Translations under genes and position numbers: made by a program
Notes under the pieces: model-generated
Databases searched by the model: none
The model's input: the letters and a program-made list of their open reading frames with translations, nothing else
What the model was told of the DNA's origin: nothing
NCBI GenBank assembly: GCA_964542675.1
Contig: CAZIUH010000002.1
Span: forward strand, 98-64,097
Length of the DNA: 64,000 bases
Source of the DNA: an uncultured Candidatus Saccharibacteria bacterium
GTDB lineage: Bacteria; Patescibacteriota; Minisyncoccia; Phycocordibacterales; PALSA-1337
Direction of reading: 5' to 3'
Part shown: positions 1-64,000 of the stretch, piece after piece
Numbering within the stretch: the stretch's first letter is position 1
How the letters are laid out: each line of letters begins with the position of its first letter

Positions 1-189
1 TAGGATAGTTTCAACTACTTTATGATTTGAGTTCTCGAAAAATTCATATTTAAGGAAGTGCTTATCTGTTCATGTCAATACTGACTTTGAATATTGAAAA
101 GAGTAGGCCGGTAATATCTCAGGTGATAATCCATGCTTCATATAGATGTAAGCAACATAAGAACAGAACCACTTCGGCGGTTTTTATGT

Positions 190-2127
190 TTACACCACCT
201 TTTGTTCCCTCTTTGGCGTTATCCCATTTGTACTAAGCAAAGTCTCGAATTCATCGCGTTCAATAGTCTCGATCTCAATCAATTTTTTCGCGATCGCTTC
301 AAAAGCTTTTTTATGTGTCGTTATAACTTCTATCGCCTTTTCGCGCCCTTCCGTCATGATGCGATTCACTTCTCCATCAATTTCTGACGCGATCTTTTCC
401 GAATAATCGCGATCGGATACTCCCATGCCGAACATTACTCGGCCAACGGGACTTTCCAAAGCCACCGGACCGAGCTTATCCGACATTCCATATTGCGTAA
501 CCATGCTTCGCGCCAAAGCCGTGGCAATTTGCAAATCATTCGACGCCCCGGTTGTAATATCGTCGAACATCATTTTTTCGGAAACATAGCCACCCATAGA
601 GACCGCGATATCATCCAAGAATTCTTTTCGCGACTGCAATTTTCTATCTTCAATGGGTAATTTCAAAGTGTAACCAGCCGCACGACCGCGCGCGATGATA
701 GAAATCTTGTGCACCGGATCGGAATTCGGCAAAACGGAAGCGACGATAGCGTGTCCAGCCTCATGATACGCCGTAATCTCTTTTTCTCTTATCGATAGAA
801 TGTGACTCTTGCGTTCCGGTCCCATCATTACTTTTTCAATAGAACGAATAAGATCAAACTGCCCGATCTTATTCCTATTTTCCCTAGCCGCCAAGATTGC
901 GCTTTCATTCATTAGAGATGCCAGATCGGCTCCGGAGAATCCCGGTGTTCTCTCGGCAATCACTTTGAAACTGACATCTTCGGCCAATTGTTTCTTCACG
1001 GCATGAATGCGAAGAATTTCTTCGCGATCATTCCTGTCCGGTAAATCTATGACAACTCGCCTATCAAATCTGCCCGGTCGCAAAAGTGCCGGGTCAAGAA
1101 CATCCGGCCGATTCGTCGCCGCCATAACAATGACTTTCTGATTCTGCTCAAATCCATCCATTTCCGTCAAAATCTGATTCAAAGTCTGTTCGCGTTCATC
1201 ATTGGCGCCGCCCATTCCTGAACCTCGAGCACGTCCAACCGCGTCTATTTCATCAACGAAGACGATCGCTGGCGACTGTTGTTTCGCCATATTGAAGAGA
1301 TCACGCACGCGCGACGCGCCGATGCCAACGAACATTTCCACGAATTCGGAACCAGAAATAGCGAAGAATGCGACATTAGCTTCTCCTGCCACGGCGCGAG
1401 CCAACATCGTTTTTCCCGTGCCCGGGCCACCCATCAAGATAACGCCCTTAGGAATTTCTGCGCCAATATCTATGAATTTTTTCGGATTTTTGAGAAAGTC
1501 AACAATTTCTAATAATTCCTGTTTGGCTTCTTTGCATCCAGCCACGTCTTTGAAAGTAATTCTTGTTTTTTTATCATCCGGCATTGTTATGCGCGCCTTG
1601 GATTGCCCGAATGAAAGGACTTGCATGCCTGCCCCGCGAACTTGTCTAGACATTATCCAAATGAAGAATATTAAAAATATTACCGGTGCCAGAAATGGAG
1701 CCAATTGCCCCGTCCAGAACCAGAATCCCGACGGCTCCGCGACCATGATGGAAGTTGAAGCCAATTGCGCGGCAGATACGCCCATTCGAGCCAATGAATC
1801 CGTCAGAGACGCGTCAATCTCTTTTTGCGCGTGTTTTATCGTTTTATCTGAATATTCCACGAGCACCTGATCAGTTTCCAATGTTACTGAAGCGACTTTA
1901 CCAGTTTCAACGTCTCTTGCTAGCTCAGAAAGCGAAATAGTTTGCAGGGTTGTTCGAGACGCACCGAATTCGGAATATATTCCGGAAATTAAAAGGAATA
2001 TCAGAATAGCCGATACAATCATATTCAAAAAACTCATTTTCGGCATGGAAAAACCTTTTTTGCCATTTTTGCCCTTATTGTTCGTGTTATTTTGTTGTGG
2101 CGCCTGGCCACCGAAAAGTGGGTTCAT
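190..2127 (-). CDS. ftsH: ATP-dependent zinc metalloprotease FtsH
   Basis: 645 aa. N-terminal TM segment, AAA+ Walker A GPPGTGKT, HEAGHA zinc motif, FtsH-like C-terminus. Confidence 0.93.
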
Positions 2128-2254
2128 TGGGAATGAATTATGGATTGTGAATTAAGAAAGCTAGCACCTATTGATTATACATAAGTAGCTAGGAAATGGA
2201 AGAAAAAAGGCGGGTGTCATAGAACATCCGCCATTTGAGCCGTTTCGCGTCATT

Positions 2255-2860
2255 TCAGCCCACCGATTCAATCTTTAGTGAAGTTATTGGAGATGGAATC
2301 GGCTTGAATGGCGATTTGGGCTTGATCTCGTGAGTTGAGGACTTTTTCGCGAGGACTTGAGCGCTTTTCACGCCGCCAGTCTGGGCGTTTAATTGTGGCA
2401 GAATACTCAAGTCAGGATGAAAATTTGCCTTGTTTTTATGCGCAACCGCTTTGTTCGGTGGATGCGCACGAGGGACGATCCCGGCCTTTTCCAACAAGAT
2501 ATAACTATCGGGCCGAGTGAATTCACTTGGATGGAAGACATGTCTCCACCAAAGTTCTGATGCGGTGAATCGTTTGTGGATTATTTTGTATTGATGGACC
2601 AATCCGCATACGCATACTCCCAGTATGTACGCGAAATACATTTTGCCAACGATATCATCATCGAAAGCGTCTGGGTCTTCCTCCATTATCTTGACTCGTT
2701 CAACCAATAGCCATCGGCCGCATTCGCATCGCCTGGTGAATTTTTTTATGAGCCGATACATTGTTGAAACCAAAAAAATAATTACGGCGATCGTGAGCCA
2801 CTGCCGTCCTGTAATATTGATTTGAATGTGCATTTTTTCTCCTATGTTTTCCAACACCAA
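2255..2860 (-). CDS. hypothetical membrane protein, one predicted TM, Cys-containing
   Basis: 201-aa ORF with a hydrophobic N-terminal segment and no recognisable family. It sits between ftsH and the ssrA scar region. Confidence 0.35.
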   Translation of the reverse strand: MVLENIGEKMHIQINITGRQWLTIAVIIFLVSTMYRLIKKFTRRCECGRWLLVERVKIMEEDPDAFDDDIVGKMYFAYILGVCVCGLVHQYKIIHKRFTASELWWRHVFHPSEFTRPDSYILLEKAGIVPRAHPPNKAVAHKNKANFHPDLSILPQLNAQTGGVKSAQVLAKKSSTHEIKPKSPFKPIPSPITSLKIESVG

Positions 2861-3007
2861 AATCTAACGGCATATTACTATTGAATATACATTTCGTCAA
2901 TATTTTTGATTACTGGATCCATAATAGTTTTAGACATCAAAAAAAACCAGCATCTAGCCGTAATTCAGAAAAAAGCGGCCCGCCATGAGCGAGCGAAGCG
3001 AGTCGAG

Positions 3008-3029
3008 TGGAGATGCTGGGAGTCGAAGC
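3008..3029 (-). repeat. direct copy of the ssrA 3' end (TGGAGATGCTGGGAGTCGAA), a tRNA-like fragment
   Basis: 21/21 nt identical to the tmRNA T-arm/acceptor 3' segment at 3183-3203. It lacks the 5' half of the T stem, so it is a fragment and not a gene. Confidence 0.6.
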
Positions 3030-3100
3030 TTACAGCTTCTGTACAGGTCTCACATTTTCTCGTCCCAATGTACATTGGGACTCGAAAATATGTTCGACCT

Positions 3101-3148
3101 CTTCGACTCCCAGACGCAAGTCGCGCAGGCGACTTGCTCATCTCCACA
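3101..3148 (+). repeat. inverted, interrupted copy of the ssrA 3' end
   Basis: TTCGACTCCCAG ... CATCTCCACA on the plus strand, with a 25-nt perfect hairpin (GCAAGTCGC/GCGACTTGC) inserted. Its tail forms a 20-bp perfect inverted repeat with the genuine ssrA 3' end. Confidence 0.5.
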
Positions 3149-3182
3149 AACAAAAATCACCCTTTCGGGCAGATTTTTGTTT

Positions 3183-3547
3183 GTGGAGATGCTGGGAGTC
3201 GAACCCAGGTGCAATCGAAGTTGATCGAACGATTCTACGGCGATAGAAATCTTTGAAGTTTAGAAGCCATGTTATGAAAGAAAACAAAACGCATAGCTTC
3301 GATCTCTAAGTTTCGGATAATACGACGAGAAATCGTACTACCCTACATCCAGGTAATAACGCCTATCCAGAAGGTCAGGATCCCCCTCTAGTAGACGCGC
3401 GCTTATACAAACGCGAATGCGAAGTCCTTGGCTCCGAAATACGGAGAAACAGAAGATTTAGCAATTAGGTTTTGCATCGGATTTATAAGTCGATACTGCT
3501 TACGCCGCACGAACAATAACATACGATTGTCGATGCCTTTCATCCCC
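3183..3547 (-). ncRNA. ssrA: tmRNA (transfer-messenger RNA)
   Basis: Minus-strand 5' GGGGATG pairs with 3' CATCTCC, including a G3:U70 wobble (alanine identity). T-arm CTGGG-TTCGACT-CCCAG, discriminator A. P2a-like pairing CAATCG/CGATTG. About 365 nt. Candidate tag ORFs end at TAA (...AKDFAFAFV* or ...AKPNC*). smpB lies immediately upstream on the same strand. Confidence 0.7.
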
Positions 3548-3552
3548 AGTGT

Positions 3553-3623
3553 GGAATTATGAATTGTGAATGGAAGCCGAAATTGACTATATTCATAATT
3601 CCTAATTCTTAATTCATAATTCG
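3553..3623. repeat. GAATTAN heptamer-array inverted pair between smpB and ssrA
   Basis: GGAATTATGAATTGTGAATGG and TTCATAATTCCTAATTCTTAATTCATAATTCG. Confidence 0.7.
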
Positions 3624-3628
3624 CGCTG

Positions 3629-4105
3629 TCAACGATCTTTCATAACTCTTCCCATCTCCCTATCACTCTCGCGGCGTTTCGTCGTTTCTCTTTTGTCATA
3701 CTTCCTTTTGCCGCGTACCGAAGCCACGCTTACCTTGATTCGGTTATTCACACTATAAGCCGAAATCGGTACTATTGTCAAGCGCCGACCTGCTTCAATG
3801 GTCGCCAGTTTTCTGATCTCATCCTTATTCAATATCAACTTCCTATTCCTCCTCGGTTCATAATCTCCCGGCGTGTTCTTTTCCTGATACGGCGGAATGA
3901 ACATATTCACGACATACGCCTCCCCACCGCGCACTATCACATACGCGCCATCAAACGAACCTTGACTTTTCTTCAATGATTTTACTTCGAACCCGAGTAG
4001 CTCTATACCCGCCTCGAATGTATCCTGGATTTCATAGTTGAATCGCGCTTTTTTATTGTCTATTAATATCGTCATGACAATATCATAATCGTAACATATT
4101 GACAT
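3629..4105 (-). CDS. smpB: SsrA-binding protein SmpB
   Basis: NKKARFNYEI, GIELLGFEVKSL and LILNKDEIRKL match SmpB hallmarks. The start may be the internal Met in MTILIDNKK. It is adjacent to ssrA. Confidence 0.85.
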   Translation of the reverse strand: MSICYDYDIVMTILIDNKKARFNYEIQDTFEAGIELLGFEVKSLKKSQGSFDGAYVIVRGGEAYVVNMFIPPYQEKNTPGDYEPRRNRKLILNKDEIRKLATIEAGRRLTIVPISAYSVNNRIKVSVASVRGKRKYDKRETTKRRESDREMGRVMKDR

Positions 4106-4147
4106 ACTTGTGACGAAGGTTTAGCCTGAAAATGCTATAATCCCTTC

Positions 4148-5227
4148 ATGTCATCATTAACCGACTGGAATCTATACGCCACCAACGAAGATGCCTGGAA
4201 TGCTATGCTCGTCGACTGCGCGCAGGCAAAAGAGAGTATAGTTCTGGAGCAATTTATTTTTGTGGCCGATGATTTCGGGCAAAGACTCATAGATATTTGC
4301 GCCAAGAGAGCCGCTGAAAGCGTCAAAGTACGATTTCTTTGGGATGCCGCCGGTAGCTTCACATTTTGGGGTTCTAATATCGCCGAAGATTTGCGACAAA
4401 AAGGTATAGAACTTATGTTTTGGCGAACTCTTATCCCAGGATACTTCAAGACTCCAAGTTTGCGTTCTTGGTTTTTGAGAAACCATCGTCGCACTTTGGT
4501 TATCGACAGTGAGATCGGATATACCGGCAGTATTTGCATGAATGATCGCATGAAGAACTGGCGCGACACGAATCTTCGATTGGAAGGTATCGCGGCAAAA
4601 CAAATGGAAAAAGCGTTCAATCGCATGTGGGAACGCGCCCACGGTTCCAAGAATTTGCCCGGACACGCCCGCGTGAAAGATCACGAGTTTCGTTATGTCA
4701 CGAATTACCCCGCACCGGGAAGAAGACATATCAATTATGAACTCATAAAAGCCGTGCGCAACGCGAAAAAATCCATCCTGATCACGACTCCGTATTTCAT
4801 CCCGACTCATCGTCTGGCACGCGCGCTCAAACTGGCGGCCAAGCGCGGTGTAACGGTGAAAATAATATTACCCGAAAAATCCGATTATTACGCTGTTGAT
4901 CTTGGCGCGCGTTCGTATTTCAACACGCTCCTTGAAGCTGGCGCGAAAATATTCCTATATGAAGGTAATATGATACATAGTAAAACGGTTACCATTGACG
5001 GTATTTGGTCAACTGTCGGTACAATGAATCTGGATAATATCAGCATGCTCTATAACTTTGAAGCGAATATCGTGAGCACGAATGTCAAATTCGCCCATGA
5101 ATTGGAAAAGCATTTCACCGATGATCTCGCTGAGTCCAAGGAAGTTATCTTGAATGAATGGCATAACCGCTTCTTCGTTGAAAAAATTCCCGAGATACTC
5201 ATTCGTTTGGTTCGCAAATTCTTATAA
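4148..5227 (+). CDS. phospholipase D family protein, cardiolipin synthase-like
   Basis: Two PLD-type motifs: a degenerate HRRTLVID and a canonical HSKTVTIDG...GTMNLD (HxKxxxxD). 359 aa. Confidence 0.7.
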   Translation: MSSLTDWNLYATNEDAWNAMLVDCAQAKESIVLEQFIFVADDFGQRLIDICAKRAAESVKVRFLWDAAGSFTFWGSNIAEDLRQKGIELMFWRTLIPGYFKTPSLRSWFLRNHRRTLVIDSEIGYTGSICMNDRMKNWRDTNLRLEGIAAKQMEKAFNRMWERAHGSKNLPGHARVKDHEFRYVTNYPAPGRRHINYELIKAVRNAKKSILITTPYFIPTHRLARALKLAAKRGVTVKIILPEKSDYYAVDLGARSYFNTLLEAGAKIFLYEGNMIHSKTVTIDGIWSTVGTMNLDNISMLYNFEANIVSTNVKFAHELEKHFTDDLAESKEVILNEWHNRFFVEKIPEILIRLVRKFL

Positions 5228-5248
5228 TCATCTTCTGGTTGTTTTTCC

Positions 5249-5393
5249 GCGAACTCCCGCAAGGGCAAAACACATCCCCACGCGAAGTATTGTAAGAGGC
5301 ATAACCTGTGGCACATTATACTTTGGCCTGGCGTATTTATGCAGGTGCCATCCACTTCGCGTGGGGATGTGTTTTGCCCTTGCGGGAATTCGC
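5249..5393. repeat. long near-perfect inverted repeat (about 40-bp arms, 34 bp perfect, about 65-nt spacer)
   Basis: TCCCGCAAGGGCAAAACACATCCCCACGCGAAGT at 5255-5288 is the exact reverse complement of 5354-5387. It lies between the PLD-family gene and infC. Confidence 0.8.
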
Positions 5394-5401
5394 GAAGTAG
5401 A

Positions 5402-5956
5402 ATGTTGCGCAAATCACGGCGTTATGCTATAAATATCCTTGTAATCCACGTGATAAAAGTACGCATAAATCATCAAATCAAAGTCTCCGAATTACGGGTC
5501 ATCACAGAAGATGGGGACAATCTTGGCGTGTTATCCCTTAGCCAAGCGCTTATCGAGGCCAAAAATCGCGGGTTGGATTTGATAGAAGTTTCCCCCAATG
5601 CCACACCACCTATCGGTAAGATAATGGATTATGGCAAATATCAGTACGACGAGAAGAAGAAAGCCAAAATCTCCAAAAATCGTTCACAAGTGAGCGAGAT
5701 GAAGAGTATCCAAGTCAAGATTGGCACTGGCGAACACGATCTGGAACTAAAAGCTAAGAGGGTTTCCGAATGGCTTTCAGAAGGAAATCGTGTTAGGGTT
5801 GACCTCTATTTGGTGGGACGCGCTAAATACATGGAATTAAAATTCTTAAAAGAGCGTTTGGACAGGATCTTGAAACTAATCAGTGTTGAATACAAAGTAT
5901 CACAAGAACCAATCAGAGGACCAAGAGGATTGGCATTAGTAGTTGAGAAAAAGTAA
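5402..5956 (+). CDS. infC: translation initiation factor IF-3
   Basis: ELRVITEDGDNLGVLSLSQALIEAKNRGLDLIEVSPNATPPIGKIMDYGKY... The start is uncertain: Met at 5402, or a non-AUG start (ATA/ATT near 5465, as is common for infC). The upstream part of the 5339 ORF is probably not translated. Confidence 0.8.
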   Translation: MLRKSRRYAINILVIHVIKVRINHQIKVSELRVITEDGDNLGVLSLSQALIEAKNRGLDLIEVSPNATPPIGKIMDYGKYQYDEKKKAKISKNRSQVSEMKSIQVKIGTGEHDLELKAKRVSEWLSEGNRVRVDLYLVGRAKYMELKFLKERLDRILKLISVEYKVSQEPIRGPRGLALVVEKK

Positions 5957-5960
5957 GATT

Positions 5961-6149
5961 ATGATCAAAACAAATAAATCATATATAAAAAGATTGAAGA
6001 TTACCCGTACGGGGAAGATTTTGGGACGTAAGATTGGACAAAATCATTTCAACGCAAAAGAAGGTGGTAATTCAACCATGAGCAAGCATAGGATGCGGAC
6101 GATTCGCATGAGTAATAAGATTAAAAGTCGATTTTTAGCTAATATTTAA
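5961..6149 (+). CDS. rpmI: 50S ribosomal protein L35
   Basis: Small basic protein (KTNKSYIKRLKITRTGKILGRK...) in the conserved infC-rpmI-rplT position. Confidence 0.65.
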   Translation: MIKTNKSYIKRLKITRTGKILGRKIGQNHFNAKEGGNSTMSKHRMRTIRMSNKIKSRFLANI

Positions 6150-6210
6150 TAACAAAGAGACCAGAACAGAAAAATTTTTATTTCTGTTTACCAGTTTCTA
6201 ATACAATAAT

Positions 6211-6555
6211 ATGAGTCGAGTCAAAAAAGGAGTTAATGCCATGAAAAATCGCCGCAGTGTCCTCAAGACGGCCAAAGGTTTTCGGTTTCGCAGATCAAGG
6301 ACGGAAAAAGCCGCCAATGACGCGCTTACTCACGCGGGCGTATATGCCTTCGCTCATCGCAGAGACAAAAAAGGAGATTTTCGTCGACTTTGGAACGTGA
6401 AGATCAATGCTGCTTTACGTCCACTCGGTTTTTCGTACAGCAAATGGATCGGTGAGGCAAAGAAGAAAGGTATAGCCCTTGATCGCAAATCTCTAGCTCA
6501 TTTGGCTGAATTCAGGCCGGAGACTTTCCAAAAAGTTGTTAATATGGTAAGGTAG
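6211..6555 (+). CDS. rplT: 50S ribosomal protein L20
   Basis: MSRVKKGVNAMKNRRSVLKTAKGFRFRRSR...NAALRPLGFSYSKWI matches bL20. Confidence 0.9.
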   Translation: MSRVKKGVNAMKNRRSVLKTAKGFRFRRSRTEKAANDALTHAGVYAFAHRRDKKGDFRRLWNVKINAALRPLGFSYSKWIGEAKKKGIALDRKSLAHLAEFRPETFQKVVNMVR

Positions 6556-6675
6556 CCAAGCTAGTACATCTAGCTGGCCCCAATCATCGGGGTCATCTGG
6601 AAGCGCCGTCAAGGCGGGTCCCGATGGGTTGTTGTTGATCCTATTCGGACTTAAGGGCGTGTCATCGCTCTTTCG

Positions 6676-6739
6676 CCTCGGAGAAGCTAGAGCCGGGTCC
6701 TCCTTTCCCTGCCTCTATCTCTCTCCGAGGTCTTTTTTA
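6676..6739 (+). terminator. candidate terminator after rplT (long stem plus T-run)
   Basis: CCTCGGAGA...TCTCCGAGG stem followed by TCTTTTTT. Convergent with the beta-CASP gene. Confidence 0.4.
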
Positions 6740-6769
6740 TGCGTAAGGTTCAATCTTATGCATATAAGA

Positions 6770-8215
6770 TTAAACCTCAATGGACTGTAAATTAACTTTG
6801 TCCCCTATTTTCGGCACGACTGCTTTCACTTTCAGTTCTTCATTTATTTTCTGCGCCAAAAACATCGATGCTTTCGGCTCGCCCATGGTGACAAAAACTT
6901 GTTTCAGACGGTTTGTGGCATTAGAAACAAATCCTAGAAGATGATCACTGTCTTTATGCGCTGAATAACCGTACAATTTTTCAATACGCGCGTGAATTTG
7001 TACTTTCTGTTTGTGAATATGAACTTTTTTCGCTCCGTCAGCCAATCGCCTGCCAAGAGAACCAACTGTTTGATAGCCGACTAACAGGATCGTATTCTTG
7101 GAATCAGGCAAATATGTTTCTTCATGACCTGTAACTCTCCCGCCAACCGACATGCCTGAACCAGCCAGAATTATTTTGGCGCCTTTTATTTTATCTATGT
7201 CTCGCGATTCATTCTGGGACATGATGAATTCTAGATTTTTGAAATCAAATATATCATCACCTTTAGCTATTTGATTTCTTACATAATCATTAAAAAGGTC
7301 AGTATTTTCCGCATAAATTTTCGTCGCTTTTATCGCCATGGGAGAATCCACGAATATTGGAATTGACGGGATTTTTTTCTGTTCAACCATATTATTTAGC
7401 TCATACAAAAGGACCTGCGTGCGATCTATTGAGAAAGTTGGAATGACCAATGTCCCGGCATAAGCGATTGTTTTTTTTATTACCCTTTCGAATTCGCTCA
7501 CTCTTTGTTCCTTCGATTCATGGTTGCGGTCCCCGTAAACACTTTCCATTATTAGATAATCAATATCACCGATAGATTCCGTGTCTTGGAGTAACGGCGC
7601 CGGTGAATTGCCGAGATCTCCGGTAAATAGAATTCTAATCAGATTCGTGTCACTTCCATCTTGCGTACTTGCGCGTTTGCGTACTTGCGCACTGATCTCC
7701 ACCATCGCTGATCCGAGAATATGGCCCGCGTCTTTGAGAAGAATGGATATACCCGGGACAATCTCCAAATTTTCATGATATCGAATAGTACGCCACAGTA
7801 GAAAAACAACCCGAATATCATTCAAGTCAAATAATGGCGCGACACCGTCTTGTCTGGCTTCAAGGGCGAGAATACCAGCGGCATCCGTCAGAACCAATTC
7901 GGCAAGTTCCTTTGTTTGAGGAGTTGAATAAATGACGCCATGGAAGCCTTCCTTAACCAGTTTTGGAATGCGACCGATGTGATCGAGATGAGCATGGGTT
8001 ACAATCAGAGCTTGAATGGAAACCGGATTGTATGGAAAAGGTTCGCGATTTTTCTCTTCATCAAATCGCTCTCCTTGCATCATGCCGCAATCCACTAATA
8101 TTTTTGAATTATTCGCGAAATCATTTTCTTGACTGCCTTCACGTTCAAGTAAAAAATTTGCTCCGGTGACGGCACCGACTCCGGAACAAAAAGTTATTTG
8201 TAAAGCTTTTGACAT
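6770..8215 (-). CDS. MBL-fold metallo-hydrolase, beta-CASP/RNA-metabolising type (RNase J/CPSF-like)
   Basis: HAHLDHIGRIPKL metallo-beta-lactamase motif, about 480 aa, and a C-terminal region typical of beta-CASP nucleases. Confidence 0.65.
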   Translation of the reverse strand: MSKALQITFCSGVGAVTGANFLLEREGSQENDFANNSKILVDCGMMQGERFDEEKNREPFPYNPVSIQALIVTHAHLDHIGRIPKLVKEGFHGVIYSTPQTKELAELVLTDAAGILALEARQDGVAPLFDLNDIRVVFLLWRTIRYHENLEIVPGISILLKDAGHILGSAMVEISAQVRKRASTQDGSDTNLIRILFTGDLGNSPAPLLQDTESIGDIDYLIMESVYGDRNHESKEQRVSEFERVIKKTIAYAGTLVIPTFSIDRTQVLLYELNNMVEQKKIPSIPIFVDSPMAIKATKIYAENTDLFNDYVRNQIAKGDDIFDFKNLEFIMSQNESRDIDKIKGAKIILAGSGMSVGGRVTGHEETYLPDSKNTILLVGYQTVGSLGRRLADGAKKVHIHKQKVQIHARIEKLYGYSAHKDSDHLLGFVSNATNRLKQVFVTMGEPKASMFLAQKINEELKVKAVVPKIGDKVNLQSIEV

Positions 8216-8565
8216 AGAAAAACAATGATACCTCCGCCGATAATATCATTGAATAAATCTTTCGCGGTATCAATATAATACGGCATAGTCCAAAGCGGAG
8301 CACTTGCGATATTGTAATATATTTCGAATGATTCCCAGATCATTCCCATAACTAAAACACCGATAATAATCACGCGGCCCTTATGCGCAATATTACCGCC
8401 GTGCAGTTTCACGGCCGCGCAAACGGCTAAACCGACGCCTATTCCGCCTAATATATGCATGAAAATATTGTACGACGGACAAGCTGCGTACATACCATTA
8501 ACGCCAACGATATGAGTAATAAGCACGAGACAAAGAATGACAAGAGAATAAAAGTATATGCGCAT
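8194..8565 (-). CDS. small integral membrane protein (4 predicted TM), unknown function
   Basis: 123 aa and highly hydrophobic. GGAGG SD 5 nt upstream of the ATG. Preceded by a structured leader. Confidence 0.5.
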   Translation of the reverse strand: MRIYFYSLVILCLVLITHIVGVNGMYAACPSYNIFMHILGGIGVGLAVCAAVKLHGGNIAHKGRVIIIGVLVMGMIWESFEIYYNIASAPLWTMPYYIDTAKDLFNDIIGGGIIVFLCQKLYK

Positions 8566-8823
8566 GAACCTCCATTATAGTTTATTTTCCCGAAAGAACC
8601 AAGAACATGTCTTTTCTTGGTTTTGTCGTAACGCGAAACAAAAACACCCCAACATACATCGGGATGTTTTCGATCGATCGCGAGAGTACCATACCTGATA
8701 CAGTCAGGTGGGTGGCCTCACATCGAACACCAAAGTGCCGACGAATTTGAATGCAAGCATTCATTGGCCTCCCAAAATTTACGGTATAGGGTTTTACTCT
8801 CGCAATCTGTATATATTTTATTC
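8566..8823 (-). promoter_or_regulatory. structured 5' leader (riboswitch/attenuator-like) of the small membrane protein gene
   Basis: A 9-bp closing stem (GCGAGAGTA/TACTCTCGC) encloses about 110 nt with several internal hairpins. Followed by a hairpin CCAAGAAAAGACATGTTCTTGG plus TTCTTTC about 25 nt before the SD. Confidence 0.4.
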
Positions 8824-9432
8824 CTATTCGAAAATCCCGTCCATATTGACATCGTACAGTATTCGCTCCGTAATGATTTTATAATTCATTATCTCCTCCT
8901 TTTTGAACCAATGAGTGATTTCATCTTCGGCTTCTTTGACTGAACCGGAAGCATGCACGACATTGCGCACAGCACGACCATCTATATCGCTCATAACGTA
9001 TGAATCAAGCACATAATCGCCACGAATAGTACCGACATCGGATGTTCTAGGTTCCGTTCCACCGGTCAATTTCCTGACAAGTTCTACCGCGTGGGCTCCT
9101 TGCCAGACCATAGCCACAACCGGACCACTTGTCATGTATTTTACAAGATTCTTGAGCACAATTTCCGTGACTTTCATTGGGTCAGTATACGGTGGTTTGA
9201 GATCTTTGTCCGTGTATCCCTTTATAGTCTTTATACCAGTTTTCATGCGCCATTCTGGATCCAGAGTATAGTGCCTTTTAACCAAATCCGCTGTCGGCAC
9301 TAACATCTTTATACCTATTAATTTCAGTCCGACTCTTTCATAACGCTTCACTACTTCCCCGATTAAACCTCGCTGTATCCCATCTGGCTTGATAATGACC
9401 AAAGTTTTTTCATCTTTATGATGTGTTTTCAT
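8824..9432 (-). CDS. ndk: nucleoside diphosphate kinase (with insertion/extension)
   Basis: VIIKPDGIQRGLIGEVVKRYERVGLKLIGIKM... and the YVLDSY...HASGS region match NDK. It is 202 aa, longer than typical. Confidence 0.8.
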   Translation of the reverse strand: MKTHHKDEKTLVIIKPDGIQRGLIGEVVKRYERVGLKLIGIKMLVPTADLVKRHYTLDPEWRMKTGIKTIKGYTDKDLKPPYTDPMKVTEIVLKNLVKYMTSGPVVAMVWQGAHAVELVRKLTGGTEPRTSDVGTIRGDYVLDSYVMSDIDGRAVRNVVHASGSVKEAEDEITHWFKKEEIMNYKIITERILYDVNMDGIFE

Positions 9433-9496
9433 AGTTGTTGATTATAACGGTAATTATGTTGTTGAAGCAAGCATGACCGCACGGTATTCCAAATAA

Positions 9497-10267
9497 CTAT
9501 TGAGCTGTCAATATCTCAGCATTTCCTTTTGTGACAAGAATAGTGTGCTCAAAATGCGCGCTTGGCTTGTGATCGGCAGTACGGTATGTGAAATCATCAT
9601 CGGCAAGAATGATATCTTTCGTGCCAAGATTGAACATAGGCTCTATAGCAATGATCATACCAGGCTTCAAAACTGTACCTTTACCCGCTTCACCATAATT
9701 CGGCACGAATGGCTCTTCATGCACATCATAGCCAACGCCGTGCCCCGCCAATTCTTTTACAATACCATAGCCATTCGTCATAGCGAATCTTTGCACCGCC
9801 GCTCCGATATCTCCAGTTTTTTTTCCACCCTTTGCCGCTTTTATTCCCGCCATCAAAGCCTCTTTCGTAACTTCTAGTAACTTTTCCAATTCAGGACTAA
9901 TAGACCCAACAGCCACCGTCATCGCCGCATCTGTAAATAGTCCGCGATGATTCAAGCCAAAATCCAAACTAACAATATCACCTTCTTTCAAGATCTTATC
10001 ACCTTCATTTGGTATACCATGAACCACTTCATCATTCACAGAAACACAAAGTGATGCCGGATACGCACGCGCCGCACCTTTCGGCTTGAAATTCAAGAAA
10101 GCAGACTTATCACCGCCCTCCGCTATCATCTTATCGGCAGAAGCATTCAATTCGGCGGCACAAATTCCCGGACGAACCATAGCCGCAAGTTCGCGTAAAA
10201 TAACCGCGTGACGACATCCCCCTTCGCGAAGAATGGCAATATCTTTCTTTGTTTTGATTGTGACCAT
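9497..10267 (-). CDS. map: type I methionine aminopeptidase
   Basis: Metal-ligand context HGIP...D..D...GHGVG..HE.P...E..E in a 256-aa protein. Conserved position after adk. Confidence 0.9.
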   Translation of the reverse strand: MVTIKTKKDIAILREGGCRHAVILRELAAMVRPGICAAELNASADKMIAEGGDKSAFLNFKPKGAARAYPASLCVSVNDEVVHGIPNEGDKILKEGDIVSLDFGLNHRGLFTDAAMTVAVGSISPELEKLLEVTKEALMAGIKAAKGGKKTGDIGAAVQRFAMTNGYGIVKELAGHGVGYDVHEEPFVPNYGEAGKGTVLKPGMIIAIEPMFNLGTKDIILADDDFTYRTADHKPSAHFEHTILVTKGNAEILTAQ

Positions 10268-10276
10268 TAATGAAAA

Positions 10277-10870
10277 CTACACCAAACCAATCATTTTCAC
10301 AATATCAGTGTGAATTTCCGGAATCGATCTTTCACCATTCACGTCATGAAAAATATATAATGGATTGTTCCTGTAATAATCAATTGTTGGCACTACTTCG
10401 GTTTCATACCAATCAAGCCGCGCTTCTATATCAACTTCTTTATCATCTTCCCTCTCTCTCGCGAGCATTCTCTCTTTTGACCAAGCTCTTGAGACATTAA
10501 TAAATATAACATGTGGCTTTTCGCGTTTGTAAAATTCAAAAGCGGTATTCAAAACTTTGGCTTCGTTGATTTTCCTCGGTGTACCATCGGTAATGAGATG
10601 CGTATTATTCGTCAGATTTTTCACAAAAAAATCCGACCACAAATGTATAGTCAAAAATTCCGGTTGCAATCCGCCTTCTTTGTTAATAGCTTTTGATAAT
10701 CTTTGAGAATATGATTGCCCCATGACAAAATCGCGGAAAAGTTTACCCGTTTCCATATAAGTGATCGGGATTTCCGAAGATTTTTCCGCTAGTACCTTAC
10801 GTAACAGATCCGCCTGCGTACCTTTGCCGCAACCAGAACGTCCGATAAAAATATAAGTTTGTGGGGTCAT
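10277..10870 (-). CDS. adk: adenylate kinase
   Basis: P-loop GRSGCGKGTQADLL. Conserved position downstream of secY. Confidence 0.8.
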   Translation of the reverse strand: MTPQTYIFIGRSGCGKGTQADLLRKVLAEKSSEIPITYMETGKLFRDFVMGQSYSQRLSKAINKEGGLQPEFLTIHLWSDFFVKNLTNNTHLITDGTPRKINEAKVLNTAFEFYKREKPHVIFINVSRAWSKERMLAREREDDKEVDIEARLDWYETEVVPTIDYYRNNPLYIFHDVNGERSIPEIHTDIVKMIGLV

Positions 10871-10913
10871 GATAATTAGTAGCTTGTTATCAGTAATCGG
10901 TAATCAGTCATAT

Positions 10914-13772
10914 TCATTGAATAATCGTCTCCTCCTTCTCATATTTCTTCATAATCTCCGTTTCAACATCCGCCCTTGGCCTACCGAATGTGAGGAATGA
11001 AAGTTCTTTCAGTTTATCAACCTGTTCCATGTTCCCTTTCGATCTCGGCATCGCTTGGATATTGAACGGCTTCAAAGGTTTACCATTCGCGAGTAATCGA
11101 ATATACGCGCAGAAATTATTCTGATTCACAATATCTTTCGCCGTGAATGTCGGGGCAAATTGTTTTTCCATTAACTCCGCATCCTCCGTGCCGAGACGAT
11201 ACGCCGCCATGGAGCCGACATTGCCGAAAACGGCATTTTTTATCTTATCATCAAGCTGGCCGATGAATTGGTGAGCGAGCGTGAGAGCCAGACGATATTT
11301 GCGCGCTTCGGATAGAATCGTCGCGATGGAATCCGTCGTGATATTCTGGAATTCGTCCAAATACAGGTAGAAATCCGGCATATTTTTGCCGAATGAATCC
11401 ACGCGCGATAGCGCCGCCATCAGGATTTTGCCGACTAAAATAAGTCCGATCAAATGAGAGTTGATATCGCCGAGCCTGCCCTTTGAAAGATTGACTAGTA
11501 ATATCTTCTTATTATCCATAATATCGCGCATGCTAAAAGAAGATTTTTCCTGCGCGATAATAGGTCGCATTATTTCATTCGCCAGGAATACGTCGAATTT
11601 CGACGTAATATACGGAACTACATTTGCCAATGACACTTCCCCACCGGCTTTTTCCGCGATTTCTCTCCAGAATTGAACTATAATCGGATTCTTGCATCTG
11701 GAAATTTTCAAGTCGCGAAATACTTTGTTTGACATAACGCGCGAAACATCGAGCAGAGTGCATCCGGATTCCGGATCTTCTATGACAAGACCGGTTGCGT
11801 TGCGAAAATACTGTTCAAATATTGGGCCCATAGATTCCGGTATGGCTCCGTACAATTTTTGAAAAATAGAAAACATCTCGTTCACGACAAAAGTTTTCTG
11901 TTCCGGAAAATTCTGATCATATTCGAGCATATTGAGAGCCATAGGGCGATCGACGGATGCGGGATCAAAGTAAACCAAATCCTTGAATCTTTCAGATGGT
12001 ATTGAGGCTAGAATATCGACAACATCGGAACCGTGAGGATCTATGAAACAGACGCCATTTCCCGCTCGAATATCTTGAATGATCATATTCTTGAGAAGCG
12101 TGGTTTTACCAGTTCCAGTCTGACCGATAACATAGAGATGACGCATTCGGTCTTCCGGTGCTATGAAAATATTTGTTTTCACTCCACGGTTTTCATTGAC
12201 ACCGAGTAATGTCCCCGATTCCGGAACGCCGAGCGGCGCCGGCGCCGTACCAGAAGCGCTTTGTTTCAATTGCGGCGCGGCGGGATGAATATTGCTTGCC
12301 GGGAAATGCATGCATGTCGTCAACTCCTCAAGATTCAAAATCACCTGCTCGTCCTCGTCAAAAGTGCGGAGTGAAAATTGTTCCAGAACTTCTTGCAATC
12401 TTCCGCTATTCTTACCACCGAAAATATGATGCCCGGTCCCGACCTTTTTCCATTCAATTCTATTGCCATATCCATTCTCCATCTGATTGAAACTTGATTC
12501 AAGATCATTCAGAACGCTTTGTGCCTCCGCTTCCGTAGCCGCCGAAGTCGCTATACGCAAATTGACAGAAATGAATGGACTTTTCAGCTTTCGCGTGAAC
12601 TGATCTATAATCGCCTGATCAACGGCTTGCGCCCGTTTCACTTCCGCCTCCTTTTCCTTTTCCATGGCTTTCTGGCCCTTGAAAAAATCAGTCATTCCCC
12701 TGCCTATATTGCTAATAGCCGAACGACCGACTTCTTCCAGAGCTTCTCCGATTTTCTTACCATTCCGAACTTTTTCGAGAACTTTGGTGCATTCTTTGGC
12801 ATAACCATCCTGTCTTTTTCCGACAATCATCTGTATAGCCGCGCCTTCACCCATTCGGTCAATTTTGGAAAAACCATTCAGAATCGCGTTTAGCGGATCA
12901 ATATCGAAATCTTCGTATGATTTGAGAGGATACAACGGATGTTTCGAAAGCGCGGCATAAGACACGGCGCATGCGCCGTCAGAGTTGAAAATATTGTAAT
13001 CGTCCTTGTGTTCATGGACATGACTACCGGGAAATACGGCCATGATTTGTTTTTCAAATAAATCTTCGCGCGCCGTCGGCACGGAGACGTAGAAAATGAA
13101 TTCATTACTGCCGTTCGAGTTCGCGATCTCCACGGAGAACCATGCGGGATTTTCTTTATCATCTGTAATAGAGAGCATTCCCGCATAGAATTGTTCCATG
13201 CCGGAAATGAGTTCGCTTAATTGCTTTTTTTTGTCTTCCTCACTGGCCTCCGGCAGAGACACTTCAAATAGAGTCATATGAAGTGGTTTCCATAGAGGAT
13301 CACTTTCATTCAAACCTTGAATAGAGTAACCGGAGGAAATGAATTGGACCAAGAATCGATGGAGATCGTCGTAGAGATGCGGATTATTCATTTTTTCCAC
13401 GACATGAATAGCGTTCTTTACGCCCTTTTCTTGAATAACCGCGAGGAGTTCGCTCATTTGCGCGTCATGTGTTTCAGGCGAAAGCTCCAACACTATTTCA
13501 TTCGCCTCATGATCCTTAAGCGTGTATTCCGGCGCCAAAACTTGATGAGGTTTCGCCGCCGAATAATCTTCTACCACCCGCTTAGCGACCGCGCGTTCAG
13601 TTACACTCTCCCCTTTTTTCTCCGCGGCCGAATGCCGTTCAGCCACGATCCCGCGCAATCGCGCCAATTCCTCTCCAGGATTTTTGACCGGCTCGCGTCC
13701 TTCAAATATTGTCGGGTTCATGGGTAAATTATAGCATATGTTGAACGATATCAGGATAGTTTTCTGATGCAA
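10914..13772 (-). CDS. large protein with a C-terminal P-loop NTPase resembling type IV secretion/conjugation coupling ATPases (VirD4/TraD/TraG-like); N-terminal half unknown
   Basis: HLYVIGQTGTGKTT Walker A, FIDPHGS, and LYLDEFQN...LAHQ (Walker B / HerA-TraD-like). About 450 aa of unknown soluble N-terminus. Inserted between secY and adk. Confidence 0.5.
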   Translation of the reverse strand: MHQKTILISFNICYNLPMNPTIFEGREPVKNPGEELARLRGIVAERHSAAEKKGESVTERAVAKRVVEDYSAAKPHQVLAPEYTLKDHEANEIVLELSPETHDAQMSELLAVIQEKGVKNAIHVVEKMNNPHLYDDLHRFLVQFISSGYSIQGLNESDPLWKPLHMTLFEVSLPEASEEDKKKQLSELISGMEQFYAGMLSITDDKENPAWFSVEIANSNGSNEFIFYVSVPTAREDLFEKQIMAVFPGSHVHEHKDDYNIFNSDGACAVSYAALSKHPLYPLKSYEDFDIDPLNAILNGFSKIDRMGEGAAIQMIVGKRQDGYAKECTKVLEKVRNGKKIGEALEEVGRSAISNIGRGMTDFFKGQKAMEKEKEAEVKRAQAVDQAIIDQFTRKLKSPFISVNLRIATSAATEAEAQSVLNDLESSFNQMENGYGNRIEWKKVGTGHHIFGGKNSGRLQEVLEQFSLRTFDEDEQVILNLEELTTCMHFPASNIHPAAPQLKQSASGTAPAPLGVPESGTLLGVNENRGVKTNIFIAPEDRMRHLYVIGQTGTGKTTLLKNMIIQDIRAGNGVCFIDPHGSDVVDILASIPSERFKDLVYFDPASVDRPMALNMLEYDQNFPEQKTFVVNEMFSIFQKLYGAIPESMGPIFEQYFRNATGLVIEDPESGCTLLDVSRVMSNKVFRDLKISRCKNPIIVQFWREIAEKAGGEVSLANVVPYITSKFDVFLANEIMRPIIAQEKSSFSMRDIMDNKKILLVNLSKGRLGDINSHLIGLILVGKILMAALSRVDSFGKNMPDFYLYLDEFQNITTDSIATILSEARKYRLALTLAHQFIGQLDDKIKNAVFGNVGSMAAYRLGTEDAELMEKQFAPTFTAKDIVNQNNFCAYIRLLANGKPLKPFNIQAMPRSKGNMEQVDKLKELSFLTFGRPRADVETEIMKKYEKEETIIQ

Positions 13773-13799
13773 ATATCAAAATATTCAACAAAAAAATCA

Positions 13800-15083
13800 T
13801 TAATACTCCCTCATCGCGACCTGGGCGTCTATCTTCTTCAAGAGATCCAGAACCACGGAAACAACGATGAGAAGCGCGGTGCCGCCGATAGCAACGGAAC
13901 GATCACCACCATTAAAAGCGGAGATAATAAGCGGTAGAATGGCAACAGTACCGAGGAAAAGCGCACCAACAAGAGTGATGCGGGTAACGATATTGGCAAT
14001 ATGATTTTGAGTATGTTCACCTGGTCTAATTCCCGGAATGAATGCGCCAGAATGTTGCAGGTTCTCGGAAATCATCTTCGGGTCGAATGTTACGGCCGTA
14101 TAGAAATACGTGAAAGCCACAACCAAGACAAAGTACATAATGCCGTAAACCCATTGATTATTCAGGAAAATAACAGCCGATGAAGCTATGCCGGAAATAG
14201 TCGTATTGGAAACGTGCGACAGAAAATTGGCGATAATTTGAGGAAAGATGAGAATCGAAAGAGCGAAGATTATGGGGATAACGCCGGCTTGATTCAAACG
14301 TAAAGGCAAATAGGTCGAAGCGCCACCATAAACTTTATTGCCACGAACTTGCTTGGCATAAGTCACAGGTACTGATCTTTCAGCTTCAGTAACATAGACA
14401 ACACCGGCAGTTACTATTACCGCAACGACGAGGACCGCAACATAGATAGGAATAGACGAAGGTCCCGCTGAAATAATTTTCTGATAGGCTTGAATAATGT
14501 CCAGAGGCAATCGCGAAACAATACCGGCAAAAATGATAAGTGATACGCCGTTACCTATACCAAATTCAGATATGAGTTCACCAAGCCACATAAGGAGCAT
14601 GGAACCAGCGGTAATAATAATCGAATTAAAGACAAGTGACGTCGTCGTAAGATGCGGTAATACATTCTGAGACTGAAGAAGCATGATAAAACCAATAGCG
14701 GAAATAAAGGAAAGAGGCACGGCTAGAAGTCGTGAATATTGTGAGAGTTTCATCCTACCCGCCTCTCCTTCCTCGTGCATGAGCGCCTTCCATTTTGGGA
14801 ACATCATGGTAAGAAGCTGAATGACGATAGAACCAGTGATAAAAGGGCCGACTCCAAGCATTACTATTGAAAGATTAGAAAGTCCGCCACCGGAAAAAAT
14901 ATTGAAAAGACTGAAAAATTGATTGGATGAAAGGAGCTTTGCCAGAGCCGCAACATCAACGCCGGGGATAGGAATGGTCGCCATGACACGAAATAATACG
15001 AGTATTCCAACGGTAAAACCAATTCTTTTCCTTAGAATTGGATCCTTGAGCGCGCTTAAGAATTTTTGCCAAAAGTTTTGCAT
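13800..15083 (-). CDS. secY: preprotein translocase subunit SecY
   Basis: 427 aa, 10 TM, GGGLSNLSIVMLGVGPFITGSIVIQLLTMMFP. Confidence 0.93.
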   Translation of the reverse strand: MQNFWQKFLSALKDPILRKRIGFTVGILVLFRVMATIPIPGVDVAALAKLLSSNQFFSLFNIFSGGGLSNLSIVMLGVGPFITGSIVIQLLTMMFPKWKALMHEEGEAGRMKLSQYSRLLAVPLSFISAIGFIMLLQSQNVLPHLTTTSLVFNSIIITAGSMLLMWLGELISEFGIGNGVSLIIFAGIVSRLPLDIIQAYQKIISAGPSSIPIYVAVLVVAVIVTAGVVYVTEAERSVPVTYAKQVRGNKVYGGASTYLPLRLNQAGVIPIIFALSILIFPQIIANFLSHVSNTTISGIASSAVIFLNNQWVYGIMYFVLVVAFTYFYTAVTFDPKMISENLQHSGAFIPGIRPGEHTQNHIANIVTRITLVGALFLGTVAILPLIISAFNGGDRSVAIGGTALLIVVSVVLDLLKKIDAQVAMREY

Positions 15084-15086
15084 AAA

Positions 15087-15698
15087 TTATTTTTTACCGG
15101 TTTCTGAAACCAAAGTTTTAGACTTTTTTACACTTGTTTTAATATCTTTTTTCACCGCAGCATTTTGAGTGGAAATTTTCGTTTTTTCAATTTTAGGCGC
15201 AGGTTCTTTTTTCCGAGCGACGATTTCCGGCACCTTCGTCATCGTAATTCCCGCTTTCAAAACAATTTCGCCTTTTGCTTCTTCAATCTTTTTCTTTGCG
15301 GATTTGGAAACTAGACAACCGGAAACTTTCAGGACCTTTTTCAATTCTCCGTCACCGAGAATTTTTACGACCGGAATTCTACCTGATACAAGCTTAATCA
15401 CGCCTTTTTCCGCGAGAATAGTCGGCGTAATAGCATCGCCTGACTTGAATATTTCTTCTATAATGCCGAGATTTACAATGACTGGCTTATCGCTCACAGG
15501 TTTATTCTGATTAACACCCCGACCGCGTAATTTCGGCATTTTCTTTATGATATCGCGCCATTCCGGACGTCTTTTGTTTCCGGCACGCGCCGATTGACCT
15601 TTGCCTCCACGGCCAGAAGTTTTACCGCGCTTGCCTCCACGAGCAACTGTCATTCTTTTTCTATTTTTATGAGTTCTTTTCAGTTGATTTGCTTGCAT
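15087..15698 (-). CDS. rplO: 50S ribosomal protein L15 (Lys-rich C-terminal extension)
   Basis: RGGKRGKTSGRGGKGQSARAG uL15 motif. Start taken at MQANQLK. The ORF extends about 60 aa beyond typical uL15. Confidence 0.85.
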   Translation of the reverse strand: MQANQLKRTHKNRKRMTVARGGKRGKTSGRGGKGQSARAGNKRRPEWRDIIKKMPKLRGRGVNQNKPVSDKPVIVNLGIIEEIFKSGDAITPTILAEKGVIKLVSGRIPVVKILGDGELKKVLKVSGCLVSKSAKKKIEEAKGEIVLKAGITMTKVPEIVARKKEPAPKIEKTKISTQNAAVKKDIKTSVKKSKTLVSETGKK

Positions 15699-15711
15699 GT
15701 TATTTAGTGTA

Positions 15712-15808
15712 AAAATTAAAACGCAAAATGACATTGTGATATGTAAAATCGTTCCGTGATGTTATTTTTATTTTTGAATTGTGATTTTTCATTTTGATTT
15801 TTGCATTA
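15712..15808. repeat. second intergenic inverted-repeat family (degenerate), rpsE–rplO spacer
   Basis: AAAATTAAAACGCAAAATGACATTGTGATATG ... TTTTTGAATTGTGATTTTTCATTTTGATTTTTGCATT. Confidence 0.55.
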
Positions 15809-16612
15809 CTTTACTACCGTCCTCCCCCTTAAAATCACCTTTGTAATCTTCGACAAATTCTCCAGGGCAACAATTGTCGCTCTCGCTATATTCACCTTGT
15901 TCTTTGAACCTGACATGATTTTGGCACAAATATCCTTAATGCCAGCAAGCTCAATAACGGCGCGAGCCGAACTGCCGGCGACAACACCACTGCCGCGCGC
16001 CGGAAAAACTTTTATGATAGCACTGCCAAATTTACCTTCCACAGCATGGGGAATAATCATTTGCGGCGAAAGTGAAACTTTTATAAGGTGTTTTTTTGCT
16101 TCGCGCACGGCTTTCTCTATGGAAAGCGCCGTATCAGAACCTTTACCAAGCCCGACACCGACACGTCCTTTATGGTCACCGACCACGGCCGCAACACTGA
16201 AAGTGAATCTGCGTCCGCCGGCAGCCACGCGAGTCACACGGCGAATATCAATAGTCTTGAAATCAAATTCTGGTTTGACGCGCTCCCTGCTTTCTCCACC
16301 GCGTCCACTATCCCTGCCTCTGCCACCTTTCGGAACATCTGAACCTCGCGTACCGCCTCTCCTGGCGGAATCACGCATACGTCTGCCTGGAGTTATTTTA
16401 CCGCGCGCGACAATTGGAACGACAACTGGCGTGGCAACAGAAATAATTTCGCCATCTGCAATATTGGGAATGACGATGTCATCAGCACCAACAGATCCCG
16501 TGATTTCTTCAGCGACAATGGATTCCATGGCTTCTTCGTCTGTCATAATAGGCAAAGCGACAGCGCTTGTATTTGCGTCTTCTTTATTGATTTTTGTATT
16601 ATCGTCTTTCAT
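15806..16612 (-). CDS. rpsE: 30S ribosomal protein S5 (N-terminal extension)
   Basis: RVTRVAAGGRRFTFSVAAVVGDHKGRVGVGLGKGSDTALSIEKA...GSGVVAGSSARAVIELAGI. There is no rpmD (L30) between rpsE and rplO. Confidence 0.9.
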   Translation of the reverse strand: MKDDNTKINKEDANTSAVALPIMTDEEAMESIVAEEITGSVGADDIVIPNIADGEIISVATPVVVPIVARGKITPGRRMRDSARRGGTRGSDVPKGGRGRDSGRGGESRERVKPEFDFKTIDIRRVTRVAAGGRRFTFSVAAVVGDHKGRVGVGLGKGSDTALSIEKAVREAKKHLIKVSLSPQMIIPHAVEGKFGSAIIKVFPARGSGVVAGSSARAVIELAGIKDICAKIMSGSKNKVNIARATIVALENLSKITKVILRGRTVVK

Positions 16613-16613
16613 A

Positions 16614-16645
16614 TTCCTAATTCATAATTCTTAATTCATAATTCA
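16614..16645. repeat. GAATTAN heptamer array (rplR–rpsE spacer)
   Basis: TTCCTAATTCATAATTCTTAATTCATAATTC. Confidence 0.7.
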
Positions 16646-16999
16646 TTAGAAAATCAATCCTCCCTCTCTAGCCCCTTCCGCAACCAATTTGATCTTCCCC
16701 GCGTACAAATATCCTCCTCTATCGAATACAACCTTTTTTAGCTTAGCTTCCAATGCCTTTTTCGCAATACCCAAACCAACTTCCTTGGCTTTTTCCGACA
16801 TGGTCTTGCCTTTCGCTTTCCTTGAATCAAACGAAGTCAAAGTATTTCCTTTCGTATCATCAATCACTTGAGCATATATATATTTATGAGATTTGAAAAC
16901 AGAAAGCCTCGGCATTTCTTTTGTACCGAAAATTTTCGCCCTGACTCTTCTATGACGTCTGTTGAATTTCTCGTTATTTATTTGAATTAAGCTTTTCAT
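16646..16999 (-). CDS. rplR: 50S ribosomal protein L18
   Basis: [36 protein letters not shown]. Confidence 0.9.
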
Positions 17000-17056
17000 T
17001 GTATTATTTGATTGAATTATATTTTGTTGTTTATTGTGTACAATTCATAATTCCTT

Positions 17057-17590
17057 TTACGCCGCCTTTTTACCTTGTTTCCTTCTGATAATTTCATCGG
17101 AGTATCGAATACCTTTTCCCAGATATGGCTCCGGCTTCTTCGTTGCCCTTACAATCGCGGCGAATTGTCCAACTTTTTCGGTATCAATTCCCGAAACAAT
17201 AATAGTGCTCTTCTCCGTCGTTACTTTCAAATCAGCAGGAATGGGAATATTGACAGGATGTGAGAAACCGACAGCCAAAACCAAATCCTTACCTCGTACA
17301 TCTGCTTTGAAACCGATGCCTTCTATGATCAATTTCTTTTCATATGGCTTATTGACGCCTGCGATCATATTTTTCAAATGCGAAGCATATGTACCCCAAA
17401 GCGCTTTATTTTGAAGACTTTCATGACCCAGAGTCAGAACAACGGCGTCTTTTGTGATTTCAAATTTGATATCATCACGAAAATTCTTTTTGAGTTCACC
17501 GAGAGGACCTTTGACGGTCATAACGCCGCCGGAATAAGAGACTTCGGTTTTCGGTGGTATTTGTATGGGTTTTTTTGCGATTCTGGACAT
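17057..17590 (-). CDS. rplF: 50S ribosomal protein L6
   Basis: MSRIAKKPIQIPPKTEVSYSGGVMTVKGPLGEL. Start taken at the internal Met. Confidence 0.9.
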   Translation of the reverse strand: MSRIAKKPIQIPPKTEVSYSGGVMTVKGPLGELKKNFRDDIKFEITKDAVVLTLGHESLQNKALWGTYASHLKNMIAGVNKPYEKKLIIEGIGFKADVRGKDLVLAVGFSHPVNIPIPADLKVTTEKSTIIVSGIDTEKVGQFAAIVRATKKPEPYLGKGIRYSDEIIRRKQGKKAA

Positions 17591-17618
17591 GTTTTTTATA
17601 ATCGGAAAAATCAAACGC

Positions 17619-18005
17619 TTACCAAATCTTGAATAATATCTCTCCGCCAACCTTCATTTTTTTCGCGTCTGTATCCGTTAATATTCCTTTAGGGGTTGAG
17701 TAGATAACATTACCGTACCCACTTTTGAATGAACGGATATCACGAGCCTTCTGATACATTCGCTTTGACAGTTTTGAGATCCTCTGAACGCCGTGTACGC
17801 GCGGCTCATCGTTAAAATAAACAAGTCCAAGTAACAGTTCCTTATTTTCTTTGTCCTTTTCAACAGATGAGAGATAACCTGCTTTCTTCAAAAGATGCGC
17901 GACGTTCTCTGCAAACTTGGAATCCTGAACAACAACAACGGTCTTACCGGCATCACTGCCGTTTTTGATTCGAATTATTAAATCTGAAATTGGATCTGTT
18001 ACCAT
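17619..18005 (-). CDS. rpsH: 30S ribosomal protein S8
   Basis: MVTDPISDLIIRIKNG... Confidence 0.9.
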   Translation of the reverse strand: MVTDPISDLIIRIKNGSDAGKTVVVVQDSKFAENVAHLLKKAGYLSSVEKDKENKELLLGLVYFNDEPRVHGVQRISKLSKRMYQKARDIRSFKSGYGNVIYSTPKGILTDTDAKKMKVGGEILFKIW

Positions 18006-18131
18006 AAAATTAAAATACGTAAAACATATTGGAAAATAATAAATTAAAATTTAATTATCTGTTACGATTATGTTATTCATTTTTGCATTGTGATTTTGCA
18101 TTTTATTTTTTAATCTTTTGCGTTAAACATA

Positions 18132-18317
18132 TTACCAAGATGATTTCTTAACGCCCGGAATCATGCCTTCATTGGCGAATTCTCGGAAACAAATGCGGCA
18201 AATATCGAAATCACGCATATAGCCATGCTTTCGGCCACAGCGGAAACAACGTCTAACAACGCGTGATTTGAATTTCGGTTTTTTTTTCGATCTAGCTATT
18301 ACCGCTTTTGTCGCCAT
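18132..18317 (-). CDS. rpsZ: 30S ribosomal protein S14 type Z (zinc-binding)
   Basis: 61 aa, [23 protein letters not shown]. Confidence 0.9.
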
Positions 18318-18675
18318 AAATGTTTGTCCTTGAAGCAGAAGCAAAGAAAAGGCGATTGGTTAGCTTCCTCTCCGATTTACATCGGAATAGCTTGCTTCCA
18401 ATCATTACCTCATTCCTTTCACTTATTTCGAGGTAATTCGATACTAGCAGATATACGTAATGAAGTCAACAAAATAGCCTGAGCGGTTGAGCACACCCAG
18501 GCTGAAGCGATTTTGTGGTCCTAGAACACTGAGACTGCCCTGTCTAATCGAATGGATAGTAGTTTTAGATAGAACACTCAACATTATGCACGATTTGGTA
18601 GGAAGACAGAACAAAAAGACCGCTGTAACTCCCATTGTCTAGCTCCGTGAATTATACTCTTATTACAGAAAATAA

Positions 18676-20220
18676 TCAATGGTATGAATATGAAAATTTT
18701 ATTTTTTTCTTTTTATCCTTTTTGATCTTTCTTGCTCGATTCATATTCATGGATTTTTCCTCCGGCGTTGGTTCTGGTCCCAAAAATAAGAAATGTAGCT
18801 TACGAATTTCGTCTTGTGGCATAATGGAAAATTCGGCATTATGATCAGCCGATAATTCCTTAAATTTCCTGTCATATTGAAGTGCTTCTTCATGCACTTG
18901 CAATGCCGTGTTATTCAATCCCAGAAGATGTAGCCCAGTCAAAGACCTGAGTCGAGACAATGCCACATAACCCATTCCTTTCTCGAATGATTGGGACAAA
19001 TCTATGTATGCCGCGTCCAAAGACATGCCTTGGCTTTTATGAATCGTGATCGCCCAAGCAAGACGAAGTGGATATTGTTCTATCTCCGCGAGTAATCTAT
19101 CATCGTCTTCAACGCGCCACTTTTCTTTTTCAACATGAATATTACCTCTAGTCGTACGCACGATAATTGATTCATAACCGCAATTTTCGACAATCCCGAG
19201 CGTGCCATTCACGTAACCTTTCTCATAATTATTCTTGACGAACATGACTCGCGCGCCGTGTTTCAAGCGCAAATTGGCAGGCGCCAAGCAACTTTTTTTC
19301 AAACCTTCAACAATCCGTTTATTGCCATGGCTATCCATTTGATATTCGAATACTCGTCCGCCGAGCTTAGCCAGCTCGCGCTCATTCTCGACATCTACAT
19401 TCAAATTGTGAGAATATAATTTCGTTGGTTCAATCCCAGAATTCGGGATCGCTCCTGAGCCGACGCTCCCCGTAGCGGACTTTAGCAAAGCGGAATGATT
19501 AGTGACCCCCGGAGGGAATGTGCCGGCGATACGAGTGGCTGACGACCGACTCCGAAGCAGATCAATAATATCCTTTGTGACTTTGGCGTCTCTAATAGCG
19601 TTCAAAATAGCCAAATATTGCGGGTCGTTTTGGCGGAATTGTTCTTCAAGATAACAAACTATAAATTGGGTTTCTTTCCAGGCTCTTGAATGATAAGCGA
19701 ACTCTGAACTTCCACTCTTATTATATTCATCACATTCGAAAAGTTGTCCATTATCGTCGCTTGGAGAATATGCAGACGCGCGCGAAATAGGCGGCAATTG
19801 AAAAAAATCTCCACAGACTATTATTTGTAAACCACCGAATGGTAAATGTGAATTGCGTACACGTTTCAAAACCCGATTTATCATATCCAATCGGTAATGA
19901 TGCAACATTGAAACTTCATCGATAATCAATACTCTTGCCGCCATTATTCTTTTTGCGGTATTCTCTTTTCCGGCAATTTCATCAATATCATATTCACTAA
20001 GCTTATCCTTTACCCCTATTCCCGCCCAGGAATGTATAGTTATGCCACCCATATGCGTTGCCGCTATACCTGTGGATGCCGTCACGCCAACAGGTATTCC
20101 GCGTTCACACAAGCAGGTCAAATATTCCCGCAAAACATGTGTCTTTCCGCTTCCGGCCGCGCCAGTTAGAAATACATTCGCCCCGGTTTTCAGAATCTTG
20201 AGAGCTTCAACTTGAGTCAT
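18676..20220 (-). CDS. PIF1/RecD-like ATP-dependent DNA helicase (AAA_30/Pif1 family)
   Basis: Walker A GAAGSGKTHVL, LIIDEVSM Walker B, QLPP, C-terminal SH3-like/HTH region, Lys-rich tail. Inserted between rplE and rpsZ. Confidence 0.8.
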   Translation of the reverse strand: MTQVEALKILKTGANVFLTGAAGSGKTHVLREYLTCLCERGIPVGVTASTGIAATHMGGITIHSWAGIGVKDKLSEYDIDEIAGKENTAKRIMAARVLIIDEVSMLHHYRLDMINRVLKRVRNSHLPFGGLQIIVCGDFFQLPPISRASAYSPSDDNGQLFECDEYNKSGSSEFAYHSRAWKETQFIVCYLEEQFRQNDPQYLAILNAIRDAKVTKDIIDLLRSRSSATRIAGTFPPGVTNHSALLKSATGSVGSGAIPNSGIEPTKLYSHNLNVDVENERELAKLGGRVFEYQMDSHGNKRIVEGLKKSCLAPANLRLKHGARVMFVKNNYEKGYVNGTLGIVENCGYESIIVRTTRGNIHVEKEKWRVEDDDRLLAEIEQYPLRLAWAITIHKSQGMSLDAAYIDLSQSFEKGMGYVALSRLRSLTGLHLLGLNNTALQVHEEALQYDRKFKELSADHNAEFSIMPQDEIRKLHFLFLGPEPTPEEKSMNMNRARKIKKDKKKKIKFSYSYH

Positions 20221-20322
20221 GGAAACATTATAGAGGAATATTCAAAAAAGACACATTGATGGGTTCGGTAAAACATGTTGATAAACAAAAACACGGATTG
20301 ATTCGTATTTTTTTATAATTTA

Positions 20323-20874
20323 TTATTTCTTCCCCTCCCTCTTTATCGGGAATCCCAAATGTTCCAGAAATGCCAGCGTGGAATTCTTGTCATGTGAGGT
20401 TGTAACGATGGTGATCGCCATGCCAAAAACGTCTTTCAAATCTTCATCGGAAGTTTCGGCAAAAATAGTATGTTCCTTGACGCCAATAGTGAAATTGCCC
20501 ATATCGTCTACAGCCGTGCGATTTAACCCGCGAAAATCCTTCGTGCGAGGAAGAGCGATATGGATCAAACGGTCAAGAAATTCACACATGCGCTTGCCAC
20601 GAAGAGTGACTTGATATCCGACAGGGTCGCCGATACGAGTCTTGAATGTGGCAATAGCTTTTTTTGTCGCTCTTATCGCGGGTTTTTGTCCGGTAATTCT
20701 GGCAAGACGCTCGGCAATGAGTTCAATTTTCTTTTTATCCTTCACGGATCCGAAACCATTGGAAACAACCACCTTTGTAAGCCGGGGCACCTGCATAGCA
20801 TTCGTAAGTCCCAGCTTCTCTTTCAAGGCTTTGAATGACTCTTTATTAAGTTCATAAATGGATTTGTATTTCAT
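20323..20874 (-). CDS. rplE: 50S ribosomal protein L5
   Basis: MKYKSIYELNKESFKALKEKLGLTNAMQVPRLTKVVVSNGFG. Confidence 0.9.
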   Translation of the reverse strand: MKYKSIYELNKESFKALKEKLGLTNAMQVPRLTKVVVSNGFGSVKDKKKIELIAERLARITGQKPAIRATKKAIATFKTRIGDPVGYQVTLRGKRMCEFLDRLIHIALPRTKDFRGLNRTAVDDMGNFTIGVKEHTIFAETSDEDLKDVFGMAITIVTTSHDKNSTLAFLEHLGFPIKREGKK

Positions 20875-20937
20875 ATAATTAAAATTGGATTTTATATCTT
20901 AAATATATCTTTCTTTTTGAGACTTGAAATTTAATTT

Positions 20938-21156
20938 TTAACTTATCTTTGCAACCTTACACGCGTATATTGGCATCGCTCTTTCGACTATTTGTCCTTT
21001 TGCCCCTTGTTTCTTGGGTCTTTCGGTTTTCTTTGTTATATTCACACCTTCCACTAGGACTTTTCCGAGAGCCGGAAATGCCTTGACAACTTTGCTTTTC
21101 TTACCTTTATCATCTCCTGCCAAGATTTTAACTGTATCTCCTTTTTTTATATGCAT
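20938..21156 (-). CDS. rplX: 50S ribosomal protein L24
   Basis: MHIKKGDTVKILAGDDKGKKSKVVKA. Confidence 0.88.
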   Translation of the reverse strand: MHIKKGDTVKILAGDDKGKKSKVVKAFPALGKVLVEGVNITKKTERPKKQGAKGQIVERAMPIYACKVAKIS

Positions 21157-21200
21157 GGTATTAAGTTAAAAGTGTAAAGTGCGCAAGGCACAAGTTGTGA

Positions 21201-21572
21201 TTAAACGATTTCAGCCGCCTTCGATGCTATGGTTTTGAATCCGGCATCTTGAACTTCTCTCGGAATAGGCCCGAAAATACGGCCCGCGAGAGGTTCTTTT
21301 TTGCCTTTTTCCAAGATGACAACGGCATTCCCATCGAAACGAATATATGAACCATCTTTTCTCCTCGTCGGTTTGACCTGACGAACAACTACCGCCTGAA
21401 GAACGTCTTTCTTCTTGACCGATTTCCTCGGCTCAGCTTTTTGTACAGAAAGAATGACCATGTCTCCGATTTCCGCGTATCGCTTTCTTGTGGCGCCAAG
21501 TACCTTGAATATGCGTCCGATTTTGGCTCCGGAATTGTCTGCGATATTTACGATTGTTCGGGGTTGTATCAT
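21201..21572 (-). CDS. rplN: 50S ribosomal protein L14
   Basis: MIQPRTIVNIADNSGAK... Confidence 0.92.
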   Translation of the reverse strand: MIQPRTIVNIADNSGAKIGRIFKVLGATRKRYAEIGDMVILSVQKAEPRKSVKKKDVLQAVVVRQVKPTRRKDGSYIRFDGNAVVILEKGKKEPLAGRIFGPIPREVQDAGFKTIASKAAEIV

Positions 21573-21579
21573 AATAGTT

Positions 21580-21648
21580 GAATTATGAATTACGAATATA
21601 CATTCTACTTCATTGTTTTATATTCATAATTCGTAATTCTTAATTCAC
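21580..21648. repeat. GAATTAN heptamer-array inverted pair (rpsQ–rplN spacer)
   Basis: GAATTATGAATTACGAATA ... TTCATAATTCGTAATTCTTAATTC. Confidence 0.7.
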
Positions 21649-21902
21649 GCGATGACTCGAAACGCCTTCCTCTTTGAAATCGGCTTACAGGCTTCTACCG
21701 TTGCCTTGTCGCCTAATATTTTCGTATTACCAATGTCTGAAGCCATGATCTTCGTTTTCCTGTTCATGTATTTGTGATACTTCGGATGCTTCACATATCG
21801 TCTGATTTCTACAACAACAGTATCTTTCATCTTGTCGGAAATGACCACACCTTTGAATGTCTGGCGATTTTTCTTATTTTCCTTTGTTTTTATTATTTCC
21901 AT
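21645..21902 (-). CDS. rpsQ: 30S ribosomal protein S17
   Basis: KGVVISDKMKDTVVVEIRRYVKHPKYHKY. Confidence 0.88.
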   Translation of the reverse strand: MEIIKTKENKKNRQTFKGVVISDKMKDTVVVEIRRYVKHPKYHKYMNRKTKIMASDIGNTKILGDKATVEACKPISKRKAFRVIA

Positions 21903-21967
21903 GAATTTCTGATATTACTTGAAATACGTTGATTTGTCTAGTTTAATCTGACTTTTCTTGCCATTGA

Positions 21968-22174
21968 TTATTTATCTTCCGTATTCATCGCGTTTACCGC
22001 TGTCATTATCCTGGCAATATCTTTTTTTACCGCTTTACCCTCCTTTACGTTCTTGGTCTTCGCCCCCGCTCCGCCGAAGCAAAATACGCGCAAAATTTCC
22101 CGTTTTTCACCGAGCATTTTGGCAAGATCTGCGTGCGTCTTATTCTTTATGTTCTTCATTTTTATTGCTTTCAT
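21968..22174 (-). CDS. rpmC: 50S ribosomal protein L29
   Basis: MKAIKMKNIKNKTHADLAKMLGEKREILRV... Start taken at the internal Met; the upstream ORF extension overlaps a hairpin. Confidence 0.75.
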   Translation of the reverse strand: MKAIKMKNIKNKTHADLAKMLGEKREILRVFCFGGAGAKTKNVKEGKAVKKDIARIMTAVNAMNTEDK

Positions 22175-22282
22175 GATATAAAAAAGCTCATCCGAGCTAT
22201 GAAAAGATATTATCAAGTAAGTTTAATCAAGTCAATAGAAGTCAATAGAAGTTGTTATTTGTACTCATGGTATAATGAGCGT

Positions 22283-23476
22283 ATGAAGACTATGCCACCA
22301 TTGATATATAGTTCACAGACTCAAATAAATCTGTTCTCAACAGATCCAGTTGAGACTTTGAACCTAAAAAATCCGTATTTTAGTTCTCATCTAATTACTT
22401 ACATCGGAAACAAGCGACGCTTGCTTCCTTTTCTCCACAAAAGTTTTTTGAAAGTTCGTGAGAAAATCGGCACACGTAAACTTGTCATTCTTGATGGATT
22501 CGTTGGAAGTGGTGCCACGGCACGATTACTGAAATCCTTCGCAAGTGAGCTTCATGTGAATGATCTAGAAGACTACTCTGAAACCATAAATCGCGCTTAT
22601 CTTGCTAATAGAACAAAGATTAATCTAGATGAACTCGAGAAAAATATAAACTGGTTAAACAAAAATAAATTACCAATAAATAACACATACAAACCTGGGT
22701 TTATCGAGAGAAATTATGCGCCAAAAGATGATAAAAACATTATGCCTGGAGAAAGAGTCTTTTATACAAGAAATAATGCACGGATAATTGATTATGTTCG
22801 TCAACTGATTGAGGAAAAAATCCCAACAGAATATAAACATCTCTGTCTCGCTTCATTATTGGTGAAAGCATCTGTAAATACAAATACGTCTGGAGTTTTT
22901 AAAGGTTTTCATAAAAAAGATGGTAATGGGCATTTTGGAGGACATAGTGAAAATGCGTTGTCACGGATTAAGAGAGAAATAACGCTCGACACGCCAATAT
23001 TCTCTGAGTTTGAATGCCCTGTAACCGTTCATAAACGAGACATAAATGAACTAATAACGGACAGCAAGCTACCAATATTTGATTTGGTTTATTATGATCC
23101 CCCATATAATCAACATCCTTATGGATCAAACTATTTCATGTTAAACCTAATCAATAGTGGAAAAGAGTGTGAGATTCAAGATGGAGTTAGTGGCATAATA
23201 AAACATTGGAATAAATCAGCATATAATAAAAAAAATGATGCTGAGGATGCTATGGAAAGATTATTACGGGATACACGCGCAAGATTTGTTGTAATTTCAT
23301 ACAATGATGAAGGTATAATACCTGTGAGTAATTTCAGAAATATATTGTCAAAATATGGAAAGATTGAATTAATGGAACAAGAATATAACACCTATCGAGG
23401 TTCAAGAAATTTAAATAATAGAAATATAAAAGTTAAAGAACTTCTCTGGATATTAGAGAAAACAAATGCTAACTAA
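22283..23476 (+). CDS. site-specific DNA N6-adenine methyltransferase (D12/Dam-like, alpha class)
   Basis: FxGxG-type motif I (LDGFVGSGA) and DPPY catalytic motif (VYYDPPYNQ). TATAAT 8 nt upstream of the chosen ATG. Convergent with, and overlapping, the EcoRI-like restriction endonuclease gene. Confidence 0.75.
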   Translation: MKTMPPLIYSSQTQINLFSTDPVETLNLKNPYFSSHLITYIGNKRRLLPFLHKSFLKVREKIGTRKLVILDGFVGSGATARLLKSFASELHVNDLEDYSETINRAYLANRTKINLDELEKNINWLNKNKLPINNTYKPGFIERNYAPKDDKNIMPGERVFYTRNNARIIDYVRQLIEEKIPTEYKHLCLASLLVKASVNTNTSGVFKGFHKKDGNGHFGGHSENALSRIKREITLDTPIFSEFECPVTVHKRDINELITDSKLPIFDLVYYDPPYNQHPYGSNYFMLNLINSGKECEIQDGVSGIIKHWNKSAYNKKNDAEDAMERLLRDTRARFVVISYNDEGIIPVSNFRNILSKYGKIELMEQEYNTYRGSRNLNNRNIKVKELLWILEKTNAN

Positions 23477-24086
23477 TCGGAAAATAATGTTTGATTGCCA
23501 TTTCCGCCACATCAGTAATAATATTCAGCATTTCATTAATTTTCCAATCTTTATGCCGGAAAAACATGGAAACTGGTTCAAACGGTAAATTATTTTTTTG
23601 TATAAAAAGCTTTTTCAGAGGGAAAAAATCATTCATTGTCACAACTCGATCACGAATTGTTGATTCATCCTTGAAATCATCACCACTTCCAAAACATACA
23701 AAAGGAATGACTTCCTCTTTTTTGAAGATTGCTCGAATCCCAATCAGATTTTTTCCGAGCCGTTCAACGGCATTTCCTCTTGCTTGTTTTGGTAATCCTT
23801 CATCTTTTCGTTTATCATTAGTCCCTTGCCTTTTTACTTCAGCAATAAGAATAAGCCTCCGACTTCCATTTTTGTCAGTAGCATAGAGAAACCCTCCATC
23901 TGGTTTAATATAACTCCTTTTCAAGACCTGAGAAAACTCCTGGGAATATTCTGGATATTCCAGACGTAAGTCATTGATTATTGTTGAAAGTAATAATTGT
24001 TTTTTATGTTCAAAAATCAGTTGTGGATATTTTTCACCTAAACGCTTCATAATTTTTTTAACAACTATCATAATGTCACTATCCAT
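23469..24086 (-). CDS. Type II restriction endonuclease, EcoRI/RsrI/MunI family
   Basis: KPDGG...LILIAEVKRQG (PD-ExK) and ARGNAVERLGKN closely parallel EcoRI KPDGG...LVAEAKHQG...AAGNAIERSHKN. Confidence 0.75.
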   Translation of the reverse strand: MDSDIMIVVKKIMKRLGEKYPQLIFEHKKQLLLSTIINDLRLEYPEYSQEFSQVLKRSYIKPDGGFLYATDKNGSRRLILIAEVKRQGTNDKRKDEGLPKQARGNAVERLGKNLIGIRAIFKKEEVIPFVCFGSGDDFKDESTIRDRVVTMNDFFPLKKLFIQKNNLPFEPVSMFFRHKDWKINEMLNIITDVAEMAIKHYFPIS

Positions 24087-24168
24087 TTTTTTGACATAGA
24101 GTTTTTAATACTATGTTGATTCTTATTTTTTCTCAATAAATCAGAATTTGCCATGTTATATAGAAATA

Positions 24169-24594
24169 TTACATTCTAGCAACTATCCTTGTCTTTAGTG
24201 GCAACTTTGTTCCCGCTTTGCGGAGCGCTTCTTCGGCAATTTTGGGCTCAACACCGTCAATTTCAAAAACGATTCTACCCGGTTTGACCTCGGCGATGAA
24301 ACCAACGATGTCGCCTTTACCTTTACCCATTTTCACTTCGGCTGGTTTCTGAGTATACGGATGATCTGGAAAAACGCGAATCCAGACTTTACCTGTTTTC
24401 CCCGCCTTGTGCATAGCCGCCTTGCGCGCCGCTTCGATCTGATTTGACGTCACACGAGCGTATTCGAGTGCCTTCAAACCAAATGAACCAAAAGCAATGC
24501 TAATACCGCGAGTATCGGCATGAATAGCCTCCTTCAAAGGATTTTGTCTCATTGTGAACCATTTGCGATGCTTTACTTTTTTGGGAATTAACAT
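24169..24594 (-). CDS. rplP: 50S ribosomal protein L16
   Basis: MLIPKKVKHRKWF... Confidence 0.92.
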   Translation of the reverse strand: MLIPKKVKHRKWFTMRQNPLKEAIHADTRGISIAFGSFGLKALEYARVTSNQIEAARKAAMHKAGKTGKVWIRVFPDHPYTQKPAEVKMGKGKGDIVGFIAEVKPGRIVFEIDGVEPKIAEEALRKAGTKLPLKTRIVARM

Positions 24595-24606
24595 GGTAGT
24601 AATTTA

Positions 24607-24701
24607 GAATGTAAAAATCAAAAAATGACAAATAAAAGCGTTAAAATCCGAAACGATTATATTTTGTTTTTTACATTGTCATTTTTCATTTTGATTTTTT
24701 T
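24607..24701. repeat. second intergenic inverted-repeat family (ACATTGTCATTTTTCATTTTGATTTTT type), rpsC–rplP spacer
   Basis: GAATGTAAAAATCAAAAAATGACAAATAAA ... TTTTTTACATTGTCATTTTTCATTTTGATTTTT. Confidence 0.65.
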
Positions 24702-25380
24702 ATATTTTACCCGTAGTTTGATCTTTCTTAAAGACTTCTCCTTTGTAAATCCAAACTTTGATGCCTATATCTCCGTATGTCATATGAGCTTTTTCGCGAG
24801 CGAAATCTATATCCGCGCGCAGTGTCTGGAGTGGCACACGACCACGCTTGGCTTCTTCAGATCGCGCGATTTCAGCTCCACCTAGACGACCGCCGAGGAA
24901 GATGCGTACGCCTTTTACTTCCTTATTGGCCATGACTTTTTCTATCATTTGTTTCAACACACGGCGATACGGCAAACGTTTCTCCAATGATTCGGCAACC
25001 ATCATTCCGACAATCGCGGCGTTGGATTCGGGACTGCGGATTTCTTCTATGTCTAGCTTGAATTCTTGTCCACCCAAATCTATTTTATTTTTGCGAAGTA
25101 AAGACAGGATTTTCTCGCGAAGTTTCGTCGCTCCATCACCACTTTTTCCAATGATCATTCCAGGCCTGGAAGATTTCACGATAACGCGAACAAATTTCCT
25201 CGTTCTTTCTATATCAATTCCACCGATAAAAAACAGGCGCAACTCTTCACGCAAAAATTCACGAATAAGAAGATCGGTTTTTAGCGCTGTTCTGTATCCC
25301 CTGTCCATGCCAAACCAGCGACTTTTCCAGTCTCTAATGATTCCTATCCTATGAGAATATGGGTGTACAGTGTGTGACAT
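24700..25380 (-). CDS. rpsC: 30S ribosomal protein S3
   Basis: KH domain and C-terminal S3 domain, 226 aa. Confidence 0.92.
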   Translation of the reverse strand: MSHTVHPYSHRIGIIRDWKSRWFGMDRGYRTALKTDLLIREFLREELRLFFIGGIDIERTRKFVRVIVKSSRPGMIIGKSGDGATKLREKILSLLRKNKIDLGGQEFKLDIEEIRSPESNAAIVGMMVAESLEKRLPYRRVLKQMIEKVMANKEVKGVRIFLGGRLGGAEIARSEEAKRGRVPLQTLRADIDFAREKAHMTYGDIGIKVWIYKGEVFKKDQTTGKI

Positions 25381-25387
25381 TTTTATA

Positions 25388-25473
25388 ATTGAATTGAATT
25401 ATAAATTAATTATGGATAAACTCATATCTTCTTGTTCTTTTTTCTTAATTCGTAATTCTTAATTCGTAATTCT
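25388..25473. repeat. GAATTAN heptamer-array inverted pair (rplV 3' end–rpsC spacer), partly coding
   Basis: TTGAATTGAATTATAAATTAATTATGG ... CTTAATTCGTAATTCTTAATTCGTAATTC. The latter encodes the L22 C-terminal tail. Confidence 0.65.
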
Positions 25474-25808
25474 TTTGTTTCCTTGGGCGCAAGCACAATG
25501 TTAACATGACTTGTCCTCTTCTTGATCGGATGCGCCGAACCTCTAGATACCGGCATACTGCGCCTCAAGACGAATCCCTGATCGACGCGAATTTCCTTTA
25601 CATAAAGACCGGTATTTTCTATCTTGAAATTATTCTTGGCGTTGGCGATGGCGGAATCGAGGAGATCACCGAGCGGATGTCTCGCCTTCTTATCGGCATG
25701 CTCCAAAATGAGTTTAGCGTCAATAACATTCTTGCCGCGAATCATATCTGCCACAATGCGAACCTTGCGAGGAGATATTCTATAATTTTTGAGCGAGGCG
25801 ATGATCAT
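25422..25808 (-). CDS. rplV: 50S ribosomal protein L22
   Basis: ISPRKVRIVADMIRGKNV... The C-terminal tail (KELRIKNYELRKKNKKI) is encoded by the heptamer repeat element. Confidence 0.88.
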   Translation of the reverse strand: MIIASLKNYRISPRKVRIVADMIRGKNVIDAKLILEHADKKARHPLGDLLDSAIANAKNNFKIENTGLYVKEIRVDQGFVLRRSMPVSRGSAHPIKKRTSHVNIVLAPKETKELRIKNYELRKKNKKI

Positions 25809-25817
25809 GGCTGTGAA

Positions 25818-26168
25818 TTATTTCTTTGCGGCGGCGGTTGTCGCGGCTTCTTTGGCAGATTTGGCGGCTGTAACCTCGGCTTCTTTGGCTTTCATCTCTA
25901 TTTCTTTTTGCATCTTGCCTCCATGACGCACAAACTTGCGCGTAAGCGCAAACTCACCGAGGCGGTGTCCAACCATATCCTCGGTTACTAGTACATCTAT
26001 ATGAATTTTGCCGTTATGAACCCCGAATGTAAAACCGACCATTTCGGGTGAAATTTGGCTTCTTCGCGCCCATGTCTTAATAACCCCCGATGTGGCGGGC
26101 TTTTTTCCGGAGATTTTCTTCAAGATCCTCTCCTCAACATATGGCCCTTTTTTTAGTGATCGTGACAT
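25818..26168 (-). CDS. rpsS: 30S ribosomal protein S19 (Ala/Lys-rich C-terminal extension)
   Basis: [13 protein letters not shown]...[24 protein letters not shown]. Confidence 0.9.
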
Positions 26169-26426
26169 GAATTATTGCGAGCGAAAGTAATTATTCAAAT
26201 AATAGAATAAAAGAAGCTCTGCCGAGCTCATAAATCATACTAACAGAGCCATATCTTGAAGTCAAGGAAAGTTGTCTGACCGGATATGTACACTATCGTA
26301 ACATTTATAATATGAAGAAGATGAGATATGTCGGTAACGCCCCTGATATGATTAAATTCATTAAAGGTCAAGGTATTACCAATCTAACTCGTCTTCTTTA
26401 GTCCAGAAATTCAATTATTTGACCAG

Positions 26427-27401
26427 ATGCGCTATAATACGAATATGACGATATTTAGTCGTAAAGTAGTCAGAGAAAACATGATAAAGGTATGGGACAA
26501 ACACCGCGCTGTTACCTGTATCCTCACAGTCATCGTCCTCGCCATTATATTCGGGGCTTGGTACGGTCAAAATAATATCAATATTTTAACGAAAAATGTA
26601 AACGATCTTTCTTTGCAAATCACTTCCTTAGAAAACAAATTATCATCAACAACCGTGGGACTTCAAGAAAATATCGCAAAGACGCATGATTCCCTTTCCA
26701 ACGAACTCAATCAAGAAAAGCAAAATTCCGCGGCGATAGAACAAAAACTTGGTAGTTATCAACAACAAGTTACTTCGGTCACCGGCACCATAGACACTTT
26801 GCAGAAACTTAGCAAAACTGATCCACAACTATTACAGAAATATTCCAAAGTTTTCTTTTTGAATGAATACTACTCTCCAGCCAGACTGACCGAGATACCG
26901 GGCGATTATGCGTACAGCGATACAAGAATATTGAAATTTGAGACCGATGTATGGCCACATTTGAAACAAATGATAGATGACGCTAGAAATAACGGCATCA
27001 TTATATATGTTTATTCGGCGTTCCGTTCATTCAACGAACAGAACGCCATTAAAGGCCAATACAAAATCACCTACGGCGCCGGTAGTGCCAATTCATTCTC
27101 CGCGGATCAAGGATATTCAGAACATCAGCTCGGTACGACTGTAGATCTCATCACAACCGGTCTAGGAGGTTCTCTAGACGGCTTTGACGGCACAAAGGCT
27201 TACGCATGGCTAACTGACAACGCATACCGCTACGGCTTCATCCTTTCATACCCGAAAGACAATTCATTCTATGTCTATGAACCGTGGCATTGGCGTTTCG
27301 TCGGAGTGAAACTAGCTACCGATCTTCATAATCAAAACAAAAACTTCTATGATCTAGATCAGAGGAAGATCGATGAATATCTGGTCAATTTCTTCGAATA
27401 A
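26427..27401 (+). CDS. peptidase M15 family D,D-carboxypeptidase (VanY-like) with N-terminal TM and coiled coil
   Basis: YSAFRSFNEQ and GYSEHQLGTTVDL motifs of M15B/VanY-type carboxypeptidases. Confidence 0.7.
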   Translation: MRYNTNMTIFSRKVVRENMIKVWDKHRAVTCILTVIVLAIIFGAWYGQNNINILTKNVNDLSLQITSLENKLSSTTVGLQENIAKTHDSLSNELNQEKQNSAAIEQKLGSYQQQVTSVTGTIDTLQKLSKTDPQLLQKYSKVFFLNEYYSPARLTEIPGDYAYSDTRILKFETDVWPHLKQMIDDARNNGIIIYVYSAFRSFNEQNAIKGQYKITYGAGSANSFSADQGYSEHQLGTTVDLITTGLGGSLDGFDGTKAYAWLTDNAYRYGFILSYPKDNSFYVYEPWHWRFVGVKLATDLHNQNKNFYDLDQRKIDEYLVNFFE

Positions 27402-27480
27402 TTATATTCCCCGCATAACATTCGGTCAAAACACAAAAAAACCACTGTTCAAAAATGAACCGTGGTTTTTTTGCTTGGAT

Positions 27481-27738
27481 TTATGACAAATGCTTAGAGA
27501 CAAGTTTAGTCATTTCGAACATATTGACCACATCTTTACCGCCGAATACTTTTTTAAGATTCTCGTCGGCATTGATATTACGCTTATTCTTCGGATCCTG
27601 AAGATTCTTCTCCTTGATATAGACCCAAAGTTTCTTCACGACTTCAGACCTGGGCATCGGACCGACACCGACAACGACTGCTAAGTCCGCACTGATATTA
27701 AGCGGCTTCATAAACGCAGAATTTGATTTTGTTGGCAT
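27481..27738 (-). CDS. SWIB/MDM2 domain protein
   Basis: PMPRSEVVKKLWVYIKEKNLQDPKNKRNINADENLKKVFGGKDVVNMFEMTKLVSKHL matches the SWIB consensus. Confidence 0.8.
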   Translation of the reverse strand: MPTKSNSAFMKPLNISADLAVVVGVGPMPRSEVVKKLWVYIKEKNLQDPKNKRNINADENLKKVFGGKDVVNMFEMTKLVSKHLS

Positions 27739-27811
27739 ATGTTTCTATTATGTCCTAATAAGACTTACATAATAGCACATTCAAGGAAATATTAGGAGAT
27801 GGCTAAAGACA

Positions 27812-37196: not shown

Positions 37197-38441
37197 TTAT
37201 CCGACAATCGGTTTGACAACCAGCATCGGGCAATTCTTTTCGGATACTGTGTCTGGGGCTTGGCTACCATTTCTCTTAACAAGCAATGCCCCGACAATGA
37301 GCACAATTCCGGAGACGATCCATGCAAACGATATACCGCAATATTGCGCTATCGCCCCACTTACGAGAAGCCCGAAAACTCCCCCAATATGAGGCGCAAT
37401 GGCGCAGAATGATGTTATCGTCGCCCTTTCAGCCGAAGGAATCCTCTTTTGCAAGAAACTGTCTTTCAAAGGAGGACACATACCACGCGTCATTTCATGT
37501 AAGAGGAATAGAGTTAGAATGATCGGCAAGGATGAAAACATCACGGTTAGAATAACAAATATTCCCGTAATGATCTGAATTCTGAGGATTAATGACTTTT
37601 CTCTTCCAGTACTTTTCATGCGCAACACCAGAAATGAACCGATGGCAACAAAAGCCATGATACCAGCGTATATGAATCCGAAACTGGATTCATTAACTCC
37701 ATAACTCTTGAAGAATGGCTGCCAATACATATTCAAGGCTTGCACCGCGAATATTTGCATGAATGTTATAAGCAGAATGAATCGAACCGCTTTATCATTC
37801 ATGCCATAATGAATACTTGTTTTTACCGTATCCCTCATTGAAACCATACCTTTTTTCCATGAGAGTTTTTGTCTCTTGAAATAGTTTTCCTTCATGGTTA
37901 TTTGTGCGGCAATGGTCACTACGAGAAGCCCAGTACCACCGCAATACCAAGGCCATGTGGCATTGAATGTGTAGAGATATGATCCTGCGATTGCTCCGAG
38001 ACCGCCACCGATCTGACAAAAGAGATTTTCGCGAGCGAATATCTTCGTCAGATCACCTGTGTAGTTCGTATGTTTCAGACTATCAACGAACCAAGCCTGG
38101 AACGCTCCACTTCGAAATGTAACACCAATAGCACAGATGACTTCTGCCAGAATAAATCCTGACAAAGAATCTGAGCTACCATAGACGAACATACTGAGTG
38201 ACATAAGCGCGCAAGAAAAAACGAATGCCGTTTTTCTCCCAAATATGTCAGCGAACGCCCCTGTCGGTATTTCACAGGCGAAGAGAGTTAGAAAAAAGCA
38301 TGTGTTTACCATATTCACCTCGAATAGGCTCAAGCCGTTTTTCATAAGGAATGTCACATATATAGCAGACTGAAGAGACAATCCGATAGCACTGAAAAGT
38401 GCCGACAACACGATATACTGACCAATAATTTTCTTTTGCAT
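37197..38441 (-). CDS. MFS transporter (12 TM)
   Basis: 414 aa with the pattern of 12 hydrophobic helices and MFS-like loop motifs. Inserted between rplD and rplC. Confidence 0.7.
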   Translation of the reverse strand: MQKKIIGQYIVLSALFSAIGLSLQSAIYVTFLMKNGLSLFEVNMVNTCFFLTLFACEIPTGAFADIFGRKTAFVFSCALMSLSMFVYGSSDSLSGFILAEVICAIGVTFRSGAFQAWFVDSLKHTNYTGDLTKIFARENLFCQIGGGLGAIAGSYLYTFNATWPWYCGGTGLLVVTIAAQITMKENYFKRQKLSWKKGMVSMRDTVKTSIHYGMNDKAVRFILLITFMQIFAVQALNMYWQPFFKSYGVNESSFGFIYAGIMAFVAIGSFLVLRMKSTGREKSLILRIQIITGIFVILTVMFSSLPIILTLFLLHEMTRGMCPPLKDSFLQKRIPSAERATITSFCAIAPHIGGVFGLLVSGAIAQYCGISFAWIVSGIVLIVGALLVKRNGSQAPDTVSEKNCPMLVVKPIVG

Positions 38442-38747
38442 AACCGTCTCCGATATTATTTTGTTAAGGAACTATTTGCCCTGAACGCGGAATTGAAAAT
38501 CCCGACTTATGTCCAGTCGGGGTGTTTCTAATGGGTTTCAAAAAGATTTATGAAAAGTTTAAGGATGATTTGAATGTTTAGAAAAATCACGATTGGACGC
38601 AAATGCGTTGGTATTTTCAGTAGATACTGTGAAATATCCGGCGCGAAGATTGGTCGGTTTATCGCACATATTCGTGATATTTATGCATTTACGCATAACC
38701 AAGATAATACACTGGCTATTATCAAGCTGTCAAACTGTAAAAATAAG

Positions 38748-38785
38748 ACCAAAAAAACCGTTCCGATACGCGTCGGAACGACTTT
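38748..38785 (-). terminator. rho-independent terminator downstream of rplC
   Basis: On the minus strand, CGTTCCGACGCGTATCGGAACG stem followed by TTTTTTT. Confidence 0.55.
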
Positions 38786-38803
38786 TATTCCAAATTATAA
38801 AAA

Positions 38804-39412
38804 TTATTCCCCCATCACTTCAACCAATGTCCCTCTCCTTCCCGGTACCGCGCCCGAGACATAGAGAATATTTTCTTCAGGATCAATATGGACAACTTTC
38901 AGATTTGTCACGGTCACACGATCACTACCCATTCTTCCGGCCATACGCATACCGACTGGGACGCGATTGCGAAGACCGCCGCCGATGGAACCCGGTTCAC
39001 GCTCACTGTGTTTTTGTCCATGGGAGCGAGGACCGCCATGAAAGCCATGGCGTTTGACAACACCTTGGAAACCCTTACCTTTGGAAATGGCGCTTACAGT
39101 TACCATATCCCCCAGCTTGAATTGCGCCAAATCAACTTTGTCGCCAACCTTTAGGGTTGAAGCTTCGGTTCGAAATTCTTTAACCGACACGAAATTGCCC
39201 ATGTCCTTGAAATGACCTTTCTGCGGTTTTGTAATACGATTCGGATTTCTGGAACCTTCGCCAATTTGAACTGCTTCATAACCATCAGCATCTTTCGTAC
39301 GAACTTGCGTTACGACATTATTTCGCGTAGCGATAAGAGTTACAGGAATAGCCGTACCCTTTTCATTGTATATCTGCGACATATTCAGTTTTCTTCCCAA
39401 AATGAATTTCAT
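38804..39412 (-). CDS. rplC: 50S ribosomal protein L3
   Basis: 202 aa. GKGFQGVVKRHGFHGGPRSHGQ... Confidence 0.92.
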   Translation of the reverse strand: MKFILGRKLNMSQIYNEKGTAIPVTLIATRNNVVTQVRTKDADGYEAVQIGEGSRNPNRITKPQKGHFKDMGNFVSVKEFRTEASTLKVGDKVDLAQFKLGDMVTVSAISKGKGFQGVVKRHGFHGGPRSHGQKHSEREPGSIGGGLRNRVPVGMRMAGRMGSDRVTVTNLKVVHIDPEENILYVSGAVPGRRGTLVEVMGE

Positions 39413-39442
39413 GGTATTTGTTTTTTACTAAGCACTAATTCA

Positions 39443-39550
39443 GGAAAAGTCTCGTAACGGAACCGACACTTCTCGGAGTGAGCCTTAGCAGAGCGGAGCG
39501 ATTAAGGGCTCACGGAGAGAATGTGTCGGTGAAGGAAACGAGATTTTTCC
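39443..39550 (-). promoter_or_regulatory. long, highly structured GC-rich intergenic RNA element between rpsJ and rplC
   Basis: 13-bp outer stem GGAAAAGTCTCGT/ACGAGATTTTTCC and inner CCGACAC...GTGTCGG, GTGAGCC/GGCTCAC pairings, about 110 nt. No T-run after it, so it is not a simple terminator. Confidence 0.45.
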
Positions 39551-39580
39551 TGACCACATGACACACGAATTAAAGTTAAA

Positions 39581-39994
39581 TTACATCATCTTCACATCGA
39601 TATTCACTCCCGACGGCAAACTCATATTGGTCAGCGCTTCGATAACTTTCGGATTCGGATTTACAATATCAATAAGACGCCTGTGAACTCTCATTTCGAA
39701 CTGCTCACGCGCGTTCTTATCTATGAACGAAGAGCGATTTACCGTGTATTTCTTGATCTCCGTCGGCAAAGGCACTGGACCGTGAATTTCCGCGTCATAG
39801 CGCGCCGCCGTGTCCATGATCTGTTTAAGTGACGCGTCGAGAATTTTGTGTTCATACGCGCGGACACGGATGCGGAGATGCGGGACTTCACCCTCTGTTT
39901 TTGCCGCCTTCTTAACACGAGAAGACTTCTTGACTGCGTGTTTTGTAGCCTTAACAACTTCATGCTCTTGAATTGTTGTCTTCGTCGCTGACAT
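39581..39994 (-). CDS. rpsJ: 30S ribosomal protein S10 (N-terminal extension)
   Basis: LRIRVRAYEHKILDASLKQIMDTAARYDAEIHGPVPLPT... Confidence 0.9.
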   Translation of the reverse strand: MSATKTTIQEHEVVKATKHAVKKSSRVKKAAKTEGEVPHLRIRVRAYEHKILDASLKQIMDTAARYDAEIHGPVPLPTEIKKYTVNRSSFIDKNAREQFEMRVHRRLIDIVNPNPKVIEALTNMSLPSGVNIDVKMM

Positions 39995-40000
39995 TAGAAT

Positions 40001-41188
40001 TTATGCGATAACCTTGGTTACAACTCCGGCGCCAACCGTCTTACCGCCTTCACGTACCGCGAATCTCTGTTTGTCTTCTAGAGCGACGGGAGCAACAAGT
40101 TTAACCTTGAAAGTGACGGTGTCGCCAGGCATAACCATCTCTACTTTTTCAGGCAAAGTCACTTCACCAGTAACATCGGTAGTACGAATATAGAATTGTG
40201 GCTTGTAACCCGTGAAGAACGGAGTATGACGGCCGCCTTCTTCCTTCTTTAGAACATAAACTTCTGATTCAAATTCGGTATGTGGTTTGACGGAACCCGG
40301 TTTTGCCAATACTTGCCCGCGTGATACATCATCCTTTCCGGTACCACGGAGAAGCACACCGGCATTGTCTCCACAAATACCTTCCTTCAAAGATTTATTG
40401 AACATTTCAATGCCCGTAACAACAGTTTTGGATGTATCTTTGAATCCGACGATTTCAACTTCTTCGCCGACCTTGATTTTCCCGCGTTCAATACGGCCTG
40501 TTACGACTGTACCGCGTCCTTCAATAGAAAAGATATCTTCTATCGGCATTAGAAACGGTTTATCGGTTTCGCGAACCGGTTCAGGAATATACGTGTCTAG
40601 AGCGGTTATAAGTTCATCAATCTTGGTTGTCCACGCCGCGTCACCAGCCAAGGCGCCAGAAGCCGAACCGCGAATAACCGGAGTATTCGCTCCATCAAAT
40701 TTGTTCTTGGTCAAGAGTTCACGCACTTCCTCTTCGACTAGATCAATGAGATCTTTTTCCGGCACAAGGTCACATTTGTTTAGAAAGACGACAATCTTCG
40801 GCACACCGACTTGATACGCGAGTAGGACATGCTCGCGAGTTTGCGGCATAACACCATCTGTCGCTGAAACCACGAGTATAGCTCCGTCCATTTGGGCGGC
40901 GCCGGTAATCATATTTTTAATGAAGTCGGCATGTCCCGGACAATCGATATGAGCGTAATGACGAGTTGGTGATTCGTACTCCACATGCGAAAGTGAAATC
41001 GTAACGGTTTTTGTCGCGTCACGAACCGTGCCTCCCTTTGTAATGTCGGCATAAGCTTTGACTTGAGCTAGACCTTTCTTGCTTTGAACAGCGAGAATAG
41101 CGGCGGTCAAAGTCGATTTGCCGTGGTCAATGTGACCAATTGTGCCCACATTCATGTGGGGCTTACTGCGATTGAATTCTGTAGCCAT
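40001..41188 (-). CDS. tuf: elongation factor Tu
   Basis: [26 protein letters not shown] motifs. 395 aa. Confidence 0.95.
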
Positions 41189-41487
41189 AATATTGTTTTA
41201 TTGCTTTAGCTCGCTTCGCGTGTGTGTGATTCGCCTGTAATTCATCTCCGCCACTTGAAGTGAAAGAAATGAAAACAGAACAAAACGCGGCGAGAGCCAA
41301 AGATAAATTATTAATAGTTTTAATAAATACTAACAAAGACGCTGTATAGCGCGTACTCTGTAGGATAGCATGACGAGAAATATTGTCAATCATCTCATAA
41401 ATATCTTTATAAATTCACCGAACAAACACTCGCAAATCATAGGCGATTGTTCGGTGAATTATCAATGCATGTCACAATTCAATGCGA

Positions 41488-43500
41488 TTATTGCGGTTTT
41501 TGGAGATATTCTTTGAAGGCGTCCCAGATATTGGCTGTTGGTATTGTACTTACTGTTGTAGCCGGTTGTACCGTGACTTGCGATGAAACACCAACAGCAT
41601 AGTTTGGATTATCAGACAAATATTCATAGAAGTTCGGTACGATATTTTGAGCCGAAAACGTTGTATTATCGATTCGGAAAACAACGCTTCGTACTGTGGC
41701 TGAATTGAATTTTGTCATTTTGTTGCATAGAGATGTATTGCCACCTATATCACCGATCCATACAGCCGAGACTCCGGACGGACAACTCAAATAAAGCGCT
41801 GATGACACTGCGTTGCTATGTGTAGTGAAGTTCAGGGTTACAGTACTACCAGAATTAACCATTGAAACAGAAGGGGTGATAGAGAGTGAGCCAGTAGGAG
41901 TACTTGAGGTTACGGTAAAGATATGTGTGTTACTATTCTTTCCTATAGTCAGATCAGAATCATTAACCACACTCAGTCCATATGATCCAATCGAAACTGA
42001 ACCTGGAATAGCAAAAGAGATTGTTGAACCGTTACTTGAAGAGGCTAGATAAGTGTTTCCGGCAATTAGAATCCGATTATATGAACCAAAACCTGAACCC
42101 GTAATCGAAACCATGCTTCCTACTGGACCTGATGTTGGATAAATAGAAGTTATAGATGATTGGGGTAAATCTGATATTTTAGGATTAATTAGAGTTACTA
42201 TATGTCCTGCACTTGTTTGACCCGATGAGTTCGTAACATAGACCGCAGGGAATCCAGATGGTAATGATGGAACAATAAATCTTGCAGTTGTACCATATGT
42301 TTCTGTTACCGTAACAGGGTTTGTTGAACCGCCAACTTTTACTGACAACATTCCACTAAGCCCAGTACCATAAATGGTTGCCCAATTATTTGCATGGATA
42401 GTATTTTCAGGATCGCCAGCTGATTGGACATTCGAAATAGTTGGTCTAATTGAAGTTACATCTGAAGCCGTTGTCTGTGTCGTTACCTGTGTTGGCGTAA
42501 TACTAGAAGCAGGAATTATACCTACCGCTTGCGTGCCATCGGTAAATTCCACATAAATCTTTCCACCACTGAACCTAGAACTTTCTGGTTGGCCATATAG
42601 TTTGAGATTGTATGTGCCAGTACCCGTCATAATATTCTGATTATAAACAGTATTCACTTGTGAACCATCACGAGTGACTACAAGTGGATATGGTGTCTCT
42701 TTGTAACCATAAAGATCTGCTCCATCATTCAAGTAACGGGAATCCCCTGTTGACCATACTTCACCAGCCAAATTGTGCTTGACTGTAATACGAGAAATTG
42801 TTTTTTGTGAAGGAAGTGTTACGGTTGCATACCATTGCCAATCATTCGGATTTGAATTTACATTGGCGGCATTTGGACTAAACTGACCCCAAGCACCAGC
42901 TTTGTCTTCTCCAGCATAATAGAGATACGCGGATACAGTAGTGCCGGGAGCTTGGGACGTATCGGTTTTGATATTGGTGCTGGTATTGGTATTAGCATTT
43001 GTACCTGTCAATGAAGATGCTGTACAAACCGTATTGAACTTCGCACGCGTCAGAGGTCCAAAGTATGATTCGGTAATACCATTCGCATTTTGATATCGTT
43101 GTAATGCCGTTACCGTTTGAGAACCATAATATCCCTTCGTGGCTTGTCCAGAAGATATTGCTGGAATATCATAACCGAGTTTCATAAGCCATGATTGGAG
43201 AGTTTCTACATCTATTCCCATGCTTCCTTGTCGTAGATTTGTTGTATATTGATAGCATTTATTACTATTTGTGGCTGTTGTGACTGTCGTATCAGTTGTC
43301 GCTTTACAAATATATCCAGTAGGACAATTTGATATTTGTGCGACGGGAGTACATATATACCCTTCCGGACACGCGGGAAGCACAGTACATATGTAACCTG
43401 CAGGACAAGTAACGGCCTCCACATTCACTGGACTCGACACTAGTACCACGAACGCGAAGATCGCAATCGGTACAAGTGACGAAATTAATATTTTTTTCAT
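41488..43500 (-). CDS. secreted protein: signal peptide, three CPxGYIC(T/K) Cys repeats, peptidoglycan-binding (PG_binding_1-like) domain, Thr/Ser-rich Ig-like C-terminal region
   Basis: MKKILISSLVPIAIFAFVVLV signal. CPAGYICT, CPEGYICT, CPTGYICK repeats. LQSWLMKLGYDI...TVTALQRYQNANGI. 670 aa. Inserted between fusA and tuf. Confidence 0.6.
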   Translation of the reverse strand: MKKILISSLVPIAIFAFVVLVSSPVNVEAVTCPAGYICTVLPACPEGYICTPVAQISNCPTGYICKATTDTTVTTATNSNKCYQYTTNLRQGSMGIDVETLQSWLMKLGYDIPAISSGQATKGYYGSQTVTALQRYQNANGITESYFGPLTRAKFNTVCTASSLTGTNANTNTSTNIKTDTSQAPGTTVSAYLYYAGEDKAGAWGQFSPNAANVNSNPNDWQWYATVTLPSQKTISRITVKHNLAGEVWSTGDSRYLNDGADLYGYKETPYPLVVTRDGSQVNTVYNQNIMTGTGTYNLKLYGQPESSRFSGGKIYVEFTDGTQAVGIIPASSITPTQVTTQTTASDVTSIRPTISNVQSAGDPENTIHANNWATIYGTGLSGMLSVKVGGSTNPVTVTETYGTTARFIVPSLPSGFPAVYVTNSSGQTSAGHIVTLINPKISDLPQSSITSIYPTSGPVGSMVSITGSGFGSYNRILIAGNTYLASSSNGSTISFAIPGSVSIGSYGLSVVNDSDLTIGKNSNTHIFTVTSSTPTGSLSITPSVSMVNSGSTVTLNFTTHSNAVSSALYLSCPSGVSAVWIGDIGGNTSLCNKMTKFNSATVRSVVFRIDNTTFSAQNIVPNFYEYLSDNPNYAVGVSSQVTVQPATTVSTIPTANIWDAFKEYLQKPQ

Positions 43501-43518
43501 AGTAAAAAAGAAAGTGAG

Positions 43519-43545
43519 GGTTTTATAAATTCGACCCTCGTTAGC
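43519..43545 (-). terminator. rho-independent terminator downstream of fusA
   Basis: On the minus strand, GAGGGTCGAATTTATAAAACCCTC followed by ACTTTCTTTTTT. It abuts the start of the downstream gene. Confidence 0.5.
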
Positions 43546-43646
43546 TTCTATGTATATAGAATAACACCCCCCCTATTGAAAACAATAGAGAGGTTATCAA
43601 CAGTATTTACAGTGATAAATAAATATCTTTTCTGGAGAAAATAATA

Positions 43647-45791
43647 CTACTTCCTCTTCTCCTGAATCTCCAAGGCCACATTCGCCGGCACCACCTCATA
43701 ATGGTCAAATTCCATCATGGCACTACCCTGTCCCGAAGTCATGGAACGAAGCTGGGTTGTATAACCGAACATTTCAGATAACGGAACTTTGGCATGAATG
43801 GCCAGCGCCATACCGCGGGGCTCGGAACCTTCCACTTGACCGCGCTTGGCGGCGATAGAACCATTGATATCGCCCATGTACTTTTCCGGAGCGACGATTT
43901 CCAGTTTCATAATAGGTTCCAGAATAACCGGTTTGGCGCGCTTGGTGGCGTCTTGGAAAGCTTGAGAAGCGGCAATCTTGTAGGCGATTTCTGAAGAGTC
44001 AACATCATGATATGAACCGAACGTCAGTTCACAAGAAATGTTCACCATCTTGTATCCAGCCACAATACCGCGATCCATGGCTTCATGAACACCTTTTTCA
44101 ACCGCCGGAATAAATTCATTCGGAATAACGCCACCCTTGATAGAGTTTACGAATTCGAAATCATCGAAGCGATGAACGGTTTTCGGCATTTTCTTGTCTT
44201 CTGGCCATGGCTCCATAGGTTTGATATTGAGTTTGACATGACCATATTGTCCTTTACCGCCAGTTTGTTTGATGTATTTGTGTTCCGCCTCCGCCGAACC
44301 GAGGATTGTTTCGCGATACGCTACCTGCGGTTCGCCCGTGTTCGTCTCCACGCCAAATTCGCGCTTCATGCGTTCAACCATGATTTCCAGATGTAATTCA
44401 CCCATTCCAGAAATGATAGTCTCACCTGTTTCCTGATTCGTGGAAATCCTGAATGTCGGATCTTCATTGCCAAGTTTGCGAAGTGCCATGCCCATTTTCT
44501 CTTGATCAGCTTTCGTTTTTGGCTCAACGCGCAAAGAAATGACCGGTTCCATGAATTTGATCTTCTCGAGAACGATCGGATTGTTCTCATCACAAAATGT
44601 ATGCGAAGTCAGAGCGTCCTTGAGTCCCACCGCGGCGGCAATCTCTCCGGCAAAAACTTTTTTTACTTCTTCACGATCATTGGCTTGCAGACGCACTATT
44701 CGGCCAAGCCTTTCTTTCTTGCCCGTCGTGGAATTGTAAAGATATGTTCCCGATTCAACAGTTCCGGAATATACGCGGAAAAATGTTAACTGTCCGACGA
44801 ACGGGTCGCTCTGGAGTTTGAATGCCAAAGCGGCAAAAGGTTCTTCATCCGAAGCGTGGCGAATAATTTCTTCGCCCGTATTCGGATTGACGCCTTTGAC
44901 CGGTGGCATATCGAGAGGTGACGGTAAATAGTCAACGACAGCGTCCAAAACGAGTTGAACACCCTTGTTTTTCAGAGCAGAACCGGTAAATACCGGGAAA
45001 ATCTTATTCTCAATAACAGCTTTCCGAACCGTTTTTTTGAGTTCATCCAGAGGAATTTCTTTACCCTCAAGATAATGACTCATCTGCGTATCATCATGTT
45101 CGACGATTTTTTCTATGAGTTCGGCGTGAAATTTCTTCGCGTCATTCAACAAATGTTCCGGGATTTCCTCTTCACGAACTATTTCGCCCATTTTTCCATC
45201 AAAGTAGTATGCCTTCATGCGAAGAAGATCAACAACACCGTTATGTTGCTCCTCCATGCCGATAGGGATTTGAAATCTGACTGCCTTCAAACTCAAACGC
45301 TCTAATATGGACTTGAATGAAAACTCAAAAGACGCGCCCATGCGATCCATTTTATTAATGAAACAGAGGCGCGGCACATTACCTTCATCGGCATAACGCC
45401 AATTTGTCTCGGATTGCGGCTCAACACCGGCAACGCCGTCGAAAACAACTACCGCGCCGTCCAAAACACGCAAAGATCTCTTTACTTCGGCGGTAAAATC
45501 GATATGCCCGGGAGTGTCGATTATATTAAAACGAACCTTTCTTGAAGTATCCGTAGGCGACATATATGTCGGATTCCAGAAGCATGTGATGGCGGCTGCC
45601 GTAATCGTGATACCGCGTTCTCTCTCCTGCTCCATCCAATCGGTTACCGTATCACCTTCATGTACCTCACCGATCTTATGTGTCATACCGGTATAAAACA
45701 AAATACGCTCGGAAGTTGTCGTCTTGCCAGCGTCAATATGCGCTATGACGCCAAAATTACGCACTTTTTCTAATGGACAGTCGCGATTCAT
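43647..45791 (-). CDS. fusA: elongation factor G
   Basis: 714 aa. NFGVIAHIDAGKTTTSERIL, DTPGHIDF. Confidence 0.95.
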   Translation of the reverse strand: MNRDCPLEKVRNFGVIAHIDAGKTTTSERILFYTGMTHKIGEVHEGDTVTDWMEQERERGITITAAAITCFWNPTYMSPTDTSRKVRFNIIDTPGHIDFTAEVKRSLRVLDGAVVVFDGVAGVEPQSETNWRYADEGNVPRLCFINKMDRMGASFEFSFKSILERLSLKAVRFQIPIGMEEQHNGVVDLLRMKAYYFDGKMGEIVREEEIPEHLLNDAKKFHAELIEKIVEHDDTQMSHYLEGKEIPLDELKKTVRKAVIENKIFPVFTGSALKNKGVQLVLDAVVDYLPSPLDMPPVKGVNPNTGEEIIRHASDEEPFAALAFKLQSDPFVGQLTFFRVYSGTVESGTYLYNSTTGKKERLGRIVRLQANDREEVKKVFAGEIAAAVGLKDALTSHTFCDENNPIVLEKIKFMEPVISLRVEPKTKADQEKMGMALRKLGNEDPTFRISTNQETGETIISGMGELHLEIMVERMKREFGVETNTGEPQVAYRETILGSAEAEHKYIKQTGGKGQYGHVKLNIKPMEPWPEDKKMPKTVHRFDDFEFVNSIKGGVIPNEFIPAVEKGVHEAMDRGIVAGYKMVNISCELTFGSYHDVDSSEIAYKIAASQAFQDATKRAKPVILEPIMKLEIVAPEKYMGDINGSIAAKRGQVEGSEPRGMALAIHAKVPLSEMFGYTTQLRSMTSGQGSAMMEFDHYEVVPANVALEIQEKRK

Positions 45792-45872
45792 GATTTATTA
45801 TGTCATTCCCACGAAAGCGGGAATCCATGATTAAATTGATTTGATAATTAATTACAATTAAATAAAAAAGCA

Positions 45873-45902
45873 GTAGCTGCTTAATATAGATACGATACAG
45901 GA
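45873..45902 (-). terminator. candidate terminator downstream of the ORF6N gene
   Basis: On the minus strand, AAGCAGCTACTGCTT followed by TTTTTTATTT. Confidence 0.4.
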
Positions 45903-45940
45903 AAATGGATAAATAATCAAATTGTATTCATTCTTTATTC

Positions 45941-46492
45941 TTATACTCTCCTTATGTCAAATCTAAGTTTATGCTTCGGTGATATTGGTTTGTCCATAAA
46001 TCGCTTCATATGTGAATATAATTCAGTAAGTCCTATCCCCTGCCGAATCTGTTCCAGCTCCAATTTATCAACTTTATTCGCAAGATCTTTGTTATTTGAG
46101 ATCATTCGACGAAGTTTGACGAATGCGCGCATGATGAAAATATTCATTTGCACAGCCTTATCACTATTCAGAACTGAGGAAAGCATGGCCACACCAAGCT
46201 CGGTAAAGACATATGGCAATTGATGAGAAAATCTCCGAACAGAAAGGTGGTCGCAAATTGCGACCACCTTATTCTTTTCATCGGCAGTTAATCTAAACAT
46301 AAAGTCATTTGGAAACCTAGCTATATTACGTTTTACTTGTTCATTCAATCATTTTGTTGGTATCTGATAAAGTTCTGCCAAGTCAAAATCAAGCATGACT
46401 TTCTGTCCACGGATCAAATGAATCCGTCGTTCTATGAATGCTGGAGTAACTGGCATAATCAAACTTGTTTCAATTATTTTAACTTCTTTCAT
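45941..46492 (-). pseudogene. ORF6N-domain (KilA-N/antirepressor-like) gene interrupted by an in-frame TGA
   Basis: Upstream frame MKEVKIIETSLIMPVTPAFIERRIHLIRGQKVMLDFDLAELYQIPTK, then TGA (46351-46349), then LNEQVKRNIARFPNDFMFRLT... in the same frame. Together they span the complete ORF6N domain. Confidence 0.6.
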
Positions 46493-46617
46493 CGCCACAG
46501 TTTATCAACACAAAACATCCCGTCAATATTGACAGGATGTTTTGTAATTTTAGAAACTATTCACATGAAATCCTCAGTATGCTACAATTAATTAAACAAT
46601 TCAAAAGAAAGGTTCTC

Positions 46618-46734
46618 ATGAAAAAATTCTTACTCGAGCTCTTTGCACCATTTCGTAATCCAAAGATAACTGGGGGCCTACTAATAATCTGTATTATCGT
46701 CTCAATTATCCTCACATGGCTATTTCCGAGATAG
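46618..46734 (+). CDS. possible small hydrophobic peptide (38 aa, 1 TM)
   Basis: MKKFLLELFAPFRNPKITGGLLIICIIVSIILTWLFPR. Followed at about 46755-46783 by a plus-strand hairpin plus T-run. No SD evident. Confidence 0.25.
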   Translation: MKKFLLELFAPFRNPKITGGLLIICIIVSIILTWLFPR

Positions 46735-46792
46735 GATATGGAGATAGGTATACAAAGAGATCAACCAAAGGTCTCTTTTTTCTTCTTTCCTT

Positions 46793-47263
46793 TTACCACG
46801 CAAAGTGCGCGAAAGCCTTGTTTGCCTCTGCCATTTTGTGAACATTCTCGCGTTTCTTCACGGCTTCGCCTTCATTCTTGGAAGCGGCGATGATTTCGTC
46901 TGTAAGTTTGAGATGCATCGGCTTGCCTTTCTTGCCTCGCGCGGCCTCGATAATCCATTTCATGGAAAGAGCTTGCTTGCGCTCTGGACGGACTTCACGC
47001 GGAACTTGATAGTTGGCGCCACCGACGCGACGAGAACGGACTTCCATAGCCGGAGTCGTATTTTTGAGGGCAAGCTCGAATATTTCCATCGGATTTTCCG
47101 TCTTGGCTTGCTCCTTTATAGCCGTCATACAATCATGCACGATTGTACGAGCAATGTTTTTCTTGCCTTCTTGCATAACATAATTCACGAATTTGGAAAT
47201 CTTCACAGAATCATAAATCGCGTCTGGTCTCAATTCTCTCTTTGTTTTTATTTTGCGTCGCAT
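46793..47263 (-). CDS. rpsG: 30S ribosomal protein S7
   Basis: [38 protein letters not shown]... Confidence 0.92.
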
Positions 47264-47274
47264 GGTTTTGGAAT

Positions 47275-47329
47275 AAATTATGAATTACGAATTAACACAA
47301 GAAAATTTATTCATAATTCTTAATTCGAC
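47275..47329. repeat. GAATTAN heptamer-array inverted pair (rpsL–rpsG spacer)
   Basis: AAATTATGAATTACGAATTAAC ... TTCATAATTCTTAATTCGAC. Confidence 0.7.
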
Positions 47330-47334
47330 TTATT

Positions 47335-47754
47335 CTAGCTTTTAACCGCCTTCGGCCTCTTATTGCCGTATTGACTGCGACCTTTTCTCCTAGCCTCCAC
47401 GCCAGCACAATCCAATACGCCACGAACGATAGAATATCGCAAACCGACATCTTTGACGCGACCGCCGCGAAGCAGAACCACAGCGTGTTCCTGTAGATTA
47501 TGCCCCATTCCCGGAACATAGGCTGTAACTTCCATACCGTTTGTTAGGCGCACGCGGGCGATTTTGCGTATAGCGGAGTTAGGTTTTTTCGGAGTCTTGG
47601 TTGTAACCTTAGTGCAAACTCCCCTCTTGAATGGCGCCGGGAAAAATATTGGACGATTTTTGATACTATTGAATGTACGCGTCAGAGCGATGGATTTTGA
47701 CTTCCTCTTGAAAAGTTTCCTATGAGTTTTCGTCAACTGATTGATTGTTGGCAT
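47335..47754 (-). CDS. rpsL: 30S ribosomal protein S12
   Basis: [13 protein letters not shown]...PKKPNSA.RK. Start taken at the internal Met. Confidence 0.92.
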
Positions 47755-47996
47755 ATTATTTTTAGACGCAAGTGCGCAAGGCACAGGTACGCAGGTGGCA
47801 AGTTTGAATTCTTCACCGCTTTTAGTTTGAGTTATGGTCCTTTTTAGCCTTGAATATGATTCCCGGCTAATTCTTGACCGACCAAACGCGATTACTCATT
47901 CTTGCCCGTAAATTACATATCCCGAATAATAGTGGGACAGTGGGGATACATTAACATCTGAATAATAATAATGCAAGCCATTTAGGTTCCTTGATA

Positions 47997-48605
47997 TCAC
48001 AATCCAATCCCAGTAAACAGCTGAAACACCCAAGGAATTATCGGTGAAATAATCTGCCATAGAACGAAGACGGTAATAATAATGAAAATTGGCGCATACT
48101 GTTCCATAACAAGACGGGCTCGGCCATATTGATTCGGGAGAATTGCAAATAATAGTTTGGAGCCATCGAGAGGCGGCAGTGGAATCAGATTGAAAATCGC
48201 GAGCACGATATTGATAATAATTATATATGAGGTAATTTCAAGAAATGGAGTGATAGCCGTCACTCCTGCGGAGGCATAACGAATGAATATGCCGAAAACG
48301 AGTGCAATCAAAAGGTTGGAAACTGGACCAGCGGCGGCAATAAGAAACTCTCCCTGACGCTTATTTTTCAAATTATACGGATTGTACGGCACCGGCTTAG
48401 CCCAGCCGAATGTGAAGCCAGCGACAAGATATGTCATAAGAGGAACTATGATGGAACCGATCGGGTCAATATGTTTGAGAGGATTCAAGGTAAGCCTCCC
48501 TTCCAGACGCGCCGTCGGATCACCGAGCATATCAGCCACATAGCCATGTGAAAGCTCATGAATGATGACAGAGAGTATTAGAATGGCAATTATTGCAATA
48601 ATCAT
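47997..48605 (-). CDS. site-2 protease family (peptidase M50) membrane metalloprotease
   Basis: HELSHG HExxH motif within a TM, multi-TM. 202 aa. Confidence 0.7.
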   Translation of the reverse strand: MIIAIIAILILSVIIHELSHGYVADMLGDPTARLEGRLTLNPLKHIDPIGSIIVPLMTYLVAGFTFGWAKPVPYNPYNLKNKRQGEFLIAAAGPVSNLLIALVFGIFIRYASAGVTAITPFLEITSYIIIINIVLAIFNLIPLPPLDGSKLLFAILPNQYGRARLVMEQYAPIFIIITVFVLWQIISPIIPWVFQLFTGIGL

Positions 48606-48630
48606 ACTGTAATGATACTATACCACAACT

Positions 48631-48873
48631 ATGGCAAAAATCTGCGCGATAACAAAGAGAGGTTCAGTTTCCGGTGGTCGCTACTCGAATCGCACTCGTG
48701 CTACCCAATTCAATCCCGGTGGCACTATTCGCCGTTATCCGAATCTCCAGAAAAAGCGCATTTATATTCCAGAATTAAAAAAGACCGTGAATATTGTCGT
48801 ATCAGCGAGGGGCTTGCGCACGATAGAAAAGAACGGACCATTCAAAGCGCTCAAAAAAGCTGAGGTTATCTAG
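48631..48873 (+). CDS. rpmB: 50S ribosomal protein L28
   Basis: MAKICAITKRGSVSGGRYSNRTRATQFNPGGTIRRYPNLQKKRIY. Confidence 0.8.
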   Translation: MAKICAITKRGSVSGGRYSNRTRATQFNPGGTIRRYPNLQKKRIYIPELKKTVNIVVSARGLRTIEKNGPFKALKKAEVI

Positions 48874-49844
48874 TTTTCTATTTTTAGAAGCGAGCCGTCA
48901 GAAACAATTTTGATAATTCCTTTTTCTTTTATGTTAAATCGTCGGTTATTCATGACATAAAATAGCGGATCCAGTTTATTATTCTTGGAATTGGCGACTT
49001 TTGGACTCGAACTATTCAATGATTTTGAATATATTAAATATTTTGGCTTCAATATATCCGTTAATTCTGATGTGAGATTGTCAGGGGAGGCATTGTTGAA
49101 TACCATGAGCGCATTGACCACTCCCATCGCCGACACATTCCCTCCGCGAGCCATTAATCGCTCCGCTCCGTTAAGGCTCGCTACGGAAAGTGTCGGCTCA
49201 GGAGTGGTCAACGTTGACGCAATCGCCTTCTGGATTTTCGGCGTTACATTATTCAAAAGCATCACAGAATTATCGCCATATGAAATATTCAAGACCAATT
49301 CTGGCGAACTGGTTTTGGAATATTTGAATGATTCCGCTAATATCGGAAATAACACATCAGCAAATACTGAGTCATTCAATGATAATCGATCCCCAGCTTT
49401 CATATTCGCGATAGGAATCCCCTTCTCCTTTACCGTGTCCAAGAAAACAGAATAAATCTGATCAGTAGTCGTTGAAATACCGAGTGATTTCAATGTTATT
49501 GCTGGCAGGACGACTCTTCCAACCGGATATCTATTCAAAACATCTATGAGCCCGCTTACATTCTTGCCGACAGTGTCAGTCGCAATCACAGTGTCGATTC
49601 GGCGGGAATAGAATGGTAAAATCTTCGTAATTTCACGAATAATTCCTGAATTCGCCCCACCATTTATGAGAATGCGTTTATCATCCGGCGTGCGAATAAA
49701 AACGGCCTGACTGTTATTCAAGTCAAAAATGTATATTTCTAGAATGTGTGGCCGAGTTTCTTGTCGCCAAATATAGCCCGCAATGAAAGCCGTGACAATC
49801 ATGATCGCAACTATGTATGAAAAAGATTTTGATATGATTTTCAT
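48870..49844 (-). CDS. ComEC C-terminal MBL-like domain protein (degenerate metal-binding motif), N-terminal TM
   Basis: LEIYIFDLNNSQAVFIRTPDDKRILINGG resembles the ComEC beta-lactamase-like domain entry. It is encoded separately, immediately downstream of the ComEC core. Confidence 0.5.
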   Translation of the reverse strand: MKIISKSFSYIVAIMIVTAFIAGYIWRQETRPHILEIYIFDLNNSQAVFIRTPDDKRILINGGANSGIIREITKILPFYSRRIDTVIATDTVGKNVSGLIDVLNRYPVGRVVLPAITLKSLGISTTTDQIYSVFLDTVKEKGIPIANMKAGDRLSLNDSVFADVLFPILAESFKYSKTSSPELVLNISYGDNSVMLLNNVTPKIQKAIASTLTTPEPTLSVASLNGAERLMARGGNVSAMGVVNALMVFNNASPDNLTSELTDILKPKYLIYSKSLNSSSPKVANSKNNKLDPLFYVMNNRRFNIKEKGIIKIVSDGSLLKIEN

Positions 49845-50013
49845 TTTTGACTTTTTATTAAGATTGCACTAAACTGTCAGTAGTAAAATATCTTGTAGGT
49901 TTTGATCTTCTCTAAGAGCGGAAAGTCGGGTCGGCCGCCAGCGTTCGTTTCTAACGAATATGCCGATGGAGGGATCGTCTCATGAAAGTGAGCCGCCCGT
50001 CCTCCAGAGAAGA

Positions 50014-51393
50014 TCAAAGTTCTTGAGATATTTTTCTTTTCCTGAATCTGATGGATATGAAACTTCTAATAATCTCATTTTTCCAATAAATCATCGGAAA
50101 AATCGCATAAAACCCCACAACCCACCAGATGGAGAATTGCGGAACATAAGCGGCGGCATATGGGAGTCGCGCGAAATTTTCAACCATGAATAGTTCATAT
50201 GAGAGCAAGAGGTGTGCGACCCAACCAACGACTTGCGAAAGAGAAAGTGAAACGAAACCGATAGCACCGGTAAGAAAAACAAAGAGCATAGTGATCGGAA
50301 TAAAAGGCAGAACCAAAATATTCACCACAACCCCAATGATAGAAATCTGACCCATCATATAGAGGATAAAAGGTGATACGAAAATTTGCGTGGCGAATGT
50401 GGTAGCGATAGTGCCGCGCAAGCTGAATTTCTTGGGGATAAATATTAGACGATCTTCTAAGGGTTTTGCGAGTAGGATAAGACCGAGTGTGGCCAAGAAT
50501 GAAAGCTGGAATGAAGGGTCATGTAGAAGGATATTCGGATTCTGAATAAGCATCAGAAGCCCGGCAAATCCAAGGGCACGTACAACATTATAATCCCGAC
50601 GAATAAGATCGGCTGAAAGCGCGACGCCGGACATGAAGCATGAACGCACAACCGTCGCTCCCCCACCAACCAAGATGCCGAATGATGTTATTCCCAATCC
50701 ACCGATAATAATTCCCCAAACTCTGGGCAAGAATGAAAGCATCCGGCGTAAAGCATCGGCAACAATTGTAATATTGAAACCCGACAATACCACAATATGT
50801 ATGAGTCCGACTATTCTGAAATCGTTGAGTAGATCTTTTCCAAGCGCGGCTTTTTCCCCGACGACCAAGCCAGCCGCAAGTGCCGCATGCGGTTCACCAA
50901 GAGTAATATTGAGATTATCCACGAAACCACGCTTTAATTCGTACAATATTGATGTAATGAGATTTCCACGCGCTTCAAGTGGAATGCTAGAGACTTGCGC
51001 ACTTTTTATTTCATAGTAAATGTCATCTTTTGCCAAATAACCCTTATAATCGAACGCTTTGCCGGAATCGCTTTTGAAATTGAACGGCTCATTCAATTTT
51101 CCCGTAAATTGAACATTCTTACCATAAGTAAATCTCGGATATAGTTTCGTCTTCATTCGTACTTGAATTTCACTTGCGCAATAGATATTCCCATAATACA
51201 AATCGCCAACCGTAACCACCAAAGCCTGGCCACTTTCCGTGAAAGTGGGTTCTTCAGCTACAATTCCTGTGCCATTTACACTTTGTTTCAAACAATCGCC
51301 GATGCCGGGCGCCGTGTGAAAAAGAGAAAATACGAATCGCATAATCGCAATAGAGATAAATAATGACCAGAAAATATAGACTCCTCTTTTCAT
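50014..51393 (-). CDS. comEC: ComEC/Rec2 competence channel (DUF4131 + Competence domain)
   Basis: Multi-TM. LAAGLVVGEKAALGKDLLNDFRIVGLIHIVVLSGFNITIV is the Competence-domain signature. Confidence 0.8.
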   Translation of the reverse strand: MKRGVYIFWSLFISIAIMRFVFSLFHTAPGIGDCLKQSVNGTGIVAEEPTFTESGQALVVTVGDLYYGNIYCASEIQVRMKTKLYPRFTYGKNVQFTGKLNEPFNFKSDSGKAFDYKGYLAKDDIYYEIKSAQVSSIPLEARGNLITSILYELKRGFVDNLNITLGEPHAALAAGLVVGEKAALGKDLLNDFRIVGLIHIVVLSGFNITIVADALRRMLSFLPRVWGIIIGGLGITSFGILVGGGATVVRSCFMSGVALSADLIRRDYNVVRALGFAGLLMLIQNPNILLHDPSFQLSFLATLGLILLAKPLEDRLIFIPKKFSLRGTIATTFATQIFVSPFILYMMGQISIIGVVVNILVLPFIPITMLFVFLTGAIGFVSLSLSQVVGWVAHLLLSYELFMVENFARLPYAAAYVPQFSIWWVVGFYAIFPMIYWKNEIIRSFISIRFRKRKISQEL

Positions 51394-51512
51394 GAAGAGT
51401 CATTTTACCCATCACATGATAAAATCCCGATAAAAAAAGTATGAATTTTTGATAAAAAATGTATGAAAAAATGATAAAAAAAACCTCAAGAAAGTATGAA
51501 TTTTCTAGAAAA

Positions 51513-52202
51513 TCAAAACTCCCCGAACTTCTCTATAATCCTTTCCTCATCATTTGTATCGAGCGACTTTTTGTACCTTGCGCCTTTTGTTCCCTTCACC
51601 CGTCTCTCACATTCCTCCCAAGAATGATGCACTTTGATGATCCCACCGATTGAACTTACATATGAATACGCCTTAGTTTTCTTGCACGATTTTGTTTTCG
51701 CTTTGAATTCACTCTTTTTAATATTCAGGATGTTCGGAATCTTATAATCACTCAAATCGCCTCTGAATAGCTTCACCTTCTTTCCATCGGCAAAACCGGT
51801 CGCTATTTCATCGCATCTTTCATTACCGGAAATACCCGCATGTCCACTCACATAATTCCAATCAATAGTCCTTTCACGCGCCAAAGTATCAATTTCCATC
51901 CACAAATCCTTATTCAAGACTTCCTCGCGAGCGCGCGTCAACCAACCGTTCCTCTTCCAACCTTTCACCCATTTCGTAATACCGTTTATGAGATATGACG
52001 AATCCGTATACAAAGTGATTTCCGCTTCTTTTGATGTATGAGAAAGTACCCCGATAGCCGCGGCCATTTCCATTCTATTATTCGTCGTTTTCTTTTTTCC
52101 TCCTCCGAGTTCCAATACTTTCTTGTTATGAATCACAATTGCCCCCCAACCACCTGGCCCTGGATTACCCCGCGACGAGCCGTCTGTGAAAATTATGATC
52201 AT
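51513..52202 (-). CDS. rnhA: ribonuclease HI with C-terminal hybrid-binding-like domain
   Basis: DGSSRGNPGPGGWG, and the TNNRMEMAA...DS.Y RNase H fold motifs. The C-terminal YSYVSSIGGIIKVHHSWEECERRVKGTKGARYKK resembles the RNase H1 hybrid-binding (Cauli_VI-like) domain. Confidence 0.8.
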   Translation of the reverse strand: MIIIFTDGSSRGNPGPGGWGAIVIHNKKVLELGGGKKKTTNNRMEMAAAIGVLSHTSKEAEITLYTDSSYLINGITKWVKGWKRNGWLTRAREEVLNKDLWMEIDTLARERTIDWNYVSGHAGISGNERCDEIATGFADGKKVKLFRGDLSDYKIPNILNIKKSEFKAKTKSCKKTKAYSYVSSIGGIIKVHHSWEECERRVKGTKGARYKKSLDTNDEERIIEKFGEF

Positions 52203-53977
52203 GACTGCATAATAACTTCTACAATCCTAAGTCGCAACTCTGCCCTATTCATGAACATAGATTTTTCCAGAGACGCCACAAGATCGATTACCCTATTTCC
52301 TTCAAAATTTTTCGCCCATACGCTTTCGGCGCCGAAAAACGAAATTGCCGGAATCTTCTCACCATTTTTTTTCTTGAAAATAAGTTCAATATGATCGTTT
52401 CCTTTTCCAAATCGGCGTACCGAGACCGGCATTACATTTTTGAACAGGAAAATTGGCTTCGGATTTCCTTTCCCGAAAGGTGCCAATCTATCAATATCTT
52501 TGAATAGATTCCAATTCACTGAATCAAGCATAAGTTCCGCGTCAATATAATTTTCATCTAAATCTAATAACTGTCCAGAAATCCCTTCCCCATTCAAGTT
52601 TTTTTGATTCATAATTCTTAATTCATAATTCTTTGCAAATGCCTCATTCAAATATTTATCCAGAAAATGTATTTGCTCACCACTGACTGTGAATCCACCC
52701 GAATGCCTATGACCACCCATTTGCGTGAACACTCCTTCAGGCATCGCTTTCATGATTTCCATCATATTTGTTCGTCCTTCCGAACGGCAAGATCCCTTGA
52801 TCGCGTTATCGCCGTCACGACCCCAGAGGAATACGGGACGGTTGAATTCCTGCGCACATGTGTTGGCGACTAATCCCAATAATGACGGCCGCCAGGCGGG
52901 ATTTCCTAGAACAATCACATTCGGGGGTGAATTTATTTCAATTTCACCAAATCGTTCTTTAATAATCTTTCTTACTTCCTTGACCAGAGCCGCGACAACT
53001 CCCTTGCGTTCACTATTGATACCATCAAGATGCGTGACATAATGATTCGCATCTTCATCATTGTCGGCTGATAATAGGTTAAACGCGTCCATAGGCACGC
53101 CCATTCGAGACGCGGCATTGATACGGGGCGTTATCATAAAACCAACATCATCTTCGGTCAGATATTTCTGATTAATTCGTAATTTTTCAAGAAGTCGTTT
53201 CAAACCTTTTCTTTGACTTTTGCGTAAAACCGACATGCCGTAATACGCGAATACTCTATTTTCACCGGTAAGTGGCACCATATCCGAAAGAGTGGCGATA
53301 CCGACCATATCAAGAAACCATTTTTCATGCCCTTTTTTCAAACCAAATCGATCTTTCGCGAGAATTGCTTGAATAAGCTTGAAAGCCACGGCCGAACCAC
53401 AAATATTTTTGTCAGGATACGCGCAATTGGTTTGTTTATGATCAATAATCGCGTACGCCATTGGTAATTCAGTAGGCGGTTCATGATGGTCAGTAATTAT
53501 TACGTCCATAGTCAATTTGTTCGCACACGCGACTGCCTTCATATCGGAAATTCCGCAATCAACTGTTATCAAAATTTTTACACCCTCACTCGCCAACCGT
53601 TTAACAGCTTCCACATTCAAGCCAAAACCTTCGTCATGGCGATGCGGAATGTAAATAGAAAAATTCTTGTAACCAATTCTAGCGAAAAAGTCGTGAAAGA
53701 TGACGGCGCCGGGTATGCCATCGGCGTCATAGTCGGAATATATGGCTATTTTTTCATTACCTTTTATCGCATGAATGATTCTCCCGACAGCTTTTTCCGC
53801 GTCTTTTAATAGAAATGGATCATGGATATCGCGTTCATATTCCGGTTCCAAGAATTTGTTCGCGTCCGCGCTCGTCGTGATACCACGATGGAACAATAAA
53901 TGCGAAAGTAGTCGCGAATATCCGACCAGCTGTGCCTGCTCTTCATTCGAGAGTTGACGGTGAATCGAGTATTGCAT
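52199..53977 (-). CDS. recJ: single-stranded-DNA-specific exonuclease RecJ
   Basis: DHH motifs ([14 protein letters not shown]) and DHHA1. 592 aa. Confidence 0.85.
52608..52631. repeat. GAATTAN heptamer array inside the recJ coding sequence
   Basis: TTCATAATTCTTAATTCATAATTC, translated in recJ as ...NYELRIMN... Confidence 0.6.
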
Positions 53978-54053
53978 GGAAAAAAGTATAGCACGCCCCT
54001 ATCAAAAACCAGTGAGGCCTATTTTCGCTCAATATTTGTTATATAATGGATAC

Positions 54054-54413
54054 ATGCCCGACTGCATTTTCTGTAAAATTGTCAAGGGAGAAATTCCCGC
54101 GCATATCGTCTATGAAGATGACGATTTTCTGGCTTTTCTCGATATTCATCCGCAATCTCCTGGCCACACACAGGTCATTCCGAAGAAGCATTATCGCTGG
54201 GTTTGGGACATTCCTAATACCGGCAAGTATTTCGAAATTGTTACGAAGATCGCACGAGCTCAGCAAAAAGCGTTCAATGATGAATGGGTTTTGAGCAGGA
54301 TTATTGGAGATGAAATTTCGCACGCCCATATCTGGGTTTTTCCGAACACTAAGGTTAAAGGCGACAAAAACAATTTTGAGGAGAATAAGAAGAATATTAT
54401 CACGAATTTGTAA
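54054..54413 (+). CDS. HIT family (histidine triad) hydrolase
   Basis: [13 protein letters not shown]...[15 protein letters not shown]. Start taken at MPDCIFCK. Confidence 0.85.
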
Positions 54414-54488
54414 CATTAAAAATGCTCTTGATGACTTGTAAATAAAATACGCCATCAACAATGAAGTGGTGGCGTGTTTTGTGAAGCG

Positions 54489-54779
54489 TCAGTCGTATAA
54501 TAAAATATCATCAGATGAAAGACGTTGAAACTCTTCAGCTTCCTTCGCTAGTTTTTCCTTCCATTCATTAAGACTGAAGACAATCGTTCTCAAAAGTTCG
54601 TTTCTAAACGAAATTGGCAACGCCTTGTCGGGATGTTCCTGAACGTGATATTTAATTCGCATCAACAGGTCTTCCAACACCGCAGATCTGCATCTGACGC
54701 AGTAATAGTCACTGACCACAGAAATTCCACAAATTGAGCAGGTTTTGGTCTGCTCAGCGTTATTATTGTTCATATTCAT
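54489..54779 (-). CDS. small Cys4 zinc-ribbon protein, unknown function
   Basis: CSICG...CVRCR pair near the N-terminus, followed by a helical tail. 96 aa. Confidence 0.4.
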   Translation of the reverse strand: MNMNNNNAEQTKTCSICGISVVSDYYCVRCRSAVLEDLLMRIKYHVQEHPDKALPISFRNELLRTIVFSLNEWKEKLAKEAEEFQRLSSDDILLYD

Positions 54780-54897
54780 AAAGAACCTCCATTATTTATT
54801 CTGTCTCATAGCATACTTCAATACGCAATAAAATCAACCTTAATAATTTTGCGAACTCAACGCACACATTTGATAAATCACCTGGAAGAATGACATA

Positions 54898-56037
54898 TTA
54901 CGAATTCCCCTCCAGCGCCGAAATTCCCGGCAATGTTCCTTTTGCCAAAAAATCAAGCATCGCGCCGCCACCGGTTGAAACAAAAGTGAATTTATTCTCG
55001 ATGTGAAGCTCCTCGAGAGCCGCTAACGTGTCGCCACCGCCTAAAATCGATTGAACAGTCTTATCGTCCCGCGTCGCGTCCCCTATTATTCTCGCCAATT
55101 CCAAGGTTGATCCTTTGAATCCTTCCTCGAACAAGCCGAGCGGACCGTTCCAAAGAATGAATTTCGCCTGATTGACCTTTTCTTTCAATATTCCCAATGT
55201 CGTCGGACCAGCATCTATTATCTTGTCATTTTCCGTAACATTCTCCGGCAATTTTACTTCATCTCGTTGATTTGTAATATCGACGGGAATCATCAGTTTC
55301 GCACTATTCAAAAATTCCGCAAAGTCGAAATCACCTTCGGAAACCCGTGACTGCCCTATCTCATACCCTTTCGCTTTGAAAAAATCATTGGCCAAGGCTC
55401 CGCCAACAAAGACCGTATCGGCAACATCCAAGAATTTCTCAAGTAAAGGAATTTTCGTCTCAAATTTTGCACCGCCCAATATGAAAAGAAAAGGGTGATC
55501 CGGCTTAAATGCGCGAGATAAATTTAACACCTCATTTTCGAATAGAAAACCGACATAACTTGGCAGGATGGTCGGAATACCAACAATAGAAGCATGCTCG
55601 CGATGCGAAACTGAAAAAGCTTCATTCACAAAAATATCGCCGAGAGACGCTAATTCCTCGGTAAATTTCTTGTTATTGCTTTTTTCACCTTCAGAAAAGC
55701 GCAAATTCTCCAGAAGTACACATCCACCATTTGCGATTTGATTTTCAATGATTTCGTGGGCTTTCTTCAAATCTTTTATGAAAGTCATTCCGACCATTCC
55801 CAGCATATTCATATGATCCCACACTGGTTCCAGAGTTAGATTTTGTCCGTCGGATGATTCCAAATGGCTTATTAGTATCACTTTGGCGCCTTTCTCTTGT
55901 AGGAATTTCACGGTTGGCAAAGCTGTTCGAATTCGAAAATCATCGGTAATATTTCCATTTTCCATCGGGACATTGAAATCAACGCGCATAAGTATTCGCA
56001 CGCCTTCGAAGTATTCAATGTCGCGAATCGTTTTCAT
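54898..56037 (-). CDS. pgk: phosphoglycerate kinase
   Basis: MKTIRDIEYFEGVRILMRVDFNVP..., a PGK N-terminal signature. 379 aa. Confidence 0.9.
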   Translation of the reverse strand: MKTIRDIEYFEGVRILMRVDFNVPMENGNITDDFRIRTALPTVKFLQEKGAKVILISHLESSDGQNLTLEPVWDHMNMLGMVGMTFIKDLKKAHEIIENQIANGGCVLLENLRFSEGEKSNNKKFTEELASLGDIFVNEAFSVSHREHASIVGIPTILPSYVGFLFENEVLNLSRAFKPDHPFLFILGGAKFETKIPLLEKFLDVADTVFVGGALANDFFKAKGYEIGQSRVSEGDFDFAEFLNSAKLMIPVDITNQRDEVKLPENVTENDKIIDAGPTTLGILKEKVNQAKFILWNGPLGLFEEGFKGSTLELARIIGDATRDDKTVQSILGGGDTLAALEELHIENKFTFVSTGGGAMLDFLAKGTLPGISALEGNS

Positions 56038-56149
56038 ATGACAATTATAGCAGAAACACGAGACAGGCAGGCAAGTTTTTTCAAATCCGAGTATTTATTT
56101 CACCCTTAAAAAACTCGCCTGCCTGTCTCGTGTTTCTGCGTAGACTGAA

Positions 56150-56914
56150 TCACACAGAATCAACCGCTTTCAAAAGCTCGATAAATCCCGACGCGTTCAC
56201 GCTTTCGCGACCGACCAGAAGACCATCGATTTTACCAACTGTAACAATATCCATCGCGTTTCGAAATGTCACCGAACCACCATATAGCACTTTTACCCGA
56301 AGTCCATTTTGCACGCCGTAAACATCTGAGAAAACCTTCTTGATGAAAAGGGATGTTTCATATATCTGATCCGTAAGCATCGCCTCTTGCGCGCCAATAG
56401 CCCAGATAGGTTCATAAGCAATAACAATATCCCCGGCATATTTTTTGGGAATATCGGCAAAGCTATTTTTTATCTGATTTTTCAAATCTTCGAGATATAA
56501 CCCGCCAGAATCACGCGCCGCTTCCCCAACACAAACAACGGCTATCATTCCGGAATCGAGCACAATTTTCATCTTTTTCGAGACAACCGCATCAGTATCG
56601 CCCCTCTTACGCTGTTCAGAATGTCCGACTATCACATATTCAACATCGAGATCACAAAGCATCGGCGCACTTACTTCTCCAGTAAAAGGACCGCCACCGT
56701 CTTCGGCTGAAACATTCTGAGCTCCAATATGGAAATTTTTGACAGGTTTTTTCGGCGTGCACCCGGCAATATATAGAAACGGCGGACATATGACCGCTTC
56801 AGTCTTTATGAGATCTGGTGTTAATCTTCTGACCCGTTTCGCGATTTTGCGCGCCTCTGCGAGAGTAGACGGATTCATTTTCCAATTGCCAATAATTAGT
56901 CGCTTTGAACTCAT
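56150..56914 (-). CDS. tpiA: triosephosphate isomerase
   Basis: IIGNWKMN, VGHSEQR, and the IAYEPIWAIG active-site motifs. Confidence 0.9.
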   Translation of the reverse strand: MSSKRLIIGNWKMNPSTLAEARKIAKRVRRLTPDLIKTEAVICPPFLYIAGCTPKKPVKNFHIGAQNVSAEDGGGPFTGEVSAPMLCDLDVEYVIVGHSEQRKRGDTDAVVSKKMKIVLDSGMIAVVCVGEAARDSGGLYLEDLKNQIKNSFADIPKKYAGDIVIAYEPIWAIGAQEAMLTDQIYETSLFIKKVFSDVYGVQNGLRVKVLYGGSVTFRNAMDIVTVGKIDGLLVGRESVNASGFIELLKAVDSV

Positions 56915-56957
56915 GGCGTCTATTATATCAAAAATAAGGATATATAACCTCCCGATT

Positions 56958-58472
56958 TTATTCATTCACCTCCTGCCATGAAATCGTCTGGTATTGATCC
57001 GATGTCAGTGGAAATGAAGGTGGCGGCGAGTAAAGTAGATTGCTATCGTAAATAATATCGCGCAATGTATAACCGGTTTCATCGGTATAGGAAAAACCGT
57101 ATCTGCCTTTGGTCGCGATCATGCCGTAGAGAGTCAGTTCGGCACGACTAGCATAGCTACCGCAATCACTTGAATAATAATATCTACCCACTCGCCCATT
57201 TTGTGCCACAAGAGCGGCATCGATGCGCATAGTATTTTCACTTATGAGACCAATGTTTATATCACCCTGCGCGATGAGTCCGATAACATCTGAACCGTCA
57301 TAATTAGAATAGAGCAAATTCGTATTTACCGTAATATCACGATACTGACCGGGTGCCTCGGGAAAACGTCCGACGGCAATGGTTATTCTTGCGCCATCTA
57401 TCTTGCCACTGACCCAAATATGATCTTCAGCGAAGATCACACCATTCGCCGGAAACGGATAATTGGCTATGAATGTTTTTTCGCCTATACTCCATGAATT
57501 CCATCCATCCTGTTTTTGATCATTCTTACACTTTTTATCCACTGGTTCGAGAGATGTTACTTTGTAAAGATCGAAAGTGTCATTTGTTTTGAGTACAATA
57601 TCGTATCCTTGCGCGCCGGAAGCCGCAAGATATTTGCCGCCATTTTTTGATATTGTCTTCAATTGCGAGATATCCGCGGTCAAACCTTCAAAATCGACAA
57701 CTGGTACCGGAAATTGTCTGCCGGCCATGAATACGTCAGGACGATCCGGCGTGACCGCGGGCGACCTCGGGTCTCCATCGGGCCATGTCGCGTTTGACAC
57801 CGTGGTATACACGCCGAAAACATAACCTCCGGGATTTTCCGTATCATTGAATTTTTCTTTGGCGCTCGTCACAAGATTATGAGCTAGAGCGTCAAAACGA
57901 ACGCCATTATTGGAATGAATTGGACCATATATCTCTGTTCCCGATCCGAGACGAATGAAATCGTTAGCCACAATTGAATATTTCGCCAGTGACGGCACGG
58001 CCATAGTTGCCAGAATAGTTCTCTCAATTATCGAATCCGTCGTACTGGAATACACGGTTCCCTTTGATTTGATTTGTACGATATTTGTGCCAACTGCCGA
58101 CGGCGTAATAGTCAAATTAAACTGTCCGATAATATTACCGTCTGCGTCTTTCATATTATGAATGAAAGGTCCACTGCCGGAATCCATACCGTCGGAATAA
58201 TCCGTTGGCGCATGCGCCAAATGCCAACGATAATAATCAATTCCCGCTTCAGCGTTCTGGAATGCCTGCTCTCTAACGGCCATAACACGAGTCGTTTTTA
58301 ATATCAAGGCTCCCCAATTGACCAGAGCGATAGTGACAGTGATAGCGATTGCCGCAAAAATAATAACATTCACAAGGATTATTCCCCGCGTGGAGATTGT
58401 TTCGCGTTTCCGCGCAACTCTTTTCTCAAGATTTGAGATTTCGTTCCTAATATTTAATATTTGATCTTTCAT
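56958..58472 (-). CDS. pilus-associated membrane protein (N-terminal coiled coil + single TM, large extracellular domain)
   Basis: 504 aa. It sits at the distal end of the type IV pilus operon and has no canonical prepilin cleavage motif. Confidence 0.4.
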   Translation of the reverse strand: MKDQILNIRNEISNLEKRVARKRETISTRGIILVNVIIFAAIAITVTIALVNWGALILKTTRVMAVREQAFQNAEAGIDYYRWHLAHAPTDYSDGMDSGSGPFIHNMKDADGNIIGQFNLTITPSAVGTNIVQIKSKGTVYSSTTDSIIERTILATMAVPSLAKYSIVANDFIRLGSGTEIYGPIHSNNGVRFDALAHNLVTSAKEKFNDTENPGGYVFGVYTTVSNATWPDGDPRSPAVTPDRPDVFMAGRQFPVPVVDFEGLTADISQLKTISKNGGKYLAASGAQGYDIVLKTNDTFDLYKVTSLEPVDKKCKNDQKQDGWNSWSIGEKTFIANYPFPANGVIFAEDHIWVSGKIDGARITIAVGRFPEAPGQYRDITVNTNLLYSNYDGSDVIGLIAQGDINIGLISENTMRIDAALVAQNGRVGRYYYSSDCGSYASRAELTLYGMIATKGRYGFSYTDETGYTLRDIIYDSNLLYSPPPSFPLTSDQYQTISWQEVNE

Positions 58473-59152
58473 ATATTATCCTTCAAATTACGAAGAGAAA
58501 CTTGCGCCGAATAAGTAATCGGCATCGGTGATTTTTTCACGTCAGTATCTATCGTAATATTGATTCTAACAAGTCTGATCGCGTAAATCGCCGGTGGATA
58601 TGAAAGCGGTGATCCATTGCCATCGTATGAACTGTTGAAATATTCAAAAAGTGCGGATGATGTCGCGTTTCTGACGCCTGCGACGATAATATTCACGCTT
58701 TCACCGGACAAATCATATGTTTGCGAGGGCTCTGAGGGCTCGGTAATCCCGCGATATAAAGTCGTGGACGCGAGATAATATCGGATTTGTTCCTTCATGC
58801 CATTCCCGTTGATGTCAGAATAGAATGAAATGGAACTCGTAGAAACAGAGATGATTGGATATGAGCCGTTGGATGACGGTGACATTGTGCGCAATTCTCT
58901 ACTCATGTATTTCAAAATATTCGTCGCGTCCTGAATATTCGTGAGCGCAACATGCGAATGTCGATTGTAATCGAGAACGTTGTATTGGAACGTGGATACG
59001 GCGATCATAACGATAACCATGATGGAAATAACGACAACAATTTCAACAAGCGTCATGCCACGCTCTTTTCCGCTTGAAAATCCGATCATTGAATGTAATT
59101 TATTTATCATTTTATTTTTTCCCCAAGGTTCAACCCTCGGGATATATTTCAC
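58469..59152 (-). CDS. prepilin-type N-terminal cleavage/methylation domain protein (minor pilin/pseudopilin)
   Basis: G|MTLVEIVVVISIMVIVMIAV class III signal. The start is probably an internal Met. Confidence 0.7.
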   Translation of the reverse strand: MKYIPRVEPWGKNKMINKLHSMIGFSSGKERGMTLVEIVVVISIMVIVMIAVSTFQYNVLDYNRHSHVALTNIQDATNILKYMSRELRTMSPSSNGSYPIISVSTSSISFYSDINGNGMKEQIRYYLASTTLYRGITEPSEPSQTYDLSGESVNIIVAGVRNATSSALFEYFNSSYDGNGSPLSYPPAIYAIRLVRINITIDTDVKKSPMPITYSAQVSLRNLKDNI

Positions 59153-60939
59153 GGTCCCATCAATATTTGTGTTTCTCGCCAGTTCAAATCCGAGCCGATC
59201 GTAACTGAAGTTAAATTGGTAGAATAACCCGATTTTGACACCTCAATATTATAATCCCGCGCCAATAGACCCGTAAAAATAACTTGACCGGAGGGCACGC
59301 AATTTGAAGTGTAAGTAAAAGCAATATCGGAAATATTCGGCGAGACCGTTTCATCATCGGTGGCGAGATAGACGCGATATCTGGCATATCTGTCAGCATT
59401 ATGAACAGAGTTCAAAGAAGAATTTGAAGCGAGATAATAACTCGCGTCCGTGCCGTCAGGACCCTTGAATTTCCAAGTTGTCGTTGCCGTATTCGTGGCA
59501 TTCGTGGCAAATTGCATTCGCACGCTATTTATCCCCGCAAGAATCGGTTGATCTATAGGCGACCAAATCAGAGAAAAGAAATTACTGATTGAACCCGTGT
59601 CAAAGGTGGATGATTCAAGAATACCGCTTTGATTGTATTCATCAAACGCGCCGCGCAATCTGATCTGTCCAGCCGTCGTCGTAACATCAATGTTACCGTC
59701 ATCAGAAAAATATTTCGCTTTGTTGGAAAAATCCACTTCTCCAGAACCAGAAGACCAATCCGTTTGTGAGAGATATCCTTGTCCCGTTACCAATGTTCTT
59801 CCGGATTCTTCACCTTGATACAATCTGACGGTCGCGCCGGAAAGTGGCAATTGAGTGGTACTATCTTTGACCGTCACAACCAGACCTTTTTCTTCCTTCG
59901 GCGTCACTATCATCTGAATATTTTGTGAACCACCGGGATTCACGGCCACGAAATTCAATGGATTTATTCCTGACAAGAATCGTGTCGCATCATTCGAGGA
60001 AATGTTGTATGAATCCCATTCCATGGAGTTCAAGTCGAAAATCCCGGAGCTATTCGTCGTCATATTCTCGCTATATTTCGGAATATTTTCACCGATTTGT
60101 TTTGAACCGACCATCTTGAATCCAAAATTTGAAGCTGGTTCGCATGTTGGCGATACGGCGGAAAAATGGATAGTACTCAATCGATCGATCGCGAAACTCA
60201 CTTGCGTTACCCGTTGAAGCAAGATCGTTGAATCTGGTTTCGTAGGATTTGGATTGGATGGATCGCTTATCGGATATGTTCTGTCAGTGGAATAGCCACT
60301 TTTCGAAACAATAATCCTATAAGCATTGTCTCCGGGTGGAACGTCGACGAGTTGTAGCATGCCATTTGCGTCGGTTACATCATCGATCACAATAGTCGTA
60401 CTTGTCGCCACATTCACGACATGCACGGAAGCACCTTGAACAGGTTGGCCATTTGCGTCGAAAACGCGAATGAACAGCGCGCCGTTGACCGAGGCTGTTT
60501 CCAAATTTTTTGGCGCGACTTGCCCGACAAGCGTGATCGGCTGCATATTCTTGCAACCATCGCATGAAACTTCGACTTGAACCAGTTTATTATCCGCCGG
60601 AGAAAGATCACTCGGCGTACCACCGATGATGCCGTCGAAAGGTAGATCAATATTGCGTACTGTCGTTGTCACCGTGAATGTGATTCCTCCCCTCGTCAAG
60701 TTTTGTATGCGTGGAATATTTCCATTCGGAATACCGCCCACCACCCCAACCACGGCATAAGGCATATTCCGCGCGATTTCGAATTGTTCATTAGCGAGGT
60801 CCAATGCCAGCACTTTATTTTGATTGAGCGCGATAAGTTGGAACAAAGAAACATACGCGTTGTACGCGGCAATAGCGATAATCACGAAAACCGCCGTACC
60901 GACCAGAACTTCAACTAATGTGAATCCTTTTTTATTCAT
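59149..60939 (-). CDS. large type IV pilin-like protein (596 aa)
   Basis: MNKKGFTLVEVLVGTAVFVIIAIAAYNAY prepilin N-terminus, followed by a roughly 560-aa Thr/Ser/Gly-rich beta domain. Confidence 0.7.
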   Translation of the reverse strand: MNKKGFTLVEVLVGTAVFVIIAIAAYNAYVSLFQLIALNQNKVLALDLANEQFEIARNMPYAVVGVVGGIPNGNIPRIQNLTRGGITFTVTTTVRNIDLPFDGIIGGTPSDLSPADNKLVQVEVSCDGCKNMQPITLVGQVAPKNLETASVNGALFIRVFDANGQPVQGASVHVVNVATSTTIVIDDVTDANGMLQLVDVPPGDNAYRIIVSKSGYSTDRTYPISDPSNPNPTKPDSTILLQRVTQVSFAIDRLSTIHFSAVSPTCEPASNFGFKMVGSKQIGENIPKYSENMTTNSSGIFDLNSMEWDSYNISSNDATRFLSGINPLNFVAVNPGGSQNIQMIVTPKEEKGLVVTVKDSTTQLPLSGATVRLYQGEESGRTLVTGQGYLSQTDWSSGSGEVDFSNKAKYFSDDGNIDVTTTAGQIRLRGAFDEYNQSGILESSTFDTGSISNFFSLIWSPIDQPILAGINSVRMQFATNATNTATTTWKFKGPDGTDASYYLASNSSLNSVHNADRYARYRVYLATDDETVSPNISDIAFTYTSNCVPSGQVIFTGLLARDYNIEVSKSGYSTNLTSVTIGSDLNWRETQILMGP

Positions 60940-61023
60940 AATTCATAATTCGTAATTCAAAGGTTTATCAAAAAAAAGTTTGTGACCTAGTATTATGAAT
61001 TATGAATTATGAATTATGAATTA
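60935..61023. repeat. GAATTAN heptamer-array inverted pair (pilC–pilin spacer), with a 4x tandem TGAATTA
   Basis: TTCATAATTCATAATTCGTAATTC ... TATTATGAATTATGAATTATGAATTATGAATTAA. Confidence 0.75.
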
Positions 61024-62241
61024 AACCGCGTTCACTAAAGAATATATCGGTGAAATCATCGACACCGCGAAAAATCCGACCGCCGCCGCGATAATGACCA
61101 TAAGTATCGGCTCAATAACCGTTGACATATCCTTCGTCTTTTGATTTACGTCTTCTTCGTAATAACGCGCCACGCCTGTTAACATTTCCGAGATTTTACC
61201 CGTCTCTTCACCGACGCTCATCATTTCCGCCAAGAAAACCGGGTACAGATCCGAATTATCATTGAAGACTTTCGACATTAGATCTCCTTTTTTGATCGCT
61301 TCTTTGGCTTTCAATAGGACAGCGCGAAAATGTACATTCTGAACAACTTCACCAGTAATCTCGACGGATTCAATAACAGGAACACCGGCCGACAATAGAG
61401 AGGCGAGCGTTCTTGCCGTTCTCGCCGCGTTCACTTCCCGCACCAAGGTGCCGACAACGGGCGTTTTCAACATAAGTAAATGATTGAATCTTTTCCCTAT
61501 TTTCTGTTTTGACCACCAATACAAAGCGCCAACAAGCATGATCAATCCAATCAAAATCAATATTCCATAATGTTCCATGGCCGTACTTATTCCCAGAATA
61601 ATTCTAGTTGAAAGTGGCAGAGTCACATTCATTTCCGTGAATGTTTTCATGAGTGTTGGAATAACAAAGATTAACATGAGTATAGCTATGACAATCATGA
61701 TGAAGACAATAATCGTCGGATATATAAGCGCGCCGCGAACACGTCTTTCAAGGGCATATGAATTGTCCATCTGTTCAGCCACGATTTTGAGCGAATCGGC
61801 TAGTGTGCCGGACTGCTCACCGGCATGCGCCATGGAAATGAAAACTTGAGGAAAAACACGTGGATATTTCGCCAGCGAATCGGAAAATGTCATACCACGG
61901 CTTATCTCAGCCGTGATATTACCGAGAATTTTTTTGAATGTGTTATTATGGCTTTGCTTCTCCAAAACCGAAAGAGCGCGCGAAAGCGCCAACCCGGCTT
62001 CTAGCATTGACCCGAGATTACGCGCGAAATTGATTTTTTCAACAGTTCGCACGCGCTTGAATATTGCATTCCAATAAATATTCACGCGCGTGCCGCGCCC
62101 GGCTTTCTTCTCATTGACAGAAATTATTTCATCGCCGTCTTCCCTGATCAGACGATATAATTCAAAACGATCGGTGGCGTCTTTCTCGCTTGAATATATT
62201 TCCCCGTCGGGTTTTTTTGCTTTGAATATGAAATGGGACAT
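61021..62241 (-). CDS. pilC: type IV pilus assembly platform protein PilC (GspF family)
   Basis: Two T2SSF repeats and 3 TM. 406 aa. Confidence 0.85.
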   Translation of the reverse strand: MSHFIFKAKKPDGEIYSSEKDATDRFELYRLIREDGDEIISVNEKKAGRGTRVNIYWNAIFKRVRTVEKINFARNLGSMLEAGLALSRALSVLEKQSHNNTFKKILGNITAEISRGMTFSDSLAKYPRVFPQVFISMAHAGEQSGTLADSLKIVAEQMDNSYALERRVRGALIYPTIIVFIMIVIAILMLIFVIPTLMKTFTEMNVTLPLSTRIILGISTAMEHYGILILIGLIMLVGALYWWSKQKIGKRFNHLLMLKTPVVGTLVREVNAARTARTLASLLSAGVPVIESVEITGEVVQNVHFRAVLLKAKEAIKKGDLMSKVFNDNSDLYPVFLAEMMSVGEETGKISEMLTGVARYYEEDVNQKTKDMSTVIEPILMVIIAAAVGFFAVSMISPIYSLVNAV

Positions 62242-62257
62242 GATAGTTAATTGGGAA

Positions 62258-62370
62258 TATAAAAATTAAAAAATGACAATGTTAATATCGGCAATAAAGA
62301 CTGCCACTAGGCGTATTCGTGGATGTGATTAAATTATTTATTTTTACATTGTCTTTTTTCATTTTTAATT
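62258..62370. repeat. second intergenic inverted-repeat family, pilB–pilC spacer
   Basis: ATAAAAATTAAAAAATGACAATGTTAATA ... TTTTTACATTGTCTTTTTTCATTTTTAATT. Confidence 0.65.
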
Positions 62371-64000
62371 ATTCCGACACAACGCGCAAGACTTCCTCGA
62401 TCGTCGTCAATCCCGACACACATTTGAATATTCCATCTTCAATCATTGTGAGCATGCCTTCTTGTTTTGCCTGCGTCTCAATCTCGCCTGAAGTCGCGTT
62501 TTTCATAACCAGATCTTTGATGGACGGCGTCATATTCAAAACTTCGTGAATCCCAACGCGACCCTTGAATCCATCATCTTCGGCACCAACCACCGGCTTG
62601 TAAAATGATATTTTATTCCAATCTTCGGTCGACTTGATGATTTTTTCAGCTTTGAGAGCCGTGAGAACCCTATTCAAGTCAACAATTTTCGATAATTCAG
62701 CGAATTCGGCCTTTGTCAGAGAATATTTTTCTTTGGATTCAGTGAGACGGCGGACAAGTCTTTGGCCGATAATGATATCGAGAGTGGACACGAGCAAGAA
62801 TGATTCGGCTTTCATATCGAGCAATCGTGGAATGGCGCCAGCGGCAGAATTGGTATGCAAAGTGGAAAGCACGAGGTGGCCAGTAAGAGCGGCGTTAATA
62901 GCCAGTGAAGCGGTTTCTCCATCGCGGATTTCACCGACCATTATTATGTCCGGATCCTGACGCACGAGCGTGCGTATTCCCTGCGCGAATGAGAATCCGA
63001 TATCGGGTCGGACCTGTGTCTGGTTTATACGGGCCATTTGATACTCTATCGGGTCTTCAATCGTGGAAATATTCACGTCCGGTTTATTCAAAATATCGAG
63101 CATAGTATAGAGTGTGGTTGTTTTTCCAGAACCAGTAGGACCTGTCGTGAGTATCATGCCCGTGGTTTTATTGAGAGCCTTATGGATTCTTTCTAACGCC
63201 TCTCCGTGGAAACATAAAAATTCAAGCGTAAATCCGGAAATATTTTCGCGCAAAAGACGCATGACGGATTTCTCTCCGTAATATGTCGGTAAAATGGATA
63301 CGCGGAATGACACATTCTCGCCATTGACGTCTACTTTGAATCGGCCGTCTTGAGGCAAGCGTTTTTCGTCAAGTTTCAAATTGGACAGGACTTTTATGCG
63401 AGCGGTAATAGACGCGCCGGCGTGTTTGGGCAAAACCATGGCATCATGCAAGAGTCCGTCTATACGATATCTGACTAGGACTTGTTCTTCCATGGGTTCT
63501 ATGTGTATGTCGGAAGCGTTTTGAATGATGGCATGCTTCAAGAGAGTGTCTACTATGCGTACTACGGGCAAATCATCGGCGATTTTCTTCAAGTCAGCGG
63601 TGGACAGCGCCTCACCTTTTTCATCAGAAACCATTTTCAATGTTTCAGTTTCTTTCTGAATAATATCGCCGAATTCGGCTTTGAGACTTTTTTGATATTG
63701 CACAAGAGCTTCTTTTATGGAATCAGCGTCGGTCAGTCTCGGCAGAATTTTCAGATGAACTTTCTTTTTTATGAAATCAATCGCCGAGAGATCATTGACA
63801 TCCAGCATAGCGACCTCAAGAGACACATCGCTTTTCTTGAACGCGATAATGTTGTGCCCACGCGCTATGGGTTCTGGTATTAGCGATAATACTCCGCTCT
63901 CGATTTTCTTACCCTTTAGATCCACGAATGGTATTCCGAGTACATACGCCTGCATGCGCCGCAGATTATCCGCTGTTATTTTACCCTGAGTTACCAGAAT
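62369..64000 (-). CDS. pilB: type IV pilus assembly ATPase PilB (GspE family), 5' end runs off the window
   Basis: GPTGSGKTTTLYTML Walker A, Asp/His boxes. The N-terminal domain frame (…ITADNLRRMQAYVLGIPFVDL) stays open to the window edge. Confidence 0.85.
   Translation of the reverse strand: MLVTQGKITADNLRRMQAYVLGIPFVDLKGKKIESGVLSLIPEPIARGHNIIAFKKSDVSLEVAMLDVNDLSAIDFIKKKVHLKILPRLTDADSIKEALVQYQKSLKAEFGDIIQKETETLKMVSDEKGEALSTADLKKIADDLPVVRIVDTLLKHAIIQNASDIHIEPMEEQVLVRYRIDGLLHDAMVLPKHAGASITARIKVLSNLKLDEKRLPQDGRFKVDVNGENVSFRVSILPTYYGEKSVMRLLRENISGFTLEFLCFHGEALERIHKALNKTTGMILTTGPTGSGKTTTLYTMLDILNKPDVNISTIEDPIEYQMARINQTQVRPDIGFSFAQGIRTLVRQDPDIIMVGEIRDGETASLAINAALTGHLVLSTLHTNSAAGAIPRLLDMKAESFLLVSTLDIIIGQRLVRRLTESKEKYSLTKAEFAELSKIVDLNRVLTALKAEKIIKSTEDWNKISFYKPVVGAEDDGFKGRVGIHEVLNMTPSIKDLVMKNATSGEIETQAKQEGMLTMIEDGIFKCVSGLTTIEEVLRVVSE

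Follow-up and report, generated by a model that had tools for sequence, protein, structure and literature searches.

Tandem GAATTAN heptamer arrays at gene boundaries in a Patescibacteria genome and their likeness to intervening-sequence stem-loops

Bacteria have been known to carry tandem heptamer repeats since 1990, and we know of no accepted origin or function for them. What, then, are the heptamer arrays that recur between the genes of the DNA studied here, a 64-kb stretch (the window) whose origin from the genome (MAG) of a tiny groundwater bacterium of the Patescibacteria/Paceibacterota is well supported? The repeated unit is GAATTAN, in which the hexamer is constant and the seventh base is free. 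Units of this kind, or of the complement NTAATTC, are present at all nine loci listed by a preliminary description of the window (Table 1); two of these, at 2131-2160 and 17041-17056, are degenerate, with at most two recognisable units. Runs of two or more exact units occur 10 times against 0.02-0.18 expected under Markov models of order 1, 3 and 5, and runs of three or more units occur seven times against none in 300 simulations. All seven strict period-7 arrays in the window share the single GAATTAN hexamer core. The arrays lie far above expectation and are not a chance product of AT-rich DNA. A genuine dispersed family of short tandem heptanucleotide arrays, as the preliminary description had supposed, is well supported. 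As in the class of heptanucleotide intergenic direct repeats, the units run head to tail above the expectation from composition, and the arrays are predominantly intergenic and abut a start codon or overlap the upstream stop codon, with no Shine-Dalgarno (SD) motif in between. Eight of the nine loci are intergenic or lie at gene ends.

Table 1. Position, form and predicted folding of the nine GAATTAN loci (arms in RNA sense)
Array	Position	Strand	Form and location	Arms and gene ends	Fold
A1	2131..2160	-	Degenerate solo array in the ftsH 5' leader; ftsH mRNA sense CTTTCTTAATTCACAATCCATAATTCATTC	Array ends 3 nt before the ATG at 2127	No fold (z +0.8)
A2	3553..3623	-	Inverted pair between the smpB stop (3629) and the tmRNA 5' end (3547); tmRNA at 3181-3547	5' arm 3591-3623, (GAATTAN)x4.5; 3' arm 3553-3571	-21.2 kcal/mol, z -4.1
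A3	16613..16645	-	Solo array TGAATTATGAATTAAGAATTATGAATTAGGAAT; entire 33-nt rplR (L18)-rpsE (S5) spacer		No hairpin (z -0.4)
A4	17014..17056	-	Degenerate element AAGGAATTATGAATTG ... TATAATTC, immediately 3' of the rplF (L6) stop		Marginal hairpin, 8 bp
A5	21580..21648	-	Inverted pair; occupies the rpsQ (S17)-rplN (L14) spacer	5' arm 21620-21648, first unit gives the S17 TGA stop; 3' arm 21580-21600, ends 7-10 nt upstream of the L14 ATG; deviant innermost unit GAATATA, paired with TATATTC	20-bp stem, -17.9 kcal/mol, z -3.2
A6	25388..25474	-	Inverted pair, rplV (L22)-rpsC (S3)	5' arm 25442-25474, translated in frame as the L22 tail ELRIKNYELRK; L22 stop at 25422-25424, within the loop; 3' arm 25388-25413, degenerate, its end 7 nt upstream of the S3 ATG	z -2.3
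A7	47275..47329	-	Inverted pair, rpsL (S12)-rpsG (S7) spacer	5' arm 47306-47329; 3' arm 47275-47295	-14.2 kcal/mol, z -4.0
A8	52604..52633	-	In-frame solo array within recJ, in the hypervariable RecJ linker from the DHHA1 domain to the OB domain	AAGAATTATGAATTAAGAATTATGAATC, read as K-N-Y-E-L-R-I-M-N	
A9	60931..61024	-	Inverted pair of opposite polarity; occupies the spacer between pilC and a pilin-like gene	5' arm 60990-61024, (NTAATTC)x5, first unit includes the pilC TAA stop; 3' arm 60931-60958, (GAATTAN)x3.5, last unit gives the pilin ATG	Stem of about 28 bp, -28.5 kcal/mol, z -7.1

The nine loci comprise five clear inverted pairs (A2, A5, A6, A7 and A9), one marginal pair, two solo arrays and the in-frame array in recJ. 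Six inverted pairs had been proposed, and the sixth, A4, is the marginal one. The five clear pairs form interrupted, AU-rich stems of 18-28 bp (z -2.3 to -7.1 against shuffled sequences) that reach from the stop codon of the upstream cistron to the beginning of the downstream gene. The proposal of AU-rich hairpins lying exactly between the cistrons of polycistronic units is therefore borne out for the paired copies, and it is well supported that the usual layout is two inverted arrays, each pair spanning the full distance from one co-transcribed gene to the next. Three arrays have no partner and give no fold. The loops between the inverted arms, 10-31 nt long, are unrelated among the five pairs, since their alignment scores fall within the range of shuffled sequences. 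The seventh bases of the two arms match in composition only: their order shows a complementarity of 0.74, not higher than the 0.78 found in within-arm shuffles, which argues against strong selection for perfect pairing.

An intrinsic terminator consists of a GC-rich stem followed by a U-tract. The elements do not have this form: their stems are AU-rich and have no T-run after them, and between 15000 and 26500 none of the terminator- or promoter-like sites falls on an array. Upstream of A1 lie a hairpin of terminator type and a TATAAT motif.

The arrays also provide codon punctuation. Three consecutive copies of NTAATTC (with any N), GAATTAT, GAATTAA or GAATTAG give stops in all three frames, and GAATTAT additionally supplies an ATG. 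The S17 stop, the pilC stop and the pilin start are made by array units, so that the element furnishes stop and start codons of essential genes. Because the repeated units carry stops, and GAATTAT also a start, an element placed where two cistrons meet would neither join the genes nor shorten them, and this built-in punctuation would explain where it is tolerated. The two copies described as in frame are confirmed, one forming the end of L22 (KELRIKNYELRKKNKKI, followed by the stop) and the other encoding NYELRI in RecJ. For annotation, this means that the odd C-terminal tail of L22 and the linker peptide of RecJ are explained as read-through of repeat arrays.

The arrays are identical in at least five independent assemblies (five to six; A5 in six, A7 in five) and so are no assembly artefact. 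In the nearest relatives, the orthologous spacers measure 9 nt or 38 nt, are replaced by overlapping genes, or contain different repeat hairpins. A5 is absent from the S17-L14 spacer of the relatives, and the pilC-pilin spacer of the relative L137 is 9 nt. The C-termini of S17 and PilC are the same as in the relatives, with the stop codon now lying within the first array unit; L22 of the relatives ends in ...APKK or ...APREKM. Since the closest relatives have no hairpins at these spacers, or have other repeats, the intergenic pairs appear to be recent insertions or expansions and not conserved regulators. The suggestion of lineage-specific insertion fits the behaviour of these pairs, which are missing from the nearest relatives' spacers, but the recJ segment is not unique. 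In a relative at 78% identity, the recJ gene keeps a decayed remnant, GAATTAC-GAATTCA (NELRI), in this position, and a second relative has an octamer array at the site of A8. The decayed remnant, in L137, reflects change over longer times. The recJ linker is a hypervariable site that has hosted repeats repeatedly.

The family had been called genome-specific, but it is not. More than 119 species genomes, from about 13 phyla, contain (GAATTAN)4, and the heptamer family is present in at least 120 viral contigs, compared with 52 and 64 stretches for control heptamers of the same composition. GAATTAN is favoured as an array unit but is not unique. Of the (GAATTAN)4 arrays elsewhere, 27% have an inverted partner within 250 nt. 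It is well supported that the arrays of the window are the local representative of a heptamer-repeat family common to many bacterial phyla.

A clue to the nature of the family comes from PF05635, the 23S-rRNA intervening-sequence (IVS) protein, S23p. To our knowledge, PF05635 is a large family of unknown function whose only studied contexts are rRNA IVSs and, distantly, the Avd proteins of diversity-generating retroelements. In L025, L074 and L089, inverted GAATTAN arrays stand immediately on either side of a PF05635 ORF. A period-7 array lies within 200 nt of the PF05635 ORF in 54 of 80 metagenome loci, a sample biased by its collection through protein similarity (55-69% identity) to proteins first found beside GAATTAN arrays; the enclosing inverted arrays are mostly GAATTAN. 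Array density is 2.80/kb near the ORF and 0.16/kb more than 400 nt away, a 17-fold difference, and periods 5, 6 and 8-11 show no enrichment at these loci. The polarity is consistent, with (GAATTAN)n 1-30 nt before the start and (NTAATTC)n overlapping the stop. Around more distant members of PF05635, other heptamers form the enclosing arrays. This period- and polarity-specific enclosure provides a concrete, testable link between heptamer repeats and PF05635, as do the ORF-less copies of these stems that lie where cistrons meet in a minimal genome of the Patescibacteria. However, only about 1-3% of GAATTAN arrays elsewhere adjoin a PF05635 ORF, and a profile search finds no PF05635 gene in the window or in the relatives' loci examined, so the link to IVS cassettes is one of common architecture and unit sequence and not of joint occurrence in this genome.

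We favour the reading that the GAATTAN pairs are IVS-like heptamer stem-loops at cistron boundaries, processed or tolerated in mRNA, recent and dispensable, and give it about an even chance of being correct. The elements are probably ORF-less, IVS-like or REP-like stem-loops, with tolerance or processing at the RNA level. The arms would be transcribed within polycistronic mRNAs and would then pair as interrupted AU-rich duplexes, with the foot of the duplex at the stop codon of the preceding gene and, on the other side, at or closely ahead of the next start. Duplexes of this size and kind could serve as RNase III substrates. A parallel is the 23S IVS of Coxiella, a sequence regarded as selfish and dispensable, which RNase III excises by cutting at the first heptamer repeat, where the stem begins (Warrier 2016, PMC4990558). 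No RNase III gene is seen on this contig. As RNase III-type duplexes, the stems would segment or stabilise operon transcripts, or make initiation at the downstream gene dependent on translation of the upstream one. The arrays may lengthen and shorten by slippage, and arms built of repeats would still pair after a 7-nt shift in register. The elements would then be recent and dispensable additions and not conserved regulators.

A different possibility, which we consider unlikely, is that the arrays are neutral simple-sequence repeats (SSRs). They would arise by replication slippage in place in AT-rich spacers, have no function and be unrelated to any element, and the inverted pairs would be by-products, for example of local template switching. 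Heptanucleotides are the commonest class of long SSRs in prokaryotes, for which a 7-nt polymerase footprint has been proposed, according to the account of Mrazek 2007 in PMC4679880. Relatives have different short-unit arrays in the corresponding spacers and in the recJ linker, the order of the seventh bases gives no pairing signal, and the control heptamers likewise form arrays. Against slippage in place stands the one hexamer core common to every strict period-7 array in 64 kb, and pure slippage would copy units exactly, whereas these vary at the seventh base. Five of the nine loci are inverted pairs whose feet match stop and start codons, and across phyla GAATTAN encloses PF05635 ORFs with a fixed polarity. 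The five to six assemblies show no variation in array copy number, an observation of low power, as the contigs are clonal (99.98-100% identical).

Translation control of the kind considered for TAACTGA repeats is rather doubtful. Here, either a component of the ribosome or an RNA-binding protein (for example S1, a cold-shock protein at one per heptamer, a CsrA-like protein or a PF05635 pentamer) would bind single-stranded GAAUUAN and so drive or regulate initiation at downstream cistrons that have no SD motif. Where the array is paired with its inverse arm, initiation would depend on translation of the upstream gene. SD motifs are rare in the genome, almost missing from it, and the preliminary claim that the unit supplies AGGA ahead of several start codons holds for A3 and rpsE only. 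Arrays end 0-14 nt upstream of six starts (rpsE, rplN, rpsC, rpsG, ftsH and the pilin gene), the pilin ATG lies inside the stem, PF05635 starts are preceded by (GAATTAN)n at 1-30 nt, and TAACTGA repeats offer a close parallel in r-protein operons. Against this stand the position of A2 ahead of an RNA gene, tmRNA, and not a cistron, and the occurrence of both polarities upstream of starts (TAATTC-type at ftsH, GAATTA-type at rpsE and the pilin gene). Moreover, the orthologous genes of relatives have no arrays, and neither do most SD-less genes in the window.

It is very improbable that the copies belong to a MITE or a REP/RAYT-type mobile element moved by a transposase acting in trans. They are dispersed, intergenic and lineage-specific, with terminal inverted repeats, and their distribution over many phyla suggests horizontal spread. 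Yet they do not have the structure of a classical mobile mini-element, an option raised earlier. There is no conserved interior and there are no fixed terminal inverted repeats: the five pairs have unrelated loops, their arms differ freely in length and in number of units, and solo arrays are common. The arms have no flanking target-site duplications, and among the ORFs scanned with Pfam there is no transposase or RAYT gene and no Y1-transposase domain. A DNA-level signal, either sites for nucleoid or replication proteins or near-cognate GAATTA decoy or star sites for an EcoRI-family restriction-modification system, can be set aside as extremely unlikely: the unit is one base from GAATTC and the same r-protein cluster contains EcoRI-family endonuclease and D12 adenine methyltransferase genes (22199-24071), but GAATTC shows no depletion (37 sites, with 46 +/- 6.5 expected), hundreds of unrelated genomes and viruses have the arrays, and the placement of the arrays follows the codon boundaries of transcripts and no DNA landmark.

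Among known repeat systems, the REP/BIME elements of enterobacteria and pseudomonads are transcribed as hairpins, which can make an mRNA more stable or divide it into segments. A REP unit is 20-40 nt long and GC-rich, its sequence is conserved, and it has a cognate RAYT transposase. The loci described here resemble them as short, dispersed, imperfect palindromes within operons or at 3' ends, and the earlier comparison with a REP/BIME-like or RNA-processing element is a fair functional analogy. It does not extend to membership, as the arms consist of AU-rich tandem repeats, vary in length and have no conserved palindromic core, and the scanned ORFs contain no Y1-transposase domain. The cyanobacterial STRRs (Mazel 1990) are reportedly broader kin among the heptanucleotide long simple-sequence repeats. 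A closer match is provided by the TAACTGA heptamer repeats of marine Beggiatoaceae, Cyanobacteria and Bacteroidetes, which are intergenic, lie inside r-protein operons, abut start codons without an SD motif and close all three frames (MacGregor 2015, PMC4679880). Shared features are the 7-nt unit in 2-6 copies per set, the overwhelmingly intergenic location, the abutting or overlapping of the upstream stop and downstream start with no SD between repeat and start, and the presence in r-protein operons. The forward orientation closes all three frames, and the rare copies inside ORFs occupy tolerant frames. The patchy distribution over Cyanobacteria and Bacteroidetes is also similar and suggests horizontal spread. 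In contrast to the loci here, which are mostly inverted hairpin pairs, nearly every TAACTGA set is direct, with only 1 of 170 inverted. The GAATTAN unit with its free seventh position excludes the TAACTGA family in the strict sense, the host is a member of the Patescibacteria, and an association with PF05635 is not reported for TAACTGA.

The architecture of the pairs is also like that of the Coxiella burnetii IVS, which has a 28-bp terminal stem and two to three GACAGAT heptamer repeats before the S23p ORF (Warrier 2016, PMC4990558). In both, terminal inverted repeats form a stem and the interior is variable; the IVS stem exceeds 20 bp, and the five pairs of the window have heptamer-built stems within or close to a range of about 20-30 bp. 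In the Coxiella IVS, the tandem heptamers occupy the 5' side of the stem, directly ahead of the ORF start, and their copy number varies. Unlike the IVS, which is located in rRNA helices 25 or 45, the copies of the window have no PF05635 ORF in their short loops and lie in mRNA spacers and before tmRNA; no rRNA is present in the window, and none of the copies is an insertion in 23S/16S rRNA helices. The units also differ, GACAGAT in Coxiella and GAATTAN here. The window copies look like ORF-less versions of a PF05635 stem-loop cassette. A tentative extension, which we consider unlikely at present, is that they are non-autonomous, ORF-less derivatives of a horizontally spreading and previously unrecognised cassette, in which inverted heptamer arrays surround a PF05635 gene (Avd-like, a pentameric four-helix bundle) and the protein acts in trans to bind, protect or propagate the arrays. 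If true, the heptamer repeats of Cyanobacteria, Bacteroidota and Beggiatoaceae, a puzzle of long standing, would fall under the PF05635 system, and a single protein-plus-repeat system, reaching into Patescibacteria, would cover STRR/TAACTGA repeats, 23S rRNA IVSs and operon hairpins.

The GAATTAN arrays form a real and dispersed heptamer family, and the majority of copies are folding inverted pairs. Units of GAATTAN (NTAATTC on the plus strand) are found at each locus named in the preliminary description. Runs of at least two exact units occur 10 times, against 0.02, 0.02 and 0.18 expected in Markov-1, -3 and -5 simulations, which bears out that description's core observation of a true repeat family. 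Runs of at least three units number seven, against none in 300 simulations, and all seven window arrays picked up by a strict period-7 detector belong to the family. Five clear pairs are predicted to form interrupted stems of 18-28 bp (-9.9 to -28.5 kcal/mol; z of -2.3 to -7.1 against dinucleotide shuffles). They lie at cistron boundaries, so the proposed family of intergenic hairpins stands; of the six inverted pairs originally counted, the one between L6 and L18 is only marginal. The solo arrays gave no fold in the same test. The arrays are unchanged in independently assembled contigs from at least five other samples (5-6 assemblies) and are therefore no assembly artefact; these contigs are clonal (99.98-100% identical), which makes the comparison uninformative on copy-number change.

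Coordinates of the repeat arrays and of other features (window positions unless a locus is named)
Feature	Position	Location or remark
(GAATTAN)n-loop-(NTAATTC)n, mRNA sense	3553-3623	smpB-tmRNA
Same	21580-21648	S17-L14
Same	25388-25474	L22-S3
Same	47275-47329	S12-S7
Opposite-polarity pair, mRNA sense	60931-61024	pilC to pilin-like gene
Marginal 8-bp pair		L6 to L18
Solo array		L18 to S5
Solo array		ftsH leader
Degenerate arrays	2131-2160; 17041-17056	
In-frame array	52604-52633	inside recJ
Second hairpin family	15699-15805	S5-L15 spacer
Same	18006-18131	S14-S8 spacer
Same	24595-24699	S3-L16 spacer
Octamer array (GCGCAAGT)n	7660-7693	inside RNase J-like gene
Same	47767-47803	upstream of rpsL
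Same, in L121	490-525	L22-S3 site
A-rich 22-nt tandem repeat, ~2.5 copies	51429-51482	just 3' of RNase H gene
Similar 22-nt repeat, 3.3 copies, in L137	12334-12405	same place
tmRNA	3181-3547	after smpB
D12-class N6-adenine methyltransferase gene	22199-23476 (+)	rplP/rpmC interval
EcoRI-family endonuclease gene	23469-24071 (-)	between rplP and rpmC
Restriction-modification segment	22199-24071	local GC 0.34
Interruptions of r-protein cluster	10914-13772; 18444-20220; 26445-34535; 37197-38441; 41488-43500; 45941-46300	
S5	15806-16612	268 aa, Pfam domain from residue 119; length common to L121
S19	25818-26168	116 aa
L23	35909-36385	158 aa, domain from residue 73
S10	39581-39994	137 aa, domain from residue 41
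PF05635 loci with other-unit arrays	L024 1200-1760 and 3030-3570; L111 4100-4800; L454 1450-1950	distant family members
Tandem ~100-bp unit	L025 540-1010	3' of PF05635 gene

The window corresponds in essence to the ENA contig ERZ27248937:k141_361643 (64,268 bp), read as its reverse complement. It has a GC content of 42%, and its minus strand carries nearly all genes. These comprise ftsH, then smpB and tmRNA; infC-rplT, an RNase J-like gene, ndk, map and adk; a TraG-like gene followed by secY; the str/S10/spc cluster of ribosomal-protein genes, which is long and interrupted at several points by non-ribosomal genes; tuf and fusA, then rpsG-rpsL; comEC, rnhA and recJ; and pgk and tpi along with genes for the pilus (pilB, pilC and pilin-like genes). 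The best matches of L22 are 'Patescibacteria group', 'Candidatus Paceibacterota' and Parcubacteria MAGs. A TraG/VirD4-like ATPase sits between adk and secY, and a Pif1 helicase and a 63-aa ORF between rplE and rpsN. An MFS transporter separates rplD from rplC, tuf and fusA are split by a 670-aa peptidoglycan-binding protein, and fusA is parted from rpsG by an ORF6N protein. A 9-kb block between rpsS and rplB encodes VanY, SWIB, a histidine kinase, MacB/ABC/MFP, a DEAD helicase and a tRNA-binding protein, and an endonuclease gene beside a methyltransferase gene is embedded in the same cluster. Part of this interrupted arrangement is common to the relatives L121 and L123. The ribosomal proteins S5, S19, L23 and S10 are unusually long, a sign of either extended N-termini or wrongly set starts.

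The arrays are placed exactly at the borders between cistrons, to which they contribute stop and start codons. Spacers are occupied in full, stop to start. For S17 and PilC the stop codon (TGA and TAA, respectively) belongs to the first unit of the 5' arm, and the last unit of the 3' arm provides the pilin ATG. The C-termini of S17 and PilC (VIA*, LV[N/D]AV*) are unchanged relative to relatives. An (NTAATTC)3 array always contains TAA in three frames, and (GAATTAT)3, (GAATTAA)3 and (GAATTAG)3 contain TGA, TAA and TAG, respectively, in all frames; (GAATTAT)3 also gives ATG in all frames. The two copies reported to lie in frame within the L22 tail and RecJ are indeed coding, and their seventh bases keep them free of stops: C, A, C, A in L22, which reads ...KELRIKNYELRKKNKKI*, and T, A, T in RecJ. 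The arrays had also been credited with providing Shine-Dalgarno motifs to several start codons, but this role fails: of the 66 genes, only a few have GGAGG, GGAG or AGGA within 20 nt of the start, and rpsE alone receives an AGGA from an array. TATAAT lies 6-8 nt 5' of the ATG in many first genes (e.g., 4148, 8565, 26445, 32254 and 56037), which suggests widespread leaderless transcripts. A scan for sigma-70-like promoters and intrinsic terminators found none coincident with an array in 15000-26500, and an Rfam scan returned only the tmRNA, with no known RNA family over the arrays.

Comparison with the nearest available relatives, the Hainich groundwater contigs L121-L124 and L137 and the JGI contig L138, indicates that the arrays are recent in this lineage. 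The relatives have the same gene order and 78-83% protein identity and lack the window's hairpins. The S17 to L14 spacer measures 72 nt in the window and 38 nt without the repeat in L121, and the two genes overlap in L123; the spacer from pilC to the pilin gene is 81 nt in the window and 9 nt in L137. The L22 tail of the window is read through the array, and the closest homologues end ...APKK or ...APREKM. Where the window has a GAATTAN pair between L22 and S3, L121 has an octamer array read as AQVRK in the L22 C-terminal tail, and L123 an inverted repeat of 109 nt that follows a 7-nt rhythm (AAAAATG). The hypervariable RecJ linker holds the in-frame GAATTAN array in the window, a remnant (GAATTAC-GAATTCA-GAAT, read as NELRI) in L137, (AAAGATTG)n in L138, and neither repeat in the closer homologues P0123 and P0124. 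Since hairpins are missing or other repeats take their place in relatives, the arrays are recent insertions or expansions at the lineage level. A lineage-specific origin thus holds for L22 and most spacers; for recJ it applies at the level of a small clade only. The array sites repeatedly host short-unit repeats, and the hairpins are not conserved regulatory structures. A second hairpin family of the window has a rhythm of ~7 nt (AAAAATC AAAATGA AAAATGA CAATG, followed by the inverse). Its arms are nearly alike in other spacers of relatives (L22-S3 in L123; upstream of rpsH in L121), and this family is therefore dispersed across species. Octamer arrays and a 22-nt repeat occur as well.

The family had been described as genome-specific, a view that the wider distribution contradicts. 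The GAATTAN unit and its architecture recur across phyla and around PF05635 genes. Scanning one genome per GTDB species for (GAATTAN)3GAATTA gave at least 119 stretches. The matches listed include Bacteroidota, Ignavibacteriota, Cyanobacteriota (Nostoc, Calothrix, Microcystis, Rivularia and others), Lentisphaerota, Spirochaetota, Bacillota, Chloroflexota, Acidobacteriota, Armatimonadota, Planctomycetota, Verrucomicrobiota, Pseudomonadota, Desulfobacterota and a Campbellbacteria (CPR) MAG. Among these, all four bases are seen at the seventh position, and of the arrays with four or more units, 27% are accompanied by an inverted array within 250 nt, mostly at a distance of 6-50 nt. Loops vary even inside one genome, as in three hairpins of L070. 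Viral contigs contain at least 120 GAATTAN stretches, compared with 52 and 64 for two control heptamers of the same composition. This excess of at least 2-fold indicates that the unit is favoured, yet heptamer arrays as such are common.

Apart from artefacts of repeat translation, PF05635 is the only family to stand out beside arrays at the 119 genome loci listed, and at 3 loci only. In these (L025, L074 and L089), a 120-aa ORF sits directly between inverted GAATTAN arrays and matches Pfam PF05635 ('23S rRNA-intervening sequence protein', E = 3e-27), NCBIfam TIGR02436 ('four helix bundle protein') and PDB 2RLD. In L025 ('Bacterium BMS3Bbin03'), the NTAATTC arrays 3' of the gene lie inside a ~100-bp unit present in five tandem copies. 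A reverse search of metagenome contigs, with an alignment of these proteins as query, yielded 80 loci, all relatives of proteins first met via GAATTAN. A period-7 array lies within 200 nt of the ORF in 54 of them, and inverted arrays on both sides are present in 25 of the 73 with sufficient flanks. About half of those arrays consist of GAATTAA, GAATTAC, GAATTAT or GAATTAG, and the rest of related or different heptamers. Array density is 2.80/kb near the ORF and falls to 0.16/kb at distances above 400 nt within these loci; periods 5, 6 and 8-11 are not enriched. The arrangement is polar: (GAATTAN)n ends 1-30 nt 5' of the start, and (NTAATTC)n lies across the stop or 3' of it (both sides in 16 loci, a matching one-sided pattern in 20, the reverse in 1). 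Three distant members, chance finds at 22-30% identity, likewise lie within inverted arrays, here of GAATTTA, GTACGAA and CACAGTN, the last with ~15 units per side, and an octamer array with the unit AATTTGTA surrounds a viral copy. This makes the enclosure a feature of the gene family and not of a single repeat sequence. Sampling of viral contigs for distant PF05635 sub-families found none. The ORF adjoins only ~1-3% of GAATTAN arrays, and neither the window nor the loci from the relatives contain one.

Among five explanations, ORF-less stem-loops resembling intervening sequences (IVSs) or REP elements rank first. The inverted pairs may act, or may merely be tolerated, as RNA stem-loops in polycistronic transcripts. 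Duplexes of 18-28 bp are the established substrate size of RNase III, and by their likeness to IVS stems the inverted pairs are likely substrates of this enzyme. Built-in three-frame stops and ATG would explain why survival is confined to gene borders and permissive frames, and arms built of repeats could grow by slippage with pairing kept in a shifted register. Purely neutral slippage products rank second. The composition of the seventh base is alike in both arms (0.79 within a locus, 0.44 with arms swapped between loci), and its order between arms agrees no better than in within-arm shuffles. As this order carries no pairing signal beyond composition, local homogenisation fits better than strong selection for a perfect stem. 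Control of translation at sites of the TAACTGA type ranks third. The mobile mini-element suggested earlier, in the sense of a MITE, comes fourth; with unrelated loops and no target-site duplications, the repeat does not qualify as a classical one. A DNA-level or restriction-linked role is the weakest, as GAATTC, the EcoRI site, is not depleted in the window.

We found no paper naming these repeat strings or a general association of PF05635 with heptamers, and a general pattern in which heptamer arrays enclose PF05635 genes is apparently undescribed. Related systems are known. Direct repeats of the heptamer TAACTGA occur in Beggiatoaceae, Cyanobacteria and Bacteroidetes (MacGregor 2015, PMC4679880). 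They are intergenic, lie a few nucleotides from start codons without a Shine-Dalgarno sequence, and are found within r-protein operons, where overlap with the upstream stop was ascribed to the closure of three frames. Horizontal spread is suspected, and S1, Csp or CsrA-like proteins or a mobile repeat-binding protein have been proposed as partners (PMC4679880). According to Mrazek, as recounted there, the most abundant long SSRs have heptanucleotide units. In Coxiella, RNase III excises the 23S rRNA IVS, which contains an S23p (PF05635) ORF, at a 28-bp stem of terminal inverted repeats; immediately 5' of the ORF start are 2-3 tandem copies of the heptamer GACAGAT, which vary from strain to strain (Warrier 2016, PMC4990558). 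Insertions in CPR rRNA also hold PF05635 ORFs (bioRxiv 10.1101/2024.02.27.582315). The enclosure of PF05635 genes opens the old heptamer puzzle to experiment. The GAATTAN element is a variant within a known kind, that of heptanucleotide intergenic repeats and stems of the IVS type.

Follow-up and report, generated by a model that had tools for sequence, protein, structure and literature searches.

[quoted passage not shown]

The tmRNA gene (ssrA) is a classic docking site for genomic islands, and its known occupants carry genes and their own integrase. The occupant that we describe here, in a 64-kb stretch of DNA (the window) and in related loci, is gene-free, strongly structured, 140-210 bp long and recurs across Patescibacteria. 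Islands at tRNA and tmRNA genes are covered by the Islander definition (PMC4383910), and at known ssrA and tRNA integration sites the identity block starts from the T-loop (PMC3146451, PMC4383910). [quoted passage not shown] An array logic in which newer elements lie next to the target has been described for tycheposons, and remnants are known for tRNA-targeting elements.

Like Islander-type islands, Dehalococcoides ssrA islands and tycheposons, the unit regenerates the 3' end of its target and leaves a direct repeat of 18-21 nt. It also shares with them the start of identity in the T-loop and the tandem arrays, in which successive insertions leave older copies to decay. These islands are, however, kilobases long and encode cargo and an integrase (tyrosine, or serine such as DsiB), whereas the unit consists of 155 bp plus the repeat, with no gene, an inverted att copy and conserved hairpins. 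CIMEs, which are att-flanked, lack genes for recombination and transfer and are moved by the integrase of a neighbouring or incoming element, come close to the unit in having att-like repeats at a tRNA-type site and no integrase. The window's unit has the flanking repeats (their att role is putative) and no genes, and units can form tandems with one another and with islands that carry a recombinase (L020). Yet CIMEs are kilobase-sized deletion derivatives of varied content, whereas the units are uniform, tiny and structurally conserved. MITEs and the Correia, RUP, ERIC and REP elements are also small, non-coding, hairpin-forming and intergenic near terminators, but they occur in many dispersed copies with short target duplications. 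The unit is present once in 64 kb, at ssrA, and its 21-nt "duplication" is the end of a gene, which sets it apart from MITEs.

Integron attC sites and the attP(+) of the CTX phage recombine as folded single strands. Like the units, they are 60-150-nt imperfect palindromes with structure conserved over sequence, in which inverted core copies from either end pair and so rebuild a duplex site; they also have protruding features, a variable tip and arrays behind one fixed site. The likeness is an analogy only. The units have no link to intI or Xer and no R/L-box consensus, their cores are 21 nt of tmRNA sequence, and their protruding feature (hp1, below) is a 9-bp hairpin instead of single extrahelical bases. 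The attC core GTTRRRY is absent from the window's unit, and the upstream neighbour is smpB, not an integrase. Retroviral primer-binding sites are complements of host tRNA 3' ends. The unit likewise contains an exact complement of the acceptor and T-arm 3' strand that follows the host's sequence, but no reverse transcriptase lies nearby, the complement is split by hp1, and the complement of CCA is missing except where the palindrome provides it. Group II introns have been reported absent from Patescibacteria.

The ssrA locus and its insertion

ARAGORN and Rfam RF00023 agree on a full-length, one-piece tmRNA on the minus strand at 3183-3547, as the earlier note had proposed. RF00023 scored 97.2 bits (gathering score 47, E=1e-36) over 3181-3547(-), model positions 1-374. 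Its alignment displays the two features that the earlier note had described, i.e., a 7-bp acceptor stem (GGGGAUG/CAUCUCC) with G3:U70, followed by discriminator A, and the T-arm CUGGG-UUCGACU-CCCAG with its GUUCGANUC-type loop. CCA is incompletely encoded: the gene contains the first C only, and the mature 3' end is A3184. The adjacent gene on the same strand, 3629-4075, is indeed smpB (148 aa, Pfam PF01668 SmpB, E=1.4e-46). With an alternative start further upstream, an ATG at 4105, the product has 158 aa, as in public assemblies, and this exact product is present on 12 contigs. A consensus scan found a sigma-70-like promoter match upstream of ssrA (TTGACA-16-AAGAAT, 3605-3632, minus). This match sits amid arrays of the heptamer GAATTAW.

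The tag frame predicted by ARAGORN, AKSSVSPYFGAKDFAFAFV plus stop, occupies 3403-3462 on the minus strand (gene positions 86-145). Its Ala resume codon, stop and hydrophobic C-terminus are all kept in relatives. The earlier note had regarded the tag as not canonical; it is normal for this Paceibacteria lineage. The pattern AKS(S/T)VSPYFGAKDFAFA(F/L)V is kept in related Paceibacteria, about 15 of which have the same tag family, and AKSTVSPYFGAKDFAFALV and its variants are the tags of L017, L019, L020 and L023-L028. This fixes the tag peptide of the lineage. Both ssrA and smpB are real and ordinary.

The last 21 nt of ssrA (GTGGAGATGCTGGGAGTCGAA, 3183-3203, minus) comprise the functional T-loop, T-stem 3' strand and acceptor 3' strand. 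They recur as an exact copy at 3007-3027 (minus), one base away from where the earlier note had placed this copy (3008-3028); two matches to GTGGAGATGCTGGGAGTCGAA compare with 0.00 expected. Beyond the distal copy lies the ancestral 3' flank of ssrA (2960-3006, minus; TCGACTCGCTTCGCTCGCTC...), which contains another terminator-like hairpin (2978-2994) and then a T-run. Its first part, TCGACTCGCTTCGCTCGCTC (2987-3006), is 20/20 identical to the sequence directly following ssrA in L027, and homologous flanks directly follow ssrA in L031, L034, L036, L038, L039 and L056. Because the ssrA of these relatives joins the flank of the distal repeat directly, 3028-3203 is an insertion into the 3' end of ssrA, a 176-bp non-coding unit made of one repeat copy and 155 bp. 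The distal repeat is the displaced original end of ssrA; the proximal repeat would be an element-borne copy if att-type integration occurred. The unit provides a perfect replacement from T-loop to 3' end and its own terminator, and ssrA therefore remains intact. The junction of an empty site would read GGGTTCGACTCCCAGCATCTCCACTCGACTCGCTTCGC and that of an excised or tandem form (body, repeat, terminator) GAAGCTGTAAGCTTCGACTCCCAGCATCTCCACAAACAAAAATCTGCC.

The locus thus has several of the features of the Islander definition: an intact target gene, its displaced 3' fragment as a direct repeat at both ends, and empty sites in the relatives named above (L027 to L056). The integrase is missing, as the 155 bp between the repeats contain no ORF having a homologue. 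The earlier note had taken the duplicated fragments for a sign of insertion, and the copies do bracket inserted DNA with the ancestral flank beyond; its word scar, if taken to mean a decayed relic, is not supported.

Next to the proximal repeat, the unit has a bidirectional terminator-like hairpin (3148-3182), found by repeat and terminator scans, which consists of an A-tract, a GC stem (3158-3171) and a T-tract. This stem runs on into a perfect 20-bp hairpin (3139-3158 / 3172-3191), whose outer parts are the acceptor 3' strand of the tmRNA and its inverted copy and whose core is the terminator-like stem, followed by the T-run. The inverted acceptor copy (9 nt, GTGGAGATG on the tmRNA strand, 3139-3147, minus) and an inverted copy of the T-loop and T-stem 3' strand (13 nt, CTGGGAGTCGAAG, 3101-3113, minus) are separated exactly by hp1, a 25-nt hairpin with a 9-bp stem and the loop CTGC (3114-3138). 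The split inverted copy had been noticed before, with an end at 3148 that we correct to 3147.

The remaining body (3029-3100, minus) has a stem, Pa (3096-3100 / 3045-3049), around a hairpin at 3051-3092, followed by UAC and a 5-bp hairpin (3026-3038), which has a GUA loop and overlaps the distal repeat. This structure was obtained with RNAalifold and a covariance-model alignment of the body with nine homologous loci (L020, L100, L102, L104, L201, L127, L188, L133 and L105), in which Pa and the GUA hairpin covary. The 141 nt of 3007-3147 are predicted to form a single closed multi-hairpin fold (-83.5 kcal/mol, z = -12.9 relative to shuffles), in which the distal repeat pairs with 3101-3113 and 3139-3147 and closes the element. 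In the window's copy every repeat and stem is perfect. Ten contigs from independent assemblies of several samples carry the identical sequence, which rules out an assembly artefact; the sibling contigs are 100% identical and hence uninformative on variation.

The hypothetical membrane protein encoded further downstream (2255-2860, minus; 192-201 aa, no Pfam family) had been suggested as leftover cargo of an element. We reject this suggestion. The ORF lies outside the repeat-bounded segment and past the ancestral flank, and a promoter-like site of its own lies at 2872-2900. It has one homologue among 5.8 billion proteins, encoded in the same smpB-ssrA-ORF-ftsH synteny as here, on a contig where the gap between smpB and the ORF (548 nt, compared with 795 here) is too short for the element.

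A family of units behind Patescibacteria ssrA genes

The earlier note had proposed to look for an element at ssrA in related genomes. About 30 genomes and metagenome contigs carry homologous non-coding units of 140-210 bp just 3' of ssrA, single or in tandem. They share one plan: a terminator hairpin, equivalent in every member, the inverted acceptor copy, hp1, the inverted T-arm copy, a structured body and a direct copy of the tmRNA 3' end. Among 29 homologues of hp1, 96.5% of the cells pair and double changes occur at 8/9 pairs, a covariation score reached by 0/500 shuffles; 22/29 have the loop CTGC. The counts of G:U and A:C in hp1 (4 vs 5) reveal no bias. The inverted T-arm segment fits the tmRNA of its own locus (0.9 vs 3.4 mismatches per 12 nt, permutation p<1e-4). 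The 155-bp insert of the window is an intact member of this conserved structured family with strong covariation, and the inverted copy is one of the parts that define the family; it is no chance product of rearrangement. The family, at the ends of many Patescibacteria tmRNA genes, goes beyond a decayed integration scar.

Units are patchily distributed. Six of 39 related species-level genomes carry one, four of them with an intact hp1 module, and 33 lack any; L023, L024 and L025, close relatives by their T-arms, are without it. Tandem arrays of two or three units with differing body types occur in L041, L084, L102, L105, L133, L163, L176, L186, L195 and L111, and degenerate copies in L035, L050 and L084a. 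The order in L020 is ssrA, unit, repeat, a fragment of a serine-recombinase gene, a truncated unit, and repeat. The different body types beside ssrA in L104 and L163, whose tmRNAs are 78% identical, indicate turnover. A covariance-model search of 632 kb matched at ssrA 3' flanks only, with one unit copy in the 64-kb window. Type-A bodies are also found after tRNA-Ile(UAU) and a terminator, where flanking repeats are absent. Among the 123 tRNA and tmRNA genes of the examined loci, an inverted T-arm copy lies downstream only of tmRNAs and of one tRNA-Arg (L041). Terminators with stems reaching into the acceptor also occur behind tmRNAs outside the family (L103, L158, L180).

Conserved single-stranded motifs include the loop CUGC, UACYG, the GUA loop and, in type A, CGGAGC/GGGGUCG/GUGACC. 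The fold is more stable on the tmRNA strand in 12/12 type-A bodies and in 5/8 window-type units. G:U pairs assign the strand clearly in type-A bodies, weakly in the window type (4 vs 1) and not at all in hp1. Identity in hp1 is uncorrelated with tmRNA identity (r=0.03), and whole-unit divergence (55-70%) resembles tmRNA divergence, so that hp1 identity provides no clear signal of recent horizontal spread. [quoted passage not shown]

Rfam 15 contains no match to the unit outside its tmRNA-derived parts. Scans with gathering and E-value thresholds of the window region and 35 related loci returned nothing except tmRNA and tRNA, and the residual matches were chance-level miRNA-type ones and weak permuted-tmRNA ones, caused by the tmRNA 3' end itself. 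Inspection of the bodies by eye found no hammerhead, kink-turn or loop-E motif.

Origin and role of the units

We tentatively favour, at somewhat less than an even chance, the reading that the unit is, or recently was, a small non-autonomous integrative element specific to ssrA. Such an element would carry the tmRNA 3' end as an att-like sequence and enter by recombining it with its counterpart in ssrA, through a recombinase encoded elsewhere. Each newcomer would land beside ssrA and push older units outward. This reading is consistent with the insertion and duplication seen against a conserved flank, the identity block beginning in the T-loop as at known ssrA/tRNA att sites, the patchy distribution (the spacer of the closest syntenic relative is too short to hold a unit), the strict specificity for ssrA, the tandem arrays and the turnover of body types. 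The order in L020 fits newer insertions beside ssrA and the logic of tycheposon arrays. Recombinases, moreover, actively target the 3' ends of ssrA and tRNA genes in this clade: large serine recombinase genes adjoin ssrA in L016, L022, L044, L260 and L264, and one adjoins tRNA-Ile(UAU) in the window's own genome. The most tentative step is that the closing helix with its protruding hp1 might make the substrate recognisable as a folded single strand, as for attC or the CTX attP; alternatively, conversion within the long palindrome might hold the inverted copy identical to ssrA.

Several observations stand against an integrative element. We found no recombinase gene inside the units and none consistently nearby, and no excised, plasmid or phage copy of a unit. 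It is hard to see how a double-stranded circle of 176 bp could serve as a recombination substrate. Long-term maintenance of pairing is not required by integration, and the type-A bodies after tRNA-Ile(UAU) have no flanking repeats. A tyrosine integrase is a neighbour only in L166, which lacks the distal repeat, and tblastn with this protein revealed no other copy in any examined locus or in the 64-kb window. The serine-recombinase islands at ssrA have no hp1 module and no distal repeat detected within 10 kb, so that they are not shown to be helpers, and as parents of the units their link is circumstantial. As candidates for a phage or plasmid attP, the exact matches to the 21-mer in IMG/VR were all phage-encoded tmRNA-like genes with a full T-arm, and a search of IMG/VR with the palindromic acceptor pattern retrieved no hp1 module.

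It is possible, if doubtful, that the units are instead structured RNAs kept by the host and made on the tmRNA strand by read-through from the promoter of ssrA (or of a tRNA gene), which is very highly expressed. [quoted passage not shown] Such pairing could regulate how this end is processed, the addition of CCA or charging, or it could flag read-through transcripts for cleavage, and the unit's own 3' copy could be a competing partner. The covarying helices, the conserved single-stranded motifs, the strand on which the fold is more stable and the antisense segment that tracks its own tmRNA across ~59% tmRNA identity all argue for an RNA. As a read-through RNA should, the unit lies between two terminators on the same strand and lacks its own promoter, and the position of type-A bodies behind tRNA-Ile(UAU) and its terminator agrees with this. 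However, the unit sits behind a good intrinsic terminator, and the distal copy often no longer forms the closing helix. Patchiness, absence from close relatives and decaying tandem copies are unlike a needed cis-regulator, and the balance of G:U and A:C in hp1 is better explained by a constraint acting on DNA, or on the two strands alike, than by one on RNA only.

We consider it rather unlikely that the units form a new class of promoter-less, gene-less, structure-defined tmRNA-gene cassettes, being either attC-like folded-strand substrates or tmRNA-pairing RNAs. In the latter case, the hp1-split guide would pair with the tmRNA acceptor and T-arm and tune trans-translation. In either case the inverted segment would be a programmable match to the host's tmRNA 3' end.

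An inert scar is improbable. A larger island at ssrA would have been almost wholly deleted, with repeats and hairpins as functionless leftovers that once flanked its att sites. Direct repeats of the ssrA 3' end around a short non-coding stretch are what such a deletion would leave, arrays do contain decayed remnants (the recombinase fragment and truncated unit of L020, the degenerate copies of L035, L050 and L084a), and remnants of this kind have been described for tRNA-targeting elements. Yet random deletion would not yield one 140-210-bp architecture in about 30 lineages, an inverted copy that stays matched to each host tmRNA, or the perfect repeats and stems of the window's copy, and the scar is already disfavoured by the covariation at 8/9 pairs of hp1.

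Very improbably, replication template-switching at the terminator hairpin (quasi-palindrome correction) made the palindrome and keeps it perfect, the rest being unrelated intergenic DNA. The inverted copy continues the terminator stem unbroken, tmRNA terminators extended into the acceptor exist outside the family, and similar G:U and A:C counts in hp1 fit a process at the DNA level. This leaves unexplained the distal direct repeat beside the old flank, hp1 at the same junction with a conserved loop, and the conserved bodies and arrays. Template-switching cannot stand alone; it is possible only as a homogeniser of the inverted copy.

Hardly credible is a DNA inversion switch acting on the inverted, TCGA-containing T-loop copies (3192-3203 and 3101-3113), whose flip would place hp1 between T-stem and acceptor strand of the tmRNA as a possible off state. 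The geometry permits it, TTCGA has a palindromic centre (CG), these genomes often encode serine recombinases, and 3115 and 3116, where hp1 meets the inverted T-arm, are the end points of two contigs from other samples. However, a k-mer graph would not branch at these ends, and the flipped state (predicted junction CACCTGGGTTCGACTCCCAGACGCAAGTCGCG) appears in none of the ~30 instances.

Patescibacteria have tiny genomes, and little is known of their mobile DNA and small RNAs. The units account for fragmented assemblies and for the partial "pseudo-tmRNA" matches behind ssrA, and they yield covariance models usable on complete genomes. If they are mobile, no smaller site-specific integrative element has been seen at a tRNA-type gene, and a helper enzyme would be implied. 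If they are RNAs, they would represent an unrecognised partner or regulator of tmRNA.

The ssrA locus and the insertion at its 3' end

The window holds a real tmRNA-smpB locus. ARAGORN called a tmRNA with tag peptide AKSSVSPYFGAKDFAFAFV* as the single RNA gene of the 64 kb (no tRNA gene was called between positions 1 and 64000), and this gene, ssrA (3183-3547, minus strand), matches Rfam RF00023 over the full model with 97.2 bits (gathering score 47). Strand and limits agree with the earlier note, which was read from the sequence alone, and the acceptor (GGGGAUG/CAUCUCC with G3:U) and T-arm (CUGGG-UUCGACU-CCCAG) that it described are both present in the RF00023 alignment; the discriminator is A, and of CCA the first C alone is encoded. 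The smpB gene (3629-4075, minus strand, Pfam E=1.4e-46) lies directly upstream of ssrA, as had been proposed, and its relatives assign the window to Patescibacteria/Paceibacteria, close to Candidatus Taylorbacteria (around 70% SmpB identity). The tag, previously taken for non-canonical, is not odd, since AKSTVSPYFGAKDFAFALV and close variants were called in about 15 related genomes.

A sigma-70-like match precedes ssrA (3632-3605) and is flanked by a pair of GAATTAW heptamer arrays. Such arrays, of two to four tandem copies and often facing inverted ones, occur in about nine intergenic places of the window (2135-2152, 3554-3622, 16613-16644, 17036-17053, 21580-21646, 25448-25472, 47275-47326, 52607-52631, and 60934-61021), with 23 matches vs 0.28 expected. 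Comparable GAATGAA arrays are found in locus L196. A role in regulator binding or an association with promoters is possible for these repeats.

The 21-mer GTGGAGATGCTGGGAGTCGAA occurs exactly at 3183-3203, the end of ssrA, and at 3007-3027, the distal repeat (0.00 matches expected by chance); its identity block begins at the first T-loop base. An inverted copy of the tmRNA 3' end (3101-3113 and 3139-3147) is split by a 25-nt hairpin, hp1 (3114-3138). Both the repeats and the inverted copy had been recognised, with coordinates one base off in two places. Ten independently assembled contigs carry the sequence at ssrA without a single difference. One contig each from JGI 3300028162 and Logan SRR8437243, which are other samples, ends at the junction of hp1 and the inverted T-arm (3115-3116); poor coverage, loss of sequence at the hairpin or a structural variant might each be the cause.

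In locus L027 the tmRNA end ...CTCCAC is followed directly by TCGACTCGCTTCGCTCGCTC, and homologous flanks adjoin ssrA in L031, L034, L036, L038, L039, and L056. This 20-mer is unique in the window (2987-3006), where it adjoins the distal repeat and not the gene; hence the surplus DNA is 3028-3203, made up of 155 bp and a single copy of the repeat. This insertion in the window ssrA is 176 bp long and restores the 3' end of the gene: the gene-proximal copy leads into new sequence, and the copy beside the old flank is the displaced original. Such an arrangement is characteristic of integration into tRNA-type genes (PMC4383910), and it bears out the suggestion that the duplicated 3' fragments mark an insertion. 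The ssrA islands of Dehalococcoides have a 20-bp repeat and a mid-T-loop insertion (PMC3146451).

In L027 and the six loci sharing its flank, the 0-600 nt after ssrA hold a leader with secondary structure and, behind it, a small ORF resembling GIY-YIG nucleases. The closing stem of the leader, CACUCGACUC...GAGUCGAGUG, uses the last three tmRNA bases; the leader also has a variable hairpin and the motif CUCGCUCGUGGYAARCCAC. Leader and ORF might together represent another type of element specific to the ssrA end, of which the window keeps a remnant of about 45 nt (2960-3006) without the ORF.

A structured family of units at ssrA

The insertion is one member of a family that is conserved, structured, specific to ssrA and absent from Rfam (Rfam 15 had no match to hp1, inverted copies or bodies). 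Its units show, on the tmRNA strand, a bidirectional terminator-like hairpin (core 3158-3171 in the window), the inverted acceptor, hp1, the inverted T-arm, a body and the distal repeat. Positions 3007-3147 (141 nt) form one closed fold (-83.5 kcal/mol, z = -12.9). We found matching architectures 3' of ssrA in L020, L035, L041 (two units), L050, and L084 (two units), i.e., in six of 39 Paceibacteria loci, window included; this set was gathered via SmpB and is thus unbiased for the element. A single metagenome scan with the pattern CATCTCCAC-N25-55-GTGGAGATG added about 25 tmRNA loci, in most of which the inverted T-arm starts exactly 25 nt past the inverted acceptor. In three contigs selected by the search pattern (L103, L158, and L180), pairing of the tmRNA terminator stem continues without mismatch through the 9-nt acceptor 3' strand, but hp1 and the inverted T-arm are absent; these contigs seem to come from outside Patescibacteria.

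Among 29 distinct copies of hp1, 96.5% of the cells are paired and eight of nine pairs changed on both sides. The covariation score (0.868 vs 0.224 in shuffles, 0/500) collapses once partners are slid. In 22 of the 29 copies CTGC forms the loop; L176 has two identical tandem units with a 30-nt insertion in this loop. Inverted T-arms differ from the tmRNA of their own genome by 0.9 mismatches per 12 nt, vs 3.4 for those of other genomes (permutation p<1e-4), and mirror unusual T-loops.

Bodies are of two types. The window type (window, L020, L100, L102, L104, L105, L127, L133, L188, and L201) has stem Pa, a UACYG motif and, just ahead of the direct copy, a covarying 5-bp hairpin with a GUA loop (3026-3038 in the window, which also has a hairpin at 3051-3092). 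Type A has the form CGGAGC-AUG-hairpin...GGGGUCG-hairpin-CGUGACC. L104 and L163 differ in body type, with tmRNAs 78% identical. Units commonly form tandem arrays, two or three to an array (L041, L084, L102, L105, L133, L163, L176, L186, L195, and L111), often with mixed body types and with decaying outer copies. The order in L020 is ssrA, unit, repeat, a 130-nt serine-recombinase gene fragment, truncated unit, repeat.

A covariance model of the hp1 module, run on the window and 81 loci (its sibling contig L001 and 80 found via SmpB; 632 kb in total), matched only ssrA 3' flanks, in the window, L001, L020, L041, and L084. Hence, the element is site-specific and not dispersed. No unit was found in L023, L024, and L025, which share the T-arm of the window. 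Type-A bodies without hp1 or flanking copies also occur after tRNA-Ile(UAU) and its terminator (L031, L035, L043, and L106) and once behind the terminator of a protein gene (L196, 206-314); there (CGGAGC...GGGGUCG...GUGACC) they form two hairpins with conserved G:U pairs.

The hypothetical ORF at 2255-2860, once suspected to be leftover cargo, was rejected as such: its sole homologue keeps the order smpB-ssrA-ORF-ftsH with a smpB-to-ORF gap (548 nt vs 795 nt in the window) too short for a unit.

Recombinases at tRNA-type genes

Units contain no genes, and a tyrosine integrase was found near units in L166 only. Large serine recombinases (Pfam) adjoin ssrA in L016, L022, and L044, where they run into the 3' end of the gene in antisense. 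Their family has more than 1,900 homologues, centred on Patescibacteria, and forms islands at ssrA in L260 and L264 and beside smpB in L263 (no tmRNA called there). The island of L260 (4137-9849) looks like a prophage or satellite because it carries terminase large-subunit and FtsK-gamma domain genes. The genome of the window also encodes a 513-aa large serine recombinase, opposite in strand to the tRNA-Ile(UAU) that it abuts, in the region 14128-16458 of the 71-kb sibling contig L001, just beyond window position 1. Its ORF extends into the tRNA 3' end, and an HTH gene follows; a 117-nt inverted duplicate of its 3' coding end lies upstream of it (15760-15876). That the 64-kb contig ends at this locus suggests a variable mobile element.

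Since serine recombinases abut ssrA and tRNA-Ile(UAU), tRNA-type 3' ends are active recombinase targets in the clade, as they are in Dehalococcoides, whose ssrA integrase is likewise a large serine recombinase (PMC3146451). However, the hp1 module is missing from the islands at ssrA, and a search of 10 kb found no distal repeat for them; these recombinases are only candidate helpers of the units.

Nature of the unit

We tentatively favour, at slightly less than even chances, a non-autonomous integrative element. Second in rank, though unlikely, is a read-through RNA acting on the tmRNA. The tmRNA strand folds better in 12/12 type-A bodies and in 5/8 window-type units; hp1 has no strand bias (four G:U-type vs five A:C-type cells). 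Two same-strand terminators bracket the unit, which lacks a promoter match; any RNA from it would have to come from read-through of ssrA. The inverted copy still matches the tmRNA where distal repeats decayed, reflecting either selected pairing with the tmRNA 3' end or conversion homogenising a long palindrome. Identities of hp1 and tmRNA are uncorrelated (r=0.03), and whole-unit divergence is close to that of the tmRNA.

The plain integration scar of the earlier note is improbable: the insertion regenerating the ssrA 3' end stands, but it is part of a conserved structured family. An origin of the palindrome by template switching is a minor and quite improbable account, and an inversion switch is more improbable still.

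The closest known systems to the favoured integrative element are the genomic islands of ssrA and tRNA genes with their att-only derivatives (CIMEs); integron attC resembles it only by analogy of folded sites. The integrase that defines genomic islands was sought in the unit and is lacking, hence we place the unit outside every named family, as a form of its own of site-specific integration at this gene.

Follow-up and report, generated by a model that had tools for sequence, protein, structure and literature searches.

A long inverted repeat between cls and infC as a possible decayed copy of a dispersed palindromic family of Paceibacteria

Introduction

A long, nearly perfect inverted repeat lies just upstream of infC, the gene of IF3, in the stretch of DNA analyzed here (64,000 nucleotides, hereafter the window). 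Does this repeat control infC, and what else could account for such exact arms? An earlier note placed it in the infC leader, where it was proposed to act like the L20-binding leader of Firmicutes, or alternatively took it for a recent palindromic insertion of the MITE or REP kind. Our analysis favors, with a probability of about 0.55, a reading in which the repeat descends vertically from a palindromic family dispersed in Paceibacteria, has since decayed, and has no dedicated role for infC.

Results

Anatomy and surroundings of the inverted repeat

A repeat search of the window showed that the two arms (Table 1) are 98% complementary, with C5254/A5388 as the sole mismatch. The 34-mer quoted earlier is exact at 5255-5288 (+) and 5354-5387 (-), and the near-perfect repeat with 34 bp exact and a 65-nt loop is thereby confirmed. 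The arms are indeed GC-rich (59-61% G+C vs 42.4% in the window), although the genome, which had been called AT-rich, is only mildly so. Folded as RNA, the 147-nt element reaches -94.9 (+) and -99.1 (-) kcal/mol, with z about -14 to -15; as DNA, its two strands reach -58.6 and -60.7 kcal/mol. The sequence of the repeat is identical in two MEGAHIT assemblies (L002 and L003; L numbers are our handles for loci), and other runs yield two Logan contigs (k=31) that both break 4 nt from the inner arm ends, as a true repeat longer than k would make them do. Since the same repeat is found in independent assemblies, it is no artefact of a single one, and we consider the 41-nt inverted repeat as real.

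The left arm begins 20 nt past the stop codon of cls, and 55 nt separate the right arm from the probable infC start (GTG 5450). The element is flanked by TTGTTTTTC and AAGTAGAAT. Downstream, infC is followed by rpmI and rplT and then by a convergent beta-CASP/RNase J-like gene; going by the relatives of IF3, the organism belongs to Patescibacteria, class Paceibacteria, among Taylorbacteria-like genomes.

Table 1. Coordinates of the repeat, its neighbors, and the related elements (window positions unless a locus is named)
Feature	Position	Strand	Description
Left arm of inverted repeat	5248-5288	.	41 nt
Right arm of inverted repeat	5354-5394	.	41 nt
Spacer between arms	5289-5353	+	65 nt
tmRNA	3181-3547	-	
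smpB	3629-4105	-	
cls	4148-5227	+	PLD/cardiolipin-synthase-like gene
infC (IF3)	5450-5956	+	probable GTG start
-35 hexamer of infC promoter	5405-5410	+	TTGCGC, 10 nt past right arm
Extended -10 of infC promoter	5425-5434	+	TGCTATAAAT, 17 nt 3' of TTGCGC
Conserved short 5' untranslated stretch	5440-5449	+	TGTAATCCAC; CTGTAATCC in relatives
L005 infC-upstream repeat			41 nt, 2 mismatches; upstream gene cls
L006 infC-upstream repeat			33 nt; upstream gene cls
L007 infC-upstream repeat			39 nt, perfect; upstream gene cls
L035 infC-upstream repeat			41 nt, perfect; upstream gene divergent
L049 infC-upstream repeat			38 nt, perfect; upstream gene divergent
L117/L119 infC-upstream repeats			30 nt; upstream gene divergent in L117
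L019 infC-upstream repeat			upstream gene cls
L042 infC-upstream repeat			upstream gene divergent
L130 infC-upstream repeat			present
Intact family copy, L006	L006:2814-2948		
Intact family copy, L117	L117:1807-1953		
Intact family copy, L019	L019:2818-2939		
Intact family copy, L030	L030:4158-4268		
Intact family copy, L032	L032:4086-4199		
Intact family copy, L022	L022:722-838		
Intact family copy, L018	L018:4096-4238		
Intact family copies, L065	L065:1110-1285 and 2435-2625		

Several other features of the neighborhood deserve a mention. ARAGORN detected no tRNA gene in the whole 64 kb, and the tmRNA only. About 175 bp downstream of the tmRNA gene, 3007-3029 directly repeats 23 nt of its 3' end (3183-3205; 22/23 identical), a pattern suggestive of a scar left by an element that integrated at tmRNA. 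The tmRNA 3' end is similarly duplicated in L032 (about 565-598 and 715-750). A perfect 20-bp hairpin at 3139-3191 has one arm that is the 3' end of the tmRNA gene, a stem absorbing a functional gene end. Arrays of AATTCATAATTC and GAATTATGAATT, in inverted arrangement, occupy three intergenic regions (3554-3622, just upstream of tmRNA; 21579-21647; 60920-61035). After rplT, the 214-nt convergent spacer at 6556-6770 is G+C-rich and strongly structured (z -6.2); it contains a classical U-tract terminator (~6674-6740), and its remainder has no Rfam match.

The predicted infC promoter lies downstream of the repeat

The cls gene has a leaderless layout, its promoter TGCTATAAT (4133-4141) being followed by 6 nt (cccttc) and the ATG at 4148. 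The same arrangement, TGnTATAAT then 6-7 nt then ATG, recurs at many genes of the window (4133-4150, 13736, 22268, 32269, 34662, 56052, and 56930), which argues for widespread leaderless mRNAs in this genome. Two further repeats adjoin promoters of this type. At 56050-56139, a 32-nt inverted repeat (97%) follows the stop of a minus-strand gene, putatively tpiA-like according to a by-eye translation of its C-terminus, and the TGC within the TGCTATAAT promoter of the next gene comes from the end of one arm. At 34705-34908, a perfect 31-nt inverted repeat encloses a structured spacer of 142 nt, in which palindromes are nested and CATGTCCGAG recurs; the stop of rplB lies on one side of this repeat and the TGCTATAAT promoter at 34662 (-) on the other.

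A sigma-70-type promoter precedes infC, ~7 nt before a conserved short 5' end. Over 91 distinct infC loci of relatives, the -35 position reads T99 T82 G87 C77, and the -10 aTGCTATAAATa is almost invariant. The transcript is predicted to start within 5440-5449, and CTGTAATCC is not coding because its frame relative to infC varies between lineages. As this conserved promoter lies 3' of the hairpin, the hairpin falls outside the infC leader; going by the predicted promoter, transcripts of infC do not include it, contrary to the earlier placement. Gene callers place the infC start at ATG 5339, within the spacer, and give a protein of 205 aa. Conservation among relatives begins at GTG 5450 (168 aa), and their own starts are also GTG or TTG, so the ATG 5339 start and the 37 N-terminal residues that it adds are probably spurious.

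No Rfam family matched the repeat. L20_leader had no match at gathering score in the window, nor at E<=10 in the region 5000-5700, and the best match of any family was a generic hairpin match to mir-357, under its threshold. Gathering and permissive thresholds applied to the window and 10 related loci returned the tmRNA only.

Relatives carry diverged but paired repeats at the same site

Long near-perfect repeats ending 40-61 nt before infC are also found in relatives (Table 1), with different arm sequences. Every one of the closest relatives (L005, L006, and L007) has a long repeat at the cls-infC site. In other loci the upstream gene is divergent, so a role as terminator of one particular upstream gene would not by itself account for the element. 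In loci with a divergent upstream gene (L035, L049, L119, and L038), a CTTATCCCCA block is conserved 12-25 nt before the element (2779-2836 in L035); it is possibly the upstream element of the divergent promoter.

The cls-infC gene order was found in 61 loci. About 50 of them have a spacer of 30-127 nt carrying the promoter only, while the spacer measures 171-250 nt where an element is recognized. The element is thus dispensable, since most relatives with this gene order have none. The bearers fall into at least 4 separate groups of the IF3 tree.

The stems contain sequences of their surroundings. The cls stop codon lies inside the left arm in L005 and L007, and the -35 box lies inside the right arm in L035, L049, L117, and L005. 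The window arm bears relics of both flanks: at 5248-5256, CGCGAACTC is similar to the cls 3' end CGCAAATTC (5213-5221), and at 5257-5265, CCGCAAGGG is the complement of CCCTTGCGG, a -35-type context. The right arm holds the relic CCCTTGCGG itself (5377-5385), similar to the -35 context of the infC promoters of relatives. Evidently, the stems grew as sequence was copied into them from the native flanks, on one side the 3' end of cls and on the other the -35 context.

Between the window and L005, identity is 66-71% in the arms, 59% in the spacer, and 58% at third codon positions of infC. Of 14 changed arm positions, 12 were altered on both arms and 2 on one. The arms are about as diverged as positions expected to be near-neutral yet still paired, which fits arm conversion or selection for pairing alone. 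With a compensated divergence of ~30%, a recent insertion does not fit.

A dispersed family built on a three-way junction

In L006, L046, L117/L119, L019, and L130, the "loop" between the arms folds as a three-way junction with two perfect hairpins. A covariance model (R1) was built from four infC-upstream junction copies and matched elsewhere: after rplT (L030, L032, and L018), after smpB (L022), and at other sites (L082 and L058). We then built a second model (R2) from the other-site copies only, leaving out those upstream of infC. R2 recovered the infC-upstream copies with 76.2 (L117), 70.9 (L006), 65.5 (L046), 59.1 (L019), and 50.7 bits (L130), and it further found L126, L164, and two copies in L065. 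Intact members of the family score 50-84 bits with R2.

In a model-guided alignment of 15 sequences (A6), all 35 of 35 modelled pairs changed on both sides. Paired cells amount to 95.4%, vs 58% in shuffles and <=50% with partners slid, in an alignment that is itself fitted to the model. MAFFT alignments of the core misaligned divergent members, and model-guided alignments were taken instead. The family combines conserved unpaired nucleotides (GA//GA loops, CGnAG, CGAG, and an AGCA loop) with a long, locus-specific, near-perfect closing stem of 20-41 bp. Because stems are specific to each locus, the search for additional copies of the 34-mer proposed in the earlier note came back negative: no third copy was found in the 64-kb window with <=3 mismatches allowed, and 0/100 shuffles gave one. 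Likeness to hammerhead, K-turn, SRP, 6S, and 5S RNAs was considered and dropped, as defining motifs or Rfam matches were lacking.

The family is strand-biased. Sense scores are far above antisense scores (e.g., 76 vs 22 bits), wobble pairs favor the sense strand (GU 21 vs AC 9), sense folds are mostly more stable than antisense ones, and all model-positive infC-upstream copies share one orientation. Such a bias would fit an RNA as well as an element read as single-stranded DNA, and a strand-specific RNA role is possible. No convincing promoter of their own was seen in front of the family copies, divergent loci included. Their orientation relative to neighbors is mixed, the L022 copy being antisense to both smpB and tmRNA. 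Mixed orientation, the lack of a promoter, and the position of the infC copies upstream of the promoter weigh against a cis-acting RNA.

L065 carries two paralogous family copies in one genome. The copy after rplT in L032 (L032a) is ~80% identical, stem included, to the L022 copy after smpB, and at rplT-rnj, L032 has a filled site (126 nt) where L022 has an empty one (about 5 nt). Together with the patchy spacers and the scattered bearers, these paralogues and this filled/empty site favor a dispersed duplicative element. No target-site duplication was seen at the filled L032 site compared with the empty L022 site, nor at the flanks of the window element. Searching the window and 164 loci for Y1 transposases by tblastn with IS608, IS200, and RAYT sequences, a weak test, gave no match. 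We infer the mobility of the family from its distribution only. An enrichment at the borders of the infC operon (8/12 model matches at two borders, in species-representative loci) was not convincing because the loci are all centered on infC and, by a rough estimate, ~2/5 of the spacers per locus are such borders. The family is absent from Rfam 15, and the literature searched holds no description of it; queries on leaderless promoters or hairpin repeats in Patescibacteria gave nothing relevant.

The window copy compared with the family

No intact family copy was detected within the 64-kb window. With filters off, R2 gave the window copy 16.5 bits (+) and 18.9 bits (-), matching the stem only and skipping the core. 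The window element thus has the long near-perfect stem (20-41 bp) and the site of the family, and not the R2 match to the core. Its site, between cls and the infC promoter, is orthologous to those of the model-positive L006, L019, and L065a, and it is because of this orthologous position that we assign the window copy to the family. The spacer has no detectable similarity to intact family cores; its similarity is significant only to L005, in the same orientation (z 4.6 forward and -0.6 for the reverse complement). On these comparisons, the window spacer would be a degenerate remnant of the three-way-junction core, and a fossil at an orthologous site is the best reading of the window copy. An inversion of the spacer relative to L035/L049 was also considered and rejected: the common AAAGT/ACTTT motif lies in the palindromic part, and the comparison with L005 gives the same orientation.

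Discussion

The preferred reading starts from the family unit, a long locus-specific near-perfect stem capped by a conserved three-way junction. One copy would sit in the spacer that separates the stop of cls from the promoter of infC and would be unnecessary for infC expression. In the window, the conserved core would have eroded while the stem was kept perfect, with intrastrand template switching (quasipalindrome correction) transferring changes from one arm to its partner, and the stem may have lengthened outward by taking up sequence from the 3' end of cls and from the -35 context. In E. coli, template switching is an established route of quasipalindrome correction (PMC7202029). That template switching acted here, and that the element lacks a dedicated function, is what we infer from the comparisons above; the perfect stems could also be kept by selection instead of conversion. 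Any present-day effect would only be passive: read-through RNA from cls would carry a very stable hairpin at its 3' end, or the DNA just before the promoter would be prone to form a cruciform. The MITE/REP-like palindrome suggested at the outset comes closer to the evidence than the leader, as the orthologous elements belong to a dispersed palindromic family, and fails in two respects, the insertion not being recent and the 34-mer having no further copies in the 64 kb.

A functional RNA hairpin ending the cls transcript is the alternative to be weighed most seriously, though we regard it as rather unlikely. The hairpin would terminate transcription without a U tract, be cut by RNase III, or block 3' exonucleases, thereby insulating the infC promoter from read-through and stabilizing cls mRNA. 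It starts close behind the cls stop, no other terminator lies between that stop and the infC promoter, and the repeats at 56050-56139 and 34705-34908, the two other long repeats of the window, have the same order of gene stop, repeat, and promoter of a leaderless gene. Gene ends of relatives are also rich in long perfect hairpins (64 with arms >=18 nt in 795 kb), and the inner stem is followed by UGUGUUUUG. However, this region offers only a weak internal terminator candidate, the full stem has no U tract, being followed by AAGUAGAAUG instead, and its apical region measures 65 nt; the genome uses classical U-tract terminators, for example after rplT. The ~50 cls-infC relatives with short spacers have no hairpin, and in L035, L049, L117, and L042 the divergent upstream gene leaves nothing to terminate. 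More doubtful still is that the family, and possibly the window copy too, represents a structured ncRNA or a protein-binding RNA motif in the sense of infC. Strong covariation, conserved unpaired nucleotides, and the sense bias in scores and wobble pairs speak for it, but strand-specific conservation is equally expected of single-stranded-DNA recognition. The copies have no evident promoter before them and mixed orientation to their neighbors, those near infC sit upstream of its promoter, and the window copy is without the conserved core.

At the DNA level, a cruciform might tune the infC promoter by supercoiling or buffer supercoils between divergent promoters, which we hold to be improbable. 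In the window, 10 nt separate the right arm from the -35, which lies inside that arm in L035, L049, L117, and L005; both DNA strands fold equally well, and the stems are almost pure Watson-Crick. Yet most relatives have the same conserved promoter without any repeat, and copies of the family are also found between convergent genes at a distance from promoters. An invertible promoter switch (inverton), whose recombination sites would be the arms, is very unlikely. The short segment between the arms does contain a perfect TATAAT on the minus strand (5317-5322), but this TATAAT is without the TGn and -35 usual in this genome, three assemblies and the ortholog L005 all show one orientation, no recombinase lies within ~5 kb, and 65 bp is very short for inversion. 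The autoregulatory leader for L20 (or IF3) in the infC-rpmI-rplT operon suggested earlier is the least credible of all. It has in its favor the position upstream of infC only and the Firmicutes precedent (RF00558). That model gave no match even at E<=10, the repeat precedes the conserved promoter, most relatives are without the element, and family copies occupy unrelated sites.

Returning to the decayed family copy, a bolder version of this reading would make the family, seen to date in Paceibacteria only and marked by tandem GA//GA loops, a new ncRNA class or a new kind of mobile element recognized as single-stranded DNA. Its stem would extend itself by copying adjacent host sequence, stop codons and -35 boxes among it, and be kept perfect by intrastrand conversion, with the window copy as a fossil in which the stem has outlived the core; we put this forward only tentatively. 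For annotation, the hairpin should not carry an infC leader label, and the 205-aa IF3 model starting inside it is probably too long. The region is a clean example of leaderless promoter architecture in such genomes. It also offers a natural case of palindrome arms ~30% diverged between species yet perfectly paired, a case relevant to how long palindromes arise, lengthen, and persist in small genomes. Our comparison revealed a conserved, strongly covarying structured family in candidate-phyla-radiation bacteria, outside Rfam, and its intact members merit a genome-wide study.

Comparison with known systems

The window feature is a palindromic intergenic repeat, a known kind, while the family found through it is undescribed in Rfam or in the literature searched. 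REP/REPIN sequences, the repetitive extragenic palindromes mobilized by RAYT (PMC3116915, PMC3733652), resemble the family in being intergenic, often at gene 3' ends or between convergent genes, and hairpin-forming in either orientation. They also share its covarying stems, a strand-specific conservation as for single-stranded DNA recognition, and the lack of a target-site duplication. REPs differ in measuring 20-40 bp, in their GTAG or CGTC tag, and in their tens to hundreds of near-identical copies per genome, whereas the family has locus-specific stems of up to 41 bp, a conserved apical three-way junction, and an apparently low copy number. No GTAG/CGTC tag is conserved across orthologs, a lone GTAG at 5396-5399 being unshared.

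MITEs and Correia, ERIC, and RPE elements are similar in size (~100-160 bp), terminal inverted repeats, transcripts that would form a long hairpin, and patchy presence among relatives. In MITEs, however, the terminal repeats are conserved from copy to copy and the target is directly duplicated, unlike in the family, which has variable ends, a conserved center, and no duplication seen. The window element accordingly has terminal inverted repeats, and no copy sharing them within the 64 kb. L20_leader is likewise a stable structure upstream of infC-rpmI-rplT, but the window element has no match to its model, lies upstream of the promoter, shows no terminator/antiterminator arrangement, and is dispensable in relatives. 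Bidirectional intrinsic terminators share the G+C-rich palindrome right after a stop codon, and here the inner stem is flanked by AAAACAC/GUGUUUU; they differ from the window element with its 65-nt apical region and no U tract past the full stem, and from its homologs between divergent genes. Finally, quasipalindrome correction by template switching, as described in E. coli (PMC7202029), would explain arms that are perfect although they drift and stems that lengthen from adjacent sequence. Its known role is mutational and concerns short quasipalindromes, whereas we invoke it here as a possible long-term homogenization of 30-41-bp arms.

Follow-up and report, generated by a model that had tools for sequence, protein, structure and literature searches.

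The closest described relatives of the protein analysed here are the T4SS coupling proteins (T4CPs), such as TrwB of R388, VirD4, TraD, DotL, and Cagβ, most but not all of which have an N-terminal transmembrane (TM) domain, and the VirB4 ATPases, such as TrwK of R388 (PDB 7O42 and 8RTD), which have no TM helices and combine a soluble alpha/beta N-terminal domain of ~340 to 400 residues with a P-loop C-terminal domain. The N-terminal domain of R388 VirB4 binds VirB3 as well as the tails of VirB8. T4CPs without a TM domain form class iii of Llosa and Alkorta; these are coupling-type ATPases that need a membrane-docking partner, as in the case of pIP501 TraJ, which pairs with the membrane protein TraI (PMC7431656).

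In Patescibacteria, Quiñonero-Coronel et al. (2025) counted 5,713 VirD4-like homologues in 2,918 genomes, with 148 of them near virB4, found relaxases to be rare, and suggested exaptation (PMC12102498). The gene described here very probably belongs to this set of T4CP homologues: most of them are likewise far from virB4, and the exaptation idea fits. As far as its available part goes, that report does not discuss the domain architecture, the missing TM domain, a VirB4-like N-terminal domain, the SecY-Adk-Map/NDK synteny, or the relatives in Bacillales and phages. The product of the gene is an ATPase that has no TM helix and combines a VirB4-like architecture with motifs of the coupling type.

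The gene and its start

The gene is found on the minus strand of the window (the whole 64-kb stretch of DNA that was analysed), between secY (13800-15083) and adk (10277-10870), with map and ndk coming next. The uninterrupted open reading frame (ORF; 10914..13772) comprises 952 codons if counted from a TTG, which is the length given in the first-pass annotation. The ORF is real, but translation almost certainly begins at the ATG at 13721, so that the coding sequence (10914..13721, with a TGA stop codon at 10914-10916) specifies a 935-aa DUF8128 plus coupling-type ATPase protein. This start is preferred because a 100% identical 935-aa protein (P0001) is recorded on at least five contigs, its first Met is where the alignment of all homologues begins, and an extended -10 element lies 6 nt upstream. 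The in-frame stretch up to the TTG (13722..13772), which is absent from the homologues and contains the -10 box, is probably untranslated. With more than 3,214 homologues found, and a relative encoded at at least 589 of the 600 examined pattern matches in GTDB species genomes, sequence comparison marks this ORF as a real gene and not a chance ORF. It is a strongly conserved gene of a Patescibacteria (CPR) bacterium.

The extended -10 element, TGCTATAAT (13728-13736, minus strand), ends 6 nt 5' of the ATG. Because there is no Shine-Dalgarno sequence ahead of the ATG at 13721 and the -10 box is so close to it, the gene is likely expressed as a leaderless transcript from its own promoter. A -10 box 6 to 8 nt before the ATG is present in 12 of the 14 loci with an exact start (11 related genomes and one contig of the window organism), as a perfect TATAAT in 10 of them and as a one-mismatch variant in the other 2. 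Across the window, this pattern of -10 box and start is itself enriched (13 matches versus 4.5 expected). No terminator-like site was found between secY, the 935-aa gene, and adk; an operon with secY is not assumed, as the conserved -10 box directly 5' of the ATG argues for a separate transcript.

Domain architecture

The C-terminal half (aa 503-935; 10917..12215) is a P-loop ATPase domain of the VirD4/VirB4/HerA type, as judged from Pfam, NCBIfam, the AlphaFold2 (AF2) model (pLDDT 87.5, pTM 0.89), and Foldseek. All the motifs quoted from it earlier are present: the Walker A motif GQTGTGKT (aa 533-540; 12102..12125), which is invariant in 16 homologues and aligns to Walker A of TrwB; FIDPHGS (aa 559-565); the invariant Walker B region LYLDEFQN (aa 786-793, including D789 and E790; 11343..11366), which aligns to LWLFIDEL of TrwB; and LAHQ (aa 815-818), the end of an EARKYR...LAHQ segment (aa 805-818; 11268..11309). 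The invariant R807 and Q818 of this last segment align in phmmer with the GRK...GLQS segment of TrwB, which holds the TrwB arginine finger and sensor residues. As in T4CPs, Walker A and Walker B are separated by an all-alpha insertion (~130 aa, aa ~608-736; 11514..11900; model helices 113-241), the predicted counterpart of the TrwB all-alpha domain.

The Pfam matches to TrwB_AAD_bind (29.6 bits versus a cut-off of 20.5) and T4SS-DNA_transf (29.3 versus 20.1) are above the gathering cut-offs but cover only 44 and 121 residues, respectively. The best NCBIfam matches are the TraD and VirD4 models, at 34 to 50 bits far under their curated cut-offs of 250 to 647; NCBIfam VirB4_plasma matches at an E value of 1.8e-6. 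The sequence similarity to T4CPs is confined to short motif regions. The best PDB sequence match is TrwB, and the best matches among solved structures are TrwB (Foldseek E value of 1.5e-12, TM-score of ~0.62, ~440 aligned columns), DotL, and Cagβ, closely followed by HerA, whose fold match nearly equals that of TrwB, and by the VirB4 C-terminal domain (4ag6; TM-score of 0.70, normalised to the target). In hhalign, TrwB (92%) and a VirB4 profile (83%) align over the Walker A region only. Because these hhalign matches go no further, the family cannot be placed with clarity in either of the two canonical groups. The VirB4 Pfam families CagE_TrbE_VirB, AAA_10, and P-loop_TraG have no match at E values up to 1, the VirB4 model TIGR00929 reaches 14.9 bits (cut-off, 643), and Pfam FtsK_SpoIIIE reaches 16.8 bits (cut-off, 24), the latter in the Walker A region only. 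We found neither the features of HerA (a HAS-barrel domain at the N terminus and a partner gene for NurA or another effector) nor those of FtsK/SpoIIIE (a motor domain at threshold, an N-terminal TM anchor, and a gamma domain). The profile searches did not assign the protein to a plain ABC or AAA+ family, and the first-pass placement of its C terminus with VirD4/TraD-like ATPases in the HerA/FtsK superfamily is borne out by both the Pfam and the fold matches. The protein belongs to the VirB4/VirD4 branch of the FtsK-HerA superfamily and is a cytoplasmic P-loop ATPase that lacks TM helices. On the Kyte-Doolittle (KD) scale, its most hydrophobic 19-mer (aa 753-771; KD of 1.82) is part of the ATPase core and not near the N terminus, compared with 2.75 for SecY and 2.48 and 2.15 for the N terminus of TrwB as controls.

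In place of the N-terminal TM domain of T4CPs, the protein has ~500 aa of soluble domains. This half had been described as novel and lacking TM helices; the latter is correct, whereas the former is not, as the precomputed Pfam assignment for P0001 and the listed full-length homologues is DUF8128 (PF26449) and the predicted fold is VirB4-like. A local Pfam scan over aa 1-500 returned no match, with the DUF8128 model not reported. The DUF8128 core (aa ~143-478; 12288..13295) is predicted to adopt the alpha/beta fold of the VirB4/TrwK N-terminal domain. In a Foldseek search with the N-terminal model, the top 13 matches were all TrwK chains; since no other P-loop protein was among the matches, the matched part is the TrwK N-terminal domain, residues 15-400 of that protein (PMC9259494). 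DUF8128 may therefore fold like the VirB4 N-terminal domain, a likeness drawn from one AlphaFold model. Searches with sequence profiles gave no support for it: an hmmsearch of the DUF8128 profile against PDB sequences and hhalign comparisons with a 30-sequence TrwK/VirB4 profile, with Gram-positive AAA_10 VirB4, and with gp155 of phage G were all negative for the N-terminal domain, so that the link is structural only. A literature search for DUF8128 retrieved no papers.

Preceding the core is a helical extension (aa 1-140; 13302..13721; AF2 model helices 15-129) that is specific to the long (~920-aa) form; in the shorter relatives (~800 to 840 aa) and in gp156 of phage G, the match starts only at aa ~143-173. 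The extension carries an invariant His/Asp cluster, SPExHD (aa 81-86) and NPHLxDDxHR (aa 113-122), with E83, H85, D86, H115, D118, D119, and R122 as the invariant alignment columns. Within the core, a low-confidence loop (pLDDT below 50 at aa 334-346) includes an amphipathic helix (aa 335-348; 12678..12719) with the highest hydrophobic moment of the protein (0.73). The segment of phage G gp156 that aligns to it is a TM-like helix (KD of 2.28), and the helix is a candidate peripheral membrane contact. The two halves are joined by a conserved linker of low pLDDT, APQLKQ...G..P.P (aa 479-502; 12216..12287), with an invariant HFP motif (aa 472-474) just ahead of it.

The size, the lack of TM helices, and, by prediction, the two-domain layout are shared with VirB4, and the requirement for a docking partner would be shared with class iii T4CPs, a comparison made by description and not by sequence. 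Unlike those proteins, the one studied here has no adjacent partner gene, and the account of class iii describes no VirB4-like N-terminal domain (PMC7431656).

Genomic context and relatives

The first-pass annotation held that the gene replaces the infA to rplQ genes usually found downstream of secY. Its placement is as described, and a tblastn search of the 64-kb window found no match to infA, rpsM, rpsK, rpsD, rpoA, or rplQ, whereas E. coli Adk, S8, and L20 were detected as positive controls (all queries being E. coli sequences). This is not a local replacement, however: Adk and Map are retained downstream, and infA to rplQ are located elsewhere across the lineage, being absent within 6 kb in all 26 genomes, out of 80 related species genomes, that have the order SecY-Adk-Map-(0 to 2 genes)-[gene]. 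The recurrent Paceibacteria neighbourhood is SecY-Adk-Map-[gene]-NDK, and among the 80 genomes compared the secY-adk placement is seen in this one only. A housekeeping neighbourhood recurs in 39 of the 80 loci. The gene is within 2 to 4 genes of secY in ~20 other genomes, secY is absent from the vicinity at about half of the loci, and at ~8 loci the gene directly follows the division cluster RsmH-FtsL-FtsI-(MurF). A homologue in Gracilibacteria is also found among housekeeping genes, next to RuvX and SSB. The ribosomal cluster of the window genome is interrupted by several further non-ribosomal genes; this cluster also includes a Pif1 helicase and a restriction-modification pair of the EcoRI type.

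Across the same 17 genomes, homologues share a median of 53.6% identity with the window protein, compared with 57.7% for SecY, 55.1% for Map, 56.3% for S5, and 44.0% for Adk, so that by this measure the gene diverges about as fast as SecY and Map. No CPR-type relatives were found on viral contigs, and no integrase, transposase, or partner nuclease or methylase is a conserved neighbour. We infer that in Paceibacteria this is a chromosomal, vertically inherited, and strongly constrained gene.

No virB4, virB6, virB8, trsD, or relaxase gene was found in the 64-kb window, and in the 80 related genomes the recurrent neighbours that have an annotation include no T4SS or relaxase gene within 6 kb on either side; roughly half of the immediate neighbours there have neither a cluster nor an annotation. 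At these loci, unlike virB4, the gene was not found beside virB3, virB6, or virB8. The neighbour pair c14/c15 was considered as possible partners in this genome and set aside, having no homologue in the window and no informative Pfam match. The window genome carries ComEC, RecJ, and type IV pilus genes. The ComEC (50014-51393) and pilus (58469-63955) genes, earlier called nearby, are 36 to 50 kb away, and none of the recurrent neighbour clusters within 6 kb at the 80 related loci (the clusters, not a direct search, being the source of this result) is a ComEC or pilus gene; three sequences that did cluster (L001 to L003) are contigs of the window organism itself. Nothing in these results supports a joint role with ComEC and pili in DNA uptake, which is at most a possibility.

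Relatives with the DUF8128 core and the ATPase, aligned over ~700 residues, are encoded on plasmids and in a phage: WP_248290882 of the Shouchella clausii plasmid NZ_CP012476 (hhalign probability of 99.6%, E value of 4e-24, 660 columns), which is also TM-less; a 913-aa protein of the B. subtilis plasmid OX419581; and phage G gp156 (phrog_5156; E value of 1.8e-76 for aa 149-926 versus profile positions 28-807 of 824, and 1e-39 in BLASTP). They are only 22 to 25% identical to the window protein and are without the first ~140-aa helical extension. The Shouchella gene is followed by Replic_Relax, TcpC, TcpE, and AAA_10/VirB4 genes, with the same layout on the 63.6-kb B. subtilis plasmid, whereas phage G gp156 is accompanied by the VirB4-like gp155. 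On one Bacillales plasmid, the homologue is directly beside a relaxase-type gene, the expected site of a coupling protein. The family to which the window protein belongs, as its Paceibacteria orthologue, heads Tcp-type transfer clusters on Bacillales conjugative plasmids; the distant plasmid relatives are linked to relaxase and T4SS genes, as T4CPs are, in contrast to the Paceibacteria gene, which stands alone among housekeeping genes. The DUF8128-bearing B. subtilis plasmid is a Tcp-type plasmid different from pLS20, which was rejected as a studied relative: its T4CP is conventional, with two TM helices. The literature search found no experimental work on the plasmid and phage relatives. On proteobacterial plasmids, relatives that consist of the ATPase half only are found among transposases and CHAT/TPR genes, contexts that give no functional lead.

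Possible functions and their implications

The best overall explanation, to which we give an even chance, is that of a coupling-type ATPase with a VirB4-like N-terminal domain that feeds a substrate to a T4SS channel. The protein would form a hexameric ring and, being devoid of TM helices, would use its VirB4-like N-terminal domain to dock on membrane components, perhaps with the amphipathic helix as an additional, peripheral contact with the membrane. Hydrolysing ATP, it would pass a macromolecular substrate (DNA or protein) on to the channel, most plausibly a relaxase-independent, monoderm-type T4SS encoded elsewhere in the Patescibacteria genome. That no T4SS gene or relaxase is found in the window or among the annotated recurrent neighbours counts against this explanation, and we only infer the link to the Patescibacterial T4SS. 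Given the probable leaderless promoter, the position beside secY would be the relic of an old gene neighbourhood, not the sign of a functional operon. In the available part of PMC12102498, a T4CP homologue of “Ca. Southlakia,” which may or may not have a DUF8128 domain, is reported to be non-essential, whereas other genes of the T4SS are essential; this, too, counts against the explanation.

A somewhat unlikely alternative is an exapted housekeeping DNA translocase that no longer serves a T4SS and acts either in chromosome segregation or division clearance, in the manner of FtsK, or in DNA import with ComEC and type IV pili for nucleotide scavenging. Its divergence at a housekeeping rate would fit, as would the exclusively housekeeping neighbourhoods (including the division-cluster and RuvX/SSB loci), the presence of ComEC, RecJ, and pilus genes in the genome, the separation from virB4 and rarity of relaxases reported for the phylum in the part of PMC12102498 available, and the relationship of T4CPs to the double-stranded DNA pumps FtsK and SpoIIIE (PMC12857230). 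However, conserved linkage to comEC, pil, or ftsK was not seen, the division cluster adjoins the gene at only ~10% of loci, and the protein has neither a gamma domain nor a TM anchor, with its FtsK_SpoIIIE score below the cut-off. It is doubtful that the protein is instead a divergent VirB4 paralogue that assembles or energises a T4SS-like or pilus machine, for example in pilin dislocation or channel biogenesis; in that case, its coupling-protein sequence matches would reflect the common ancestry of VirB4 and VirD4. The two-domain layout and size (800 to 935 aa), the N-terminal fold match to VirB4 only, the TM-less state, and the 4ag6 and VirB4_plasma matches are in line with such a paralogue, but T4CPs are the best matches in both sequence and fold, the VirB4 Pfam families are unmatched, and a separate canonical VirB4-type ATPase is encoded beside or near the homologue in the Bacillales plasmids and phage G. 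Because the same plasmids and phage carry both, the DUF8128 ATPase and canonical VirB4 are not redundant.

Matches to PADLOC mad8 of the MADS defence system (E value of 7.8e-14), HerA, and DndH, the phage G homologue, the transposases and CHAT/TPR genes near the stand-alone ATPase relatives, and the restriction-modification pair and Pif1 helicase of the cluster could all point to a mobile-element remnant or cargo, or an anti-phage defence component, that is in the ribosomal cluster by chance. This is very unlikely for a gene that is present in hundreds of species genomes, diverges at the rate of SecY and Map, and has conserved housekeeping synteny with no mobile or partner genes as conserved neighbours and no CPR-type relatives found on viral contigs. 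Proximity to secY, here and in the ~20 other genomes, would suit a Sec-associated motor for protein export through SecYEG, which we consider the most improbable reading: the gene probably has its own promoter, elsewhere Adk and Map intervene, about half of the loci are without secY nearby, there is no similarity to SecA, and the surrounding genes are no more than the end of the spc operon.

Patescibacteria, epibionts whose genomes are tiny, account for a very large share of bacterial diversity. They need their T4SS to grow on hosts, yet relaxases are almost absent, according to the available part of PMC12102498. The analysis provides an anatomy for the Paceibacteria gene, a soluble ATPase with a predicted VirB4-like docking domain, demonstrates its housekeeping-level constraint, and links it to relatives that are experimentally tractable, in Bacillus phage G and on plasmids of Bacillus and Shouchella. 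If it is just another T4CP paralogue serving the known T4SS, this would be a useful annotation and no surprise. A bolder and improbable idea is that the DUF8128 ATPases are a third, unnamed lineage of the VirB4/VirD4 clade, a surviving VirB4-T4CP intermediate with a VirB4-type N-terminal domain and a coupling-type motor, domesticated in CPR as a core relaxase-independent translocation motor; such an engine could move DNA or another macromolecule between epibiont and host, or inward for nucleotide scavenging. The finding bears on how Patescibacteria energise and load their T4SS and on the role of thousands of orphan VirD4-like genes, and it is also relevant to the divergence of VirB4 and VirD4.

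Gene model, setting, and probable promoter

The minus strand of the window carries an uninterrupted ORF at positions 10914..13772, which the first-pass annotation had read as a 952-aa protein. The ORF is real, but that length is counted from the first possible start codon, a TTG, and a better model gives 935 aa from the ATG at 13721. This ATG is almost certainly the true start, because a 100% identical 935-aa protein (P0001) is recorded on several metagenomic contigs, because its Met aligns with the first residue of all homologues, and because an extended -10 element (TGCTATAAT) ends 6 bases ahead of it. As initially described, the gene (here, the ATPase gene) is inserted between secY (13800-15083) and adk (10277-10870), beyond which lie map, ndk, a DUF2238 gene, and a beta-CASP RNase gene. 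The reported absence of infA through rplQ from the window also holds: tblastn searches with Escherichia coli queries gave no match there for InfA, S13, S11, S4, RpoA, or L17, and the positive controls (E. coli Adk, S8, and L20) were all found. Going by the names of the sources of its homologues, the protein comes from a Patescibacteria (CPR) organism within the Paceibacteria/Parcubacteria group.

The ATPase gene is one of many non-ribosomal interruptions of the S10-spc ribosomal cluster (18676-43500). The others include a Pif1 helicase in the L5 to S14/S8 gap (18676-20220); an EcoRI-like endonuclease with a D12 methylase (22133-24086); a tRNA-binding protein, a DEAD-box helicase, an HlyD/ABC/MacB efflux set, a histidine kinase, and a VanY peptidase in the L2/S3 gap (26427-34541); an MFS transporter in the L3/L4 gap (37197-38441); and a 670-aa peptidoglycan-binding protein after EF-G (41488-43500). 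Two more ORFs of the window, of 504 aa (56958-58472) and 324 aa (48870-49844), match no Pfam family at E ≤0.001; the former is flanked by the gene for triose-phosphate isomerase and by the pilin-like genes that belong to the type IV pilus cluster.

A TATAAT-type box ending 6 to 8 nt ahead of the ATG is present at 12 of the 14 loci with an exact start, namely, in 11 of 13 related genomes and on the organism's own contig. The box is perfect at 10 loci and has one mismatch at 2, often with an upstream TG, and none of the loci with an exact start has a Shine-Dalgarno sequence. In the window, TATAAT-N5-8-ATG occurs 13 times (4.5 expected), with 7 instances at ORF starts that lack a Shine-Dalgarno sequence: PLD (4136-4150, plus strand) and, on the minus strand, DUF2238 (8563-8579), NDK (9430-9446), the ATPase (13719-13733), Pif1 (20218-20232), HlyD (32252-32266), and PGK (56035-56049). 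This sequence pattern suggests that leaderless transcripts may be widespread in the lineage, and the ATPase gene probably has one of its own.

Two halves of the protein

All motifs quoted in the first-pass annotation are found in the 935-aa protein: GQTGTGKT (aa 533-540), FIDPHGS (aa 559-565), LYLDEFQN (aa 786-793), and LAHQ (aa 815-818). The VirD4/TraD-like character that it assigned to the C-terminal half is borne out by several kinds of comparison. Among Pfam profiles, TrwB_AAD_bind (29.6 bits; cut-off, 20.5) and T4SS-DNA_transf (29.3 bits; cut-off, 20.1) score above threshold, with weaker matches to DUF87/HerA, TraG-D_C, and FtsK_SpoIIIE; TraD and VirD4 models are the top NCBIfam matches, yet fall far under their curated cut-offs. 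The only solved structure retrieved by sequence search is TrwB, the coupling protein (T4CP) of R388. In Foldseek comparisons, an AlphaFold model of aa 496-935 (pLDDT, 87.5; pTM, 0.89) matched TrwB (E = 1.5e-12; ~440 aligned columns; TM-score, ~0.62), DotL, Cagβ, HerA (E = 5e-11), and the VirB4 C-terminal domain 4ag6 (E = 1e-8; TM-score normalised to target, 0.70). Some 130 residues of this model form a helical insertion that separates Walker A from Walker B and is predicted to correspond to the all-alpha domain of TrwB. Throughout the family, both Walker motifs are invariant, as are R807 and Q818, and these two residues align with the GRK...GLQS segment of TrwB. Since hhalign matches to TrwB (92%; E = 5e-7) and to a VirB4 profile (83%; E = 9e-6) are both limited to the Walker A region, the domain is placed in the VirB4/VirD4 branch of the FtsK-HerA superfamily, leaning to the coupling proteins but canonical in neither group.

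The N-terminal ~450 aa had been called novel. They belong to the Pfam family DUF8128 (PF26449; precomputed assignment) and have a predicted VirB4-like fold; a literature search found no article mentioning DUF8128. In an AlphaFold model of aa 1-500 (pLDDT, 79; pTM, 0.71), the alpha/beta core is mostly at pLDDT 82-96 and two loops (aa ~331-370 and ~431-440) are of low confidence. The top 13 Foldseek matches among solved structures are all chains of TrwK, the VirB4 of R388 (E = 4e-4 to 1.5e-2). Because the query has no P-loop domain and no P-loop protein other than TrwK was matched, the predicted similarity is to the VirB4 N-terminal domain (residues 15-400), which in R388 mediates VirB4 dimerisation and binds VirB3 and the tails of VirB8 (PMC9259494). 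Sequence and profile comparisons gave no signal for this putative relationship, which is drawn entirely from predicted structure.

As noted at the outset, there is no N-terminal TM helix. The sole notable hydrophobic 19-mer (aa 753-771), a helix in the core of the ATPase domain, has a Kyte-Doolittle score of 1.82, against 2.5-2.75 for the controls SecY and TrwB. One low-confidence loop contains the helix with the strongest amphipathic character in the protein (aa 335-348; hydrophobic moment, 0.73), and the segment of phage G gp156 aligned to this helix is a TM-like helix (aa 183-201 of gp156). Residues 1 to ~140 form a CPR-specific helical extension, absent from shorter relatives. It contains (aa 81-122; window positions 13356-13481) an invariant His/Asp/Glu cluster, SPExHD and NPHLxDDxHR, with E83, H85, D86, H115, D118, D119, and R122 invariant in the alignment; the cluster found no family match and looks like a metal-binding or catalytic site.

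Neighbourhood and relatives

Across 80 loci from different species genomes, the recurring order is L15-SecY-Adk-Map-[ATPase gene]-NDK-DUF2238-betaCASP, followed by L20, L35, and IF3 on the opposite strand. At 39 of the 80, at least one of SecY, Adk, Map, and NDK is found no more than 6 kb to either side; among the 78 loci with the gene recovered as a single ORF, Map is directly upstream in 11 and NDK directly downstream in 19. Among the loci compared, the secY-[ATPase gene]-adk arrangement occurs only in the window genome, apparently through local rearrangement of an old neighbourhood that the closest relatives by identity (65-72%) have lost. At ~8 loci the gene adjoins the division cluster RsmH-FtsL-FtsI-(MurF), and one Gracilibacteria homologue is also surrounded by housekeeping genes. 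In the same 17 genomes, median identity to the window's version of each protein is 53.6% for the ATPase, 57.7% for SecY, 55.1% for Map, 56.3% for S5, and 44.0% for Adk; matching SecY, Map, and S5 and exceeding Adk, these values point to vertical inheritance under strong constraint.

In ~11 of the 78 related genomes, the ATPase gene adjoins genes for two uncharacterised proteins, of ~420-495 aa (422 aa) and ~96 aa, which at times stand between it and Map (L004:6679-8239, L021:~4260-5822, and ~9 further loci). The larger protein, with a sub-threshold match to a coiled-coil Pfam family, is probably a coiled coil; the pair has no informative Pfam match and no homologue of either member in the window. 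These proteins are candidate partners or substrates of the ATPase.

Annotated recurrent neighbours within 6 kb at the 80 loci include no T4SS, relaxase, comEC, or pilus genes. The ComEC and type IV pilus genes once described as nearby are in fact, together with RecJ, RNase H, PilB, PilC, and pilin-like genes, 36-50 kb away in the window, and the search for a partner VirB4 found none among the window ORFs of that size.

Within CPR, the ATPase has more than 3,214 matches among database proteins; the best 120 are full-length, at 57-85% identity, and nearly all of ~920 aa. Relatives are encoded in at least 589 stretches of GTDB species genomes; the N-terminal half as sole query retrieves 951 cluster representatives. 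Full-length relatives come in two sizes, ~900-1,000 aa and ~800-840 aa. No CPR-type relative was found in viral contigs. In PHROGs, the full-length match is phrog_5156 (E = 1.8e-76; annotated as function unknown), to which gp156 of Bacillus phage G belongs (825 aa; BLASTP E = 1e-39 over aa 173-885). Immediately upstream of gp156 is gp155, a VirB4/TraG-type P-loop protein (L084:3448-7587); the two make up a pair of conjugation-like ATPases in a jumbo phage.

A Shouchella clausii plasmid encodes an 883-aa TM-less "DUF87" protein (hhalign, 99.6%; E = 4e-24; 660 columns), with the DUF8128 gene followed directly by Replic_Relax and then by TcpC, TcpE, and AAA_10 (VirB4). The same layout is found on a 63.6-kb B. 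subtilis plasmid, and many Bacillaceae and Paenibacillus homologues carry PF26449. On these Bacillales plasmids, the family heads a monoderm transfer cluster, the place expected of a coupling protein, in agreement with the published origin of the Patescibacteria T4SS from monoderm conjugation systems (PMC12102498). Outside CPR, the ATPase half has its nearest relatives (32-33% identity) in stand-alone "T4SS DNA-binding domain" proteins encoded by non-mobilizable plasmids (L085 and L086, from Sulfitobacter and Bradyrhizobium), where the surrounding genes are transposase, recombinase, CHAT, and TPR genes and form no T4SS cluster; of the plasmids with a match, 169 of 197 are typed as non-mobilizable.

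Possible function

The domain anatomy, the intact catalytic motifs, the lack of TM helices, the distribution of the family, and the constraint on the gene and its context are established; on top of these, a mechanism can be proposed. The ATPase would form a hexameric ring, like TrwB and VirB4; its VirB4-like N-terminal domain would dock it on membrane partners, perhaps helped by the amphipathic helix; and ATP use would deliver DNA or protein into a channel, most plausibly a relaxase-independent Patescibacteria T4SS encoded elsewhere. As a whole, this reading stands at about an even chance of being right. It is rather unlikely that the protein is a housekeeping DNA translocase, arisen by exaptation and serving segregation or DNA uptake. 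A divergent VirB4 paralogue with an assembly role appears improbable. A mobile-element or defence remnant, the reading favoured by a PADLOC mad8 match (E = 7.8e-14), has the vertical conservation against it and seems very improbable. As its probable leaderless transcript means that adjacency to secY tells little about function, the gene gives little reason to invoke a Sec-linked motor, the least credible of these explanations.

By analogy, then, the transfer ATPase of the preferred reading would work like a coupling protein or VirB4, yet it misses defining features of each: compared with T4CPs, it lacks a TM domain and a linked relaxase or T4SS, and its matches to curated models are sub-threshold; compared with VirB4, it has no VirB4 profile match and no linked virB3, virB6, or virB8. 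TM-less T4CPs are a recognised class (PMC7431656), and orphan VirD4-like genes have already been counted in Patescibacteria: of the 5,713 VirD4-like genes in the phylum, most have no linkage to virB4, and relaxases are rare (PMC12102498). Within the reach of the tools used, the new elements are the predicted VirB4-like fold of DUF8128; the putative VirB4-type layout, combined with a coupling-type motor, that follows from it; the conserved synteny of the gene with housekeeping genes, and its housekeeping-like rate of evolution; and the link to proteins of Bacillales plasmids and phage G.

Follow-up and report, generated by a model that had tools for sequence, protein, structure and literature searches.

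The canonical str–S10–spc supercluster of Escherichia coli and Bacillus subtilis is a contiguous run of genes from rpsL to map on one strand, and in E. coli the junctions fusA–tuf, rplB–rpsS and rplE–rpsZ each fall within a single operon, as set by the limits of str, S10 and spc. Departures from such arrangements have been described as "invasion–separation" of operon clusters in Gammaproteobacteria and Bacilli, in which a few genes are inserted between the units of translation clusters, more often by intrachromosomal events than by long-distance horizontal gene transfer (Brandis 2021, PMC8046335; Brandis, Cao and Hughes 2019, PMC6735719). Across 204 genomes such insertions were rare, and most separated one classical operon from the next (PMC8046335; PMC6735719). 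Hotspots flanked by core genes form another point of comparison, namely the core defence hotspots of Pseudomonas aeruginosa (PMC10250203) and the defence-island hotspots of E. coli (PMC10121019).

The window, the whole 64-kb stretch of DNA analysed here, derives from a tiny-genome bacterium of the Patescibacteria, class Paceibacteria. It shares its gene content with the canonical supercluster: NCBIfam or Pfam models recover all 27 core genes from rpsL to map (27/27), which keep the canonical order and are colinear on the minus strand. In contrast to the canonical array, the run is broken up: unrelated genes amounting to about 21 kb (~20.9 kb in total) occupy seven junctions and divide the cluster into about eight ribosomal blocks (Table 1). 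Every insert named in the initial annotation, which had described a supercluster interrupted by accessory genes, is present (NCBIfam/Pfam). Of its "eight or more" interrupted junctions seven carry protein-coding cargo, and the eighth, rpsJ–rplC, holds a non-coding 110-nt palindromic element. Also unlike the canonical cluster, the window has no attached alpha operon, map being the last gene and ndk the next, and rpmD (L30) is missing from the cluster, as anticipated in a member of the candidate phyla radiation (CPR).

Table 1. Ribosomal blocks, cargo and predicted signals of the cluster, in window coordinates and in the direction of reading.
Feature	Coordinates	Strand	Basis or remark
Cluster, rpsL to map	47784 to 9497	-	colinear
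Block 1	46793..47784	-	rpsL + rpsG
rpsL	47335-47784	-	start uncertain; NCBIfam TIGR00981/TIGR01029 search
rpsG	46793-47263	-	NCBIfam TIGR00981/TIGR01029 search
Cargo 1, rpsG–fusA: ORF6N / PDC-S05-like pseudogene	45941..46492	-	Pfam PF10543
In-frame stop in ORF6N	46349-46351		single
Block 2: fusA	43647..45791	-	TIGR00484, 1046 bits
Terminator after fusA	43593-43568		strong hairpin + T-run, terminator scan
Cargo 2, fusA–tuf: 670-aa protein, PG_binding_1 domain	41488..43500	-	Pfam, translation
Block 3	38804..41465	-	tuf, rpsJ, rplC
Promoter-like sites before tuf	41465-41436, 41389-41362
tuf	40001-41188	-
rpsJ	39581-39994	-
Palindromic element, rpsJ–rplC spacer	~39442-39555
rplC	38804-39412	-
Cargo 3, rplC–rplD: self-contained MFS cassette	37163..38786	-
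Terminator after rplC, MFS cassette start	38786-38753		strong hairpin + T-run
MFS promoter-like TTGACA-18-TATTAT	38733-38704		predicted
MFS	37197-38441
Terminator after MFS	37188-37163		strong hairpin + T-run
Block 4	34922..37161	-	NCBIfam
Promoter-leader module before rplD	37161-37095	-	covariance model (CM) R1, 54 bits
rplD	36422-37087	-
rplW	35909-36385	-
rplB	34922-35773	-
Cargo 4, rplB–rpsS	26427..34908	mixed	8.75 kb; eight genes + MITE-like element
MITE-like element	34705-34908
tRNA_bind	34065-34541
DEAD-box helicase	32330-33742
MFP	30719-32254
ABC	29962-30705
FtsX	28711-29961
Histidine kinase	27812-28687	+
SWIB	27481-27738
VanY	26427-27401	+
Block 5	24169..26270	-	NCBIfam
Promoter-leader module before rpsS	26270-26205	-	CM R1, 62 bits
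rpsS	25818-26168	-
rplV	25422-25808	-
rpsC	24700-25380	-
rplP	24169-24594	-
Cargo 5, rplP–rpmC: type II R–M cassette	22199..24086	both	Pfam, PADLOC
EcoRI-like REase	23469-24086	-
D12 N6-adenine MTase	22199-23476	+
Block 6	20323..22240	-	NCBIfam
Promoter-leader module before rpmC	22240-22175	-	CM R1, 43.5 bits, E 2.7e-7; outside the training set
rpmC	21968-22174	-
rpsQ	21645-21902	-
rplN	21201-21572	-
rplX	20938-21156	-
rplE	20323-20874	-
Cargo 6, rplE–rpsZ	18476..20220	-	helicase + terminator
Pif1/Dda-like SF1B helicase	18676-20220
Palindromic element within helicase	~19450-19555		in frame
Terminator after helicase	18503-18476
Block 7	13800..18474	-	NCBIfam
Promoter before rpsZ	18474-18430	-	CM R1, 22.9 bits; conserved GATTGG…CCAATC leader
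rpsZ	18132-18317	-
rpsH, rplF, rplR, rpsE		-	follow rpsZ
rplO	15087-15734	-
secY	13800-15083	-
Cargo 7, secY–adk: 935-aa P-loop ATPase	10914..13721	-	Pfam DUF8128 + VirD4/TraD-like (T4CP-like) domain
Block 8	9497..10870	-	Pfam
adk	10277-10870	-
map	9497-10267	-

The cargo differs in character from junction to junction. The R–M pair looks like the one clearly mobile, recently acquired cassette and the only cargo of recently foreign appearance; strong GC deviation is confined to it (0.33 vs 0.44; z -3.3), and elsewhere a 77%-identical cassette adjoins SMODS, Rep and recombinase genes. The true start of its methyltransferase is probably ~30 codons further in. No R–M system occurs at rplP–rpmC in any relative covering that junction, which is unbroken in all of them but one, L005, where the cargo is a surface protein. 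The MFS transporter belongs to the native gene stock and has moved here from another place in the genome; its composition is native, and its homologues (50-77% identity, named Taylorbacteria or Paceibacterota) lie in other genomic contexts. The ORF6N gene (GC 0.37) matches the PADLOC candidate PDC-S05 (E 8e-38), and its homologue in L022 aligns across the in-frame stop codon, which is fixed, the gene being truncated in 5 independent assemblies. The 670-aa protein carries a signal-like segment at its translated N-terminus, and L005, L015, L016, L019 and L026 have homologues of it at fusA–tuf (35-57% identity). A helicase homologue, 46% identical, lies at rplE–rpsZ in L013. A further candidate in cargo 6, orf63, is probably not a gene. 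The ATPase, initially given as 952 aa, is indeed located between secY and adk and measures 935 aa from the ATG at 13721; it matches phrog_5156 over its full length (E 2e-76) and is native in composition. At rplB–rpsS the MFP-ABC-FtsX genes, the histidine kinase and the DEAD-box helicase also occur in relatives, and the rplB terminator is a 14-bp-stem hairpin within a 204-bp element having 31-bp inverted ends. The methyltransferase, histidine kinase and VanY-like genes lie on the opposite strand, as initially annotated. Twelve of the 15 cargo genes are native in composition, the exceptions being the REase, MTase and ORF6N genes. No integrase, transposase, tRNA or flanking repeat accompanies any of the seven inserts, and no target duplications were found at them. 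The nearest reference genome shares just ~78-82% DNA identity, so that the MFS, ATPase, SWIB and VanY genes may be either recent or ancestral.

Breaks were counted in 80 species-level relatives, all of one class. Junction occupancy is strongly non-uniform (chi-square 625, 26 df). Where both flanking genes were seen, broken cases number 26/30 at fusA–tuf, 42/56 at rplB–rpsS, 18/35 at rplE–rpsZ and 8/20 at secY–adk, downstream junctions resting on 20-35 genomes; with open-ended breaks included, the first three rise to 45/49, 60/74 and 26/43. Breaks are almost absent from most other junctions (0-2 of 30-75). Four of the seven junctions interrupted in the window are thus broken in 40-92% of relatives, and the window combines these standard breaks with three rarer ones (rpsG–fusA, rplC–rplD and rplP–rpmC), for 7 breaks against 0–4 per relative in loci limited to ±10 kb around rplB, a limit because of which cargo-rich relatives are under-sampled. 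What a given junction carries varies between relatives, and the cargo comprises 72 Pfam families in 150 ORFs, mostly singletons and mostly of ordinary function (pyrimidine synthesis genes, pilins, MacAB-type pumps, kinases, surface proteins). Cargo shared with relatives at the same junction includes MFP-ABC-FtsX, the histidine kinase, the DEAD-box helicase, the PG-binding protein, Pif1 and ORF6N. The breaks are a lineage trait and not a burst of recent foreign insertions; modular architecture of this kind is typical of the lineage, the window being an extreme example. The initial claim of many independent insertions into a contiguous locus fails on the frequency of the four standard breaks, and the synteny comparison, which recovers the same breaks and several shared cargo genes, argues in part for ancestral rearrangement. 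The accompanying idea of a hotspot survives for some junctions, where the cargo found at one position changes from relative to relative.

The intrachromosomal origin favoured in invasion–separation agrees with the relocated native MFS gene and the ordinary cargo found here. The present breaks differ in that they fall inside classical operons (S10, spc and str), in affecting 40-92% of species in the class and in being accompanied by a conserved promoter-leader module. Fixed conserved flanks, highly variable cargo and the frequent lack of an obvious mobility gene are likewise common to this locus and the core-gene-flanked hotspots as reported; the present case is distinguished by flanks that are essential ribosomal genes, by cargo that is not mainly defence and by a comparison between species-level representatives instead of strains.

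The module spans ~66 nt, TTGAC(T/C)-N17-TGnTAnnAT…GCTC-N4-6-GAGC-T(n), and comprises a predicted promoter, a hairpin and a U-run. CM R1 finds exactly 4 matches in the window, before rpsS, rplD, rpmC and rpsZ; before fusA, tuf and adk the module was undetected, the promoter-like sites there being weaker. The model finds 85 matches in 1.17 Mb of relatives, all on the operon strand and <200 nt upstream of ribosomal protein blocks: rpsS 47, tuf 20, rplD 9, rpsZ 7, rpmC 1 and rplC 1, with 39 of the rpsS and rplD modules being training sequences of the model, and none of the 85 lying away from these six genes. The two singletons follow cargo at rare junctions, rpmC in L005 after its own cargo and rplC in L055. 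The rplD module is conserved in L003, L004 and L006; it occurs with cargo in the window, L003-L006 and L019, without cargo in L007, L008 and L011, and not where rplC directly adjoins rplD. The hairpin has weak covariation support, its conservation being mainly in sequence. Judged from sequence, the module is probably an active promoter and the hairpin may serve as a leader or mRNA stabiliser. Terminator-like hairpins in relatives follow fusA (12/30), rplB (16/78), rplE (13/46) and secY (8/25), compared with 0-9% for other genes, and promoter-like sites lie upstream of tuf (32/50), rpsS (30/56) and rpsZ (11/35), compared with 0-9% elsewhere. The terminators initially reported after rplB, rplC and fusA were all recovered as predicted hairpins, with another after MFS, and predicted terminators and promoters at several junctions are consistent with the transcriptional fragmentation proposed at the outset.

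The best explanation, with a probability of roughly 0.7, is that the cluster in this Paceibacteria lineage is a chain of autonomous blocks with permissive borders. The supercluster would then consist of separate transcription blocks and not of one co-transcribed array. Blocks following a break would start with a predicted σ70-type promoter (rplD, rpsS, rpmC, rpsZ; tuf with a different leader), which in the four other than tuf would lead into a short conserved 5' hairpin and U-run, and several would finish in a predicted intrinsic terminator, with fusA–tuf, rplB–rpsS, rplE–rpsZ and secY–adk as the standard borders. Insertion of DNA downstream of a terminator and ahead of the following module would spare co-transcription and translational coupling within a block, and because the blocks are left undisturbed such borders would be permissive sites. 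Over evolutionary time such borders may gain, lose and exchange genes, and the cargo of one junction would then vary from species to species. At two rare breaks the downstream gene (rplD, rpmC) may have acquired its own copy of the module and so would stay expressed. The cargo would be a mixture of inherited accessory genes (a MacAB-type pump, kinase, DEAD helicase and PG-binding surface protein), the relocated MFS gene and the mobile R–M cassette. We infer that the pattern arises from permissiveness and not from an advantage to the cargo.

It is unlikely that the locus instead reflects recent, independent selfish or defence insertions into a contiguous operon, drawn by read-through from strong ribosomal promoters. 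Four junctions are broken in most relatives with partly shared cargo, and housekeeping and accessory genes dominate lineage-wide. The initial suggestion of selfish or defence cargo suits the R–M pair with its foreign GC, ORF6N with its PDC-S05 match, the Pif1/Dda-like helicase and the phrog_5156-matching ATPase, but not the mainly ordinary cellular genes found across the lineage. MazF toxin and IS200-type transposase genes do occur in relatives' gaps, whereas mobility genes and target duplications were not found at the inserts here and only the REase, MTase and ORF6N genes depart from native composition. Read-through could reach the REase, Pif1 and ATPase genes, which immediately follow rplP, rplE and secY in the same orientation, no terminator being detected between, and across the lineage most cargo runs in the direction of the operon; yet the MFS and PG-binding genes are terminator-insulated, MFS has its own promoter-like site, three cargo genes are antisense, and the conserved promoter module sits on ribosomal protein blocks and not on cargo. 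The proposed benefit from high expression thus fits poorly.

A more plausible, though still tentative, proposal is that the conserved flanks fusA, tuf, rplB, rpsS, rplE and rpsZ act as homology arms for swapping in DNA of diverged relatives by homologous recombination, and that this mainly drives cargo turnover, which is compatible with permissive borders and would add a mechanism for cargo flux. Hotspots flanked by core genes follow this pattern. Species-level relatives share identical flanks with different cargo, integrases and att-like repeats were not found, and ComEC, RecJ and a pilus-related repertoire are among the products encoded in the genome. The 3' ends of flanks are duplicated beside cargo in two cases (fusA codons 686-714 in L013; rplB codons 244-272 in L055), but these are the only footprints among ~118 gaps. 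Moreover, rpsL–rpsG and rplN–rplX have equally conserved flanks and are never occupied; flank conservation alone therefore cannot explain the positions. Chimeric metagenome mis-assembly at conserved genes is effectively refuted, even though the source is a MEGAHIT metagenome contig and the contigs of several relatives stop at such junctions. Separate samples and assemblers (ENA MEGAHIT, Logan, JGI) yielded between 2 and 12 contigs that repeat the arrangements rplC-MFS-rplD, rplP-R-M-rpmC, rplE-Pif1, secY-ATPase-adk, rpsG-ORF6N-fusA-PGbind, rplB-tRNA_bind-DEAD and VanY-rpsS, so that neighbours recur in independent contigs at 6/7 junctions and at both outer borders of the rplB–rpsS block. Complete-chromosome and >100-kb relatives are broken at the same junctions.

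The ~110-nt palindromic repeat is found both between genes, in their spacers, and as an in-frame segment of protein genes such as that of Pif1. Copies differ in the sequence of their outer stems while remaining complementary, and the repeat matched no Rfam family. In its placement in spacers and in frame within genes it resembles the Rickettsia palindromic elements (RPE) and small repeats of the REP/MITE type, from which it differs in belonging to another sequence family and another phylum.

Few gene arrangements in life are as conserved as the S10–spc–str cluster, a conservation usually put down to the need for co-transcription and stoichiometric expression. In this MEGAHIT metagenome contig (ena:ERZ27248937:k141_361643) every expected gene of the supercluster is present in canonical order on a single strand, the minus strand: rpsL, rpsG, fusA, tuf, rpsJ, rplC, rplD, rplW, rplB, rpsS, rplV, rpsC, rplP, rpmC, rpsQ, rplN, rplX, rplE, rpsZ, rpsH, rplF, rplR, rpsE, rplO, secY, adk and map. 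Twenty-five of these core genes are NCBIfam equivalogs, and adk and map were assigned by Pfam. The rpmD gene (L30) is missing from the core set between rpsL and map in NCBIfam and Pfam searches of the window, and its absence is a lineage trait. The cluster is far from contiguous: seven junctions between neighbouring core genes hold 1.0-8.75 kb of unrelated genes (cargo), 20.9 kb in total. The interruption of the supercluster by accessory genes, as reported in the initial annotation, is thus borne out by protein-coding DNA at seven junctions; the figure of "eight or more" given there is too high for coding interruptions, and an eighth insertion, at rpsJ|rplC (the gap between rpsJ and rplC), is non-coding. 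Likewise, the ATPase gene between secY and adk is present, but it encodes 935 aa from an ATG and not 952 aa from a TTG. The top rplB matches are metagenome-assembled genomes labelled Taylorbacteria, Paceibacterota, Minisyncoccia or "Saccharibacteria"; judged by sequence affinity, the source genome belongs to the Paceibacteria/Taylorbacteria group of the Patescibacteria, and the nearest reference is ~80% identical to the window in DNA.

Chimeric assembly, an artefact that the initial annotation had raised as a possible explanation, is ruled out because the same neighbour pairs recur in independent contigs from other samples and assemblers. More specifically, rplC-MFS-rplD and rplP-REase-MTase-rpmC were each reproduced in nine contigs (JGI and Logan assemblies being among those for the latter), rplE-Pif1 in 10, secY-ATPase-adk in 12 and rpsG-ORF6N-fusA-PGbind in 10, with ORF6N truncated every time. 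The arrangement rplB-tRNA_bind-DEAD was reproduced in a second assembly.

Cargo at the junctions of the window and occupancy of the same junctions among relatives (interrupted/covered, both flanks seen; (+), forward strand)
Junction	Cargo in the window	Relatives
rpsG|fusA	ORF6N / PDC-S05-like gene, single in-frame stop	5/17
fusA|tuf	670-aa PG_binding_1 protein, signal-bearing	26/30
rpsJ|rplC		5/64
rplC|rplD	MFS transporter	3/70
rplB|rpsS	tRNA_bind, DEAD-box helicase, MacAB-like MFP-ABC-FtsX, histidine kinase (+), SWIB, VanY (+)	42/56
rplP|rpmC	EcoRI-like REase; D12 MTase (+)	1/36
rplE|rpsZ	Pif1/Dda-like helicase	18/35
secY|adk	935-aa ATPase, DUF8128 plus T4CP-like	8/20
adk|map		2/9
~18 remaining junctions		essentially none interrupted

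Species-dereplicated genomes were scanned with the L2 protein of the window, yielding 80 loci (±10 kb around rplB) from one class, with L2 identities of 65-93%; window proteins were mapped onto them by tblastn, each junction was measured, and gaps of >400 bp were scored as interruptions. Occupancy is strongly uneven across junctions (chi-square 625, 26 df). Four junctions account for 94 of the 118 occupied gaps, with dozens of cargo families per junction, and there, at a concentration beyond chance, the same flanks enclose different cargo, as in a hotspot. When open-ended breaks are added, in which the expected neighbour is missing despite >700 bp of available sequence, the counts become 45/49 at fusA|tuf, 60/74 at rplB|rpsS and 26/43 at rplE|rpsZ. 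Relatives with at least 18 junctions covered have 0-4 breaks, mostly 3, and the window has 7; the interrupted supercluster is therefore lineage-typical and the window an extreme member.

Part of the window's cargo also recurs at the same junction in relatives: MFP-ABC-FtsX in at least 12 loci, the histidine kinase in six, the PG-binding protein in at least five (35-57% identity), the DEAD-box helicase in two (L003 and L004), Pif1 in one (L013, 46% identity) and ORF6N in one (L022, 53% identity). The MFS, SWIB, VanY, R–M and ATPase genes were found at the same junction in none of the 80 loci. Many independent insertions into a normally contiguous locus, the reading first put forward, do not fit this recurrence. 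The original observation stands, and its interpretation is supported in part. The best account of the locus is a modular ribosomal supercluster, typical of the lineage, in which the borders between blocks act as permissive sites of gene flux. The window goes further, with three less common breaks, an R–M cassette that is mobile and probably recent, and ORF6N, a decayed defence-candidate gene.

The cargo of the relatives is diverse and mostly ordinary. Among 300 ORFs in their gaps there are few recurrent families and 223 singletons, and 150 match 72 Pfam families. Recurrent cargo includes type IV pilins at rplE|rpsZ, PyrD-PyrE-PyrF at fusA|tuf, DagK with PyrF, PyrE-like, PyrC and PyrD at rplB|rpsS, an antisense cytidylate kinase at secY|adk, Orn/DAP decarboxylase and, in the window's own sub-clade, a MacAB-type pump with histidine kinase at rplB|rpsS. 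Giant surface proteins, a serpin, a PMT glycosyltransferase, a MazF toxin, an exonuclease and an aminotransferase occur in close relatives; IS200-type transposases are rare, and cargo mostly shares the orientation of the operon. The idea that high expression favours selfish or defence genes here finds little in this content, which is mostly metabolic, envelope or pilin genes with defence genes a minority. Nor is the window a defence island: PADLOC recovers a single complete system, type II R–M, besides a degraded candidate, PDC-S05. A homologue of the window's DEAD-box helicase (46-59% identity) lies ~1-2 kb upstream of rpsL in seven more distant relatives (L039, L050, L061, L065, L068, L074 and L080), so this helicase turns up repeatedly beside the translation cluster, at varying positions.

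Whether individual inserts are native or foreign differs from gene to gene. Against a core gene GC content of 0.438 ± 0.032, the outliers are the REase (0.335) and MTase (0.330; pair z -3.3) and, less clearly, ORF6N (0.368); the MFS gene, the 8.75-kb block, Pif1 and the ATPase do not deviate. The REase and MTase genes converge, with an 8-bp overlap, and match Pfam EcoRI (E 4e-16) and D12 MTase as well as PADLOC REase_II and MTase_II (E 9e-105). The 205-aa REase matches only positions 18-162 of the 257-position EcoRI model and may be divergent. The MTase family is very widespread (hundreds of homologues at 70-77% identity), and the closest homologue is paired with the same convergent EcoRI-like REase in a cassette of 77% identity, located in an unrelated context beside SMODS/AGS_C, Rep and serine-recombinase genes, which argues that the pair, a predicted type II R–M system, is a mobile cassette. 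Homologues of the MFS transporter (50-77% identity) are annotated as Taylorbacteria, Paceibacterota or Minisyncoccia, and none of three examined adjoins ribosomal genes, their sites being beside the dcw cluster, in a dprA-topA gap and among hypothetical genes; the gene is read as probably native and relocated.

No integrase, recombinase or transposase was found among the window cargo (Pfam, NCBIfam, PADLOC, PHROGs), and mobile-element boundaries were rejected because direct or inverted repeats flanking the five inserts examined are short, chance-level matches and no tRNA gene offers a target, the sole tRNA-like gene in the window being the tmRNA. A viral origin is not favoured for the two cargo genes examined: the ATPase has no close relative in IMG/VR, and Pif1 has a single match, at 45% identity, on a viral-classified contig lacking ribosomal context. 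The T4CP domain matches of the ATPase are weak (E ~5e-7) and stand alongside DUF8128, with no T4SS genes nearby by Pfam. Most VirD4-like genes in Patescibacteria, where they are common and dispersed, are reported to lie far from virB4 (PMC12102498).

Predicted transcription signals accompany several of the breaks. Terminator-like signals follow rplB, rplC and fusA, as initially described, the one after fusA having an 11-bp stem. The MFS gene forms a self-contained predicted cassette (rplC terminator, TTGACA-18-TATTAT promoter, MFS, terminator, module, rplD), and Pif1 is followed by a predicted 10-bp-stem terminator and then a predicted rpsZ promoter. Terminators were not detected in the window between rplP and REase, rplE and Pif1, secY and ATPase, or ATPase and adk, so the REase, Pif1 and ATPase genes may be read through from ribosomal blocks. 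The description of the operon as transcriptionally fragmented is plausible given the signals predicted at several junctions. Among the relatives, terminator-like hairpins are overrepresented after fusA (12/30), rplB (16/78), rplE (13/46) and secY (8/25), other genes having 0-9%; promoter-like sites, defined by >=10 of 12 positions agreeing with the consensus, are likewise overrepresented before tuf (32/50), rpsS (30/56) and rpsZ (11/35), with 0-9% elsewhere.

Alignment of upstream regions revealed a conserved module of ~66 nt composed of TTGAC(T/C), a 17-nt spacer, an extended -10 (TGnTAnnAT), 6-10 nt, a GCTC-N4-6-GAGC hairpin and a T-run, with the start codon 0-30 nt on. A covariance model of this module, R1, trained on 29 rpsS and 10 rplD examples, finds exactly four sites in the 64-kb window, before rpsS (62 bits), rplD (54 bits), rpmC (43.5 bits, E 2.7e-7; outside the training set) and rpsZ (22.9 bits). 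Applied to 1.17 Mb of relatives, the model yields 85 sites; every one is on the operon strand, <200 nt upstream of a core gene (rpsS 47, tuf 20, rplD 9, rpsZ 7, rpmC 1, rplC 1), and none precedes a cargo gene. The lone rpmC site belongs to L005, which alone among the relatives has cargo at rplP|rpmC, a 975-aa surface protein; the rplC site, in L055, is downstream of 3 kb of cargo. The rplD module occurs in the window's sub-clade, with cargo in the window, L003, L004, L005, L006 and L019 and without it in L007, L008 and L011, and is missing wherever rplC leads directly into rplD. In L003, L004 and L006 other genes, not rplC, precede rplD, and the window's nucleotide homology to its closest relatives restarts exactly at the module. 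The module probably drives transcription of the downstream block, its hairpin may be a leader (mRNA stabiliser or attenuator), and a copy may be gained when a new break forms. Covariation did not demonstrate RNA structure for the leader hairpin, whose stem is conserved in sequence with few compensatory changes, and Rfam returned no known ribosomal leader RNA at gathering score in the window, only the tmRNA.

A more speculative mechanism, to which we give roughly one chance in four, goes further. The module would be a portable, duplicating "operon-splitting" cassette that, on landing between two ribosomal genes, makes downstream genes transcriptionally independent and so turns the site into a safe harbour in which cargo builds up and passes between relatives by recombination across the ultra-conserved flanks. 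If this is true, the ribosomal supercluster itself would be a principal gene-flux hotspot in streamlined Patescibacteria, and the common leader hairpin would take the place of co-transcription, coordinating the separate blocks in trans.

The situation resembles the "invasion–separation" described by Brandis (PMC8046335), in which a few genes enter between operons of the cluster in Gammaproteobacteria and Bacilli and intrachromosomal events outweighed distant horizontal transfer. The present case differs in that the classical str, S10 and spc operons are themselves broken, that most species of a class share the positions of the breaks, and that each resulting piece is marked by a common promoter–leader module. 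Hotspots flanked by core genes are alike in their conserved flanks, variable cargo and lack of mobility genes, but defence genes are a minority here. No earlier description of the pattern in CPR was found in the searchable literature. As a class, Paceibacteria appear to split this conserved cluster routinely at the same internal sites, and every piece bears the same module. This would show how an essential super-operon can be taken apart while it keeps its function, and it offers a concrete case in which to study operon splitting and a "permissive site" model of gene flux. Binning and phylogeny of the group rely on 16 syntenic ribosomal proteins on one contig. Variable cargo at the junctions helps explain contig fragmentation there, and accessory genes can be placed confidently in the genome through their ribosomal neighbours.

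Positions of individual features in the window and in relatives' loci
Feature	Locus	Positions	Remark
tmRNA gene	window	3181-3547	Rfam 97 bits; tag peptide AKSSVSPYFGAKDFAFAFV
smpB	window	3629-4105	adjoins tmRNA gene
End of cluster after map	window	8824-9432 onward	then ndk, DUF2238 protein, RNase J-like beta-CASP nuclease
rplO	window	15087-15734	L15 with ~55-aa C-terminal extension
rpsE	window	15806-16612	S5 with ~110-aa N-terminal extension
rpsZ leader	window	18345-18440	GATTGGAAGCA…GCTAACCAATC
orf63	window	18444-18635	probably non-coding
Palindromic element	window	~19450-19555	inside Pif1
rplX	window	20938-21156	L24 of just 72 aa, its match limited to positions 1-73 of the 104 in the model
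204-bp element	window	34705-34908	MITE-like, 14 bp after rplB stop
rplW	window	35909-36385	L23 ORF with ~70 additional N-terminal residues
Restart of homology at module	window	37162	
Palindromic element	window	~39442-39555	rpsJ|rplC spacer
orf76	window	41163-41393	probably non-coding
tuf leader hairpin	window	41189-41300	CTTTGGC…GCCAAAG
Palindromic element	window	~49110-49215	
Palindromic element	L003	4033-4118	
Palindromic element	L004	9375-9413	
Palindromic element	L113-L130		
Copy of 204-bp element	L004	5960-6089	78% identical, internal, different site
Duplicated fusA 3' end	L013	5723-5809	codons 686-714, 83% identity
Duplicated rplB 3' end	L055	12280-12366	codons 244-272, 86% identity

Two further leaders were observed. 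That of rpsZ, conserved and structured between promoter and start codon, is also found upstream of rpsZ in L006, L009, L013 and L019 whatever the cargo upstream; it matches no Rfam family at gathering score in a whole-window scan and could be an autoregulatory r-protein binding site. The tuf leader hairpin is conserved in relatives' tuf upstream regions, where its stem varies between genomes yet stays complementary, and a terminator-like GCGTTTTAT precedes it. Neither of two short candidate genes has a family match, orf76 overlapping the tuf promoter and leader and orf63 the Pif1 terminator and rpsZ promoter. Outside the cluster, infA-rpmJ-rpsM-rpsK-rpsD-rpoA-rplQ do not follow map in the window, and M50 peptidase, rpmB (+), comEC, rnhA and recJ genes lie upstream of rpsL instead of rpoB/rpoC.

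Palindromic elements of ~110 nt recur in the window and in other loci. Their RNA folds at -56 to -71 kcal/mol (z about -7 to -8), and a ~75-nt core is conserved while the outer stems vary between copies, still complementary. Rfam gave no match to the element and nothing significant for the rpsJ|rplC spacer. The degenerate copy in Pif1 is in frame and adds ~30 aa missing from homologues, and exact matches to the loop motif are present in 18 metagenome stretches of groundwater and lake origin, roughly half of them within long ORFs; in having both intergenic and in-frame copies the element behaves like Rickettsia palindromic elements. The ends of the 204-bp element are perfect 31-bp inverted repeats, and inside it lies a hairpin with a 14-bp stem, bidirectional and terminator-like, flanked by A and T runs. 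In two relatives a core gene 3' end is duplicated on the far side of the cargo, and these duplications look like footprints of insertion events.
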